DNA of 63,765 nucleotides, counting the filler, from Octopus bimaculoides (Eukaryota): the NCBI RefSeq assembly GCF_001194135.2. It is 6 parts of 5 records of this genome, joined end to end, with 100 filler letters (N's around TTAATTAATTAA, not from the genome) between each part and the next. Parts side by side here need not be neighbours in the genome. Positions count along the whole stretch, not along the records: positions 1 to 23,568 come from NC_068983.1; positions 23,669 to 39,761 come from NC_068987.1; positions 39,862 to 55,761 come from NC_068983.1; positions 55,862 to 58,938 come from NC_068996.1; positions 59,039 to 61,627 come from NC_069009.1; positions 61,728 to 63,765 come from NW_026407690.1. One strand, written 5' to 3'. Shown in pieces: positions 1-63,765 of this stretch. The position numbers and the translations under genes are program-made. Under the pieces are notes generated by a model. That model ran no database searches. It worked only from the letters and a program-made list of their open reading frames with translations, and was not told the origin of the DNA. How positions within the stretch are numbered: position 1 is the stretch's first letter; the number at the start of each line of letters is the position of its first letter.

Positions 1-65
<65 letters not shown>
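1..65. repeat. (TTA)n microsatellite at the 3' junction of the Dong/R4-like element
   Basis: Pure trinucleotide run. Confidence 0.95.
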
Positions 66-68
<3 letters not shown>

Positions 69-732
69 GAGAACTCACAGCTTATCTTGCTGGGTATGAT
101 GGCAAGTGTCGGCTGTCCACAGCCAGCAGACTGAGGTGACACTTGTTTACTGGTCATGCTTCAAGAACCCTGCCAAGAATTCTTGCAGTTCCAAGCAATT
201 CTGATTTTTGTAGATGTTCTACCTTCACACTTGCACCGATCTTTTTTCAGACATGTTGGTAGATGAGTGCTGATACTTCCAAGTCCACCAATTACTATTG
301 GTATCACATCTACTCTCTTCATTGACCACAACTTTCGTATTTCCCATTTCAAATCGTCATAGCTGTTTATTTTTTCTTCCCTTTTTCACATTGATCCTGT
401 TGTCACCGAGGCATGCTATGTCGTTTATCATACATGTTCTTTCTTTTTTATTCACCACAGCAATGTCCAATTTCCGATGTCTGGTTCGGGGATCGCACTG
501 GATCATTACACCCCACAAGATTTTTACAATTCTCATTCTCGGTGAGACCTTCTGGTGTTTGTTCATACCACGTCTTTGCACTTTGTGGGCCGTGATTTCC
601 ACAGCTCACAATGGATCATTCTTGCCACATTGTCATAATGTCTTTTGTATTCGGGTTGTGCCAATTTCGGGCATTCGCCAACGATGTGCCATACCGTTTT
701 ACCCCTCTCACCACACTTTCTGCGTTTGTCGC

Positions 733-733
<1 letters not shown>
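66..733 (-). mobile_element. 5'-truncated, frameshifted Dong/R4-clade non-LTR retrotransposon 3' end (CCHC knuckle, restriction-like endonuclease, 3' UTR)
   Basis: Minus-strand pieces RRKCGERGKTVWHIVGECPKLAQPEYKRHYDNVARMIHCEL (CCHC), RHRKLDIAVVNKKERTCMINDIAC (PD-(D/E)xK-like) and KWEIRKLWSMKRVDVIPIVIGGLG; flanked by TAA/TTA repeats, the known Dong target. Confidence 0.85.
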
Positions 734-777
<44 letters not shown>

Positions 778-800
778 TATTATTATTATTATTAATAATA
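734..800. repeat. (TAA)n run followed by (TTA)n run (self-complementary microsatellite)
   Basis: ataataa...taat switches to tattattatt at about 778. Confidence 0.9.
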
Positions 801-1110
801 TTTTTATCGGACTGCATTATCTAATGTTTCCATCCCCTTTAAAGAATATAGTCGCGATTTTAGAGAGATTTAATTGCTAATTCTAGAAGTCAATGGGAGA
901 ACTGAAGTCGAGGAGGTTTACGGAATGCAATAGGAAAGTGAGTGAAGTATGAGGTGAAGTGTGAGGAAGTAAAGTGTAAGCAAAGGACAGAGGGTGGCAA
1001 GACGACACATACATTAAAGAGTGCATCTGACCTCAACTAATCTCAACTGGCCTCCATTGTTAACCAGTTTATATTGATGTAAAAGGTACTTTTGAATTAC
1101 CAAGACTAAA

Positions 1111-2010
1111 TGTTTCAAATTTTGGCACAAAGCCAGCAATTATAAAGAGAGGGTTTTGGTCGACAAGGAACGTGGCCTATATCTTAGGATGATGTACTCA
1201 CAATTGCAAGACCGTAAAATTGATTCTATTTTGAGGGAAGGAGAAAGCCAATTACATGGATTTCAGTGCTGAACTCGTACTTATTTTATCGACCCCGAAA
1301 GGATGAATGGTAAAGTTGATCTCGATGGCATTCAAACGTACAATATAAAGAGACAGAAGAAATACCGTTAAGCATTTTGCTTGGCGTTCTAACGGTTATG
1401 CTGGTTCACTGCCTTAATGGGTTTCAAATTTTGGCACAAGACCAGCAATTTCAGGAGAGGGGTTAAGTTGATTACATCGATCCCAGTGCTCAGCTGGTAT
1501 GCATTTTATCGACCCCGAAAAATAAAAATGAAAGGAAATTCGATCCCGGCGGAATTTGAACTCAGAACGTAAAGACGAACGAAATGCCGCTAAGTATCTT
1601 GTCCGGCGTGCTAACGTTTCTGCCAGCTCGCTGCCTTTCGCTGCCTTAGTAATCCTTTCTACTTAAGGCACAAGGCCTGAAACTTTAGTGGAGGGGTATA
1701 GTCGATTACATCGACCCCAGTACGCAACTGGTACTTAATTTATCGACCATGAAAGGATGAAGGCCAAAGTCGATCCTGGGCGGAATTTGAACTTAGAACG
1801 TAAGGACGGGACGAAATGCCGCTAAGTATTTTGCATGGGGTGCTAACGCTTCTTATTTCTTATTTATTCTATTTATCGACCCCGAAAGGATGAAAGGCAA
1901 AGTCGACCTCGGCGGAATTTGAACTCAGAACGTAACGGCAGACGAAATACCGCTAAGCATTTTGCCCGGCGTGCTAACGTTTCTGCCAGCTCACCACCTT
2001 TCGCCGCCTT
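1111..2010 (-). mobile_element. Head-to-tail cluster of about five tRNA-derived SINE family A copies or fragments
   Basis: Repeated block ttatcgaccccgaaaggatgaaaggcaaagtcgacctcggcggaatttgaactcagaacgt at about 1287, 1505, 1740 and 1873, plus a tail fragment at 1111; B-box-like gagttcaaattcc on the minus strand. Confidence 0.9.
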
Positions 2011-2419
2011 AATAATGCCGATTATAATAATGATGATACTAATGAGAATCCTAATAATGCTTGAACAAAACACTTCGTTTCACATTGCGCAGCAGTCAAA
2101 CATCAACCTTGCGATGGACTTGCATCCGGTTCAGAGGGAATGCTGGGATCGCGATCACTTATAAGTGCTTCTGATTCCTGGGGCTGGAGACAGTTATAAC
2201 CAGGGAGTGAGTGTAATGTCAGTCGATTAAATCGTCCCCAGTAATTCAATGGTACTTTATTTTATGAAACCCCGGAGGGAAGGCAGGCAAAAGCTATCTG
2301 CAGCGAAAAACCATTACAATGATAGCTATTTCGTATGTCTTTTCTCTTTTTTTCTTTTTTAGCAGTGTATCTAGGATTGCATTACTGGACATATTAATTC
2401 TTCAATATTTATGACTTGT

Positions 2420-2644
2420 AAGGCGACGAGCTGGCAGAATCGTTAGCACGCCGGACGAAATGCTTGGCGGTATTCCGTCTGCCGTTACGTTCTGAGTTCT
2501 AATTCCGCCAAGGTCGATTTTGCCTTTTATCCTTTCGGGGTCGATAAATTAAGTACCAGTTGCGTACTAGGGCCGATCTAATCGACTGGCCCTCTCCCAC
2601 AAAATTTCGGCGGGAGTGGGGGCCTTATGCCTAGAGTAGAAAAG
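2420..2644 (+). mobile_element. Full-length SINE family A copy with 12-bp target-site duplication
   Basis: tRNA-like head ggcgacgagctggcagaatcgttagc...gagttctaattcc; AATATTTATGAC at 2404-2415 and 2645-2656. Confidence 0.92.
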
Positions 2645-3182
2645 AATATTTATGACGTGCAGGTACACCATATTTCGTTATGCAACCATCATATACTACA
2701 AAGTATATTGAACGTGTTTATAAGTTAATTCCCTGTTCTACTGTGTTAGCAGTGCTCTTACATTATTTCTTAAGATTATCTCTACAGATTTCCTGTAGAA
2801 ATTATAACCAGCACTGATTTTGTTACGATGTTTNNNNNNNNNNNNNNNNNNNNNNNNNNNNNNNNNNNNNNNNNNNNNNNNNNNNNNNNNNNNNNNNNNN
2901 NNNNNNNNNNNNNNNNNNNNNNNNNNNNNNNNNNNNNNNNNNNNNNNNNNNNNNNNNNNNNNNNNNNNNNNNNNNNNNNNNNNNNNNNNNNNNNNNNNNN
3001 NNNNNNNNNNNNNNNNNNNNNNNNNNNNNNNNNNNNNNNNNNNNNNNNNNNNNNNNNNNNNNNNNNNNNNNNNNNNNNNNNNNNNNNNNNNNNNNNNNNN
3101 NNNNNNNNNNNNNNNNNNNNNNNNNNNNNNNNNNNNNNNNNNNNNNNNNNNNNNNNNNNNNNNNNNNNNNNNNNNNNNNNNN

Positions 3183-3476
3183 TTTATTAAGCGAAAACAC
3201 CTAAAAGCTCCACGAGGCTCCGGCAGGGGATGGTGGTGAGCCCTGCTGTACTCTTTCACCACAACTTTCTCTTACTTCCTGTTTCTGTTGTGGCTGTAAT
3301 TCAAAGGGTCAGCCTTGTCACACTGTGTCACGCTGAATATCCTCGAGAACTACGTTAAGGGTACACGTGCCTGTGGAGTGCTCAGCCGCTTGCACGAGCA
3401 GGCTGTTCCGTTGATCAGATCAACTGGAACCCTCGTCGTCGTAACCGACGGAGTGCCAACAACAATGAGGAACTCC
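3183..3476 (+). mobile_element. Retroposon 3' end sharing its last about 170 bp with the CORE-like SINE at 11325-11647
   Basis: gtcacactgtgtcacgctga...gagaactacgtt...ccctcgtcgtcgtaaccgacgga matches the reverse complement of about 11330-11500; the upstream part differs. Confidence 0.7.
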
Positions 3477-3479
3477 ACT

Positions 3480-3623
3480 TTTTTTTTATTTTTGTCAAAA
3501 ATTATGTTAAAAAATATGGGAGTTTCTTATACACGGATAATATTATAATTCCTTACAAAACCTTTTTTCAAAATTTTAAGCCCCCAAAATTAGGGGATGC
3601 CTTATACACATTAAGATACGGTA
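3480..3623. mobile_element. Right end of a Tc2/pogo-like MITE
   Basis: Ends ...ccttatacacattaagatacggTA, the same terminus type as the MITE at 12203-12625. Confidence 0.5.
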
Positions 3624-4247
3624 TACATATATCTTATAATAATATTGTGGTCTATTTCTAGAATTAAGGGGAATCATCGAGCTCCTTTTTATTTTTCTGT
3701 AGTGGGGGTCAGAGTTGGTTTTTGGTTTAATGTAGAGTAGGTAACAATGTGGTATGCGTTTTTTATTTTTTTAGACACTAGCGTGTAGAATGGGGATTTG
3801 GCTGCTATTTCTTGTAGACCGGACGACCAGATAGAGATTGTCTCATTGACTCAAAATATTCTGGTGGCGGTTTGTGTGAGTGCCTGGTAAGGTTACTTAA
3901 ATGTTAACACAGACGTTTAAACCTCACACAGATGCCGTGACCTTCAATGAAGCATGCTTTATGATATAATTAAGCGTAACAAAAAGAAAAAGAAAAACGA
4001 CGAAGTGCGGAAAAAAGACCCCCTTAAAATATAAAAACAAAACTAAGCACATTAAACACACAAACGCGCGCACACGCGCACACACAGACTGACAAACACG
4101 CACGCACACACGAAATAACGAATTAACAAGAAACGGCAAGTCAAGCCTAAGAGATGTGCAATGGTAAAAATTAAGTGGTAGGTACTACTTCAAAGCAGCA
4201 ATTATGTATACATACATATATACATACATGCATACATACATACATAC

Positions 4248-4297
<50 letters not shown>

Positions 4298-4430
4298 NNN
4301 NNNNNNNNNNNNNNNNNNNNNNNNNNNNNNNNNNNNNNNNNNNNNNNNNNNNNNNNNNNNNNNNNNNNNNNNNNNNNNNNNNNNNNNNNNNNNNNNNNNN
4401 NNNNNNNNNNNNNNNNNNNNNNNNNNNNNN

Positions 4431-4493
4431 NAACACACCAGCATCGGTTGTCAAGCGATGTTGGGGGGGGACAAACACAGACACACACACACA

Positions 4494-4571
<78 letters not shown>

Positions 4572-4697
4572 TATATACGACGGGCTTCTTTCAGTTTCTG
4601 TCTACGAAATCCATTCACAAGGCTTTGGTCGGCCCGAGGCTCTAGTAGAAGACACATGTGGTTGGTAAGCAAGCTACTTACCACATATCCGCTCCTG
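4431..4697 (-). mobile_element. SINE family B (tRNA head, CORE-like block, internal microsatellite, 3' module), partly in gap
   Basis: Reverse complement of the blocks seen at 23247-23569. Confidence 0.85.
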
Positions 4698-4703
4698 CAC
4701 CTA

Positions 4704-4749
<46 letters not shown>

Positions 4750-6822
4750 TATATATAGTTATAATTTTTTACGAAAGAGCCCCAGAAACGATCGTCGGAA
4801 AACCCTATTTCATTTAACATGTAACCCCAAACTCTTTTTAATGCCTTACTAACTCCTATTTTAAAATATTTTAAAAACGTTTTTTTATCTATGTTCCACT
4901 ATTTTATCTATATATTCTATTGTTCGTACGTTTATATCTCTATATGCCTATATGTCCATGTATATTTTTAATAGTCATATATTTTCGTATCTGCAATATA
5001 TCAATATATGTTTCGGTTTGGACAATTCTCATTTTACCCTTAACTAAGCCCGTATATGTATGTGTTAATCCTAGTCTGCCTGATTTGAACTTTTTCCATT
5101 CTAGATCGCTAGCCACTACACATTCTCTCCTTGTTTCTTTCTGTGTTCCTTTCTTTGGAAGAGCGTAGGCTCGAAACGTTAAAGACTTTTTCACTTCCCG
5201 ATCGTTAAACTAATACATCTGTTTGTTGTCTACACCACCTGTCTTCGTCTGTTTTTTTTGTGAATTCTCCCATATATATATATATATGAAATTGTTAATT
5301 ATTAATTCTATTATTAATTGACGATTCCCTGCCCTTATTCTTGTATATTTTATATTTGATACCTCTAAGTTGGGTGGCTAAACCGTAATCCCTTCACACG
5401 GGACTTTTTTCATACGGGACTATTTGTGACGCACATGGAATAGATTTCTTTGAGATGGGATGCCTGAACTCACTAACCGATGAATTCGTAAGTGCCTTTC
5501 TTATCGTTGATTTTTGGTGTCGCATGGCCAAAAATTACCGTGAATTTTTTTAGAGACACTTTCAAATNNNNNNNNNNNNNNNNNNNNNNNNNNNNNNNNN
5601 NNNNNNNNNNNNNNNNNNNNNNNNNNNNNNNNNNNNNNNNNNNNNNNNNNNNNNNNNNNNNNNNNNNNNNNNNNNNNNNNNNNNNNNNNNNNNNNNNNNN
5701 NNNNNNNNNNNNNNNNNNNNNNNNNNNNNNNNNNNNNNNNNNNNNNNNNNNNNNNNNNNNNNNNNNNNNNNNNNNNNNNNNNNNNNNNNNNNNNNNNNNN
5801 NNNNNNNNNNNNNNNNNNNNNNNNNNNNNNNNNNNNNNNNNNNNNNNNNNNNNNNNNNNNNNNNNNNNNNNNNNNNNNNNNNNNNNNNNNNNNNNNNNNN
5901 NNNNNNNNNNNNNNNNNNNNNNNNNNNNNNNNNNNNNNNNNNNNNNNNNNNNNNNNNNNNNNNNNNNNNNNNNNNNNNNNNNNNNNNNNNNNNNNNNNNN
6001 NNNNNNNNNNNNNNNNNNNNNNNNNNNNNNNNNNNNNNNNNNNNNNNNNNNNNNNNNNNNNNNNNNNNNNNNNNNNNNNNNNNNNNNNNNNNNNNNNNNN
6101 NNNNNNNNNNNNNNNNNNNNNNNNNNNNNNNNNNATATATATATATATATATATACAGAGAGAGAGAGAGAGACAGAGAATGTATATATGTGCGTACATA
6201 CATGCGCATACACACACACACACCTATGCATACACGTAACAGAAGAAGTTGTGTAAGAGACGAATTTCTTTTTCGTTCTTGCAGAAGTAATCTGAAACGT
6301 ACGTATTGAATGTGCTCACAATATCAATATTTTGGTAGACTTTTTAATTACTACATACACACATACGCACACACGTGTGTGCATACGTACATACAAACAC
6401 ACACATATAAATATACGTATATTGTGTATTAGACGTGTGTATGTGTGTGTGTGTGTGTGCAATAAATATAGGCATAGTAATGAACAAGGTATAGAATGTG
6501 TGTGATTAACTTTTCTTCTTGTCTTAATTAGTCATGGCTGGAAGGACAATATTAGTGATTTCTGCATCATTTTTTATCCCTGATTGCTGAAATTTATGTG
6601 ATTAATGTTCAACCTCAATGGTTTTTTTTTTGTTTGCTTGTTCTTGTTTTTTTTTTTTTGTGTCAATCACATCTGATGGAAAGACACGAGTGAAGAGAAA
6701 AGTCTGAGAAGGTGTAATTTGTGGAGAAGAATACTGGTACGGAATCTGGGGTGTGAGACATAACAGAAATTATGTGAACAAGAAGGTGATCTTTCGGAGA
6801 AAGTATATCAAAAGTGAAAGTA

Positions 6823-7059
6823 CAGGGTGCGGCAGAAAGGTTGCCTCGGTTTCAAAGGTTAATAAAAGACAAACACATGAAGATGCATGAAAAAACTTTG
6901 TATTTCTATGAAATTCATTAAATGCCATTTTGTTTGTTTTCTGTTTTAGATGGTACCTACTATGGCCTGGAGTGGAGAGTATCGTTTTTTTCTTGTACCT
7001 TTATGTGTTTGTTTTTTTATTAACCTTTGAAATCGGGGCAACCTTTCCACTGTACCCTG
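6823..7059. mobile_element. 237-bp Tc1/mariner-type MITE
   Basis: About 36-bp imperfect TIRs (cagggtgcggcagaaaggttgcctcggtttcaaagg / cctttgaaatcggggcaacctttccactgtaccctg); TA on both flanks. Confidence 0.85.
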
Positions 7060-7412
7060 TATTTGTTCGGTGATTTCCGTAAACATTTAAAAAAAATTTC
7101 TTTAACCTTTTTTTTTCAGCTGAATCGCTGTTGTTTATGTATTTTTGTGTCTAGACTTTTGTGTTTAGGTCAGATCGAGATGATCGCTATAAAGAAAACA
7201 TTTCGTAGTGCTCAAATAATTTAAACTTACACTCCATAATCTTTACCGGGGACGAAGTCAGCGGGGTAAAGAATGGCTATAAAGAGAATCCAAGAGATCA
7301 GATAAGGGGACAATTATGCAAATAAACAGATAAAACTTCTTGGGTTCGATACACAGAATATACATACATACATTCATACATACATACAAGCATGCATACA
7401 TACATACATGCA

Positions 7413-7448
<36 letters not shown>

Positions 7449-7914
7449 TACATATATGTGTGTGCGTATGTGTGTGTGTGCGTGTGTGTGTGTGTGTATG
7501 CATGTGAATAAAGAAAAAGCAGACTGAAAGATTTTCAGATGTCTGACATTCAAGTATATATACTGAGTCATACCGCAAATAATGATAAACAAAGTTCTTT
7601 TTTAATCTAAATTATATTCTCCTTCATTTTCTACAATGTTCTTCCAAGCTTCGGTCACAACGCCGGTGGATTTAATTCCTCAGTGTCTTTTAACACAAAA
7701 GTCTCTTTAAGAAGTTTCTGTGAGTCAAAAATCAACAGCTACTGTTGTTCTACCTTTGTATATGCATTATAAATGTGTGTATGTATCGTTATTTTAATCT
7801 AAGCCTGTTTCATTTGCGTAAATTAATTTAATTCTTGCCTGGCTAGCGTTTACACAAATCAGTAAATGTCTTTTTCATCAATTTGTGTTCTAGAACAACC
7901 ATTTTTCAATTTAA

Positions 7915-7996
7915 CTCAGAACGTCCGTGGTATTCATCACTGAGGTGACGAAATCAGATCGAAACATTGTGTCTGGTGATCCACCGACGTTCTGAG
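7915..7996 (+). ncRNA. Near-canonical type I hammerhead ribozyme motif with long stem I
   Basis: TCATCA-CTGAGGT-GA(loop)TC-GAAA-CA(TTG)TG-TC-TGGTGA; GUC site at 7971-7973; stem I continues with ctcagaacgtccgtgg/ccaccgacgttctgag (15 of 16 paired); A9 is T. Confidence 0.65.
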
Positions 7997-8103
7997 CAAA
8001 GCTCTCCTTTAGCACATATGACTCTTTGAGAAGTATTACAGCTGGTGCTGTCCCTAGTTTACATACACATTATAAATGTGTATAAGCAAGGCATGATAAA
8101 ATT

Positions 8104-8288
8104 GATTTCAAAATTTGGCACTAGGCCAGGAATTTCGAGAGAGGCGGGGTTAATCCATAACATTGACCCCGCCCCGTGTTAAACAGGTACTTTCTAAATC
8201 GACCCCCAAAAGATGAAAGGCAATGTCAAGTCGGGAAAAGGCTAAGCATTTTGTCCGGCGTGCCAACAATTTTGCCAGATCGTCGCAA
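8104..8288 (-). mobile_element. Diverged SINE family A copy
   Basis: tttcaaaatttggcactaggccag...atcgacccccaaaagatgaaaggc...ggcgtgccaac. Confidence 0.8.
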
Positions 8289-9034
8289 AGCATAATAATT
8301 TTATAAGGTATAATAAGTTATGATTGTTCTATTTTCCACAATAAAATAACTTCATGCTACAAGGAGAATAAAATATGATTGCTAATATCTACTACAGTAA
8401 TGTTATTTCGTATTACAGTGATAATAAAATAATGATCGCAGCAACATATCCACAGCTTTACAATGAAAATAACACAAAAATAGTTGTATTTTGATAACCA
8501 AAAAAATCTACCTTCATACCACAGAGAAAACAAGCCATGATTGCTGTATTTACTCCCAAAAGCGTTAACTTCACACAACAACGAGAATATGATGCGATTG
8601 CCGTATTTACCAACAATAACACAAGTTTGCATAGCAATGATCGTAATATTTGCTGTATTAAAACAACTTCCTGCAACAATCGATAGCTTATTAGTTTTAT
8701 TTAAAAAAAAAAGCAATCAATAAAATAAATCCAATATCGAACTTCAACACTTTGGATTCTCATCAGAAATCCATTTTGCAAGAACTTCAACAAAACAAAG
8801 AGAGTAGAATAAACAGACAATTTTATCGATTTCCTCCTAAACTTCTGTTACACACGTTTATAATCTTCAAGTGAAGTGACTTGTCACAGACAGCGAGAAT
8901 TTATTCGAGATATGAATGAATATTGTTGCTGTTGTGTTGCTTTGTTCTGCGTTTGTTAGAATAGTCAAAGGAATGTTTAATTAAATAAATTCGTTATTTT
9001 TTATTTTTTTATTTTCCATTTTGATTTTAGATAA

Positions 9035-9316
9035 TTATTTGAAAAACAGTTTACTTAACTCTTCCTTGCTCTCTTTATCAAAATGATATGTATTTAGATC
9101 TTTAGTTCGTTGAAGCTGATACGGATGATGTTCAATTTGTTTATAGCAAGTCTGGCGGGTTGGCAATAGATTCTGAGTGAGTTGCTTTAACCATAGAACT
9201 TCCTCAACGGATCGACGTCCTTTAATTAACTTGTTCACTTCTCTTTCATCTTCAATCAAGATCAATACAAAGCAGCAGTTACCAAAACTTTTACCGTCAC
9301 GACGTGTTTTGGCAAA
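9035..9316 (-). CDS. Candidate coding exon of unknown product
   Basis: 93-codon stop-free frame of complex, non-repetitive composition; no family recognised and no clear splice sites. Confidence 0.2.
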   Translation of the reverse strand, partial: FAKTRRDGKSFGNCCFVLILIEDEREVNKLIKGRRSVEEVLWLKQLTQNLLPTRQTCYKQIEHHPYQLQRTKDLNTYHFDKESKEELSKLFFK

Positions 9317-9964
9317 TCAATAATTACCCGCGAACTTTCACTTTAAAAACAAAATAATATATTATATATATATATATATTTAAAGGATACAATACATGTT
9401 TTTAAGTGCTACTAACAATTTTATATGTACGTTTTTGTTGAATTTTCTATCACGGAAAAGTACATTATATATATATATATATTTAAAGGATACAATACAT
9501 GTTTTTAAGTGCTACTAACAATTTTATATGTACGTTTTTGTTGNNNNNNNNNNNNNNNNNNNNNNNNNNNNNNNNNNNNNNNNNNNNNNNNNNNNNNNNN
9601 NNNNNNNNNNNNNNNNNNNNNNNNNNNNNNNNNNNNNNNNNNNNNNNNNNNNNNNNNNNNNNNNNNNNNNNNNNNNNNNNNNNNNNNNNNNNNNNNNNNN
9701 NNNNNNNNNNNNNNNNNNNNNNNNNNNNNNNNNNNNNNNNNNNNNNNNNNNNNNNNNNNNNNNNNNNNNNNNNNNNNNNNNNNNNNNNNNNNNNNNNNNN
9801 NNNNNNNNNNNNNNNNNNNNNNNNNNNNNNNNNNNNNNNNNNNNNNNNNNNNNNNNNNNNNNNNNNNNNNNNNNNNNNNNNNNNNNNNNNNNNNNNNNNN
9901 NNNNNNNNNNNNNNNNNNNNNNNNNNNNNNNNNNNNNNNNNNNNNNNNNNNNNNNNNNNNNNNN

Positions 9965-10001
<37 letters not shown>

Positions 10002-10214
10002 CATACAGGCCACATTGAATAACTGTCGTCTAATATTCGTATTTGAGTTTCCGGCGCGAATACCAAGCAGTACAACATGTCGTGTGTGTGTGTGTATATA
10101 TATATATCATGAGATTATTGAGTATAATGCTCAGGTGTACAACTCATCAAAGATGCATGTACAGTACATAGAATTATGTACAAAAGTCAGGAAATTGAAC
10201 AGTGTATATGAGTC

Positions 10215-10500
10215 ATAATATACATGTGTGCAGGTTTAGTGTGGTTGAATTTCAGGAAGCATGGAGGTTTTAAAGGATGCAATGTCTCGGCAACTAACAA
10301 CTGATGCTGGTAGTTTATTCCATGCTTCAGCGACTCTGAGTGTGAAAAAATGTTTCCGAAAGTCATGATAGCTGTGCTGCTTTCTGACTTTGGAGACATG
10401 CTCACGTGTCTCAGAATCATTGATCCCAAAAAGGTGCTCAAGGTGGTTGTTGGAATAAAAATAAAGATTCTTCGTGCTATTGAATACATGTACAAACATC
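10215..10500 (-). mobile_element. CR1-group LINE ORF2 C-terminus
   Basis: LEHLFGINDSETREHVSKVRKQHSYHDFRKHFFTLRVAEAWNKLPASVVSCRDIASFK, the typical RKxFFxxRVxxxWNxLP...FK ending. Confidence 0.85.
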
Positions 10501-10539
10501 AACTCAAAGAATACTGGTGGGACATTCCCATTAAAACAT

Positions 10540-10835
10540 CTTTCAAGCGTAAATATAACATACATACATACATGCATGCATACATACATACATACATACC
10601 TACATACATGCATTCATAATACATACATATATACATACATACATTCATAATACATACATACATGCATGCATACATACATAATACATACATGCATACATAC
10701 ATACATACATTCATGATACATACATACATACATAATACATACATGCATACATGCATACATACATTCATAATACACACACACATACATACATACATACATA
10801 CATACATACATACATACATACACTCACACATACAT
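10540..10835. repeat. Compound (CATA)n microsatellite with recurring cattcataata interruptions
   Basis: Seen directly. Confidence 0.9.
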
Positions 10836-11324
10836 GATTGCCTCATCTTGTCAGATGACAGCCATCTCACATTCAGATATGACTAGTGACATACCTGTAC
10901 GTCATTAGATTTTATATGACAAAAGTTTCTACATCACTTTTGCCACTTTCTCGGTCGCCAAAGAAGGTTCCGGATAAAAGCATTGCGAGATGACTGCTAC
11001 TATTTTCACTACAAGTTTTCTGTCTTTTTCCTAAAAGAGCTGCCTTCCTCACGGCTTCGTCAAAAACAACGGAGGCCTCTTCTACTCCTTTGAAATCTGT
11101 TTAACATTCAGACGAGATCCTGACAGGTACTACTGTTTCGGGTCAGAACAGAATTTGGATTAATGGTAATTTGGAGGCGACCCAACTTTCCTAATAACTC
11201 CAGAACTCCCAAACTCGTGCCTCAGAACCGGATGCAGTTTAATGTCATACCAAGAACATACATACACACATACATACATACATACATACATACATACATA
11301 CATACATACATACATACATAAACG

Positions 11325-11647
11325 GAGCAGTCCGTCGGTTACGATGACGAGGGTCCCAGCTGATACGATCAACAGAACACCCTGCTCATGAGATTAACGT
11401 GCAAGTGACTGAGCAATCCAGAGACACGTGTACCTCCAACGTAGTTCTCAGGGAGACTCAGCGTGACACATAGCGTGACAAAGCCGGCCCTTTGAAATAC
11501 AGGTCCTACTCATTTTTGCCAGCTGAGTGAACTGGAGCAACGTGAAATAAAGTGTCTTGCTCAAGGACACAACGCGACGCCGGGAACCGAACTCACGACC
11601 TTACGATCGTGAGACGAATGCCCTAACCACTAAGCCAGCGCCTTCAC
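11325..11647 (-). mobile_element. Full-length CORE-like tRNA-derived SINE (family C) with (TATG)n tail
   Basis: Minus strand: ggcttagtggttagggc (A box), gagttcggttccc (B box), gttgtgtccttgagcaagacactt (CORE-like); tail at about 11260-11320. Confidence 0.85.
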
Positions 11648-12202
11648 ATACATGCATACATGCATACATACATACATACATACATACATACATACATACA
11701 TACATACAGATATGTTATGTGGGACCACAAGGAGAAGGTATGTTTTGTTAGGGAATTCAGCTGTCCTCTGAACGCCAACGTGGTTAAAAAAATACAGGAG
11801 AAAGAGGACATCTATGGACCCTTAATAAGGAGTTTGCTGACCCTTACTGAAGATACACTTTCAGCCTTGTACTTATTATTATTGGAGCAGCGGGATACAT
11901 ACCAACCCGCATGAAGCAAAGTATGGCCGAACTTGGGACCTTATGAGGAGAACGCAAATCCTTAATTCATATGCCACAAATGACCCCGTTATCTAGGATT
12001 ATAAAAATCTTCCCGACCTTAAGATTTAAAGGATGATGAGCAAAATAGGATATTTTTCGGCATAACCTTGCCAACAAGTAGATGACCGATCAAAATTTAC
12101 TCTGAATAAAAAAAAAAGAAAGAGAACATACATACATACATACATACATACATACATACATACATACATACATACATGCATGCATACATACATACATACA
12201 TA

Positions 12203-12625
12203 CCGTAAATCCTCGTGTATAGTCCGCCCTTGAGTATAATACGCAGGGGATTTTTAGGTGGCTGTACCTCTAAAAAACCTAAACCTTGTGTATAATACGC
12301 ACCCTTTCTCTAGGAGTCAAGGAGGTCTATATAACATCATTGGTTTGTAAACATATATACGGTAACGTCCTTTATTATTATTGTATATATAACATAATAC
12401 AAACGTGTAGCTTTTTTGTGCACTTTGTTTGCAGAAAATAAAGAAATAACAGTAATAACGTCAGTGAAAAATAAATATTAAGTAAATTGCCTTTATATAT
12501 TTATCACTTAGAAAATTTTGCTTAGAAAATATTTTAAATTTTTAACCTCGTTTATAGTACGCACTAGAAATTTTGACCTTTAAATTTTGGGGAAAAAAAT
12601 GTGGATTATACTCGAGGATTTACGG
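12203..12625. mobile_element. 423-bp Tc2/pogo-like MITE inserted in a (CATA)n tract
   Basis: TIRs ccgtaaatcctcgtgtatagtcc / ggattatactcgaggatttacgg; TA duplication at 12201-12202 and 12626-12627. Confidence 0.88.
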
Positions 12626-12641
12626 TACATACATACATACA

Positions 12642-12673
<32 letters not shown>

Positions 12674-13142
12674 CATACACACATACATACACACATACAT
12701 ATACATACATATACATACATACACACATACATACATATACATACACATACATACATGCTAACATACATACACATACGTACGTACATACATACATACATAC
12801 ATACATATATACATACATACATACATACATCCATACATACATCCAACTCATCCCGGAAACGTCAAAAGGCGAAAGGCTTCCTTTTACTAAAAGAATATGA
12901 AGTAAAAATACGTTCGAGTAACAAAGACGGTTTGATGTTTATGTCTAAGTTGGAAATTACGACCATTGTTGGAACGGAGGTAGACGCATTAATCTTCCAG
13001 TCACGTAGCCTTATCATTAGAATTAAACAAGCATAGATAGAAAAAGGAGAAAGAAACGAGAGAGAGAGAGGTGGGAAAACAGGGAGGAGGAGAGAGAAAA
13101 GAAAAGAGAAAGAGAAAGAAAGAGAGAGAATGTGAGTGGGAC

Positions 13143-13174
<32 letters not shown>

Positions 13175-13507
13175 TGAGAAACGAATCTTGTACTATAATG
13201 GACATTGGTTGGGGACTTGGCACCATAACATTCTCAGTCAACTCAGATAACCGATGTAGTTCTTTTTAACTGGAGACTGGAGCATATATGTGTATGTATA
13301 TGTGTATGCATGCGTGTGTATGCATGTATGTGTGATGTGTGTGTGTGTGTGTGTGTGTGTGCGTGCATGTGTGTCTGTGTGTCTGTGTGTATATATGTCA
13401 TATAACTGTACATATAACCATCCATAAATACACACACACATGTATGTCCGTATATATATATATATATATATATACATACTTACACACACATACATATATA
13501 TATATGT

Positions 13508-13560
<53 letters not shown>

Positions 13561-14356
13561 NNNNNNNNNNNNNNNNNNNNNNNNNNNNNNNNNNNNNNNN
13601 NNNNNNNNNNNNNNNNNNNNNNNNNNNNNNNNNNNNNNNNNNNNNNNNNNNNNNNNNNNNNNNNNNNNNNNNNNNNNNNNNNNNNNNNNNNNNNNNNNNN
13701 NNNNNNNNNNNNNNNNNNNNNNNNNNNNNNNNNNNNNNNNNNNNNNNNNNNNNNNNNNNNNNNNNNNNNNNNNNNNNNNNNNNNNNNNNNNNNNNNNNNN
13801 NNNNNNNNNNNNNNNNNNNNNNNNNNNNNNNNNNNNNNNNNNNNNNNNNNNNNNNNNNNNNNNNNNNNNNNNNNNNNNNNNNNNNNNNNNNNNNNNNNNN
13901 NNNNNNNNNNNNNNNNNNNNNNNNNNNNNNNNNNNNNNNNNNNNNNNNNNNNNNNNNNNNNNNNNNNNNNNNNNNNNNNNNNNNNNNNNNNNNNNNNNNN
14001 NNNNNNNNNNNNNNNNNNNNNNNNNNNNNNNNNNNNNNNNNNNNNNNNNNNNNNNNNNNNNNNNNNNNNNNNNNNNNNNNNNNNNNNNNNNNNNNNNNNN
14101 NNNNNNNNNNNNNNNNNNNNNNNNNNNNNNNNNNNNNNNNNNNNNNNNNNNNNNNNNNNNNNNNNNNNNNNNNNNNNNNNNNNNNNNNNNNNNNNNNNNN
14201 NNNNNNNNNNNNNNNNNNNNNNNNNNNNNNNNNNNNNNNNNNNNNNNNNNNNNNNNNNNNNNNNNNNNNNNNNNNNNNNNNNNNNNNNNNNNNNNNNNNN
14301 NNNNNNNNNNNNNNNNNNNNNNNNNNNNNNNNNNNNNNNNNNNNNNNNNNNNNNNG

Positions 14357-14880
14357 CAAATCGACCCCAGGACTTATTTTTTGTAAGCCTAGTACTTATT
14401 CCATCGCTCTCTTATGCCGAACCGCTAAGTTACGGGGAAGTTAAACACACCAGCATCGGTTGTCAAGTGATGTTGGGGGGGGGGGACAAACACAGACAGA
14501 CACACACACACATACTCACATACACATGTAAAGTTATATACATACATATATACATACATATATATGCATCCATTCATGTGTATGTATGTATGTTACGCTA
14601 AGTTACGGGGACATAAACACACCAACATCAGTTGTTAAGTGATGGTGATGGGGACAAACAGACACTAGCACACAAATACACTCACACACACGCACGCACA
14701 CACACACACATACACACATACACGACCTGCTTCTTTCATTTTCCGTCTACCAAATCCACTCACAAGGCTTTGGTCGACCCGAGGCTATAGAAGAAGACAC
14801 TTGCCCGTAGTCTCACGCAATGGGACTGAATCCGGAATCAAGTGGTTGAAAAGCAAGCTTCTTACCACACCACCACGCCT
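14357..14880 (-). mobile_element. SINE family B with internal duplication of its middle module
   Basis: cgctaagttacgggga...aaacacacca...ggggacaaacagac occurs at about 14423 and again at about 14596. Confidence 0.85.
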
Positions 14881-15402
14881 GCCATTGTGGATTTAATGTC
14901 TTCTCAATCCTAAAAAATCTTTAAGCCGCAGCTTACACTGTTTCTACAGAAATATAACGACTGAGAATGCTATATACTCTTACTCCGAACAGGAAACGTA
15001 TCCGGTTGCTCGGTTTTCGAAGTCATAACAAATTTACAAACAACATATCCGACGATGAATTTTTAAATCTGAAAGCGTTCCCATTGATACCGTAAATTAA
15101 CAACTTTCCCTGCAATAAAGCGCAGTCTATTGTTGCTTGTTAATTAATTTAATTTGATAAATTTAATTGACTTGTTGCCTGAGTTTCTCCAGCCTGACTG
15201 AACCCTAAACAATAACAAAATTCCTTCATCAAATATTTCTGTCAACCCACACCCTATAAAAAGACCTACTTTTCTCATCCATTGCCGTTTTTCTACACAA
15301 CTGCTTCCCCTGTCTAAGTACATTACACCAAATTATCATTACTTCACCTACCAAAAAGCAAGCTGCCAAACTCTATCCAAAGCCAGAAAGAACTAAAGCA
15401 AA

Positions 15403-15449
15403 TTACAGTCTGATGACGGCAATAAACCGAAACTTCTAAGTCGCTGTAA
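15403..15449 (+). ncRNA. Complete type I hammerhead ribozyme motif
   Basis: TTACAGT-CTGATGA-C-GG(CAATAAA)CC-GAAA-CT(TCTA)AG-TC-GCTGTAA: 7-bp stem I, intact core, 2-bp stem II after one bulged base, 3-bp stem III, GUC site (predicted cut after 15442). Confidence 0.8.
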
Positions 15450-15519
15450 ATGTCTTTGTCACTGTTAATAAATATGTGTTCTATAACAAGTATTGAGTAA
15501 TGTTAACTTGGTTTAGACA

Positions 15520-15542
15520 GGTAGACAGACAGACAGACAGAC

Positions 15543-15611
<69 letters not shown>

Positions 15612-15830
15612 GATAGATAAATAGATGGGTGAATGGATGGATGGATGGATGGATGGATGGATGGATGGTTCATTGAAGATTCTTGCTCGAGCTGCTGCAC
15701 AGTGAAATCGAACTCTGAATCGAGTGGTAGGAAAGCAAACTTCATAATTACCCGACTGACCCGATATGTATGTATGCATGGATTTATGTATGTATGTATG
15801 TATGTATGTATGTATGTATGTATGTATGTA

Positions 15831-15861
<31 letters not shown>

Positions 15862-15890
15862 ATGTATGTATGTATGTATGTGTGTGTGTG

Positions 15891-15922
<32 letters not shown>

Positions 15923-15972
15923 TGCATGTATGTATGTATGTATGTATGTATGTATGTATGTATGTATGTATG
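15520..15972. repeat. (GACA)n/(GATA)n/(GGAT)n and (TATG)n/(TG)n microsatellite blocks
   Basis: Seen directly. Confidence 0.9.
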
Positions 15973-16427
15973 CATTTGTAAGTGTAACTGTTCTTTAATG
16001 TTGCATAGAATTACATCTATCATATAATTTTCTTGGAAAGTTCGTTCTTCATCCGCTTCCTGTTCTTTGAAATTATGAAAACGCTGCATAAAAGGGTGGA
16101 TGGATGGATGGAAGAGTAGACGGGTGGGTGCGTGGTTAAGTGAACGTGTGGCCGGGTAGACGGCTGGACAGGTGGAGGGATGGAAACGCAGTGAATATAA
16201 GCTGTAACAATGCAAGTAGCACCAGCGGTAGCGATAACGGACGAGGGTGTCCCTTGGTGGTAACGTGACTTGCTAGAAATAGCAGCTTATTCTACATCGA
16301 ATTACACCTTATTGTAATGTAACTCCAAGGTACAGCTGAAAGGACAGGAACGCTTGGAACACTTTTGGTCAAGGGTCTGCTGTCTGCTGGGCTCCTTCAG
16401 GGTTGATGAGGCAGGGGAATAAACCCT

Positions 16428-16712
16428 ACTACTACTACTACTACTACCACCAGCACCTTTGCTAGCACCACCACCACTACCAATACTACAACTATTGCTA
16501 CTACCAACACTACTACCATACTATTAGTACTACTACTATTACCACCAATCCTACTACTACTACTACTACTACTACCACCGCCATCACTACAACCAGCATC
16601 AGCAGCACTACTGCTGCTGCTACTACTACTACTGCTGCTATCGCTGCCGCCGCTGCCGCCGCTACCACCACCACCACTACCACCACTACTACTCTTTCTG
16701 CTGCTGCTGCTT
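16428..16712. repeat. Mixed trinucleotide tract (CTA/CCA/CAG/CTG/GCC)
   Basis: Seen directly; no coding context. Confidence 0.85.
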
Positions 16713-17623
16713 AGTGTGAAATTGAATAAAATACCGCCATTAATCTCTTAAAATTATGGGCGGTGTAGAAGTGCGCCCAGTCCCACCTCAACTCTCTTTT
16801 TGATTCAGTTTTTGAACCGCTTCACTACCACATCGTCCCCACCCCCACCCCCCCAAAAAACTGCGGTGCTTCTGTCAGTTGTTGCAACCAACAGATAGTA
16901 TCGGCATTTAAAAAAAGAAAAAGAGAGACAATAACAAAAAAAAAAGTTCTCTCGGGAGACTGCCACCTCAACCTTTGTGAAAAGAATGGAAAACCTGAAA
17001 TTTTCCCCCCAGGTGAGAATCGAGCTCGGTTCGTCAAGGTTTTACACTTCGATAGAACGTAAATACTTCTTGCTGGCAAGGTAAAATGCCAGTGAAGTTA
17101 GTGGTCGGGAAAGTATGAGCAAATCTAATCTAAAAACCACAAGTCTGCAAGAACTTCAAGACTAAACAGGTGGAAAAACGATTTCAGAAACTCGGTAATT
17201 CCTCAACAGTTAAAGATAAAACACAGAAATTGCTATTAAATATGATCTTCACATCAAACAGTGATTTCATATTAAGAGAATTCACTGAAGCACACAAATT
17301 GATGAAAAAGATGAAGTCAGCTGGCCTTGATAATACATCTCAGAAAGTCTGGAATAGAAACGCATTCAGTGACATTTTTCTTGATACTCTCCTTCAGTTT
17401 TCCAAAGCAGTATATATTAAAAATCTAATTATGACGTAGACAGAAAGTTGTCGTTTCCCATTCACAGAGGTAAGGCTAAAACATGCAGCGGTATTACTTT
17501 TACAGCGATAATAGCAAAACCTTACAACAAAAACTACCCATATTTCTGCAAAATATGGGTAGTTTATCCTGTTCATGCTATATCATTAGCATTATTCTGC
17601 GTTTGAGAATAAAATTATTTCCT

Positions 17624-18207
17624 TGTGGCTGCTTACCAACCATATGGTTCTGGGTTCAGTCCCACTGCGTGGCACCTTGGGCAAGTGTCTTCTACTATAG
17701 CCTCGGGCCGACCAAAGCCTTGTGAGTGGATTTGGTAGACAGAAACTGAAAGAAGCCCGTCATATATATGTATATATATANNNNNNNNNNNNNNNNNNNN
17801 NNNNNNNNNNNNNNNNNNNNNNNNNNNNNNNNNNNNNNNNNNNNNNNNNNNNNNNNNNNNNNNNNNNNNNNNNNNNNNNNNNNNNNNNNNNNNNNNNNNN
17901 NNNNNNNNNNNNNNNNNNNNNNNNNNNNNNNNNNNNNNNNNNNNNNNNNNNNNNNNNNNNNNNNNNNNNNNNNNNNNNNNNNNNNNNNNNNNNNNNNNNN
18001 NNNNNNNNNNNNNNNNNNNNNNNNNNNNNNNNNNNNNNNNNNNNNNNNNNNGGTGTGTTTACGTCCCCGTAACTTAGCGGTTCGGCAAAAAGAGACCGAT
18101 AGAATAAGTACTAGGCTTACAAAGAATAAGTCCTGGGGTCGATTTTCTCGACTAAAGGCGGTGCTCCAGCATGGCCGCAGTCAAAATGACTGAAACAAGT
18201 AAAAGAG
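17624..18207 (+). mobile_element. SINE family B spanning a gap
   Basis: gggttcagtcccactgcgtggcaccttgggcaagtgtcttc ... ggcggtgctccagcatggccgcagtcaaaatgactgaaacaagtaaaagag. Confidence 0.9.
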
Positions 18208-18222
18208 TTACAACAAATTTAT

Positions 18223-18580
18223 TGAAGTAGTTGTATGCTGTCAACTTAATGTGACAGTCCCCTGAAGGGAATAATACTACTGTTGGTTAGACCTAGGAGG
18301 CTGCACCGCTTCCTGTCGGCCTTGACACATTTCCTGTGTCCTTATGTTTACAAGGGGGAGACAAGCACCTCCACCCAGCCGTCTTACCTTTACAGCGATA
18401 ATAGCAAAATACAACAAAAACTTTACAGCGATAATTTATTATCTTCCCCTTGTAAACATAAGGACACAGGAAATGTGTCAAGGCCGACAGGAAGCGGTAC
18501 AGCTTCCTAGGTCTAACCAACAGTAGTATTATTCCCTTCATGTGACTGTCACATTAAGTTGACAGCATACAACTACTTCA
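18223..18580. mobile_element. Foldback/MITE-like element: 139-bp inverted arms, 80-bp spacer
   Basis: 18223-18361 is the near-perfect reverse complement of 18442-18580. Confidence 0.85.
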
Positions 18581-21331
18581 TCGTATCACTACTGCATAAA
18601 TCTCTCTGAGAGATTTAGAAATGTATTATTTCGAAACAAATTTATTGTTGCTGAACTGTTTAAAGTCAGAACTCATGGTCTTGCAAAAACAAAAACAACA
18701 CAATTGGTTTATGAAACGCCGGTCATTTGTTGGTCAGAGCTTAATAATTGTAGAGGGAGTCAAGGTTAAAAATCTACTTGCTATTTTGCCGTTTGTAGAC
18801 TTCACGAAAGTTTTCTGCTCTGACCGAGGTAAAATGGAGCAAATTCTTCATCTATTCAGAGTACACCTAGAAGCAGTATCAGCAGTAATGACGCTCTCCA
18901 AGAACACAAGAGCTAAAGTGTGATCAGCCGATGGAAGCACCCTCTTCAACATCAGTGGAGGCATTTTACAAGGAGATGCGATTGCACCATTTCTATTTGC
19001 CATCTATCTGAACTACGTCCTTCGTACTTCAGTTGACAAAAATAAAAAGTAAGCTTCACTCTCAGAAAACCCTCATCACTTAAAAGACGTAAATTATGCT
19101 CACAGATTTAGCATAAACTGCATCTTTGAGTGTTGTCTCTGCTAACAGAGCAATATAGCAGAAACCTCCTCAGAAGCTAGGCTCTTGCAACATGACTTCG
19201 AGAAAGCGACAGCAGATATTAGATATCAATACCTCAAAAGCTGACTGCATCCGCCATATTCAGGACGTTTCATAACATTCTCTAAATCTATTGACTCGTT
19301 TTATATACAAACTCACATAGAAAGGATGTTAAGCTTCGTCGAGCGAAAGCGTGGGCGATTCTTGATGATTTCAGTGCCATCTTGAATTCCATGCTACCAG
19401 TTGACTTTTAAAGAAGCTTCTTTCGTGCCATGGTAAAATTGATGTTTTTTTTTTACGGATCTACTGCTTCGACATTTGCCGAAAATTTCGACGCAAGTCT
19501 TGATGGCACTTATACTTGTATGTTATAAACTATTTAGAATATCTCGTGAAAAAAGTATCCAACGAAAGTGAAGACAGTATGACAATTTCCTTGCAGTCAC
19601 TGATGTCATTAAAGAGACACGCATGCGTATTGCAATACTTCGCTGGAGGTCATTTGTGATACACTTCATGAAAACCTCATCATGGATATACACGACCAAT
19701 ATATCCACCACTTTATTTAACAATTCCCCTTCCGTGGGAGTCATCGGCGACTCCTCACACTATTTTCTCAATATGGATTAAAATGGGCTTGACAGGCGAA
19801 GTGTTAACCCATTACCTCCCATAATTCTATTAACTGGAATGATCAAAATAACATTTTAAATAGAAATAAGCGAGATATTGGGTGAAAAATTATCAAACCT
19901 CATTTGAATATCAGAGAAATATACCTAGTAGATATAGCAAAAAGGTTAGATATATGTAAATATTGACAGATAATTACGAAATTTGTAATTTTTATGTGAT
20001 CTCATATGAGATCACTGGTAGGTAATGGGTTTAAGATAGAAGACTGTAAATTGAGGGATATTTAGTTGCTATTTCTAGTAGATCACTGTCCATGTAGGTG
20101 TTCCATGGGTTAGTTTGATTGATGTGAGGAAGATTTAATTGTTATTTGTAATAAGTCGTGCAGCCACGTAGGGGATCTTTCGGTAGTTCGAGTTATTTGG
20201 AGATTTGGCTGTTATTTCTAGGACGTCAAAAGACTGTAGAGGCTTTAAGTGTATTGATTAAAACTGTGGAAGTTTGCAACAAAATTTTCAAGAGAAATTT
20301 TATTCTTTAACAATTTCCTGACTTTTTTAAAAATTATGTAAATGTACCGCGGAATGATAAACAAAAAATAATAAAATAAAAATAAAAATAGAAGAATCAC
20401 TTGTAACGTCTGGGAAATTTCCGAGTTGAGAAATCTAGCATTACAGATTCCGTATAACATGCAATTGTAATAAATTTAAAATAGCAAACTACTGCTTATG
20501 AGGTTAAAACAGACACAGTCGTGTCCTATTTACATAAAACAAATTGCAGCCGGAAGTTGGCTGCTTCTCAAAGAAGTCTGAAAAAAACGACTGGGTATAA
20601 TTTTCGTTTTCTTAAGAATTAATCTCCATTTCAATGGCTTTTTGAAAAAAGAAATTCAACAAAATTGCTTAGAAAAGTTGTAATGGTTGTTGCCGAAAAT
20701 TTTACAATCTCATCGTCTCATGTGATGTTCTGCTTATATCAAGGAGTGTATGGCTGTGTTTTGGTTTCCGGTTGAAGCTATTTTAATTCGATTAGGTCAT
20801 TAACGCCTAGGGTAAGAGACGAACTTCAAACAATTATATTTTCCTTAAATCTATAAGTCAGAAAAAACCCTGTGTGTCGGCAAGTAATTTTATTACTTTG
20901 GTGTATTTACAATGACGAAGATATTGGGGTTTGCATTCTTAACAAACCGGACTTGTTTGCTTTTATTTTTTTAAGTTGCTTTTCAGATCCTATTCACGTT
21001 TACTCATGAACACCACAATTTATTTACCATTTCTACGACTTCCTTAAAAAATCTGAAACTTCGTACAAATGTTAGAATATTTATTACATCACCCTCAGTT
21101 CAGAAACCATAGTACACCAATCCTCAACGAATATTAGCTGAGATTTTTAATTCAGGAATCTAAAAACCTTGAACTAAAGAAGAGGATTTCATGAGTCAGC
21201 TTCGACATATGTTGTTGCCGTTATTTTCCCGCCTGATTCTTTTTAATAAGACTATAAAATGTGATATGAGGGACGTTCGGCTGTTATTTCTCATAGGTTG
21301 AACTACCATGTAAAATCTCGGTGTGTTTATC

Positions 21332-21550
21332 GTTTACTTCTTCCAGTCATTGGACTGCGGTCATGCTGGGGCGCCACCTTGAAGTGTATAGTCGAAGCAA
21401 TTCAACTCCGGCAACTATGCTACTGAAGGTCTGATTGTCATTTTATCGGTTTCTTACGGGGAACCGCTAAGTGATGAAGACGTAAAAAGAAACTGATACC
21501 ACCAGTTATCAGACGGTGGCGGTGAGTGGGGGACAAGCACATGCACAGAG
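21332..21550 (-). mobile_element. Diverged SINE family B 3' part
   Basis: cagtcattggactgcggtcatgctgggg...gaaccgctaagt...gggggacaagcac. Confidence 0.7.
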
Positions 21551-21587
21551 AAACAAACGCTTATATACGTACGCGCATATGTGTGTG

Positions 21588-21670
<83 letters not shown>

Positions 21671-21760
21671 ATGGAAAGGATAACAAAAGAAAGAGACCTC
21701 GATATTATGTAAATAGAGGAATTTATCTGTAAAAATATGTGACACTTATTCGGTAGCTAT

Positions 21761-21821
21761 AATAAAACTCCGAGTTCCGGATGCCGGGGTGGGAACCCAC
21801 GCCGCCATCTCTTCAGTTATC
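21761..21821 (-). ncRNA. Near-canonical type I hammerhead motif with long stem II
   Basis: Minus strand: GATAA-CTGAAGA-GATGgCGGcGTGGG(TT)CCCACcCCGgCATC-c-GGAA-CT(CGG)AG-TT-TTATT; all three stems pair, but GAAA reads GGAA. Confidence 0.55.
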
Positions 21822-23246
21822 CGGCCATTATATATATATATATATATATATATTTAATTATATGTATTTCTTCTATCTTAATGAATAATAATTCTTCGGA
21901 TAGAATAAATGGGTTAATAGAAACCAATGTAGCAAAGAACACAAAATAACGTTGGTGTTGTTCCTGTTTTTAAGGCAGGAACTCCTTGAAATTTTGGGTA
22001 TTTGNNNNNNNNNNNNNNNNNNNNNNNNNNNNNNNNNNNNNNNNNNNNNNNNNNNNNNNNNNNNNNNNNNNNNNNNNNNNNNNNNNNNNNNNNNNNNNNN
22101 NNNNNNNNNNNNNNNNNNNNNNNNNNNNNNNNNNNNNNNNNNNNNNNNNNNNNNNNNNNNNNNNNNNNNNNNNNNNNNNNNNNNNNNNNNNNNNNNNNNN
22201 NNNNNNNNNNNNNNNNNNNNNNNNNNNNNNNNNNNNNNNNNNNNNNNNNNNNNNNNNNNNNNNNNNNNNNNNNNNNNNNNNNNNNNNNNNNNNNNNNNNN
22301 NNNNNNNNNNNNNNNNNNNNNNNNNNNNNNNNNNNNNNNNNNNNNNNNNNNNNNNNNNNNNNNNNNNNNNNNNNNNNNNNNNNNNNNNNNNNNNNNNNNN
22401 NNNNNNNNNNNNNNNNNNNNNNNNNNNNNNNNNNNNNNNNNNNNNNNNNNNNNNNNNNNNNNNNNNNNNNNNNNNNNNNNNNNNNNNNNNNNNNNNNNNN
22501 NNNNNNNNNNNNNNNNNNNNNNNNNNNNNNNNNNNNNNNNNNNNNNNNNNNNNNNNNNNNNNNNNNNNNNNNNNNNNNNNNNNNNNNNNNNNNNNNNNNN
22601 NNNNNNNNNNNNNNNNNNNNNNNNNNNNNATATATATATATATATATAAATACATGTGTGAGTGTGTGCGTGCGTGCGTGCACGTGTGAGTAACGATTAG
22701 CTTCCTAGATTCTAAACCAGGATTTGAAACCGAATCTGCATCTTTCAACAACTCCGTTTCTTATTGTTCTCGGCCTTAGATATTTATGAGAGTCAGCTCT
22801 CACACTTAGGTTCAATTGCGTTAACATTCTCGGGTTAAATACAGTTCGGGAAAGATAAACTCACTGCTTTTCATTGTTCTCTGACCTACATCAAGTTTTC
22901 CAACTTATATAAATACAATTAATTTCAGTTTTTCCTTCTTTCTATCGGCGCCGACGGAGGTGGGGGATCTTACTATACAGCTTATACCTTCTCTACATGT
23001 CTAGACTCTCTTGGGAGAAAGAATAGTTAAAGAGTAGTTAAAGCCGGAATTCCAACGGGTTGAATGGCCGTTGTTTTTAAAATGAAAAAAAATAAAAAAG
23101 CAAACGGACTTTTCTCCTTGGTACGAAAATGATGTAAGGCGAGCGAGAGAGATGAAGTCTATTTTATTAGTTACTGTGGTCAATACAACACTAGTTTCAC
23201 GATTTATGTACAAACTAAATAAATCAATAAAAATTTCTTTTAACAA

Positions 23247-23404
23247 GAGTGGCTGTGTGGTAAGTAGCTTGCTTACCAACGACATGGTTCTGGGTTCAGT
23301 CCCACTGCGTGGCACCTTGGGCAAGTGTCTTCTATTATAGCCTCGGGCCGACCAAAGCCTTGTGAGTGGATTCGGTAGACAGAAACTGAAAGAAGCCCGT
23401 CGTA

Positions 23405-23451
<47 letters not shown>

Positions 23452-23569
23452 CTGTGTCTGTGTTTGTCCCCCCACCATCGCTTGACAACCGATGCTGGTG
23501 TGTTTACGTCCCCGTAACTTAGCGGTTCGGCAAAAAGAGACCGATAGAATAAGTACTAGGCTTACAAAN
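23247..23569 (+). mobile_element. Young SINE family B copy truncated by a gap
   Basis: gtggctgtgtggtaagtagcttgcttacc...ggcaccttgggcaagtgtctt...(TA)n(TG)n...gaataagtactaggcttacaaa. Confidence 0.92.
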
Positions 23570-23753
23570 NNNNNNNNNNNNNNNNNNNNNNNNNNNNNNN
23601 NNNNNNNNNNNNTTAATTAATTAANNNNNNNNNNNNNNNNNNNNNNNNNNNNNNNNNNNNNNNNNNNNTTGTGTATGTGTAAATATAAATGTGTGTATAT
23701 GATTGTGTATACAAGTTTATGTGAGTGTGCATGTCCACATGTGTATGTATGTG

Positions 23754-23787
<34 letters not shown>

Positions 23788-24196
23788 CACATACATACAC
23801 ATGTGGACATGCACACTCACATAAACTTGTATACACAATCATATACACACATTTATATTTACACATACACAAACATCTAAATGTTTACTTATATTTTTTT
23901 TTAAATAAGAATAAAAATTACATCTACACAAATATGCTCCTATACTTATTCACAAGTACACTCATATTTGAATATATAAACAAACCTATGTTTTAATAAA
24001 TACATTTTTACACAAAAATGTCCATACATCCAAAAAATCATACGTAAATGCATATTTATATATTTAAAAAAAATAATATTGATAAGAGTCAAAACAAGGG
24101 TAAGAGTGAAAATATAAATGATAATGCGTATATGTACACAGAAAAATCAGTTAAAACACTTTTATTTTATACAAAACCCTAAATATGTATACACAG

Positions 24197-24244
<48 letters not shown>

Positions 24245-24639
24245 TATCTCTCACAGATACACGCGTATATATAAAAACACCCATACCGTTATGTTCATAC
24301 GTACATAAATTTAGTATGTTATGGTTGTTACAATGGTTTATCAAGATTTAAAATATACTCTAATTAAGGTTAATAAATTACGAAAGTATAGATAAATAAT
24401 TAGAATCGTAATTTTAATCTTCTAACCTTGCGTATACATATATACATGTATACATCAGAATGTTATTTTCCTAAGGAGATTGCTTTCCAGATTAGAAGAG
24501 TTCTGTCATTTCCACATACGGTGAGAGGTCAAATAACGGTAGCCTAATCAAAGTTTCACTTTAACCACCCAATTTGAAAATCCAGTTGTCACATAGACAT
24601 TGCCAAACGCGGTCGAACTACGACAAAAACAAAAGATTC

Positions 24640-25990
24640 ACACATGAAGTAGGTGTACATGACATCAAGCAGGCGTGATATCAAATGCATGATAAATAAT
24701 GCTCAGAGAATGAGACTCTGTAGACATTCTGCTCTTGTTGCACATGAACACCCCGGTCTGAACATTCATAATGCTTACCTCAGTGAAGTCTGTTTTCCTG
24801 TGTTCATTGTGCAGCGAGACTGGGACACTTTTCATACTAATTTGCTGCTTTCTTAAACCGGTCATAGGGAAACTTTAAAACTATTTTCAGTGTCAATCGC
24901 TAATTCCAAGTCTCAGCAGAGCTTCATGTCTCACAGCAGCAATCGAAGTCAGAACAGGACGGAATATCTTCCCTCGCAGGTACGACCAAAGGCATAGAAC
25001 AACTGAAATGTGGAAAGGAAATATATCAGTGGACAAAATGAAACGTAGCGCTGCATTCTAAACTCAGTGAGATTTTTGTCTGCTCCTGGTAGCAAGGCAA
25101 GATACCAAGCATTTCTGCGATGCAAGCTTCATCATCCTGTGTTAGAGTAAGGAAGAAAAGTCTGACTGACCCAACTGCAGGAGGATTTTGAAGAAAAGAT
25201 CCAGGGCGCTCCGCATTGCTCACCATTCAAGTCGAAAATGTTCCAGAATACCACCACAGCTTCAGAGCAAATGGGATTACAGCTCCAAGGAAAGAGAGAG
25301 GAAAAGACAAATGCCTTTCAATCACCATTGTCAACCTTGTCAACCAATTATGTAAGCAGAAAAGGCATATGGAAAATAATACACTGTTTGGGATGTCACC
25401 ACCCATCAACGATCATTAAGCAGGCTTTGCTCAGATAGGTGTGAAGAACCCACCAAGCCCTTTCCCATTGGAAACGGTGTGAATGAAGATTGTGTCCTCA
25501 AGCCAACTCTTCACAACACCACTCTTCGGTATGATACTCAAGCAGGCCACTGAAGACCACGATGATGAAGATGGCATCTACATTCAGTACCGTACACTTC
25601 AATTTGAAGCGCCAGCTGTCACACATCAAAACACTGGAACAAGTCCTCAATGGATTACACTTTTGAAGACGATGCTACTCTTTTCTCCCACACAGAAACA
25701 GCCCTGCACCGGATCCATTCACGATTAGCAGATGCTGCTCAGCATTTTGACGGAGGAAAAAGCTTAATGAAAACAGAAGTCCTCCGGGCAACAGCGTCAT
25801 TCGCAGATACCCGCAGGGCTATGCTTAAAGGAGCAAAAACATGGTCGCTACTATTTACGTTGTATGCGTACCTTATCATGCAGCCTAAGCGGTCATGCCT
25901 GTTTATTCGGAATTGGACATGTCAGACATCATCAAACCTGCAACGTATATGGACATCCTCTTCCGTAGACTGTTTCTGACAACGGTAGAA
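24640..25990 (+). mobile_element. Degenerate, internally deleted BovB-like RTE LINE
   Basis: Endonuclease start RHSALVAHEHPGLNIHNAYLSEVCFP; RT pieces DEDGIYIQYRT and FEDDATLFSHTETALHRIHSRLADAAQHF...KTEVL; many stops and frameshifts. Confidence 0.8.
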
Positions 25991-26065
25991 AAGACCATAT
26001 ATATATATATATATATGTTTGTATATATTTCTCTCCCTCTCCCCCCCCNNNNNNNNNNNNNNNNN

Positions 26066-26113
<48 letters not shown>

Positions 26114-27264
26114 CGCACGCACGCACATTTATATTACATCAGATGTCTGCAATAGTACAATCGTGTGTCTCTAATCTTAATGTTCTGTGTAAATTCACTC
26201 TAAACCTTGCACTCGTATTCTTGAGCATTTCTTTTACTCATTTATTTTATATTTCATTTTTACAAACTTTATATTAATATTTCTTTGATGTAGAACGTCA
26301 AGGCAAAAAAGGAAAATTAATAGCTTGCATAGAAGGAAATCCTTCTTTAAACTTTCAATAATTTTTACGTCAAAAATCGACTTTTGGATTACTTACGGTC
26401 CACTACAATCGAAGTCACAACTGAAATAATAGATCTATTAAAAGTTTCATTCGTTAATCGATATTCGACAGAATATCTAGAAAGAACATTCTCGAATTAT
26501 TATTTATTTAGCAACTGTCTGCTTTTATTGCACAAAATTAAACAAAAATCAAAATATCAGAGAAAATGTTTTTATAGGTCAAAATGTGATTACTTTTGTT
26601 TCATTTTTCAATTTCCAATACATTGTCTGTAGTTGTTTCTTGTATTCTTTACATATGATAATTTATTTTATGGAAAAGAAAGACGAAATGTATGTAATAA
26701 CCTGTTTAGTCGTTTGCATATAACGTTATAAAATATGTTTCCGTAATAAATTTTCTCCGTAGATACAGTACTCTCTCAGATTCTGGTTCTGATACTCCAT
26801 ACAAAATTTATCGATACGTATTGTTCTCTTCTACATTGTTTTTCATTAAATTCAGCAAATTGAACTTTAGTCGTGCAATATCTGGCTAGGCTTTACATGA
26901 TTATATCGACATGCACTAGAGTGGGGTTTATTTCAAGAATTTCTACGTCTCATACCGTTGGGGAGCACGAAACTCACAATGAAATTCATTATGAATTTCA
27001 GTTGCAATGATTAGCAATTCAAGACTCATTTACGGCAATCGAGATCGCATGAAGTGTTGATCATAACTAGGACAGACAATCGATTCGGATCTAGAACACA
27101 GACGTACCAACCCACAGCCGTATGACTCAGTTAGTTACTATTAATCGTGAATAACGAGTCAATATCAGTCTCTCGATATTCACAGCAACCTTAATGAATT
27201 TTTATTTAAAGAGTAAAAATCTAACCTCCATGTATATGCATATCTTTTGTTTTGTCTTTTAGCG

Positions 27265-27630
27265 CTTGCTTGTTTTAATCATTAGATTGCAGTCATGCTG
27301 GTGGCACCACTCTGAAGAATTTCAGTCGAACAAATCGACCCTGCACATTTTTTTAAAAAACCCGGGTGCTTTTGCCGAACTAAGTTACGGGGACGTAAAC
27401 AGACCAACACCGCTTACCGAGCTGTCGTTCGGAACAAACACAGACATAAATTTGCGTGCATACACACTCTCTAACACACAAATATGACAGTCTTCTTTCA
27501 GTTTCCGCCTAAGAAATCCACCTACAACGCTTTGGTCGACCTGAGTCTATAGTAGAAAACATCCACTCAAGTTGACACGCAGTGGGAGTGAACCCATAAC
27601 GATGTGGTTGGGATGTAAACTGCTTAACTC
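27265..27630 (-). mobile_element. Diverged full-length SINE family B
   Basis: gcagtcatgctgg...gaactaagttacggggacgtaaac...cgcagtgggagtgaaccc. Confidence 0.8.
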
Positions 27631-29350
27631 TCAATAATAATAATGTTGCTATGTCAGTGCAGCAAACGGCGTTTCTCGTATGCCGAAGGAATACAGAATC
27701 AATTTTGCTAACATGAACTGAAACTTCTATTAATATTGTTTTATTTTTTGTTATATTTTCATACTATCTTTTTAATGAAGCGCATACATGAATCTAAAGT
27801 TGTATTTTGCAAACGTGTATGGTGTCTGAATCTTTTGTAGCTGATTTTTAGATATATGACTATGGTTGTTTGCAAATTGTATGTTTATTTTTTAAATAAG
27901 ACAGAATATATTCTGAAAAAATATTTGGTATATTCAGTTGCAACACTTGGTTTAGAGAACAGTATATTCTGTATAGTATATTGCAGTGATGAAAATAGTG
28001 TCTTCTTGCACAGATGAGTTGACCATTACTGAAATACAGATTTGTTTTACAGTTCAACTTCAGTCAACATAAGTTACTGTGCTTGAAGCTTCTTGATGGT
28101 CAACAAAGTAATCGGTGTGTGTGTGGAAGATAGAAGGGGTTGAACTAAAATAAATCTCTAATGGGATTGAGAGGGATTATGGACCAAGATTTTATGATGA
28201 CAATATAGAACATAAGAATTAGAACATTTAGCTTGCAATCTTACGGAGTTTTGGTGTACTTAAATGTGATAATAATATATGAATCTGGTTTCCCTCAAAG
28301 GGTTTGAACAGGGACACAGAAAGCGTGAAAAGAATTGTGCATTGTTATCAGATAGTCAGGTGAACTGATCTGTACTATGTGTATTCAGAGGGTACCAGAT
28401 GTATCTTTGAATCACAGCAACATTTTGATGGTTCAGAGAGAGATGATCATAAGATAATCGGCTCTGTAATCCTGTGAGAGGCTACGAAACGCATGCAAAA
28501 GTATATCCTGAGATGCGTTGATGGTTGTTCAACAATTGTTTGAAATTTCGAGAAGTTCAGAGGCAGTGTCAACTAGAGGGGGACTATTCCTATTTTTGCC
28601 CAACTATCATGTTAGTAGAAAAATGTACTTTTCCTCTCGTAATAGCATACAGGATTCGTTGGGTTATTCTCTCATTATTTAGTATCCTCTTTGCAATGGC
28701 TGTCAGTGTTAGTTTGGGTTTACAAGCGAGGAAGACATTACTCTTGTCATGATGTTAGTTTTATTTCCAAGAATTTAGGAGATACGTACGACAACACTTC
28801 AGATCTCCATGAGATATTATGCACACATACTTTTAATCTCTTTCACTTCAACTCCTTTCCTAATTATATAGAGTCGGGTTATATTTGAGCGAAATTTCAA
28901 CATCTGTAGATCACGCTAATTCAATGGCTTTTTTTTTTCAGTCAAATAAAATAACTGAAATAGAAGCGCAAAAGAAAATTAGTCATCTCAAGTCAGATCT
29001 CAACAATGTAATGATTTCGTTCAAATTGTATTTAAAAACGATAATAATTTATGTAAGCTGTTTTTTGTATATAATATACATGTTAGCATATATTATAATG
29101 GATGTAGGGATGATTATGGAATGTTTACTATTTTAATATTTGAAATAATTTTTCTATCTTTATAAAATAAGTATTTTATATAAATTTATTTGGTACTTAT
29201 TGTTGGTTGATATATATATTTATTTATTATAATTATTTTTCTATTTAAGACGTGACAATCAGCTGTATTTTTGAATAGAATTTATTTTCGATAATTTTAA
29301 TTGATTTTAATCGATTTAAATTTCCTTTCTATTTGAAAATTAGTTATGAA

Positions 29351-29588
29351 CATTGTGTGACAATGACGTAAACAAACCAACGCTGCTTGTCAAGCGTTAG
29401 TGTGGGACAAACACACGCCCAGAGACACAAATGTAGATATATATTGCGTATATATATACGTGTTTGCGTATGTGTGTATACATACACCCCCACACACACA
29501 CAGAGTTTAGTTCACAGTATAGTTCACAGGTGATCTAAACGATTAGGTACGCTAGGTAAGTGCTGTAACGGATTACTGGGGCTCCAAG
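29351..29588 (+). repeat. About 240-bp block duplicated at 32195-32431 and partly at 33096-33139
   Basis: gtgacaatgacgtaaacaaaccaacgctgcttgtca...cagagacacaaatgtagatatatattgcg...gagtttagttcacagtatag; a few substitutions between copies. Confidence 0.9.
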
Positions 29589-30042
29589 NNNNNNNNNNNN
29601 NNNNNNNNNNNNNNNNNNNNNNNNNNNNNNNNNNNNNNNNNNNNNNNNNNNNNNNNNNNNNNNNNNNNNNNNNNNNNNNNNNNNNNNNNNNNNNNNNNNN
29701 NNNNNNNNNNNNNNNNNNNNNNNNNNNNNNNNNNNNNNNNNNNNNNNNNNNNNNNNNNNNNNNNNNNNNNNNNNNNNNNNNNNNNNNNNNNNNNNNNNNN
29801 NNNNNNNNNNNNNNNNNNNNNNNNNNNNNNNNNNNNNNNNNNNNNNNNNNNNNNNNNNNNNNNNNNNNNNNNNNNNNNNNNNNNNNNNNNNNNNNNNNNN
29901 NNNNNNNNNNNNNNNNNNNNNNNNNNNNNNNNNNNNNNNNNNNNNNNNNNNNNNNNNNNNNNNNNNNNNNNNNNNNNNNNNNNNNNNNNNNNNNNNNNNN
30001 NNNNNNNNNNNNNNNNNNNNNNNNNNNNNNNNNNNNNNNNNN

Positions 30043-30080
<38 letters not shown>

Positions 30081-31228
30081 GTTGCCAACCATGTGTGATG
30101 TCCTATACTGGACGGAATGTATCACGTAGGGCTAGTGATGATAACGATGACTTCCTCTCACAAATACTAATTGGGTGTGTCGTTAGCCAGCTGGAAGAGA
30201 TATCTTCCTGGGGCTATAAACGTTAGTAGCACTGTCCCGTATAGGACGCCACACTTGGTTGGCAATTATATGTTACGAGTCCGTATTGCTGCTGTTTATA
30301 TCTCGCTCAGAGAGTTAAAATATATACCTATATACTTACGCGCACACACACACACACACACACATATATATAACTGCCACACATATAATCGCGAGTGATG
30401 AATCAAAGGCTTCACTTGTTGTGATTATTATGACATACACGCATATTTGGTTCACGTGTACATGCGTGTGAATGAAACAAATCTCACTGAGAATAAAAGG
30501 AACACGAAACAGTTATTAGGGAGATAACAAGAGAGAAATCTAAAAGAGAAACAAACACAATTACAACGGCAAAGTATATCAATGATAATGCAGGTTTAAG
30601 AAAGCGTGTCTATATTTGCTTGAAGCTGCATGTTTAATTATGTGGAAACCCGAGGAAAGACTCATGAGTTCCAGAACTCTTAATTCTTATTATTAAGCCA
30701 GGCATTGCAGATAAGAGAAGTCTCTTTTGCTTGAATTACATTTTTTTAATATATGTTTTTGATATATGAATATAATGCAAAATAAGAAATAATTTACCTA
30801 GAAGAAATATATCATTGGCAATATGTCAAAGAAGCCTGCACGTTATTTTCTTCAGCGTTAAATCGAGTATGAGAAATAACAGTAATAAGGATTCAAAGTT
30901 ATGCGTGCATGTGTGAAAATGGGTATATGCCTCTGTATGATATTATAATGAAAATCTGTTATAATCCTCTATGAGTGAATGTACACGACTTTTCTTCCAC
31001 ACGTTGTTAATTCAATGTCTTGGAGCACACACATTCTTGTAACATTGTTTTTACAAGAACGGATGTATTATCAAATAGCTACGTATATATATGCATACAT
31101 ACACAGAAGCACGTGCGTGAACAAATGCGCACACAAGCCCCCCCCCCATACACACATGCATATATATATACATGTATGTATATATTTGCGTATATTCATG
31201 TTTCGGTAGGTATGTATCTATATATCTA

Positions 31229-31311
<83 letters not shown>

Positions 31312-32564
31312 NNNNNNNNNNNNNNNNNNNNNNNNNNNNNNNNNNNNNNNNNNNNNNNNNNNNNNNNNNNNNNNNNNNNNNNNNNNNNNNNNNNNNNNNN
31401 NNNNNNNNNNNNNNNNNNNNNNNNNNNNNNNNNNNNNNNNNNNNNNNNNNNNNNNNNNNNNNNNNNNNNNNNNNNNNNNNNNNNNNNNNNNNNNNNNNNN
31501 NNNNNNNNNNNNNNNNNNNNNNNNNATATATATATATATATATAAAGAAACCGATGACCAATGGTATTGCAGGTTTAAGCAAGCAAGACTATATTAACTT
31601 GAAGCTTACCTTTCAGTATTACAAATATTACTATATATCTTAAGACTATTTTCTAAGAATAACGATCAAATACAGAGATGTCTAATTTTCCACCTCATAC
31701 AATTTCAATGCAGAACGGGTATCTGTGAATTGAAACTATAACGTATATATATAAACGTATTTTATATAATCACTTCTTAGCACTTTACCTGGCACCAACA
31801 TGAACTGCTTTTAAGTTAGAAAATTAGAAAATTACGATTACTCTTAAGTTGTAGACGAAAAGTAACTCTAGAAACTTGTGATCGATGTTTCTCAGCGACT
31901 GTTATTTTGCATAGTTTTTTAATGATATTTTAATGAACACTGATTGGTTAATTTTCAAAAGCAATGCTTATTTTCGTGTTCGATGTTATTATACGTAGTC
32001 TAGTGCAATAGAAGTTTTAACAATCTATTCAATTGGAGATTTAAATCTAATTTAGCATATTTGAAGAACTTGCATTAAATTGGGAAGGGAAATATCTACA
32101 GATATTTCATTATGAATTTGCTTAGTTGAATAAATCAACCTGAGTTCATAGTTTTAAAGCGTAGGAGTTATTCTATTTGTCTCTTTTGTAGAACCATTAT
32201 GTGACAATGACGTAAACAAACCAACGCTGCTTGTCACGCGTTAGTGTGGGACAAACACACGCCCAGAGACACAAATGTAGATATATATTGCGTATATATA
32301 TATATATACGAGTTTGCGTATGTGTGTATACACCCCCCCCCACACAGAGTTTAGTTCACAGTATAGTTCACAGGTGATCTAAACGATTAGGTACGCTAGG
32401 TAAGTGCTGTAACGGATTACTGGTGCTCCAAGGTTATAGCCGAGACGGTAGTTACGGAGCCATTGCAGATTTCCTATGCAACGGATATATAATTGTTAAA
32501 CAGGACATCAAACATTAAGGCAAGGCAAGTAACATAGAATGTTATTACGGGAAGAAATTGAAAA

Positions 32565-32618
32565 TCTTACAGCTGTTTCTGGGATATCCTTCAGTATGGG
32601 ATATTCCTTCATTAGAGA
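32565..32618 (-). ncRNA. Degenerate minimal hammerhead motif (Penelope-type) with internal duplication
   Basis: Minus strand: TCT-CTAATGA-aggaatatcccatactgaaggatatccca-GAAA-CAGCTG-TA-AGA; palindromic stem III ACAGCTGT. Confidence 0.45.
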
Positions 32619-34680
32619 CAAATTAGAGAGAGAAAATATGGAAAATGAGAATGGTATATATCAATAACGTGACAACTTTTATACCACNNNNNNNNNNNNN
32701 NNNNNNNNNNNNNNNNNNNNNNNNNNNNNNNNNNNNNNNNNNNNNNNNNNNNNNNNNNNNNNNNNNNNNNNNNNNNNNNNNNNNNNNNNNNNNNNNNNNN
32801 NNNNNNNNNNNNNNNNNNNNNNNNNNNNNNNNNNNNNNNNNNNNNNNNNNNNNNNNNNNNNNNNNNNNNNNNNNNNNNNNNNNNNNNNNNNNNNNNNNNN
32901 NNNNNNNNNNNNNNNNNNNNNNNNNNNNNNNNNNNNNNNNNNNNNNNNNNNNNNNNNNNNNNNNNNNNNNNNNNNNNNNNNNNNNNNNNNNNNNNNNNNN
33001 NNNNNNNNNNNNNNNNNNNNNNNNNNNNNNNNNNNNNNNNNNNNNNNNNNNNNNNNNNNNNNNNNNNNNNNNNNNNNNNNNNNNNNNNNNNNNNNCAGAG
33101 ACACAAATGTAGATATATATTGCGTATATATATATATATGGAACGTGGAGTAGCGGTCGCATCTATTTGCGTGATAGGAGAGTGATTTGCTGGAGGAAGC
33201 CCGAATAACAGGCGTTGGCAGCGACAAGGAAGGTACACAAATAGAAGTGGTGGATGAAATGGTTAAAAATGAATAAGTAAAGAGGCACGGAACGAATGTG
33301 CCAGGCGGAATTTTGGGGGAACGAAATTGCATTTAAACATACCAATGTAAGATTTCTGGCAGTCATCCAAGAAACACAGACACCTTTTTACGTTATGCTT
33401 GTTGACAAGCAATTTAATACTTTAAAATATTCTGTTTCACAAAAATTTAGTACCGTTCTTATATATGCTTTAGATATCGCGGTTTTATTCCAACTTATAG
33501 ACTGATTTATTTATATGGATTGCTATGTGTCAATACATGGACATTCACAAACGCTCACAAGCCCATACAAATACACTCACAAGCCCATACAAACACACCC
33601 ACAAGCACATACAAACACGCTCACATAATTGTATACACGCACACATGCAGAGAGAGAGAACAATTTCTACATATGGATGTAAACGAATTGATGGTGTATA
33701 TTTATTTATAAATCTGCTTGACCAGCGTGTTCACCGAGTCGTAGTAGGCTCTACGTCTTACAGAAATCTGTCTTGTTGTTGTGAGTGAACTAGTTACTAT
33801 CCGGTTTATGGGCAGCTGTTGGCTTGAAGCTCGTTAAATAGGGTTACTGTTATTGACAGTAATAGAACTGATAGTTTATGGCAAGCTCGAAGCATATGAA
33901 AAGTTTCTCACCAATTCATATTGGTAATTATGAACATTGCGTGGGTAAAGATGGATCTTATTAAGGATGTTTCGTGCAGTGTGAGGGAAATTGTTTTCGT
34001 ACACCTTGTTACTTCAGATAAAACAGCTCAGGGACACAAATATTTCTGTATCTGAACAGAGGAAGGAGCACATACGTTGCGTGTATCTTCCATGAAAATG
34101 ATTTATGAGTCAGTTTGGATAATATGTAGTGAAGGTGTGGGATGTTGTAAGGGTTGTTGCGTAATTGTTAATATTTCGGCAGTAACAGTCTAACGTATGA
34201 AGTCAAGACTGTATGATGAGTGCTTCTCTCTTGTATAGCGGTCAATGATCGGAGCGGTATTATTTTATAAGGAATATTTAACTTTGACGTTATGGCAGTT
34301 ATGAAATTTATGACAGCGATGGGATCTTTTGAAATACTGTTTAATTAGTGTCATGAAGCTGCAAGCAAAACTAATAGAAACATCTATTTTTTAAAATGGA
34401 TTAAACTAGAATGCCTTTCAATTTCTGTTTTGGGAGTTTGAAGGGAGGAAGTGCATCATCAATTTATACTAACTTACCGTCTTGTGCCTTGTTATGATGA
34501 GGTTACATTAAATTACCAATATGAGCCTAAATATGTGTACCTAAAAACATTTAAATTGATTTAAATTGTTCTTCATTTTGATTCAGACCATATAACAATG
34601 TGGGAGTATATAATGCTTTGAGTATTGTTTGTATCAACTGTTTACACTCTCGCATAAACACACGAAGGATGTATGAAAAG

Positions 34681-34733
34681 GTTTGAGCTTTCAAGGCTCA
34701 AAGACCTTGAAGTTTTGTACCTTCATCAGAATT
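34681..34733 (-). ncRNA. Degenerate minimal hammerhead motif
   Basis: Minus strand: CTGATGA-AGG...CCTT-GAAA-GC-TC; palindromic AGCT stem III; weak stem I. Confidence 0.35.
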
Positions 34734-34892
34734 TCTTGTACCATGTTTTTTGGTGGGGTGGGTGGCTCAAGACTGTTCATACACCTCTCGTACACGTAGA
34801 CATGTATATTTTTTACGTATGATTACATATATACTCAATACACACAGAAATATGAATATGCATGAATATACATACGTATCTTTTATATTTTA

Positions 34893-35270
34893 ATTTTTCA
34901 GTCGTTTTACCACGGTCATGCTGGGGCCCCAACTGGAATTTTTGTTCGCGAAATGAATCGACCCTTGTAATTATTTTGTAAGACCTGGTACATATTCTAT
35001 CGCTTTCTTTTCCTAAACCAATAAGTTATGGGGATGTAAATGCACTTATAACAGTTGTGAAACGGTAGTGGAGAACAAACACAGACACAACGACACATAC
35101 AAATTGATATATGCATGTATGCATATATACGACGAACTTCTTTTAATGTCCGTCTTTCAAATGCGCTCTCAAGTCTTTGGTCAGACCGAAGCTATAATAG
35201 AAGGCAGTTGCTCAAGTTACCATGCAGTAGAATTGAACCCGGAACCTTGCTTCTTGCCACACAGCCACCA
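34893..35270 (-). mobile_element. Diverged full-length SINE family B
   Basis: tttttcagtcgttttaccacggtcatgctgggg...caagttaccatgcagtagaattgaacc...ccacacagccac. Confidence 0.8.
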
Positions 35271-35401
35271 TATACATACATACATACATACATACATACA
35301 TACATGCATACATACATACATACATACATACATGCATATAGACATACATACATACATACATACATACATACATGCATACATACATACATACATACATACA
35401 A

Positions 35402-35433
<32 letters not shown>

Positions 35434-37011
35434 CATGTGCAACAGTTAACTCACGCACCCATTTGGATCTCTCTGCATCTCTTTTCTCTGCTCATTCATT
35501 TCTGTAGAAGTGAGTAGATTTGAAACTTTAAAACGTTCTTCAATTTTTCCATTGTTCTTTGCTCCCTCACCTATCTCTGTCGTTCGATTTATTGTATTTT
35601 GTATATATATGTATGTATGTGTAAGAGTGTTCATGTGAGTTTACCTTCCATTTGTCTACCAGTGCATCTATGGATACATATATACGCCGGGGCTGGGCAT
35701 GTGCGTATTATTTACTATAAACTCGTCGAGTTTTCGAAAATATAAAAATAACAATAGGTAAGCAGTTCAAACACAGGCGCATGCGCTGAAAATTGCATTC
35801 TTATCTCAAAGCCGAACAATTAAAAGTCTCACCTTACTCTCTACCTATTTTATTATATTTTGTTTCCTTTATTTCATTGCCACTCTATATAGAGATGAAT
35901 ATATGATTATAAGGATAAATAAAGGAGAAACAAAACTTGATGCACAGAGGTATAGATATTAGAGCTAGCAAACTTTCAGATAACTAATAACTAACTACTT
36001 TTAGATGAGTCGGTATGATATGAGATAACTTTTAAGCTGACTCGACGTAATTAGATTGAATATGAATTGATATATATACTATATTCATGATATTTCTTTC
36101 AAATTGTCAATCAAAGAGAATTTATTCATCGGGCACAAGTTTATAAAATGCCAGAGTTGAGAATATAAAATAAATAAGTAAATAAATAAATGAAATTCGC
36201 TTTTAGACGAGATATTATCTTCTAACGAAACTCATAGGTATTTGCCTGTAAAAGAATTGCAAATGGCAAAATACACGCCCCCCATATATATATATANNNN
36301 NNNNNNNNNNNNNNNNNNNNNNNNNNNNNNNNNNNNNNNNNNNNNNNNNNNNNNNNNNNNNNNNNNNNNNNNNNNNNNNNNNNNNNNNNNNNNNNNNNNN
36401 NNNNNNNNNNNNNNNNNNNNNNNNNNNNNNNNNNNNNNNNNNNNNNNNNNNNNNNNNNNNNNNNNNNNNNNNNNNNNNNNNNNNNNNNNNNNNNNNNNNN
36501 NNNNNNNNNNNNNNNNNNNNNNNNNNNNNNNNNNNNNNNNNNNNNNNNNNNNNNNNNNNNNNNNNNNNNNNNNNNNNNNNNNNNNNNNNNNNNNNNNNNN
36601 NNNNNNNNNNNNNNNNNNNNNNNNNNNNNNNNNNNNNNNNNATAGATAGATAGATATGTAGATAGATAGATAGATATACACACACACATATCTATCTATC
36701 TATACATACATACATACGTACATACATACAAACATACATACATACATACATATATACATATGTATGTATACTATATATATTTATATGTCGGTGTTTCAGT
36801 GCTTGTGTGTATGTTTGTGTATGCGTCTGTTTAAGAATTGTATGAAGGCGAAGTAGAAAAATCATTTCTCCCATGAGCTAATATCGAAATGACAAATTTC
36901 AGAGATGCAAACGAATATAAAAGTTATGTGGATTACGATTATATTTGTATATATAAATAAAGATACATACATATATATGTATATGTATATATATATGTGT
37001 GTGTGTGTCTT

Positions 37012-37063
<52 letters not shown>

Positions 37064-37202
37064 ATCGTATATATGTACGTATCTAAGCATGTATGTATGT
37101 ATCTATGTATGTATAGATGTGTGCAAATATATGATTAGAAATACATACTAAGCTATAAACTCGCGCATACTCTGACACCCAAAAAATCAAAAACGCGTAA
37201 AC

Positions 37203-37233
<31 letters not shown>

Positions 37234-37385
37234 NNNNNNNNNNNNNNNNNNNNNNNNNNNNNNNNNNNNNNNNNNNNNNNNNNNNNNNNNNNNNNNNNNN
37301 NNNNNNNNNNNNNNNNNNNNNNNNNNNNNNNNNNNNNNNNNNNNNNNNNNNNNNNNNNNNNNNNNNNNNNNNNNNNNATATATAA

Positions 37386-37421
<36 letters not shown>

Positions 37422-38959
37422 CAAGAATGAGAAAGAAAGAATGAAAAAAATAAAAAAAGGGAGAAGAGCGGAAGACATGTGAGTATAATCAAATTACCTG
37501 ATAGTACAAACCAAGAAATTCGACCGTAGTATTTGTAATTAAATTAAATATTTGATTAGCTGTTTATACACATATGCTAAATCAAATTACTCCATGCTCC
37601 GAGCTGTGAGCTGACGCGTCGTTTTTCTGTGAGTACTTGGAAGGAAGTCTGAGTGGTTTTGTGCATGCATGTACCGTTGTGTGTGAGGATACGTCTGCCT
37701 GAATTTGAGTAATTTTGCGGTTAGTAACGGTTGATAGCTCACATATATTTTTTTTACTTTCTGCAATATATCCGTATATTCCTAGTTTTATATCATTTAA
37801 ATATCTGTTTTACCTTCCAAAATTTTCTTCTAAATGCAAATACGAATAGAAAACTTTCCACATCTAATATGCAAATGCAGATGTTAAGTTTGGGTAGGAT
37901 CATGATGTATGCATGTATGTATGTATGTATGTATGTATTTATTATGTATGTATGTATGTATGTATGTATGTATGTATTTTTTATGTATGTATTTATGTAT
38001 GTATGTATGTATTTATGTATGTATGTATGTATTTATGTATGTTTGTATGAAAGAATAGAAATTGAAAATGCTCTGAGAATATTTAAAATATTTTTTATTA
38101 AAATATTTGAAACTTTAATCGGTTTCACGCTTTACACTAATTTTCAAAAACCTCAAATAGAAAGACTTGGTTTATGTCACAGCAGCCTTGCTTCTGACTA
38201 GTGTTTGACATTTGTCCTGATTTTATAGGGAGTTCATGGCTCAAATTAGTATTTGTTTTGTATAGGATTTAATTGGTAGAGTATAGTGACACGATTGGTC
38301 TTAGAAATTTTAGTAGTTTCCCTGCTACCTTAGTGTGTTATTATCAAGTGACAATGTTTGCCGTCGTAAGTCATGGCTGACACGGTTCACTGAACAATAT
38401 ATTAGCATACACGCTCAACAATACAGACACTCACACACATGTATATATACCGTGTTCTTGAGCAAAGCATTTTGTTTCGTCCTCTTCCAGCCCACTCACA
38501 TGTAAATGAGTAACTCTGCGAAGGACAAGCCTTCCGATAAGTAGGAATGATGTCTTAGTTGCTGAAGGTGATTGCTCCCGTCAGTGCCGACATATGAGTG
38601 GAGGAGAGGATATAACGTTAAAAATATAGGAAAAGAGGGAAAAAGCTTTTTTTTAAATTACATAACAAAAGAAGTTGCGTAAATTTGTGATGAATGCGTA
38701 AATATAATTTGAGTCTAAGTATGGATTTTGCTATGAAGACATAATCAATGGTGAATTTGATTTTGCCTAGGATTGGGCGAATGAATCTTGTTGATTGCGC
38801 GATATAATTGTTTTATAGCACTGTTTCTTCAACTCAAATTGGTTTCATGCTTCATGAAACATTTTACGACATGCAGATCGATCTACGCAATGACTTTCCC
38901 AAGATGTCAAGTTTAGTTGTAGAGTCTTTAGTGATTACTTCAACTTATATCTCTTAAGT

Positions 38960-39595
38960 AGCAAAGAAGAAATTTTGAACAAATGGGCTGATTACTTTAA
39001 ATCTGTATCACATAAAAAACCCACTACTGAACCTGTGGTAATCAACGAATATTTCCGAGGCCTATAATTGAGAAACTTGCTAAGATACGGCTATTAAAAT
39101 ATGCTGCAATGTCAAACCTCTTGGACAAAATGGTGTTTCCAAAGAAGTGTATGAATATGGTGGTACACAACTTGTAAGAAATCAGCTCATATTGATATGT
39201 TTGATCTGGTAAACTGGATCTCTTCCGCAGCAATTCAAATATGTATCTATAATGCTCTTGTACAAAAACAAGTGAAGCAATATGTATGTGATAATCACAG
39301 GAGCAGAAGTTTGTTGCACATATCTGGAAAATATTTTCCGACGGTCATCGTTGACCGCATCAATAAACACGTAATAAACAGCATTTATCCTGAATCCCAA
39401 CGCGGATTTCCGACTGGGAGAGGCATAGCTTACACGAGATTTACCCTTCAACAAATTCAAGTAAAAGTTCGTGAAGAAAATATTGGCTTGTACACGGTCT
39501 TTGTTGGCTTGTCAACACGATTGATACAGTGAATCGGAAGGTGCTCTGGAAAATGTTGTGAAAATTTGGTTTTCCTGATAATGTCTTTGAATGGG
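38960..39595 (+). mobile_element. BovB-like RT fragment
   Basis: CDNHRSRSLLHISGK...IYPESQRGFPTGRG...QQIQVKVREENIGLYTVFVGL, then VNRKVLWKML*KFGFP. Confidence 0.82.
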
Positions 39596-39724
39596 GATAA
39601 ATCCACACACACATATAATATATACGTACATATATATCTATACTCATACACATTCATATATCTTTATATATGCATATATATATACATATAAAGATATATG
39701 TATACATACATATATACATAGATA

Positions 39725-39761
<37 letters not shown>

Positions 39762-39989
39762 NNNNNNNNNNNNNNNNNNNNNNNNNNNNNNNNNNNNNNN
39801 NNNNNTTAATTAATTAANNNNNNNNNNNNNNNNNNNNNNNNNNNNNNNNNNNNNNNNNNNNTAGTGGAAGTTTCATTTTTAAAGTGAAAGTATTTGACAT
39901 GAGTGTTTTTGTTTCACTTTTGACACGTAATACTTAAATAGTGGAGGAGATATTATGTTGCTGTGGGCTCGAACTATGCAAGAAGTTAA

Positions 39990-40081
39990 ACATTTTTTTT
40001 GACTAAAACACAACCGGGACCCTAAGTAAGGCACGTGTAAAATTTGAATGAAATTGGTTGTGTAGTTCTCGAGTTTTAGGG

Positions 40082-40118
<37 letters not shown>

Positions 40119-40170
40119 TAGACAGACAGACAGACAGACACACATTCTCATTTTTATATATATAGATATT
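39990..40170 (+). mobile_element. Non-autonomous Helitron/Helentron-like 3' region (Lep1/DINE-type layout)
   Basis: aaatttgaatgaaattggttgtgtagttctcgagtttt-(CA)n-(GACA)n-cattctcatttttatatatatagat resembles this end architecture; judged from recall, no alignment run. Confidence 0.5.
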
Positions 40171-40317
40171 ATTATGATTATTAGTATTATACTGTTGTTA
40201 CTGCTGCTACTGCAGCAACCAAACCACAATGACAGGAAGTTATGATTGTAAATAATGTGAAGAAATATTATATAGATAGAAATAGTGAAGAAGTGTAATA
40301 TGATAATGCTGGTGGTG

Positions 40318-40379
<62 letters not shown>

Positions 40380-40634
40380 ACTGTCTGCATATACACACAT
40401 ACACAATTAGACATTTGTATATATTTATATACATGAATTTGAAAGTGTATGCATGTATGTATAAACACATACATATATACATACATACATACATATACAC
40501 ATACACGACACAAGAATGCTCACCTGGCATAAATCAACTGATCACTAAAAGTCACTGAACTCTTAAGTCACCACAATTTGTTATTTGGCAGCTGTATTGA
40601 GTTCTTCCTCCTTATGGTGTATGTGTATATATGT

Positions 40635-40701
<67 letters not shown>

Positions 40702-41175
40702 TAAACACACAGATATACACACATATATAGTATGTGTGTTAAATATTTAACTGACAATGCTAAAATTGCCTGTACAGAACATTATAAGCTTGAACATGAT
40801 ATCGAAATGTAAAGAAAATATTAAAAAAAAACACACCACAGTAAAATGGACAATACATCATCACAACAATTACGATAGGAAGTGCGCAAAATAATGAACT
40901 GAAATAGCATATAAGTCTATTGGTAGTCTACAGTGTATGTCTATAATAAATGCATGACTAAGATTTTCTTATATACAATGGTAATTGTTACACCTTTGTA
41001 AGCAACAATCTGAAGTTAGAAGGAAAATAGTAATCCCACTGTGTTGGCAATCATATCATGTAGTTTTCATTGTTAAACAGTTACACTACATTGAATTTTG
41101 TTTCCTGCTCACTGAGATTTTAATGTGCGTGTTTGAGTTCATGTGTTTGCCTCTGTTTCTCTCTGATACACACAT

Positions 41176-41214
<39 letters not shown>

Positions 41215-41383
41215 TATATATTTTTATATATATGGTAAATATAAAGTAAGATAACATGAGGGAAAATGATAAAAGGATAAATACAGAAAGGGCAATTAGG
41301 CCCAAAATACCTCTCATCAGCCACAAGGACCAGAGTCAGTATAGTTTCAGCTTGCTTAAGTTTGGATACATACACACACACAC

Positions 41384-41438
<55 letters not shown>

Positions 41439-41454
41439 AACATACATACATGTA

Positions 41455-41705
41455 TATCGTTGCCAGTGCCGCCGAACTGGCTCCTCTGCAGGTGGCATGT
41501 AAAATACACCATTTTGAGCATGGCTGTTGCCAGTACCGCCTGACTGGCCTTCGTGCCGGTGGCACGTAAAAGCACCCACTACACTCTCGGAGTGGTTGGC
41601 GTTAGGAAGGGCATCCAGCTGTAGAAACTCTGCCAAATCAGATTGGAGCCTGGTGTAGCCATCTGGTTTCACCAGTCCTCAGTCAAATCGTCCAACCCAT
41701 GCTAG
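41455..41705 (+). mobile_element. 5'-truncated RTE-X-like LINE 3' UTR copy
   Basis: ggcacgtaaaagcacccactacactctc...ttaggaagggcatccagctgtagaaac...tccaacccatgc; matches the 3' UTR at 56475-57090. Confidence 0.85.
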
Positions 41706-42749
41706 GAATAGCTGTGATGGTCTTTTTTTTTTTTTTTTAATATTATTTGTCTTTCTTTTCAAAGAATGAACTAGTTTGTTTACTACAGGTGTAAGCCTCA
41801 CATTGACATTACCATTTATTTCCAGCAATTGCTTTGGTCCACTTCACAAGCTTGGCAGGATTGCTACATATATCACATGTAACCAACTGTGTTCACTGGA
41901 ATGTATCAAGATGCAAGCCATGGAATAGTTTTGCCTGTTGTTCTGTGGCTGGAAAAATTGTTTTGAAGTGGAGTAATTCTGTGTGATGCTTAATACAGGT
42001 TGCAGCAGAAAAATACCCTGCATTTGACACAGCCATCACTGTGGCACTAGTGGAGTTAGGCAGGTGGTAATGCTGTCATTATATAGGTGGTGCATTACCA
42101 TTTTATTTTTCTAGTTACTATTAATGTTTGCATGAATGGATGTTATGTGTTTGCTATTGAAACATTTATAAAGAATTGTCAATCTACGAGGGTTTTTCTT
42201 GTTTTTTTTGCACCTTATATTTCACTTGATCGCTCTATCTATCTGTCTGTCTGTCACTTCAAGAGGAAGGTGAGAGTAGAAAGGGAAGTTTTAACTAGTG
42301 AATGTTTCAAAAAAAGATGGGCGAATGTAGCAAGGATGGCACGTGTGAATGACGGAGCCAGCTTGAGCATAATCTTATGAACCAAAAAAAAAAGAAAAGA
42401 AAAAAGAGAGTAACTTACTGTAATGTGTTTTTTTGCATGAAATTATTGCCCAAGGTTACCGTGGTCTTTTGTGTAGTCTTTTCTTTCCATGGATAAACCT
42501 AATCTGTTCCCCCTTTTTACATTATGACATTTCTGTGATACACAATCTCTATTGATCGGCCCTTTTTTTCTCCACGATCCCCTTTCATCGAAATTGTACC
42601 CCCACCTTTTATTTTTTTCCCAAAAAGAAAAACTCTACTTTGTATTTTGTCCCCTCTGTGTTCAGCCCTGTGTGGCCAATAAAGAAACATATCTATCTAT
42701 CTATCTATCTAGGTCACCCCACAAGACACACCAAGATTGTTTCCCCACA

Positions 42750-42935
42750 TTTTCCCCATTTGAACTCCATACCTTCCTCAGTTTATGGCATGCGTTCCAG
42801 GCAAGAGCTTTCCTTGCTATGATGTCTTTTTCAGTACTTTGTGTCCACGCACCAAGGGATTTGAAATTTTCAACTACCTTCAGTGACTTACCGTCTCTCA
42901 CTTTCACTGACACCCTTGAATGTATAATAAACATG
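42750..42935 (-). mobile_element. RTE-like post-RT fragment
   Basis: DGKSLKVVENFKSLGAWTQSTEKDIIARKALAWNACHKLRKVWSS (FKYLG...AW motif). Confidence 0.8.
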
Positions 42936-43494
42936 GATCCTGGTATAGGATTATCTGATGAAAATTATATCCATGAAGTTATAAAACATTCATAGAATTT
43001 TCGTTGATCCAGATGATAGAATTGTAAACAGGTAATTAAAGGTAATTGAACAGTAGCAAAAACAAAAACAAAAGACATAAAAATAAACAAAACTAAACAA
43101 AATAGCAAATGACAATGTAGATGAAGCAAAGCATTGTTTAAATTGTATCTCGATGAACCGGCACATAGTACATTGAATTTCAGTAATCAATTGGGAAGAC
43201 ATATCCACAATTATGATTTGTTGTATAAATGAAAATTATACTTTAATTTTAAAATATTTTTTCATTTCAAAACATTACAAGCTTTTGTTTTTCTTTCTAT
43301 CACTTTCATTTCTTCTTTATTTTATTGTTGTCAATTCTGTTTTTTTTCACTTTCCTTTCTGTCACATTTCCTTCCTGTCACTTTTTTTTTACATCCTAAA
43401 ATAGGACACTGCCTTAATGAGACTGACCCTTGAGGAACATCGTAGGAACAGGAAGCTGAGAGTAGGGATATAGAGCAACCTCAGCTTTGAATAC

Positions 43495-43690
43495 ACGCGT
43501 GCTCTCGTGTGTGTGTGTGTGCATGTGTGGTGTGTGTGTGTGCATGTGTGGTGTGTTTGTGTGTGTGGTGTATGTGTGGCGCATGTGTGTGGTGTATGTG
43601 TGGCGCATATGTGTGGTGTGTGTGGTGTATGTGTGGCGCATATGTATGGTGTATATATATGTGGTGTGTGTGTGTGTGTGTGTATACATG
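43495..43690. repeat. (GT)n-derived minisatellite with about 24-bp unit gtgtgtggtgtatgtgtggcgcat
   Basis: Three or more imperfect copies. Confidence 0.8.
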
Positions 43691-43968
43691 TGAGATGCAC
43701 ACATAGGCATAGCTAAGCTGCTATTTAGTTTGCTTTATCATCCAAATGTTGTGAGTTCAATCCCACTAAGTGGCATCTGAGACAAGTGTCATTTATCATA
43801 GTCTCAACTCAACCTACACCCTGGCAGTGAAATTGGGTAGATGGGACAGATGAAAACAGGGTGGAGATTTATATCAAGACAGACTACACCTGTAATTGAA
43901 GGAACAACTCTATAACATACGGATTTTGCCAGAGAATTAAATTAAAGGTTCATGTATGAATAGGTAAG

Positions 43969-44178
43969 TGAAGGTGGCTCAGTGGTTAGAGAGTCGGGCT
44001 CACAATAATGAGATAGTGAGTTTGATTCCCAGACCAGGCTGTGTGTTGCGTTCTTGAGCAAGACACTTTATTTTCACATTGCTCCAGTTCATTTGGCTGT
44101 AGAAGTGACTTGTGATGTCACTGGTGCCAAGTTGTATCAACCTTTGCCTCTCCCCTGGGTAATATCAGTGGCACACAC
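43969..44178 (+). mobile_element. CORE-like tRNA SINE (family C head, different tail)
   Basis: ggctcagtggttagag, gagtttgattccc, gttcttgagcaagacactt. Confidence 0.8.
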
Positions 44179-44575
44179 TAGATTCGTCACTACTTGAAGG
44201 ATGACAGAGCTGAGTTGGTGTGCTTGTCTGATCATGATTACATAGGCATTTAAGGCTAACAACTCTGCCAGCTTGCCACCTTTATGTGTATATATGCTGC
44301 CTCAAAAGACATTTTAAGATCCACAAAGATCTGAACTTAACTGCAGTTCTTGGTGGTCCAAATCGGATATGCAAACTATGTGGGTGTCTTTTCAATACAT
44401 TGGTTTCAAAAGCCACACCAGACACCATGGTGGGTCTAAAGTGTAGGTACAGGAGGTGGTCAGACTCTGCATAAGGAGTAGACAATCACAATAGGAAATC
44501 AAAACCCATCTAATACTAAGATTAAAACAAAAAATTATTTCATATGAGACTTCACTAATAAATAGACAAATGTTG

Positions 44576-44607
<32 letters not shown>

Positions 44608-44737
44608 GTGATTTTAACTCACAGCATTAAATTATTAAACATTCATAATTGGAATGAATAAATCAAATTGCATATCAAGTATTTATGGAATTTTGATTTA
44701 CTGTCAGGTGACTTTTGGCCAACCGTGTATATGCATA

Positions 44738-44898
44738 TTGAGCTTCTTTCAGTTTCCATCTACCAAATCTATTTATGAGCTTCAGTCAGCCTAAGGATAT
44801 GGTAGAAGACACTTGCCCAAGGTGCCATGCAGTGGGACTAAACTCAGAACCATGTGACTGAGAAAGCAAATTTCTTACCACACAGCCATGCTTGCCTG
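44738..44898 (-). mobile_element. SINE family B 5' half
   Basis: gaagacacttgcccaaggtgccatgcagtgggact...cttaccacacagccatgc. Confidence 0.85.
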
Positions 44899-46195
44899 TG
44901 CCTAGTGGTATTTTTTTTTTTGTACCATTCTCTTTTCCAAATGTCTATAATAAAAACATGTTATCTGAGCAATTGTATCGTGAATATATTTGAAATCAGT
45001 CGGTCACACATGGAGAGTCTTAGAGATAGATGATAATAATGTTTTCTTTATTTCAGTATGATAGAACTATGTAAATGCAAATGAAATAAAGGTGTGCATT
45101 GGTGAACAAAGAAATTCAAGAAACGAATAAGTAAAATATAGCTGTTAGCACCTGGGCGACATTGGTACTAGAATAATATCTTCTACCGACTGACGTCAGC
45201 AAGAGAGTGTCTGGTTCTGACATCAGCACCAGAATATATTAATAATGCAACAGTGTATAAATAAGACAGTTAGAAGAATCTGGTGTACTGAAGAAGAAGA
45301 AAAGGATGGCAGTAACAAAAAAATATGGTAATGTGATACTGAAGGAAGAAATCTGCCAGCTTATTATCATTGATATGTTGAGACTAGATGATAGTGCTAG
45401 AGAAAAATAACAAAAAAATAAATAGCAAATACAAGAACTATGTTGAGTGTAATTTAAATTCAATTCAAAGAAGAAACTGTCAAAGCAATAGTTAAATTTT
45501 TGAGAGGGAGAAAGGGTGGGTGGGGGAGTAATTTACAAAGAAATTCTAATGGTACTATAATGTAGTCTGTGAATATATTTCTTAGCCTTTCATATGTGTA
45601 TAGACAGATATATATATNNNNNNNNNNNNNNNNNNNNNNNNNNNNNNNNNNNNNNNNNNNNNNNNNNNNNNNNNNNNNNNNNNNNNNNNNNNNNNNNNNN
45701 NNNNNNNNNNNNNNNNNNNNNNNNNNNNNNNNNNNNNNNNNNNNNNNNNNNNNNNNNNNNNNNNNNNNNNNNNNNNNNNNNNNNNNNNNNNNNNNNNNNN
45801 NNNNNNNNNNNNNNNNNNNNNNNNNNNNNNNNNNNNNNNNNNNNNNNNNNNNNNNNNNNNNNNNNNNNNNNNNNNNNNNNNNNNNNNNNNNNNNNNNNNN
45901 NNNNNNNNNNNNNNNNNNNNNNNNNNNNNNNNNNNNNNNNNNNNNNNNNNNNNNNNNNNNNNNNNNNNNNNNNNNNNNNNNNNNNNNNNNNNNNNNNNNN
46001 NNNNNNNNNNNNNNNNNNNNNNNNNNNNNNNNNNNNNNNNNNNNNNNNNNNNNNNNNNNNNNNNNNNNNNNNNNNNNNNNNNNNNNNNNNNNNNNNNNNN
46101 NNNNNNNNNNNNNNNNNNNNNNNNNNNNNNNNNNNNNNNNNNNNNNNNNNNNNNNNNNNNNNNNNNNNNNNNNNNNNNNNNNNNNNNNNNNNNNN

Positions 46196-46246
<51 letters not shown>

Positions 46247-46489
46247 CCTTGTCTAGACATCATATAATAGTTGTGAATAAGCATCATTGTTATACAAGTG
46301 AGGTTGTTCATTTCCAGTTTCCTATGAAAAAGACATGTGGTCACAGGGAAATATTACCTTGCTTGGAAACAGGTAAGGGTTGGTGATAAGAAAGATACCA
46401 GGCTGTAGAAAACCTGATTTAAAAAATTTCCTCTGATTATACAAGCATGGATAAATGTGGATGTTAAAGGATAATGATGATGGTGATGA

Positions 46490-46760
46490 TGAGGAAAGAT
46501 ATTTAGACATCAATAGAGAAGACAGGATTCAGTTGTCTTCTGGAAGTAGACAGGTTGGACACACAAAAAGAAGTAGATGGAGACCCCATACAGTGTATGC
46601 CACATGGTACATAAGAGATGCAATGAGATCAATGGCAGGGTGATAGTGAAAGACTTTGTATGTGGCAGATGTACAGGAGTAGTTAACAGTCGAAGCACCA
46701 ATGAAATATGTTCTTTCACATGCTTGTACAGATAAGGAGTCAGCAGTTTCTGTTACTGAA
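46490..46760 (+). mobile_element. Degenerate RTE-X-like Cys-rich ORF2 segment
   Basis: cataagagatgc (HKRC) and tttgtatgtggcagatgtacagga (FVCGRCTG), as at about 57700-57860. Confidence 0.55.
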
Positions 46761-46896
46761 GTGACCCAATCAGCAATTTAGGGAGATGGGTGTGCTGAAA
46801 AAATAATGAAGTGCAGAGCACTCTCAGTGAATAAATATATATTTATGTGTACACACACAAACATGCATGCATGCACACACATACACACACACAACT

Positions 46897-46950
<54 letters not shown>

Positions 46951-46955
46951 TATAT

Positions 46956-47262
46956 AAAACACCATTTGAGTGTGGCTGTTGCCAGTGCCTGACTGGCCCC
47001 TGTGCTGGTAGCACATAAAAGGTACCATCTGAACGTGGCTGATGCCAGTGCCGCCTGACTGGCTCCTGTGCTGGTGGCACGTAAAAAGCACCCACTACAC
47101 TCTTAGAGTGGTTGGTGTTAGGAAGGGTATCCAGCTGTAGAAACATTGCCAGATCAGACTAGAGCCTGGCACAACCTTCTGCCTTGACTGTCCCCAGTCA
47201 AACCATCCAACCCATGCCAACATGGAAAATGAACGTTAAATGATGATGATGATGATGATGAT
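46956..47262 (+). mobile_element. RTE-X-like 3' UTR copy with (ATG)n tail
   Basis: Same blocks as 41455-41705; ends gttaaatgatgatgat. Confidence 0.85.
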
Positions 47263-47396
47263 TGTGTACAACACCACCTAACAACTGCCAAGAATTCAAC
47301 CACTGCCAACCACTCTTCTTTGTTAATGCTATCCAAAAACCTTCCCATTATGCTAGCTTAGGGTTATCCGGAAACCTTCACACTATACTAGTTTAA

Positions 47397-47613
47397 CCCT
47401 TTAGCATTGAAACCAATCAGATCTGGCCAAAATATCTTACTTCTTTTATGTTCAAACTGGCCAGATCCAGCCTCTTATACCTACCCTGCAATGTCATTCC
47501 AAAAACAAACCATCACAACATCGAAGTCTCAAAGTTATGAGACAAAGCATAAGTTCAAAACAATGTGAATAAATAAGTATTACATTCAACAGAACAATCT
47601 GAATGCTGAAGGG
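47397..47613. mobile_element. 217-bp piggyBac-type MITE
   Basis: TTAA|CCCTTTAGCATT ... AATGCTGAAGGG|TTAC. Confidence 0.8.
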
Positions 47614-48377
47614 TTACAGATATGGCTGGCTACATCCATCTATTACCGTCATCATACAAATACAATGTCTCATACAAACTGCCAACAGCCTACGCTTCAA
47701 CTGTTGGCCAGCTATTTCTTTTTTCTTCACAAAGATCTAGTCTAGATATCTGTCCTGTTATAACAACATTGGCACACATGTAGAAATTCTCCTTGTAACA
47801 CGCAACATATATAGCTAATTTGGTACACAACAATTTGGAACTGACTTCAGCAAAACCCTAGTGAAAACTCCATCTATTATAAAACAATAAAACTTAAGCC
47901 AATTTCAGGCTGTAATAAATAGGCTTTGTCATGTCTAATCTGTGTGATTTTATTGTTTACCCAAAGGAATATATTTATCTATTTCTTTCATTGAGAGAAA
48001 GGTGTCTTGAGTGAGTTATTCTGCCATAGGATTTAAAGAACTATCATTATTTAAACATAAAATATCTTCATTTCATTCTTTTATTGGTTTCAGCCATAGG
48101 CTGAGGCCATGCTGGGGCACCACAATGAAATTTAACATACAATGTAAGAATAAACTATAATATTATATCTATATACAGCTGCATGCATGCAAATATATAT
48201 GTACATATGCACACATATAATTCTTGAATATACAAATGAAAAGGAACGGTACTGCATACATCTAGGTAGAGTTTACTAGTTACTACTACAGCATGTCCTT
48301 ATCTGATCACATTCCTAAATCTTATATGTGTGTGTGTGTGTACACACACACATGTACATGTATATATACATTCACAA

Positions 48378-48410
<33 letters not shown>

Positions 48411-48444
48411 AACACAATGTACATATACATTCATATATATATAC

Positions 48445-48527
<83 letters not shown>

Positions 48528-48702
48528 CACACATGTACATGCATATATACATTCATATATACACATATATATACATGTGTATATGTATGTACACATACAT
48601 ACATACAAAAATATACACACACATATGTATACACACATGCATATCTATGTATGTACACATGAACATTCATACATATATACACAAATATGCATACGTCTAT
48701 AT

Positions 48703-48735
<33 letters not shown>

Positions 48736-49844
48736 AAGAAGTATACAAAAATTGATATATTCTTTAATTAGTTTCAGTTATTTGACTGCTGTCATGCTTG
48801 AGTTCTGCCTTCAGAAAGATTTTTAACTGCTTCTGTTCACTCAACTGGAATATTTGATATTCATTTTATCAGCTTTGATAAAGAAAAAAAGAGAAAAAGT
48901 CAACCTAAGTACAAAGGGAGGTAACTGGAAAGGAACATATACAACAAAATATTCTTATTCTTGAAAGCAACACAGGAACATGCCATCCCTCACCGATACA
49001 CACACATATATGTAGAAGTGTACATACATACATACAAACATATATATATATATATATATATATATACACTTTTACCCTTTTACTTGTTTCAGTCATTTGA
49101 CTGCGGCCATGCTGGAGCACCGCCTTTTTAGTCGAGCATTTCGACCCCAGAGCTTATTCTTTGTATGCCTAGTACTTATTCTATCGGGATCTTTTNNNNN
49201 NNNNNNNNNNNNNNNNNNNNNNNNNNNNNNNNNNNNNNNNNNNNNNNNNNNNNNNNNNNNNNNNNNNNNNNNNNNNNNNNNNNNNNNNNNNNNNNNNNNN
49301 NNNNNNNNNNNNNNNNNNNNNNNNNNNNNNNNNNNNNNNNNNNNNNNNNNNNNNNNNNNNNNNNNNNNNNNNNNNNNNNNNNNNNNNNNNNNNNNNNNNN
49401 NNNNNNNNNNNNNNNNNNNNNNNNNNNNNNNNNNNNNNNNNNNNNNNNNNNNNNNNNNNNNNNNNNNNNNNNNNNNNNNNNNNNNNNNNNNNNNNNNNNN
49501 NNNNNNNNNNNNNNNNNNNNNNNNNNNNNNNNNNNNNNNNNNNNNNNNNNNNNNNNNNNNNNNNNNNNNNNNNNNNNNNNNNNNNNNNNNNNNNNNNNNN
49601 NNNNNNNNNNNNNNNNNNNNNNNNNNNNNNNNNNNNNNNNNNNNNNNNNNNNNNNNNNNNNNNNNNNNNNNNNNNNNNNNNNNNNNNNNNNNNNNNNNNN
49701 NNNNNNNNNNNNNNNNNNNNNNNNNNNNNNNNNNNNNNNNNNNNNNNNNNNNNNNNNNNNNNNNNNNNNNNNNNNNNNNNNNNNNNNNNNNNNNNNNNNN
49801 NNNNNNNNNNNNNNNNNNNNNNNNNNNNNNNNNNNNNNNNNNNN

Positions 49845-49879
<35 letters not shown>

Positions 49880-49883
<4 letters not shown>

Positions 49884-50092
49884 GTGTCTTGCAAGGTACT
49901 TGGTGATCCTGTTGGTGCCACATAAAAAGCATCCAGTTCACTCTGTAAAGTGGTTGGTGTTACGAAAAATGTCCAGCTATAGAAACCAAGCCGAAACAGA
50001 GAATGGAGCCTGGTACAGCTTCTGGCCTTATCAGATCCTGTTAAACCACCATACCCATGCCAGCATGGAAAACCAAATGTATGATGATGATT
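49880..50092 (+). mobile_element. RTE-X-like 3' UTR copy, diverged
   Basis: ggtgccacataaaaagca...ccagctatagaaac...acccatgccagcatggaaa...gatgatgat. Confidence 0.75.
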
Positions 50093-50224
50093 ATTATATG
50101 TGTTGCACTTAGGTATAGTGATACTAATATACTTCAGGAAAAAATGCATCAGTTGAGTACAGAACATAAGAAATTAAATGAATGACAAGGGAACAGGAAA
50201 TTATAATAATGAGTAAAGGCATAA

Positions 50225-50380
50225 GCATAGCTGTGTGGTTGAGAAGTTTCTTTCCGTCCATGTGGTTTGGGGTTCAGTCTCACTGTGTGACACCTCGGGC
50301 AAGTGTTTTCTACAATAGCACTGAGCTAATCAAAGCCTCGTAAGTGGACATGGTAGATGGAAAATGAAAGAAGCCCATCA
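50225..50380 (+). mobile_element. SINE family B 5' half
   Basis: gctgtgtggttgagaag...gggttcagtctcactg...acctcgggcaagtgttttctac. Confidence 0.8.
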
Positions 50381-51464
50381 TATTTGTGTATGTGCATGTG
50401 TGCGTGTTATGTATGTGTTTCCATTTATGTTGTAGGACTGAATTTAAAGCCACATGGCTGGGAAGCAAGCTTCTTAATCACACAGCCATGCTTGTGTCAG
50501 TTACCTGATATTAATCTAATCACACAATTACTCAACATTCTCCCCCACCCAACCACCCACGCATGCACCCCTTATGCACGTACATATAATAAATATTTAA
50601 ATGCTATATATTTCCTATATTTAATTATTCAAACACTGATATTTTCTAGTAGCCATTTTATTTATCAGCCTGTAATATCTTTCTCACATTTGCGTCTGAT
50701 AACGAAAACCATTCAGTTTTAATCATTATCAACATCTCTTCATAACCATAATTATAACATGTGTGCATTGTATTTTACTCTTCTCAAATTTCTTTGTCTT
50801 TCCTCTCAATGGTAAACAAAGGAATCATTATTACAAATACTTCTATAATTATTATCATAGATATTATTGCAATTATTGTAAATATTGTTAAATATTATCG
50901 TTATTATTATTATTACTACTACTACTATGATTATTATAATTACTACTACCACCACCATTATTGTTCTTTCTGACAGACTTTTGCATAGATATATTTAAAT
51001 AAAATTGTACATACACATGTTTGTACAAAGAAGAGATAAAATTAGTGAGATCAGTAAAATTTGCGTACGCACTCCCTAACACACACACACGCATATTCAT
51101 TAACACACACACACACAAAACACATGCAAGTGCAGACAGATATGTGCATGCACAAGAACAGCATGAGTGTTGTGCATGTGTATTAATTGAATAAAAGGAT
51201 TATTTACAGAATGTTTTTACCACATAATCTCTTAGAGTACGGAACCATGAAAAAAGATGGCTTAGTTGTGACAGGTTTAATTTTTCATCTTCGTCAGTCA
51301 AATTTAACATCATTTAAACAACCAGGCAGAATGTTATCAAAGTGATTGTTCAGCAGACATTAAACTAATTCATTTTCAACAGTTCATAACGAAGTCAAAA
51401 TTCATTTAGTCTGTTGTTTTTCTAGGTTTAATTGAATTATTAATTACCAATACCAATACGTGCA

Positions 51465-52235
51465 GGCATGGCAGTGTGATTAAGAAGTTTGTTTCCCAAC
51501 TATGTGGTTTCAGGTTCAGTTCTATTGCATTGCACCTTGGGCATGTGTTTGGATCTTGTTCAAAACAGGGGCACCAGTTTTCATTTATGTTTTATGTAGT
51601 GTTTTTGGCACCGAAAGACTTTCAAACTTCGTAATTTGTGTTATAGAACAGAAAAAAATTTTTGTATTCGAATTTATTTGATGTAAAAAATTGTCTTATT
51701 TTGATAATTTCTACTAATCACTGATGTCTATTCAGTTGAAAACAGTTAGCGCTGTAACAGTGTATATTGTATTAATCCCCATTAGTTCTGACATTTCAAC
51801 CCTAACCCTAACTCTAGAATCCGAACTCTAAAATTGTTATACACATAGATACGCACAGCGTAATTTATTATATAAACAATATATGCGTATAAATTACGAT
51901 TAAACCGGATGAAATACATCACAGGGAATAACATTTTTATGACCGCCCAGCAGTAACTCTATTCAACTGAATAGACGTCAGTGATTGGTTGAAATTACAG
52001 AAATACGACAACTTTAACATGAAATAACTTGCGATGTAGGTTTTTTTGTCAAGAAGACTAAGAGAAAAAGATGTTTTATATGACACATTCTACCAGTGTC
52101 CCAAGTTTCAAAGTGTTTCGTTAAGAAAATACTGGTGCCCCCGTTTTGAACAAGATCCATGTGTTTTCTACTGTAACCATGGGCCAACCCAAACTAGGTC
52201 AATAGATTTGGTAGATGTAAAGATATACATGTGAG
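51465..52235 (+). mobile_element. SINE family B 5' half split by a DNA transposon
   Basis: ...gcaccttgggcatgtgttt (to 51550) resumes as atgtgttttctact (from 52159). Confidence 0.8.
51551..52158. mobile_element. 608-bp non-autonomous DNA transposon, 28-bp TIRs, 8-bp TSD (Merlin candidate)
   Basis: TIR GGATCTTGTTCAAAAC(A/G)GGGGCACCAGT (27 of 28 match); TSD ATGTGTTT at 51543-51550 and 52159-52166. Superfamily inferred from GG termini and TSD length. Confidence 0.85.
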
Positions 52236-52274
52236 TGTGTAAGAATGAGTTCATATTTTCCTTGCATTTGCTGG

Positions 52275-52612
52275 TGACATGTAAAGAGTACCCAATCCAT
52301 GCCGTTAAATAGTTGGTGTTAGGAAGGGCATCCAGCCATAGAAAGCATGTCAAAACAGATGACTGGAACCTGCACGTAAAATACACCATTTTGAGTGTGG
52401 CCATTGCCAGTACCGCCTGACTAGCCTTCGTGCCGGTGGCACGTAAAAGCACCCACTACACTCTCAGAGTGGTTGGCATTAGGAAGGGCATCCAGCTGTA
52501 GAAACTCTGCCAAATCAGATTGGAGCCTGGTGTAGCCATCTGGTTCACCAGTCCTCAGTCAAATCGTCCAACCCATGCTAGCATGGAAAGCGGACGTTAA
52601 ATGATGATGATG
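52275..52612 (+). mobile_element. Two adjoining RTE-X-like 3' UTR copies ending in (ATG)n
   Basis: ttaggaagggcatccagc occurs at about 52320 and 52479. Confidence 0.85.
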
Positions 52613-53864
52613 AATTAAATATAAGTAATTGTATAAAAGAAATTGTTAAAAAAATTTTGTGTATTGTCAGAGTATAACTGAGTTATTGCACAAGAATTTT
52701 AACAACAAAGTCTTTCATGGACACCCAAAAGTCATATGAACCGTAGTCGAGAACCACTGCTAGATTAGCAAAGCATATCAGAGACATCTTTAGAGATAAA
52801 CTCCACTTTGGACAGACTGGGACACTTCTTCTATGGACAATGATGTTTCTGGTTGCTAAACAAGAGTAAGCATATCTTTACTAAACACAATGAAATTACT
52901 GTGGTGGCATATAAAGTCATACAAGCACACAGAATCTTTAGTCCCAAATCATAGCCATTTAGTCATTACTACCACTGCTGCCACCTCTACCATCAGCAGT
53001 AGCAGAACTAAGGAGATCATTGGAGGGAGTAGTCAAATTTATGACAAGAGAGGAATTGGCAGCCTTCTTTCAAGCTGACAGACAAAACTTGAAGTCCCAA
53101 CCACTTTGATCTTCAACAATAATACCTTTCTTTTACACCTATTAATAGATGTCTATAAAGCAACAACTGAATCTTGTTTAAGAACTTGTAAATGTCTTTA
53201 TCGAATCATCCTGTTGCTATTTCTAATCTCCTTCATATTAAAGGCTTACTAATTCTTACACTAGACATCACATCCTTTCCCAACTGCAGACACATAAGGG
53301 CTTTCTCCTACTCATCCAAAAATATTCAAATACTATTTCTATATTGGGATGTTTATTTTGATTTATTATTTTTAACACTGTTTTACATTATTTATATATT
53401 TATTTCCTTCCCACACTATTTTGTGTGTGCATGTGTGTGTGTTTGTTCATTTGCGTGAGTGCGTGCGTGTTCTCATAGTTTATTTTGGGGAGAGAATATT
53501 TTTACAGCTGAATGTCCTTCTTGCTACAGACCATTCAACCATAAAAGAGGAATAGAGCCTGATTTTAAAGTTCAGTCAGGCAAACTGAAGTCACTAGAAT
53601 CTGGTGCTTTGCACAGGGCCATGATACAACTGGAAATGGATCTCCGTCAATTTTCATCTTGAATGTTCAGTTCTCCAACCAACTGAACTAGAGCCTTATT
53701 GAATTACCATATAAATGGTTGAGTATTCCACAGACACATATATCCTTAATGTAATTATCAGACTTAATCAGCATCATTTAAATTACAGGTACACTCTATT
53801 CAACAGGCTTAGACTGTACCTGTAATTTTCATCTTACTGGACTGCATTCAGAGAAAGGTTCTCA

Positions 53865-54305
53865 CAGGGCCATCTCAGCACCATTACAGGACCCAGAGCA
53901 AATAAATGCACTGGGCCCTAAAGCATTTATTTATCGACAGTAAGTTATAAAATAGCATAGAATTAGGCCCCTAGACCCTTGAGGTGGCCCCTGGGTAACT
54001 GGCAGTGTGCTCATATTTTAAGACAGCCTTGGTTACTCAGCTGATTGGCATACTGTCACTAATTAATACTCTCTTACCTCTGGTCTACAGACACACTGCC
54101 AGCTGCCCAGGGGCCTTATGACTCTAGGGGCCTTATGACTCTAGGGGCCTTATGACTCTAGGGGCCTTATGACTCTAGGGGCCTTATGACTCTAGGGGCC
54201 CAATTCTGATCTATGTACTCTGTAGTATACTGCCAATAAACAAATACTATAGAGCCCAGTGTACTGATTTGCCCAGGGCCCTATAATGGCGCTAAGACAG
54301 CCCTG
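53865..54305. mobile_element. Inverted pair of hAT-like MITEs (53865-54031 plus, about 54090-54305 minus)
   Basis: Termini cagggccatctcag / ttaagacagccttg; reverse complement of the 54305 end reads cagggctgtcttagcgccattatagggccctgggcaaat; imperfect 8-bp flanks ggttctca / gttactca. Confidence 0.65.
54110..54200. repeat. 17-bp minisatellite GGGGCCTTATGACTCTA, 5 copies plus a partial
   Basis: Perfect copies with no spacers. Confidence 0.95.
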
Positions 54306-55861
54306 TAAGAAACTGTTCTCTGTCTTTTCTATTGCTATTATAATGGCCTCTACTATCCAATGACAGAAACAATTAAAAGATAGATGATAAATGATAGCCC
54401 AGTACCTTAAACTCATAGCTGTCATACCTTGTCTGCTACAGTCAAATGATACCCCAAAGAGCTGTTATTTTAAGGTTTTCATTTGTCTGACTCAGACTCT
54501 ACAGTCTATCACATGAGTCATGAGTCTTTGGTATATGATAAGCTCCAATTTACTACTTCCATGTAGCTACAGCCAATGTTGCTTTTAGAACCTAAAGTAG
54601 TTTTCACTTTCTGTGGAATATAAGCATTGCTACATGGTTCACCTGAAGTGAATGTAGCACTCAATGAGTATAAGCATCGCTATGTGGTTAACAAGCTTGC
54701 TTCATGAGCATGTAGTTCCAGATTCAGTCCCACTGGGAAGATACCTTGGGGGAATTTCTTCTGTTATAGACTGGAATTGACTAATGCCTTTGTGAGTGGA
54801 ATTTGGGTTGCCAGACAGGAACTGCAGGAGTTTGTCGTACAAATAATTTATAACTAATAACCTTTACTGGGTTTCATGGTTCAATACCAAACAAAATAAA
54901 TAAAATGAGAATTAAAAGAATAAAAAATCTTTCAATTCATTCATTCATATGACAGTAGTTTATCAAAATATAACTTAAAAACAGAAAACTACTTAACACA
55001 CATACACATATACACACATGTACACGCATACACACACATGCTACTAAGTTTAGAATCTAAATGTTTGATCAAAGAAATGTTACCCATAATCCTAAGCGGC
55101 ACACACACACACATACACATGCCAAGAAACTACAGGATTTTAACATTCAGTTGTTATTCTTTTGGAGAAAGAAAGGCAAAAAAAAAAAGAAAGGAAAAGG
55201 TAAAATAAAAAACTAAAACAATAAAAAAAAAATCTGAGTTCTTTCATGTTACATACTTGACAGATCAGATAGTGAATTTCTTCCAGATTCCAATCATAAT
55301 TAAGATCACCCAAAACCATCTTACATGCCAAGCAGATGGTGTTTTTAGCTAGAAACAACAGTCTATTAATGATAAGGAGATGTTTCTTTGCTTTGTTTTT
55401 ATTTTAACATTTTAGCATCCATGATATAAATAGCATCATCATCATCATTATTATTATTATTATTATTATTATTGGTGGTGCTAGCTACCATATGTTGACA
55501 TTGGCCTGGTTTTGTGGATGACATCGTACATTTGTAATGTCGTTTCTCTGGAATTCAGGTTGTAAAAAGGAAGACAAATAAACCTCAGATTGTAAAAGGG
55601 AAAAGACAAATAAATCTCTGTGCTGTTTAGCCTCTAAAACTTAATGGCTTTTTTTGAGTAGGTGGGCTTCAAATATAATTAACAAACTTACTTGTTGATA
55701 TGTATATGTGTATATATAGTGCATAATAAATAAGTAACATACATACATACATATATATATANNNNNNNNNNNNNNNNNNNNNNNNNNNNNNNNNNNNNNN
55801 NNNNNTTAATTAATTAANNNNNNNNNNNNNNNNNNNNNNNNNNNNNNNNNNNNNNNNNNNN

Positions 55862-55907
<46 letters not shown>

Positions 55908-56333
55908 CACATATATGTATGTCAAAGCTTGTTTCTCCAGGAGTTAGCCACCTCACCTTGTCATGGTTTAACAGCCCTTACCGTTTTTACTGTCCTGTTT
56001 TTGTTATTAACTTTGACCCTCGGCAAATCCCAAATTTTATTTAATTTGCTTTGTCGAAGCAACTGTTTTGACGAAGGCACATCTTGTCATAAATGCTCAA
56101 AATCTGGAGTAGATAAAACAGCCAACAACTTATGAAGGGTCGTTCTTTATGTTGCTTGTCTTGTTTTCCATTTATTCCTTTCGTTGTTTGCGAAAGATTT
56201 TGTATTCCATGTTTTCATATATCATGTTGTTTACATTCGATGATGTCCTGCATCCATATATGCATGTGTATATACATATATATGTAAGTATGTATGTATA
56301 TGTATTTATACATATATATCTATATATTATTTA

Positions 56334-56381
<48 letters not shown>

Positions 56382-56411
56382 TATATGCATGTATATGTAT
56401 ATTTATGCATA

Positions 56412-56459
<48 letters not shown>

Positions 56460-56474
56460 CACATATATGTATGT

Positions 56475-58065
56475 ATCATCATCATCGTTTAACGTCCACT
56501 TTCCATGCTGGCATGGGTTGGACGGTTTGACTGGGGACTGGCAAGACAGGAGGCTGCACCAGGCCCCAATTTCTATCTGGAAATGTTTTTACAGCTTGAT
56601 ACTTCCTAACGTCAACCACACCGAGAGTGTAATGGGTGCTTTTTATGTGGCACTGGCAGTTGGACGGCACATTCGGATGATACTTTTTACGTGCCACCAG
56701 TAGAGGAGCCAGTTGGGCAGGGCTGGGATGGACTGGCATCGACCACATGGGGATTGGTGCTTTTTATGTGCACAGGAGCCAGTCGGATGGGGGGGCTGGC
56801 ATCGACCACATTCCAATGGTGCTTTTTACATGTCACTGGCACAGGGAGCTAGTCAAGCGGCACTGGCATTGACCTTGACTTGAATGATGTTTATTACATG
56901 CCACCTGCACAGACGGCTTTGGCATCGACCACAACTACAATTTCCATTTTCATTTCGATCTTGATTTGATTTTGATTTTACTTGACTCAATAGGTCTTCT
57001 CAAGCACCACGTATTGCCCAATGATTCAAGGGCACTTTTAAAATGGGCTGGTTATGCCACACTGGTATAGGCTACATCTGTGATCTTACCTTACTTGCCT
57101 GGTCTTCTCAATCACAGCATATCTCCAAAGATTTCGGTCACTTTTGTCATTGCCTCTGTGAGACCCAACATTCGAAGGTCGTGCCTCACTACCTCATCCC
57201 ATGTGTTCCTGGGTCTTCCTCTTCCACAGCTTCCTTCCACTGTTAGAGTGTGACACTTCTTCACACTGCTCTCCTCATCTATACGCAGCACATGATGATA
57301 CCAGCGCGGTCATCTCTATTGTACACTACATTTGATGCTTTTTATGTCCAACATTTCTCTCAGGGTGCTTACACTCTGTTGTGTGTGCACACTGACATTA
57401 CACATCCAGTGTATCATACTAGCTTCATTTCTTTCAAGCCTACATATATCCTCAACAGTCTTTGCCCATGTTTCACTGCTGTGTAGCATGGCTGTTCGTA
57501 CTCATGCTTCATGCATTCTACCTTTCATTCTGAGTGAGAGGCCCTTTGTTACCAGCAGAGGTAGGAGCTTTATGAACTTTGCCCAGGCTATACTTATTCT
57601 AGTGGCAACACTCTCAGAGCATCCACCCCCACTACAGACTTGGTCAGTTAGTTAGCAGAAGCTATCAACTACTTCTAGTTTCTCCCCCTGGCATGTGATA
57701 GAATCTGTTTTCTGAACAGCTTCAATGTTTATTTGCCTCTGTCATCTGCCGCGTACAAAAACTATCATCTTGGTTAACCTTCCTTTGATATTGCTGCACC
57801 TCTTATGTGTCCATGGCTTACACTAGGTACATCTTGTGGAGTTTCTACCTTCACCTTTTCTACAGATTGAGCCGAGCCATCTACCTGAAGGGGTTTGTGA
57901 TTTGTCCACTTTCCTATTTACTAGGACTTCGGTTTTTGTTACGTTGACTCTAAAGCCCTTCGATTTTAGACCTTGCTTCCACACCTGAAATTTCTTCTCT
58001 AGTTCTGGTAGTGATTCAGCTTTGAGAGTAAGCTCATCAGCATAGAGAAGTAGAGAAGCAATGTA
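56475..58065 (-). mobile_element. 5'-truncated RTE-X-like LINE: RT end, Cys-rich segment, C-terminus, repeat-containing 3' UTR and (ATG)n tail
   Basis: LLYADELTLKAESLPELEKKFQVWKQGLKSKGFRVNVTKTEVL...SICRKGEGRNSTRCT; then WTHKRCS, RIRIAWAKF and GRGRPRNTWDEVVRHDL; several stops. Confidence 0.88.
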
Positions 58066-58160
58066 TATATGTGTATATCTATNNNNNNNNNNATATATAT
58101 ACACACACATATATATATATGTATGTATATATAAGAGGGTATTGTAGTTCACTTGAAACA

Positions 58161-58440
58161 TATAATATAAAAAATGGACTATATATTTGTTGTAATTTAG
58201 TTTTCTATAGTCCGATATTTCGGAATACAATTCCTTCTTCAGATCTTCTTAGATGGAGTCTATGCTATCAACTGTTTACCAACGGCTTTAGTAAAGCTTT
58301 AGTAAAGCCGTTAGTAAACAGTTTATAGCATAGACTCCATCTAAGAAGATCCGAAGAAGGAATTGTATTTTGTATTCCGAAATATCGGACTATAGAAAAC
58401 TAAATTACAACAAATATATAGTCCATCTTTTTATATTATA
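58161..58440. mobile_element. 280-bp spacerless palindrome carrying two outward-facing hammerhead-like motifs (Penelope pLTR-like)
   Basis: Arms mirror about aaagcttt (58293-58300). Minus 58242-58214: CTGAAGA-A-GGAAT(TGT)ATTCC-GAAA-TA-TC. Plus 58351-58386: same motif with U4C and a small duplication. Confidence 0.75.
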
Positions 58441-58483
58441 GTGCATTGTTGTACCATTCAAAACCTTTTATTCTTTATGTATG

Positions 58484-58518
<35 letters not shown>

Positions 58519-58581
58519 TTACACATTTATATGTATGTATATATATGTTTACACATATATGTACGTATATATATATATATA

Positions 58582-59099
58582 TGTAGTGAAACTACCTCTA
58601 TCACCATTAAATACAAACAACCTTTCTCACTAGTATATATATTCAAGTGCGGGCGTAGCAGAGAGCAGCTTGCTGTGTCATCACCTGACTGACTATTCTT
58701 TGCGCGGGTAAATTATCTCCACCCGTTCGCCCCAGGACGCAAATCGACCAACCATAGCCCCTAATAAGGTCACGTGAGAGTGTTCTTCTGATGCTTCTCT
58801 GGAGCCTTCCTTCAGCTATAAATAGCCTAAATTATCCCCGCCAATTCGTCGCGGCTCAGATCTTAGATCTGGTCGTTCTGACCACACACGCGTAACACAG
58901 CACCAACCAGCCAGCCAGTTTCCAGCGACGACATCAACNNNNNNNNNNNNNNNNNNNNNNNNNNNNNNNNNNNNNNNNNNNNTTAATTAATTAANNNNNN
59001 NNNNNNNNNNNNNNNNNNNNNNNNNNNNNNNNNNNNNNGCATCACATCTAAATGCTACATCATATCGACCTGATATGGCATGTCCCTTCAGCCACTACA
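58582..59099 (+). mobile_element. Probable solo LTR (Gypsy-like), interrupted by a gap
   Basis: Starts TGTAGTG, ends CACTACA; flanks TATA/TACA; internal CpG-rich segment with gtcacgtgag, TATAAATA (about 58817) and ccccgcc. Confidence 0.7.
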
Positions 59100-59254
59100 T
59101 ACATACTACTGAGACACTATTTTACAGCCAGAAAGCTTTCCCACTGCTAACAGTTACCAGTATTTTAACTGAGGGTGTTTCCACTCTTCAAAAACACAGA
59201 GCTATTAGATGATTTGTTGACAGGGAAATGTCAACATTCACACACAAACATGTG

Positions 59255-59295
<41 letters not shown>

Positions 59296-59734
59296 ACTAG
59301 GATATTGTAATGGATGTGATGTGCAAGGGTGTGTGCTGCTGTGGTCATGTGATGCAGGCAGATGAGGACAGCTGTATAAAGAAGTAATAACTGCTAAATG
59401 TAGAAGGAACATGTGGGAAAAGGAAACCAAATAAGATGCAGGATGAAGTGGTAAAAATTGATCTCAAAATGTTGAATCTCTCAGAGATGGCAGGGGACCA
59501 AGAAAAATGGCAATATGCTGTTCTTGAGAAAACTCGTCCATCTCAGTAAAATTGAATTTCTGTCAAGCCTTGCAGTATTTTATTTCTTTGCTTCACTTCC
59601 CCTCTGGTACTTATTCTATTTATGTATTTCATGAACGACTAAGTTATGGTGTTGCAAACAAACCAACACTGGTTGTCAAGTAGTGGTGGTGGTGGGAATT
59701 ATCAATAGCAAACAAAATGACACATTATAAATAT

Positions 59735-60100
59735 TATATATGTGGCTGTGTGGTAAGAAGCTTGGTTCTGGGTTCAGTCCCACTGCATGGCACATTAGGC
59801 GAGTGTCTTCTACTACAACCATACACTGACCAAAGTCTTGTGAATGGATTTGGTAAATGGTGACTGAAAGAAGCCTGTTGTATACGTATATACATATATA
59901 TATATACATATATATATATATATTATATATATGGACATGTATATATCTATGTATCATGTGTCTTTGTATCTGTTTGTCCCCACCCCCACCCCCACTTGAC
60001 AACTGGTGTAGGTGTGCTTACAACCCTGTAACTTAGTGGCTTAGCAAAACTGACTGATAGAATAAGTATCAGACTTTCAATAAAATAAGTCCTGGAGTTG
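59735..60100 (+). mobile_element. Full-length diverged SINE family B
   Basis: gtggctgtgtggtaagaagctt...gggttcagtcccactgc...gataga ataagta...aaaataagtcctggagttgac. Confidence 0.85.
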
Positions 60101-60123
60101 ACTATATATATATATATATATAT

Positions 60124-60356
60124 ATAATCTTAAAATAAAGAAAAAAACACAAATCTTGTAAATACAGCCACCCAGGATTTCCTTGTTGAAATAATAATTT
60201 ATTCTGCTATTTATCAAGCTGAAAACAAATCTATTTGTCAGTTGTCTTTTGAGGTCTTGTTTTCAGCTTGATAAATGGCAGAATAAATTATTATTTCGAC
60301 AAGGAAATCCTGAGTAGCTGTATTTACAAAATTTGTGGTTTTTATTATAAGATTAT
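60124..60356. mobile_element. Foldback/MITE-like hairpin, about 105-bp arms and 28-bp spacer
   Basis: caggatttccttgttgaaataataatttattctgctatttatcaagctgaaaacaa pairs with ttgttttcagcttgataaatggcagaataaattattatttcgacaaggaaatcctg. Confidence 0.85.
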
Positions 60357-61072
60357 TTTCACTTTCTTAACCAATCGAATGCTTTTCTACTTGTTGAAGC
60401 ATTAACGCATAATATGTGTGTGTGTGTGTATATATATATATATGCATACCATACCACCTGTGAGAACTGAATAGGTGACCTCAAATCAATAGGAACCACA
60501 ACAATACTAACCACTCCAAAACATTCCATTCCTTTATTCTTGATAGACTTAACTCTTCTCTCCACTGTTCTCAATTACTATAAGTCTTATCTTTATTTTT
60601 ATTCATTTTTCTTTATTTCATTTACTTTTTTCCTCTTCTTCTTTGCCTTCTCTCTTCCTTCCTCTAGTTGCTGTTCTTCTTCACACATGCGTTTGTATTT
60701 TTTATATATATATTGCTTGTTTCATTGTTGTTGTTGACACTTACCATATGCAGAGCTAAACTAAAAAATTTTCTCTGTTTTAATCACTTCATTCATTCAC
60801 CTAACCCATAATATTAACATAATATTAACATAATATTAACATGTACTATTCCCTAAAACCTTAATTTTCTCTCCGTTTCATAATGTTTTGTCATTGTTCT
60901 CTAGTAAAAATGGTCATTGCTTGTGCACAATGCACCCACCCACTTCCACCTCCACCACTTATACTGGAAATCTATCCTCAATACCAAAACCCCGTACAGG
61001 GCTCTGCTTTGCTTCTGTACCTGAACTCTTGCATACCTTTGTTCCCACTTCCCTGCCACCAATAATTGCCCA

Positions 61073-61267
61073 CCATGCCGGTGGCACGTAAAAGCACCCA
61101 CTACACTCGCGGAGTGGTTGACGTTAGGAAGGGCATCCAGCTGTAGAAACTCTGCCAAATCAGATTGGAGCCTGGTGTCGCCTCCTGGTCCACCAGTCCT
61201 CAGTCAAATCGTCCAACCCATGCTAGCATGAAAAGCGGACGTTAAACGACGATGATGATGATGATGA
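61073..61267 (+). mobile_element. Young RTE-X-like 3' UTR copy with (ATG)n tail
   Basis: Nearly identical to about 52430-52612. Confidence 0.9.
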
Positions 61268-61291
61268 CCACTGCATGCACCAAAAGGTGAT

Positions 61292-61627
61292 ATGTTACTT
61301 AGTAAAATATTAGTATCAATTAAGAGTATGAAGACCGGGAAAGCCCCCGGCCCATCAGGAATCACTGCAGAGATTCTCAAAATATCTGGCAGTGTTGGCT
61401 ATAGCCTAGTCACCCGTATTACGAACCAGGTGATACACGAAGGAGTCATACCCAATGACTGGTGTAGCAGCATCATAGTCAACTGCTACAAAGGTAAAGG
61501 TGACGCTTTAGATACAAATAATTACAGAGGCATCAAGCTGTTAGATCAGGTTATGAAAGTTACAGAGAGGGTCATAGCCCAACTAATTAGGGAGCGAATC
61601 AATTTAGATGAGATGCAGTTTGGGTTC
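61292..61627 (+). mobile_element. Open RTE-X-like RT N-terminal fragment running into a gap
   Basis: SIKSMKTGKAPGPSGITAEILK...IPNDWCSSIIVNCYKGKGDALDTNNYRGIKLLDQVMKVTERV...DEMQFGF with no stops. Confidence 0.92.
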
Positions 61628-61795
61628 NNNNNNNNNNNNNNNNNNNNNNNNNNNNNNNNNNNNNNNNNNNNTTAATTAATTAANNNNNNNNNNNNNNNNN
61701 NNNNNNNNNNNNNNNNNNNNNNNNNNNTGTATGTATGTATGTATGTATGTATGGGTGTATGTATGTATGTATATGTAGCTACAGGATTTGTCGAG

Positions 61796-62218
61796 TATAT
61801 AAACAGATTGGTTACATGTCACTCTGGAATTGGTCAAATTGATGTAGACGTCTCTGATGAGAATCCAATAAGATTCCCAAAATCGATTCAGTTTGTTCAT
61901 CATTTTCCCAATCTACGGAGAAACAGGTAAATTAGCCCTGTTTATGAAGGTACTTTATAGGTTGCATATTCTTGATAATGTGTGGACTAAGATCTTCGTT
62001 GATAGGCCCTTGATATTTAAAATAAAGTGTTAAACACGATATGCAAATTAGTAGCTCCAGTTTTCTATAACTACTTTAATTGTTGAGAATATAAAACGTA
62101 TTGGCTGCTTTTCTCTCTGGGATTGGTCGAATTGATACTGACGCCTCTGATGAGAATCCAATAATATTCGAAAACCCATTAAGGTTGTTCATCATTTTCT
62201 CAATCTAAAGACAAACAG
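61796..62218 (+). repeat. Direct repeat (period about 293 bp), each copy with a hammerhead-like core
   Basis: ctctgatgagaatccaataa...gttcatcatttt at 61852 and 62145; copy 2 has CTGATGA-GAAT...ATTC-GAAA. Confidence 0.6.
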
Positions 62219-62236
62219 CTGTGTGTGTGTGTTATA

Positions 62237-62450
62237 CGAGGAAGTGCTGAAAAGATCCTGGCTTTGAGTAAAAGAAAATACAAGAGAATCAGTTAATTAT
62301 GATTTTATTCAACATATTCCCCTCTCAGAATCACACACTTTTTGCAGCAGTCTTTCAGTTTTCTCTAAGCTTTGTGAAAGAACTCGGAAGGTTGGGCCTC
62401 CAACCAGACTTTTCGCGACACCTTTAAAGCGAAGATCTTGTCAGTATATT
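62237..62450. mobile_element. Mariner-type MITE, right end degenerate
   Basis: TA|CGAGGaagtgctgaaaagatcctggc left terminus. Confidence 0.5.
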
Positions 62451-63005
62451 GAATTCTAGCACTAGATTATTAATATTCGTGTGTGTGTGTGTGTGTGTNN
62501 NNNNNNNNNNNNNNNNNNNNNNNNNNNNNNNNNNNNNNNNNNNNNNNNNNNNNNNNNNNNNNNNNNNNNNNNNNNNNNNNNNNNNNNNNNNNNNNNNNNN
62601 NNNNNNNNNNNNNNNNNNNNNNNNNNNNNNNNNNNNNNNNNNNNNNNNNNNNNNNNNNNNNNNNNNNNNNNNNNNNNNNNNNNNNNNNNNNNNNNNNNNN
62701 NNNNNNNNNNNNNNNNNNNNNNNNNNNNNNNNNNNNNNNNNNNNNNNNNNNNNNNNNNNNNNNNNNNNNNNNNNNNNNNNNNNNNNNNNNNNNNNNNNNN
62801 NNNNNNNNNNNNNNNNNNNNNNNNNNNNNNNNNNNNNNNNNNNNNNNNNNNNNNNNNNNNNNNNNNNNNNNNNNNNNNNNNNNNNNNNNNNNNNNNNNNN
62901 NNNNNNNNNNNNNNNNNNNNNNNNNNNNNNNNNNNNNNNNNNNNNNNNNNNNNNNNNNNNNNNNNNNNNNNNNNNNNNNNNNNNNNNNNNNNNNNNNNNN
63001 NNNNN

Positions 63006-63057
<52 letters not shown>

Positions 63058-63580
63058 CGTGCATACGTAATTCTGTGTACTTAGCTATTCTATGCTTTTA
63101 TTCTGTGAGATTTATTAATCTCGTTATTTCCTTCTCCCACGCTTCATTATGAATACCTCATAGCTACTAATTGTAGTGTTTATCCCACTATATTCAACAA
63201 ACCTATGTATTTTGGACTATAAGGAATCCGTTTGATCTTGGCTCGTTGTTTCCATAGAGCCACAAGTCAATTAATTGTAAATTCATGATAAATGTCGGAT
63301 TCGCTAACACACATTAATGTGGCCAACGCGAGACCTTTAATCAATCGAGATCTGTATCGAGATGAGGTAAACATTGCTGAACAATGCTTAAATCAACCAA
63401 ATGAAGGCAAGAGTGACAACTCGAAATAATATTATACGATTTATTTATGAAATAGATTCACGCACCAGAAAGCGTTCATCGATTTCAATTTATAAAATTG
63501 TGATTAAAAGCTGGAGAAAGGGAATTTGGTATGGGTTTGGGAAAACAATCACCTGGCATTCTACAGACATGTTGAAAATT

Positions 63581-63620
63581 GTGGGTACGTTTCGGCCTTA
63601 TTAGACCTCCTCAGCGATGC
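63581..63620 (-). ncRNA. Minimal type I hammerhead core (Penelope-type)
   Basis: Minus strand: CTGAGGA-GGTCT(AATA)AGGCC-GAAA-CG-TA; intact core, 5-bp stem II, palindromic ACGT stem III, GUA site; only 1 bp of stem I. Confidence 0.6.
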
Positions 63621-63689
63621 ATCATTATTGATATGTCAGCGGAATTGATAAAAACAGGTATCTCTCTCTCTTTTACTCTCTTTTCCTCT

Positions 63690-63765
63690 TTTACTTGTTT
63701 CAGTCATTTTACTGTGGCATGCTGGAGCACTGCCTTTAGTCGAGCAAATCGACCCCAGGACTTAT
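63690..63765 (-). mobile_element. SINE family B 3' end, cut by the window edge
   Basis: ttttacttgtttcagtcatt...atgctggagcactgcctttagtcgagcaaatcgaccccaggacttat. Confidence 0.9.

Follow-up and report, generated by a model that had tools for sequence, protein, structure and literature searches.

Damaged type I hammerhead motifs in a 64-kb window of the Octopus bimaculoides genome, likely remains of old Penelope-like retroelements

Ten sites with the core words of a hammerhead ribozyme are scattered along the 63,765 nucleotides of Octopus bimaculoides DNA analyzed here (the window), which raises the question of what left them there and whether any of them still cuts RNA. An earlier note had read them as a diverse set of non-autonomous hammerhead retroelements whose intact copies, if the region is intronic, could cut host pre-mRNA. 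In the current study, we find that some seven distinct type I hammerhead motifs in the window, each of them damaged, are real as a set, and we consider it likely, with a probability of roughly three in four, that they stem from old Penelope-like retroelements (PLEs) and from short, non-coding, PLE-derived tandem units and no longer cut.

Structured motifs, their chance level and their damage

The ten sites of the earlier note occupy ranks 1 to 10 in the window under a structure-aware log-odds scanner for type I hammerheads, which was devised after the sites were known and is biased toward them. The scores are 29.3 at 15410, 26.7 at 32615, 25.7 at 63614, 24.3 at 21816, 24.1 at 62147, 21.9 at both 7940 and 61854, 19.4 at 34729, 18.7 at 58242 and 14.7 at 58351. 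Against 60 local shuffles, the window holds seven sites scoring at least 20 (0.10 expected) and nine scoring at least 18 (0.33 expected). Because the top scores of the reversed window are 19.6 and 18.0, 34729, 58242 and 58351 are insecure on score alone. The comparison with dinucleotide-shuffled controls that had been proposed distinguishes the structured motifs from the bare CTGANGA word, which is not enriched (23 occurrences vs 21.5 +/- 4.4 in 100 local dinucleotide shuffles). A core combined with a helix II closed by G10.1-C11.1 and an exact GAAA occurs three times (58242, 62147 and 63614) against a mean of 0.05 over 100 shuffles, none of which holds more than 1. Relaxed to 4 pairs and a single mismatch, the pattern occurs five times against 0.4 (maximum 2, 40 shuffles), and the strict descriptor of this analysis finds two against 0.05 in shuffles.

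Seven of the eight loci hold up; 34729 is doubtful, its score being matched by the reversed window. With 7 loci in 56,837 called bases, the density is roughly one for every 8 kb, near the one per 9 kb proposed earlier; 6,928 bases in 27 gaps (11% of the window) are N, and three of these gaps lie close to motifs. The positions given before were right within 2 bases, with the core placed at 32613 beginning at 32615. The loci are also unrelated, as had been claimed, at the level of detection, where blastn and nhmmer link only 58242 with 58351 and 61854 with 62147. Cross-links between 7861-7916 and 15446-15508 (z about 7) and between 8766 and 62147 (z about 4) were not significant window-wide by nhmmer, and neither the kinship of 7940 with 15410 nor that of 62147 with 8766 or 1401-1511 reached significance. 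Other CTGANGA sites were rejected as hammerheads at 7683, 19173 and 58040, the last of which lies inside an RVT_1 stretch, and at 41682, 52558 and 61203, where the word is SINE-borne. Site 19173 falls in an apparent LINE reverse transcriptase remnant (judged by eye), and pieces of SINEs and LINEs are abundant throughout the window.

Every copy in the window looks decayed. That the sites have clean CUGANGA...GAAA...UH cores was not confirmed: the core is changed at five of the ten sites (A9 to U at 7940, G5 to A at 32615, U4 to C at 58351, and within GAAA at 61854 and 21816) and helices are damaged elsewhere: a helix I of 3 pairs is absent at 58242 and 63614, helix II at 15410 has 2 Watson-Crick pairs only, and the usual helix III is lost at 62147. 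None of the ten passes the published descriptor of minimal hammerheads (min-HHRs), an RNAmotif pattern (helix I 3-7, helix II 3-7, loop 3-10, GAAANNUH) that we re-implemented from Fig. S7 of PMC4209133. Failure of this descriptor alone is no proof of decay: of 120 loci in a control PLE family, just 3 pass, on account of a single mismatch in the family's helix II. The Rfam search suggested earlier (Hammerhead_1, RF00163; HH9; HH10), carried out on the window, yielded nothing at gathering score. The best result, from targeted scans, was a sub-threshold Hammerhead_1 match at one of the ten sites, 7934-7979, which covers the whole 45-position model and scores 26.7 bits against a gathering score of 34 (E 7.9e-4 for 1.8 kb). 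These scans gave no Hammerhead_1 match at E up to 10 for the remaining nine sites, HH9 and HH10 had no match in whole-window or targeted scans, and the best 150 of 206 whole-window Rfam matches at E up to 1 include no hammerhead and are dominated by microsatellites matching miRNA models. Minimum-free-energy folds at 7940, 15410 and 58242 did not yield the hammerhead shape. Beyond the demands of the descriptor, the min-HHR consensus of PMC4209133 has an extra base after A9, G10.1-C11.1 and a palindromic 15.2-16.2. The extra base is present at 15410, 32615 and 58242 and the palindrome at 58242, 63614 and 32615; all three features are found at 58242/58351 and two or three of them at 32615, 63614 and 15410.

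Layouts of the individual loci

The motifs are arranged as two partial tandems of about 300 bp, one head-to-head inverted pair and four solitary motifs. The first tandem (7634-8090, plus strand) has a period of about 260-320 bp. The body of its roughly 300-bp unit (7786-8090) belongs to a dispersed family and carries a type I hammerhead relic at 7915-7997 (core motif 7934-7979), in which helix II is mostly unpaired and which sits, by folding, in a long helix I extension with 11 perfect outer pairs. Its tandem partner at 7634-7785 is older and more decayed, with the hammerhead core deleted; the alignment of this partner with 7896-8088 reaches a z of about 10 and an nhmmer E of 0.012 (best null 0.035), and contig joints at the tandem run from 8003 to 7690, from 8005 to 7688 and from 8085 to 7790. 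Outside data covered 7515-9355 only, and dispersal was examined at two of nine candidate loci (7940 and 8766). Summed contig depth over bins 7763-8010 is 11-37 times the single-contig level in three organisms, a value that is not a copy number, and contigs from other loci cover 7905-8003, 7909-7996 and 7916-8000 with 14-15 differences each. Relatives of the unit at other loci in the three organisms are about 85% alike (12-23 differences in 80-106 bases), with none closer among the contigs listed. As single contigs of organisms B and C traverse 7651-8268 and 8242-9354, the locus predates the split of B and C from organism A. Between close species, 7515-9355 is about 5-7% diverged and exhibits no sign of special conservation. 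A standard RNA-seq run, sampled to 6% (1,934 million letters) and of a library kind that can lose small circles, had no reads over 7763-8072, 8321-8630 or 8755-8940; SINEs neighboring these stretches have read depths in the hundreds in the same library. The RNA ends that had been suggested as evidence of cutting were likewise absent at the cut sites of 7940 and 8766 in this part-sampled library, which has no reads there.

A possible further hammerhead, very decayed, unproven and absent from the earlier list, lies at 8722-8777 (minus strand). It has 16 identical bases in common with 61854/62147, a score of 12.4 (4.6 expected per window), an nhmmer E of 0.45 and a depth at the single-copy level, and the contig comparison yielded no relatives at 80%. 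The second tandem is the direct pair 61854/62147 (plus strand, period 293), in which 61775-61927 and 62066-62219 are about 81% identical. The first copy (61847-61897) has a canonical-type short helix II with a 6-base loop and a damaged GAAA; the second (62140-62189) has an intact core, a helix II of 4 pairs and a decayed helix III, and the direct repeat ends about 30 bp past it. The inverted repeat at 58161-58440, with arms 92% identical, holds two divergent minimal motifs 109 bp apart, a layout that recurs in a control Penelope family, where 7 of 120 loci have divergent motifs 28-144 bp apart. One arm (58207-58242, minus strand) combines a consensus core and a palindromic UA with a broken helix I, and the other (58351-58393, plus strand) carries, besides its core change, a 7-base duplication in loop II.

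The best-preserved motif is solitary and lies at 15403-15449 (plus strand), with a full core, a GUC site, a helix I of 7 pairs and a short helix III; its score was reached in none of 60 shuffles, and it passes the strict descriptor of this analysis. The motif at 21754-21820 (minus strand) has a long GC-rich helix II, a damaged GAAA and a stable helix III, and lies within a 159-bp island that has a (TA)n tract on either side; an N gap of 625 bases is 185 bp away. A Penelope-type motif at 32562-32618 (minus strand), 70 bp from a 408-base N gap, has a long helix II, a palindromic helix III and a helix I of 3 pairs, while the minimal motif at 63585-63615 (minus strand) has an intact core, a helix II of 4 pairs, a 6-base loop and a palindromic CG, with helix I lost. 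The doubtful candidate at 34683-34731 (minus strand; 0.15 expected per window at its score) has the core words with weak helices and fails both the strict descriptor of this analysis and the published one.

Origin of the motifs

According to Cervera and de la Pena 2014 (PMC4209133), min-HHRs sit in the pseudo-LTRs of metazoan PLEs, many variable solitary min-HHRs without a nearby ORF are the norm, being left by truncated Penelope copies, and opposite-strand pairs occur 100-700 bp apart. The motifs of the window have much in common with these: type I, the extra base after A9, G10.1-C11.1, a short helix I, a helix III that is palindromic or missing, a large number of seemingly unrelated families in one genome, copies that mostly stand alone and apart from any ORF, and opposite-strand pairs. 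They differ in failing that paper's descriptor and in the absence of a PLE ORF from what was found in the window. The long helix I extension of the 7940 family is absent from the paper's alignment, which includes no cephalopod and has Lottia and Crassostrea as its molluscs. With the animal non-LTR retrozymes of Cervera and de la Pena 2020 (PMC7229834), the window shares non-coding, low-GC units of about 300 bp (7940 unit, 61854/62147) that each bear a single canonical-type type I motif and occur either as dimers or as lone monomers. Such tandem units are present at 7634-8090 and 61775-62219, the other five loci not being tandem, and the dispersed multi-copy habit is seen for the 7940 unit. Unlike retrozymes, the window has partial dimers only, 81% or less alike; unlike an active retrozyme as outlined in a preprint (Li, Clavereau, Pollet 2026, 10.64898/2026.07.22.740005), the first copy is deleted at 7680 and the GAAA at 61854 is damaged. 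Neither linear nor circular RNA of the 7940 unit was seen in the sampled 6% of the RNA-seq run. Amniote intronic hammerheads (HH9, HH10) are type I as well, but the window has no match to their models, 7515-9355 shows no sign of special conservation, and no host gene was found.

These features suggest the following origin. PLE enzymes supplied from another place in the genome, a reverse transcriptase and a GIY-YIG endonuclease, would have copied RNA bearing a hammerhead terminal repeat; within this parent RNA, the motif would have been cutting either in dimeric form or assisted by protein. Most insertions would have been cut short, leaving the terminal repeat alone (15410, 21816, 32615, 63614), some would have kept an inverted copy (58242/58351), and at the 7940 unit and 61854/62147 a partial tandem of roughly 300 bp would have remained, an arrangement termed non-LTR retrozyme; the inserted copies would then have decayed through point changes, small indels and later insertions into their presumably inactive present state. 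Truncated copies in partial tandem or inverted form, a PLE trait, are indeed found (58161-58440 and the two partial tandems), non-LTR retrozymes are derived from PLE terminal repeats according to the 2026 preprint, and the expansion of PLEs in octopus at a Jukes-Cantor distance of about 0.2 (PMC13282606) fits the divergence of the copies here.

The inferred link to PLEs rests on motif shape and layout rather than on homology to PLEs, because no PLE coding remnant was found. Pfam detected none in 300 of 343 stop-free stretches of at least 48 aa, nor in 60 read-through frames of 10 motif-flanking segments, and an HMM of 44 PLE proteins, a Poseidon-type profile only, gave a best whole-window score of 0.9 bits, equal to the null. 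Within the scope of these searches (Pfam and the Poseidon-type profile in a window of which 11% is N), the earlier observation that there is no Penelope ORF stands. No ORF with reverse transcriptase and GIY-YIG was found beside a motif-bearing repeat in the window; one reverse transcriptase fragment alone lies close to a motif, at 57826-58080 (RVT_1 of Pfam, E 7e-6), and the PLE profile does not match it. A suspected PLE coding relic at 19500-20700 was not supported: it had one phmmer match, to a 141-aa protein from a 532-bp contig that has no Pfam family and is unlike PLE, and the opposite strand gave no match at E up to 10. Target-site duplications were not found at three of the four elements checked, the match at the fourth being a microsatellite. 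Among viral contigs, scanning for the min-HHR pattern turned up one structured motif in 120 loci and no reverse transcriptase.

That the motifs are real and had another carrier, such as a satellite, a SINE, a LINE end or an endonuclease-less Athena/Terminon-type element, is unlikely. The lack of any PLE ORF remnant found in the window, its richness in SINE and LINE pieces, and a min-HHR family that PMC4209133 shows within a large tandem repeat of a fly would be consistent with such a carrier, but no motif overlaps the interspersed repeats from self-comparison of the window, and both the inverted pair and the partial tandems are arranged in the manner of PLEs. It is quite improbable that the elements are live and able to cut host pre-mRNA. 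Several distinct families within 57 kb, the two tandem loci, the whole core and 7-pair helix I of 15410, the dispersal of the 7940 family and the 30 recently active Penelope families reported from Octopus vulgaris (PMC13282606) all speak in its favor. However, no site passes the min-HHR descriptor, neither tandem has the two complete motifs by which the preprint recognizes an active retrozyme, relatives of 7940 among the contigs listed come no closer than about 85%, RNA reads are lacking over the three stretches in 6% of one run, Pfam on the 300 of 343 stop-free stretches found no host exon in the window, and single min-HHRs gave no cleavage in vitro (PMC4209133). The view of the earlier note survives in that the motifs are type I hammerheads of Penelope or retrozyme kind in several families, one of them dispersed, but non-autonomous elements in their own right are unsupported because truncated PLEs leave solitary ORF-less min-HHRs and only two loci are tandem. 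Its suggestion that intact copies in introns could cut host pre-mRNA finds nothing in favor, with no descriptor-intact copy, no host exon found and no reads over the unique parts of 7515-9355 in one part-sampled library. Chance matches in AT-rich DNA as the source of most sites are very improbable: the unenriched CTGANGA word, the nine sites without Rfam match and the 19.6 of the reversed window under a scanner tuned after the fact make this reading plausible for 34729 and 8766, but for the seven loci it is already largely refuted by the excess over shuffles (3 vs 0.05, 2 vs 0.05, 7 vs 0.10), by the 7940 motif, which recurs with its two arms at other loci of three organisms, and by the duplicated copies at 58242/58351 and 61854/62147.

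Hammerhead relics in cephalopod genomes

The pattern in the window is an ordinary one, in print since 2014 and known from many other animals, in possibly a new host group; the present case, which matters little as it stands, adds one more animal genome to what was described in 2014 and 2020. No report of cephalopod hammerheads was found in the literature outside subscription papers and their supplements, and two cephalopod repeat papers, PMC13282606 among them, lack the words "ribozyme" and "hammerhead" in their main text; because no such report was found, a genome-wide cephalopod catalog might be new. We put forward as a tentative and rather doubtful extension that, if one relic per 8 kb were to hold genome-wide, this genome's decayed hammerheads, of many families and uncataloged in cephalopods, would number roughly 100,000 or more, and some young relatives of 15410 or 21816, or the long-armed 7940 family, may still cut RNA and make circles. 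If true, such a number would far exceed what has been published for other animals with strict descriptors. The pattern would gain in importance only with young, cleaving copies inside transcribed genes. Hammerhead relics serve as a marker of old Penelope-type insertions that have left no coding trace and that repeat annotation usually leaves unclassified.

Hammerhead motifs against chance expectation

It is evident that the ten hammerhead cores listed in the earlier note, at eight loci (7940, 15410, 21816, 32615, 34729, 58242/58351, 61854/62147 and 63614), were accurately sited, and enrichment emerges once structure is demanded; seven loci hold and 34729 is doubtful. The bare CTGANGA word is unenriched across the window (23 sites versus 21.5 +/- 4.4 in 100 local dinucleotide shuffles), whereas a strict type I descriptor finds two sites versus two in total over 40 shuffles, and core, helix II and exact GAAA together occur three times versus 0.05 expected from shuffles. 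Allowing one mismatch in the type I descriptor leaves a weaker excess (5 versus about 1.2, 40 shuffles). With a log-odds scanner, written only after the sites were known, the ten sites take ranks 1-10 in the window, seven scoring at least 20 (0.10 expected, 60 shuffles) and nine at least 18 (0.33 expected, 60 shuffles); 40 loci of a control Penelope family, Poseidon-type Penelope-like elements (PLEs) from outside the window, mostly score 23-35. The doubt over 34729 (score 19.4) arises because the reversed window attains 19.6. Sites 58242 and 58351 score 18.7 and 14.7, and this pair is supported by its layout and published-consensus match more than by score. Spread over the called bases, the seven upheld loci stand 8.1 kb apart on average, a spacing that comes from one window chosen for hammerheads and cannot serve as a genome-wide density.

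The description of these loci as unrelated is likewise borne out at detection level, the only clear kin being 58242/58351 (an inverted pair, 92% alike) and 61854/62147 (a direct pair, 81% alike across some 150 bp, with a period of 293). An older partner of the 7940 motif, at 7634-7785, has its hammerhead core deleted. A weak flank link between 7940 and 15410, and another between 62147 and an additional decayed candidate at 8766 (8722..8777, -), both failed a window-wide search. In the 293-bp pair the second copy stops at about 62220, and the stretch that follows, 62230-62440, resembles one end of a DNA transposon of the mariner type.

Decay of the motifs and search for Penelope coding sequence

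An Rfam scan of the kind proposed in the earlier note did return a sub-threshold signal, although no site in the whole window attained the gathering score: in targeted scans over all ten sites, the sole Hammerhead_1 match, at 7934-7979, reached 26.7 bits versus 34. Similarly, none of the ten sites passes our re-implementation of the published minimal-hammerhead (min-HHR) descriptor (PMC4209133), which is a harsh standard, as 3 of the 120 control Penelope loci pass and failures are mostly a single helix II mismatch. The commonest control motifs retain both core and helix I, whereas in the window the core is changed at five sites, helix I is absent at two, helix II has two pairs at one and helix III is lost at one. 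Of the ten, 15410 has survived best. Hammerhead cleavage is abolished by core changes of the G5-to-A kind.

At 58207-58270 (-) and its mirror 58325-58393 (+), helix I is broken beside the core, and bases farther upstream could pair with the post-cut strand if a 12-base hairpin, in which the start of the core is imperfectly duplicated, is looped out. This arrangement could reflect either an additional stem in a variant of the family or damage confined to this site.

The earlier note also held that no Penelope ORF is present, and none was found with Pfam, a Poseidon-type HMM or tblastn, with gaps lying near 21816, 32615 and 61854 (27 gaps, totalling 6,928 N bases, occur in the window). Among 300 of 343 stop-free stretches, Pfam recognized only RVT_1 at 57826-58080 (-), a LINE reverse-transcriptase remnant, and for 60 read-through frames flanking the motifs it returned nothing but weak, unrelated matches. 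The HMM, built from 44 of 120 fetched PLE proteins, reached at best 0.9 bits in the window, the same as in the reversed window, and tblastn with PLE proteins found no match there. A PLE coding relic suspected by eye at 19500-20700 was set aside for want of tool support. Within it, 19780-20250 (-) looks by eye like the decayed remains of a GIY-YIG domain from a PLE clade other than Poseidon; neither the Poseidon-type HMM nor an opposite-strand search returned anything for this region, and an antisense-looking match to it (P0121, E 2.2e-4) suggests that related DNA is present elsewhere. A metagenome record (L152:721-2256, -) carries a nearly whole Poseidon-type PLE, with reverse-transcriptase and endonuclease pieces and its min-HHR, and served as a control only.

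The motifs lie in AT-rich animal DNA that gives 99 rows of tandem repeats and contains numerous SINE and LINE pieces, and whose repeats appear octopus-like. By eye, further stretches are presumably LINE reverse-transcriptase remnants lacking a Pfam match (61268-61627, 39155-39529, 25608-25976 and 18600-19760, all +), and by eye these and the remnant at 57826-58080 appear to be RTE-type. A perfect 128-bp palindrome around a (TA)n tract (23707-23834) is the source of the top spurious miRNA matches, and a perfect 17-bp tandem array of 5.4 copies lies at 54109-54200.

The 7940 locus in outside sequence and RNA

Comparison with outside data covered 7515-9355, and hence one of the eight loci (7940) plus the 8766 candidate. 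Single-contig depth there was 18.9, 16.1 and 43.9 in runs from organisms A, B and C. Over 7763-8010, summed depth, which does not equal copy number, rises to 11-37 times this level, and distinct contigs align there that differ at 12-23 of 80-106 bases, some spanning both long arms of the 7940 motif. Contig joints (8003 to 7690, 8005 to 7688, 8085 to 7790) are consistent with a repeat unit some 300-320 bp long. At the 8766 candidate, depth is that of a single contig or close to it. Both B and C supplied contigs that cross 7651-8268, with 44-45 differences, and 8242-9354, with 51-53; the locus is therefore older than their split, and as a whole it exhibits no special conservation in these contigs.

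In one RNA run (1,934 million letters, 6% of the run), no reads covered 7763-8072, 8321-8630 or 8755-8940, whereas neighbouring SINE bins in the same library reached depths in the hundreds. This is weak evidence against expression, from one partly read library. With no reads over the motif, that library had no pile-up of read ends at the cut sites, and over 7515-9355 it gives no evidence for the intron in which intact copies had been imagined to cut a host transcript. Adjoining the decayed tandem partner of 7940, 7577-7646 is a small fragment of a repeat with a very high copy number; its summed depth exceeds baseline more than 10,000-fold in three organisms, and RNA reads cover it to a depth of about 170 per strand.

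Probable affinities with Penelope-like elements and retrozymes

Metazoan genomes are described as harboring thousands of highly variable, mostly solitary min-HHRs each, probably derived from truncated PLEs and sometimes paired on opposite strands (PMC4209133), and the window exhibits the same pattern. Cleavage by a single motif was undetectable in that account. The divergent layout of 58242/58351 recurs at 7 of 120 control Penelope loci and is also a described layout of PLE insertions (10.1101/2021.04.23.441226). The window's two partial tandems fit non-LTR retrozymes as described (PMC7229834). A 2026 preprint derives such retrozymes from PLE terminal repeats and reports them as under-represented in introns (10.64898/2026.07.22.740005). 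For a lizard PLE hammerhead, cleavage reportedly required the element's own protein, left no read ends in RNA-seq, and the motif was dispensable for insertion in vitro (PMC11167929). In O. vulgaris, a PLE expansion is dated to a distance of 0.2 (PMC13282606), near the divergence seen here, a comparison that applies only if the DNA is from an octopus.

The earlier note saw the motifs accurately but over-read them: they belong among hammerheads as a decayed set, no site in the window reaches the gathering score of the Rfam family, and neither an active retrozyme nor a PLE with an ORF was found there. The motifs are probably, at roughly three chances in four, relics of PLE terminal repeats together with PLE-derived retrozyme units, a link drawn from shape and layout and not from homology.
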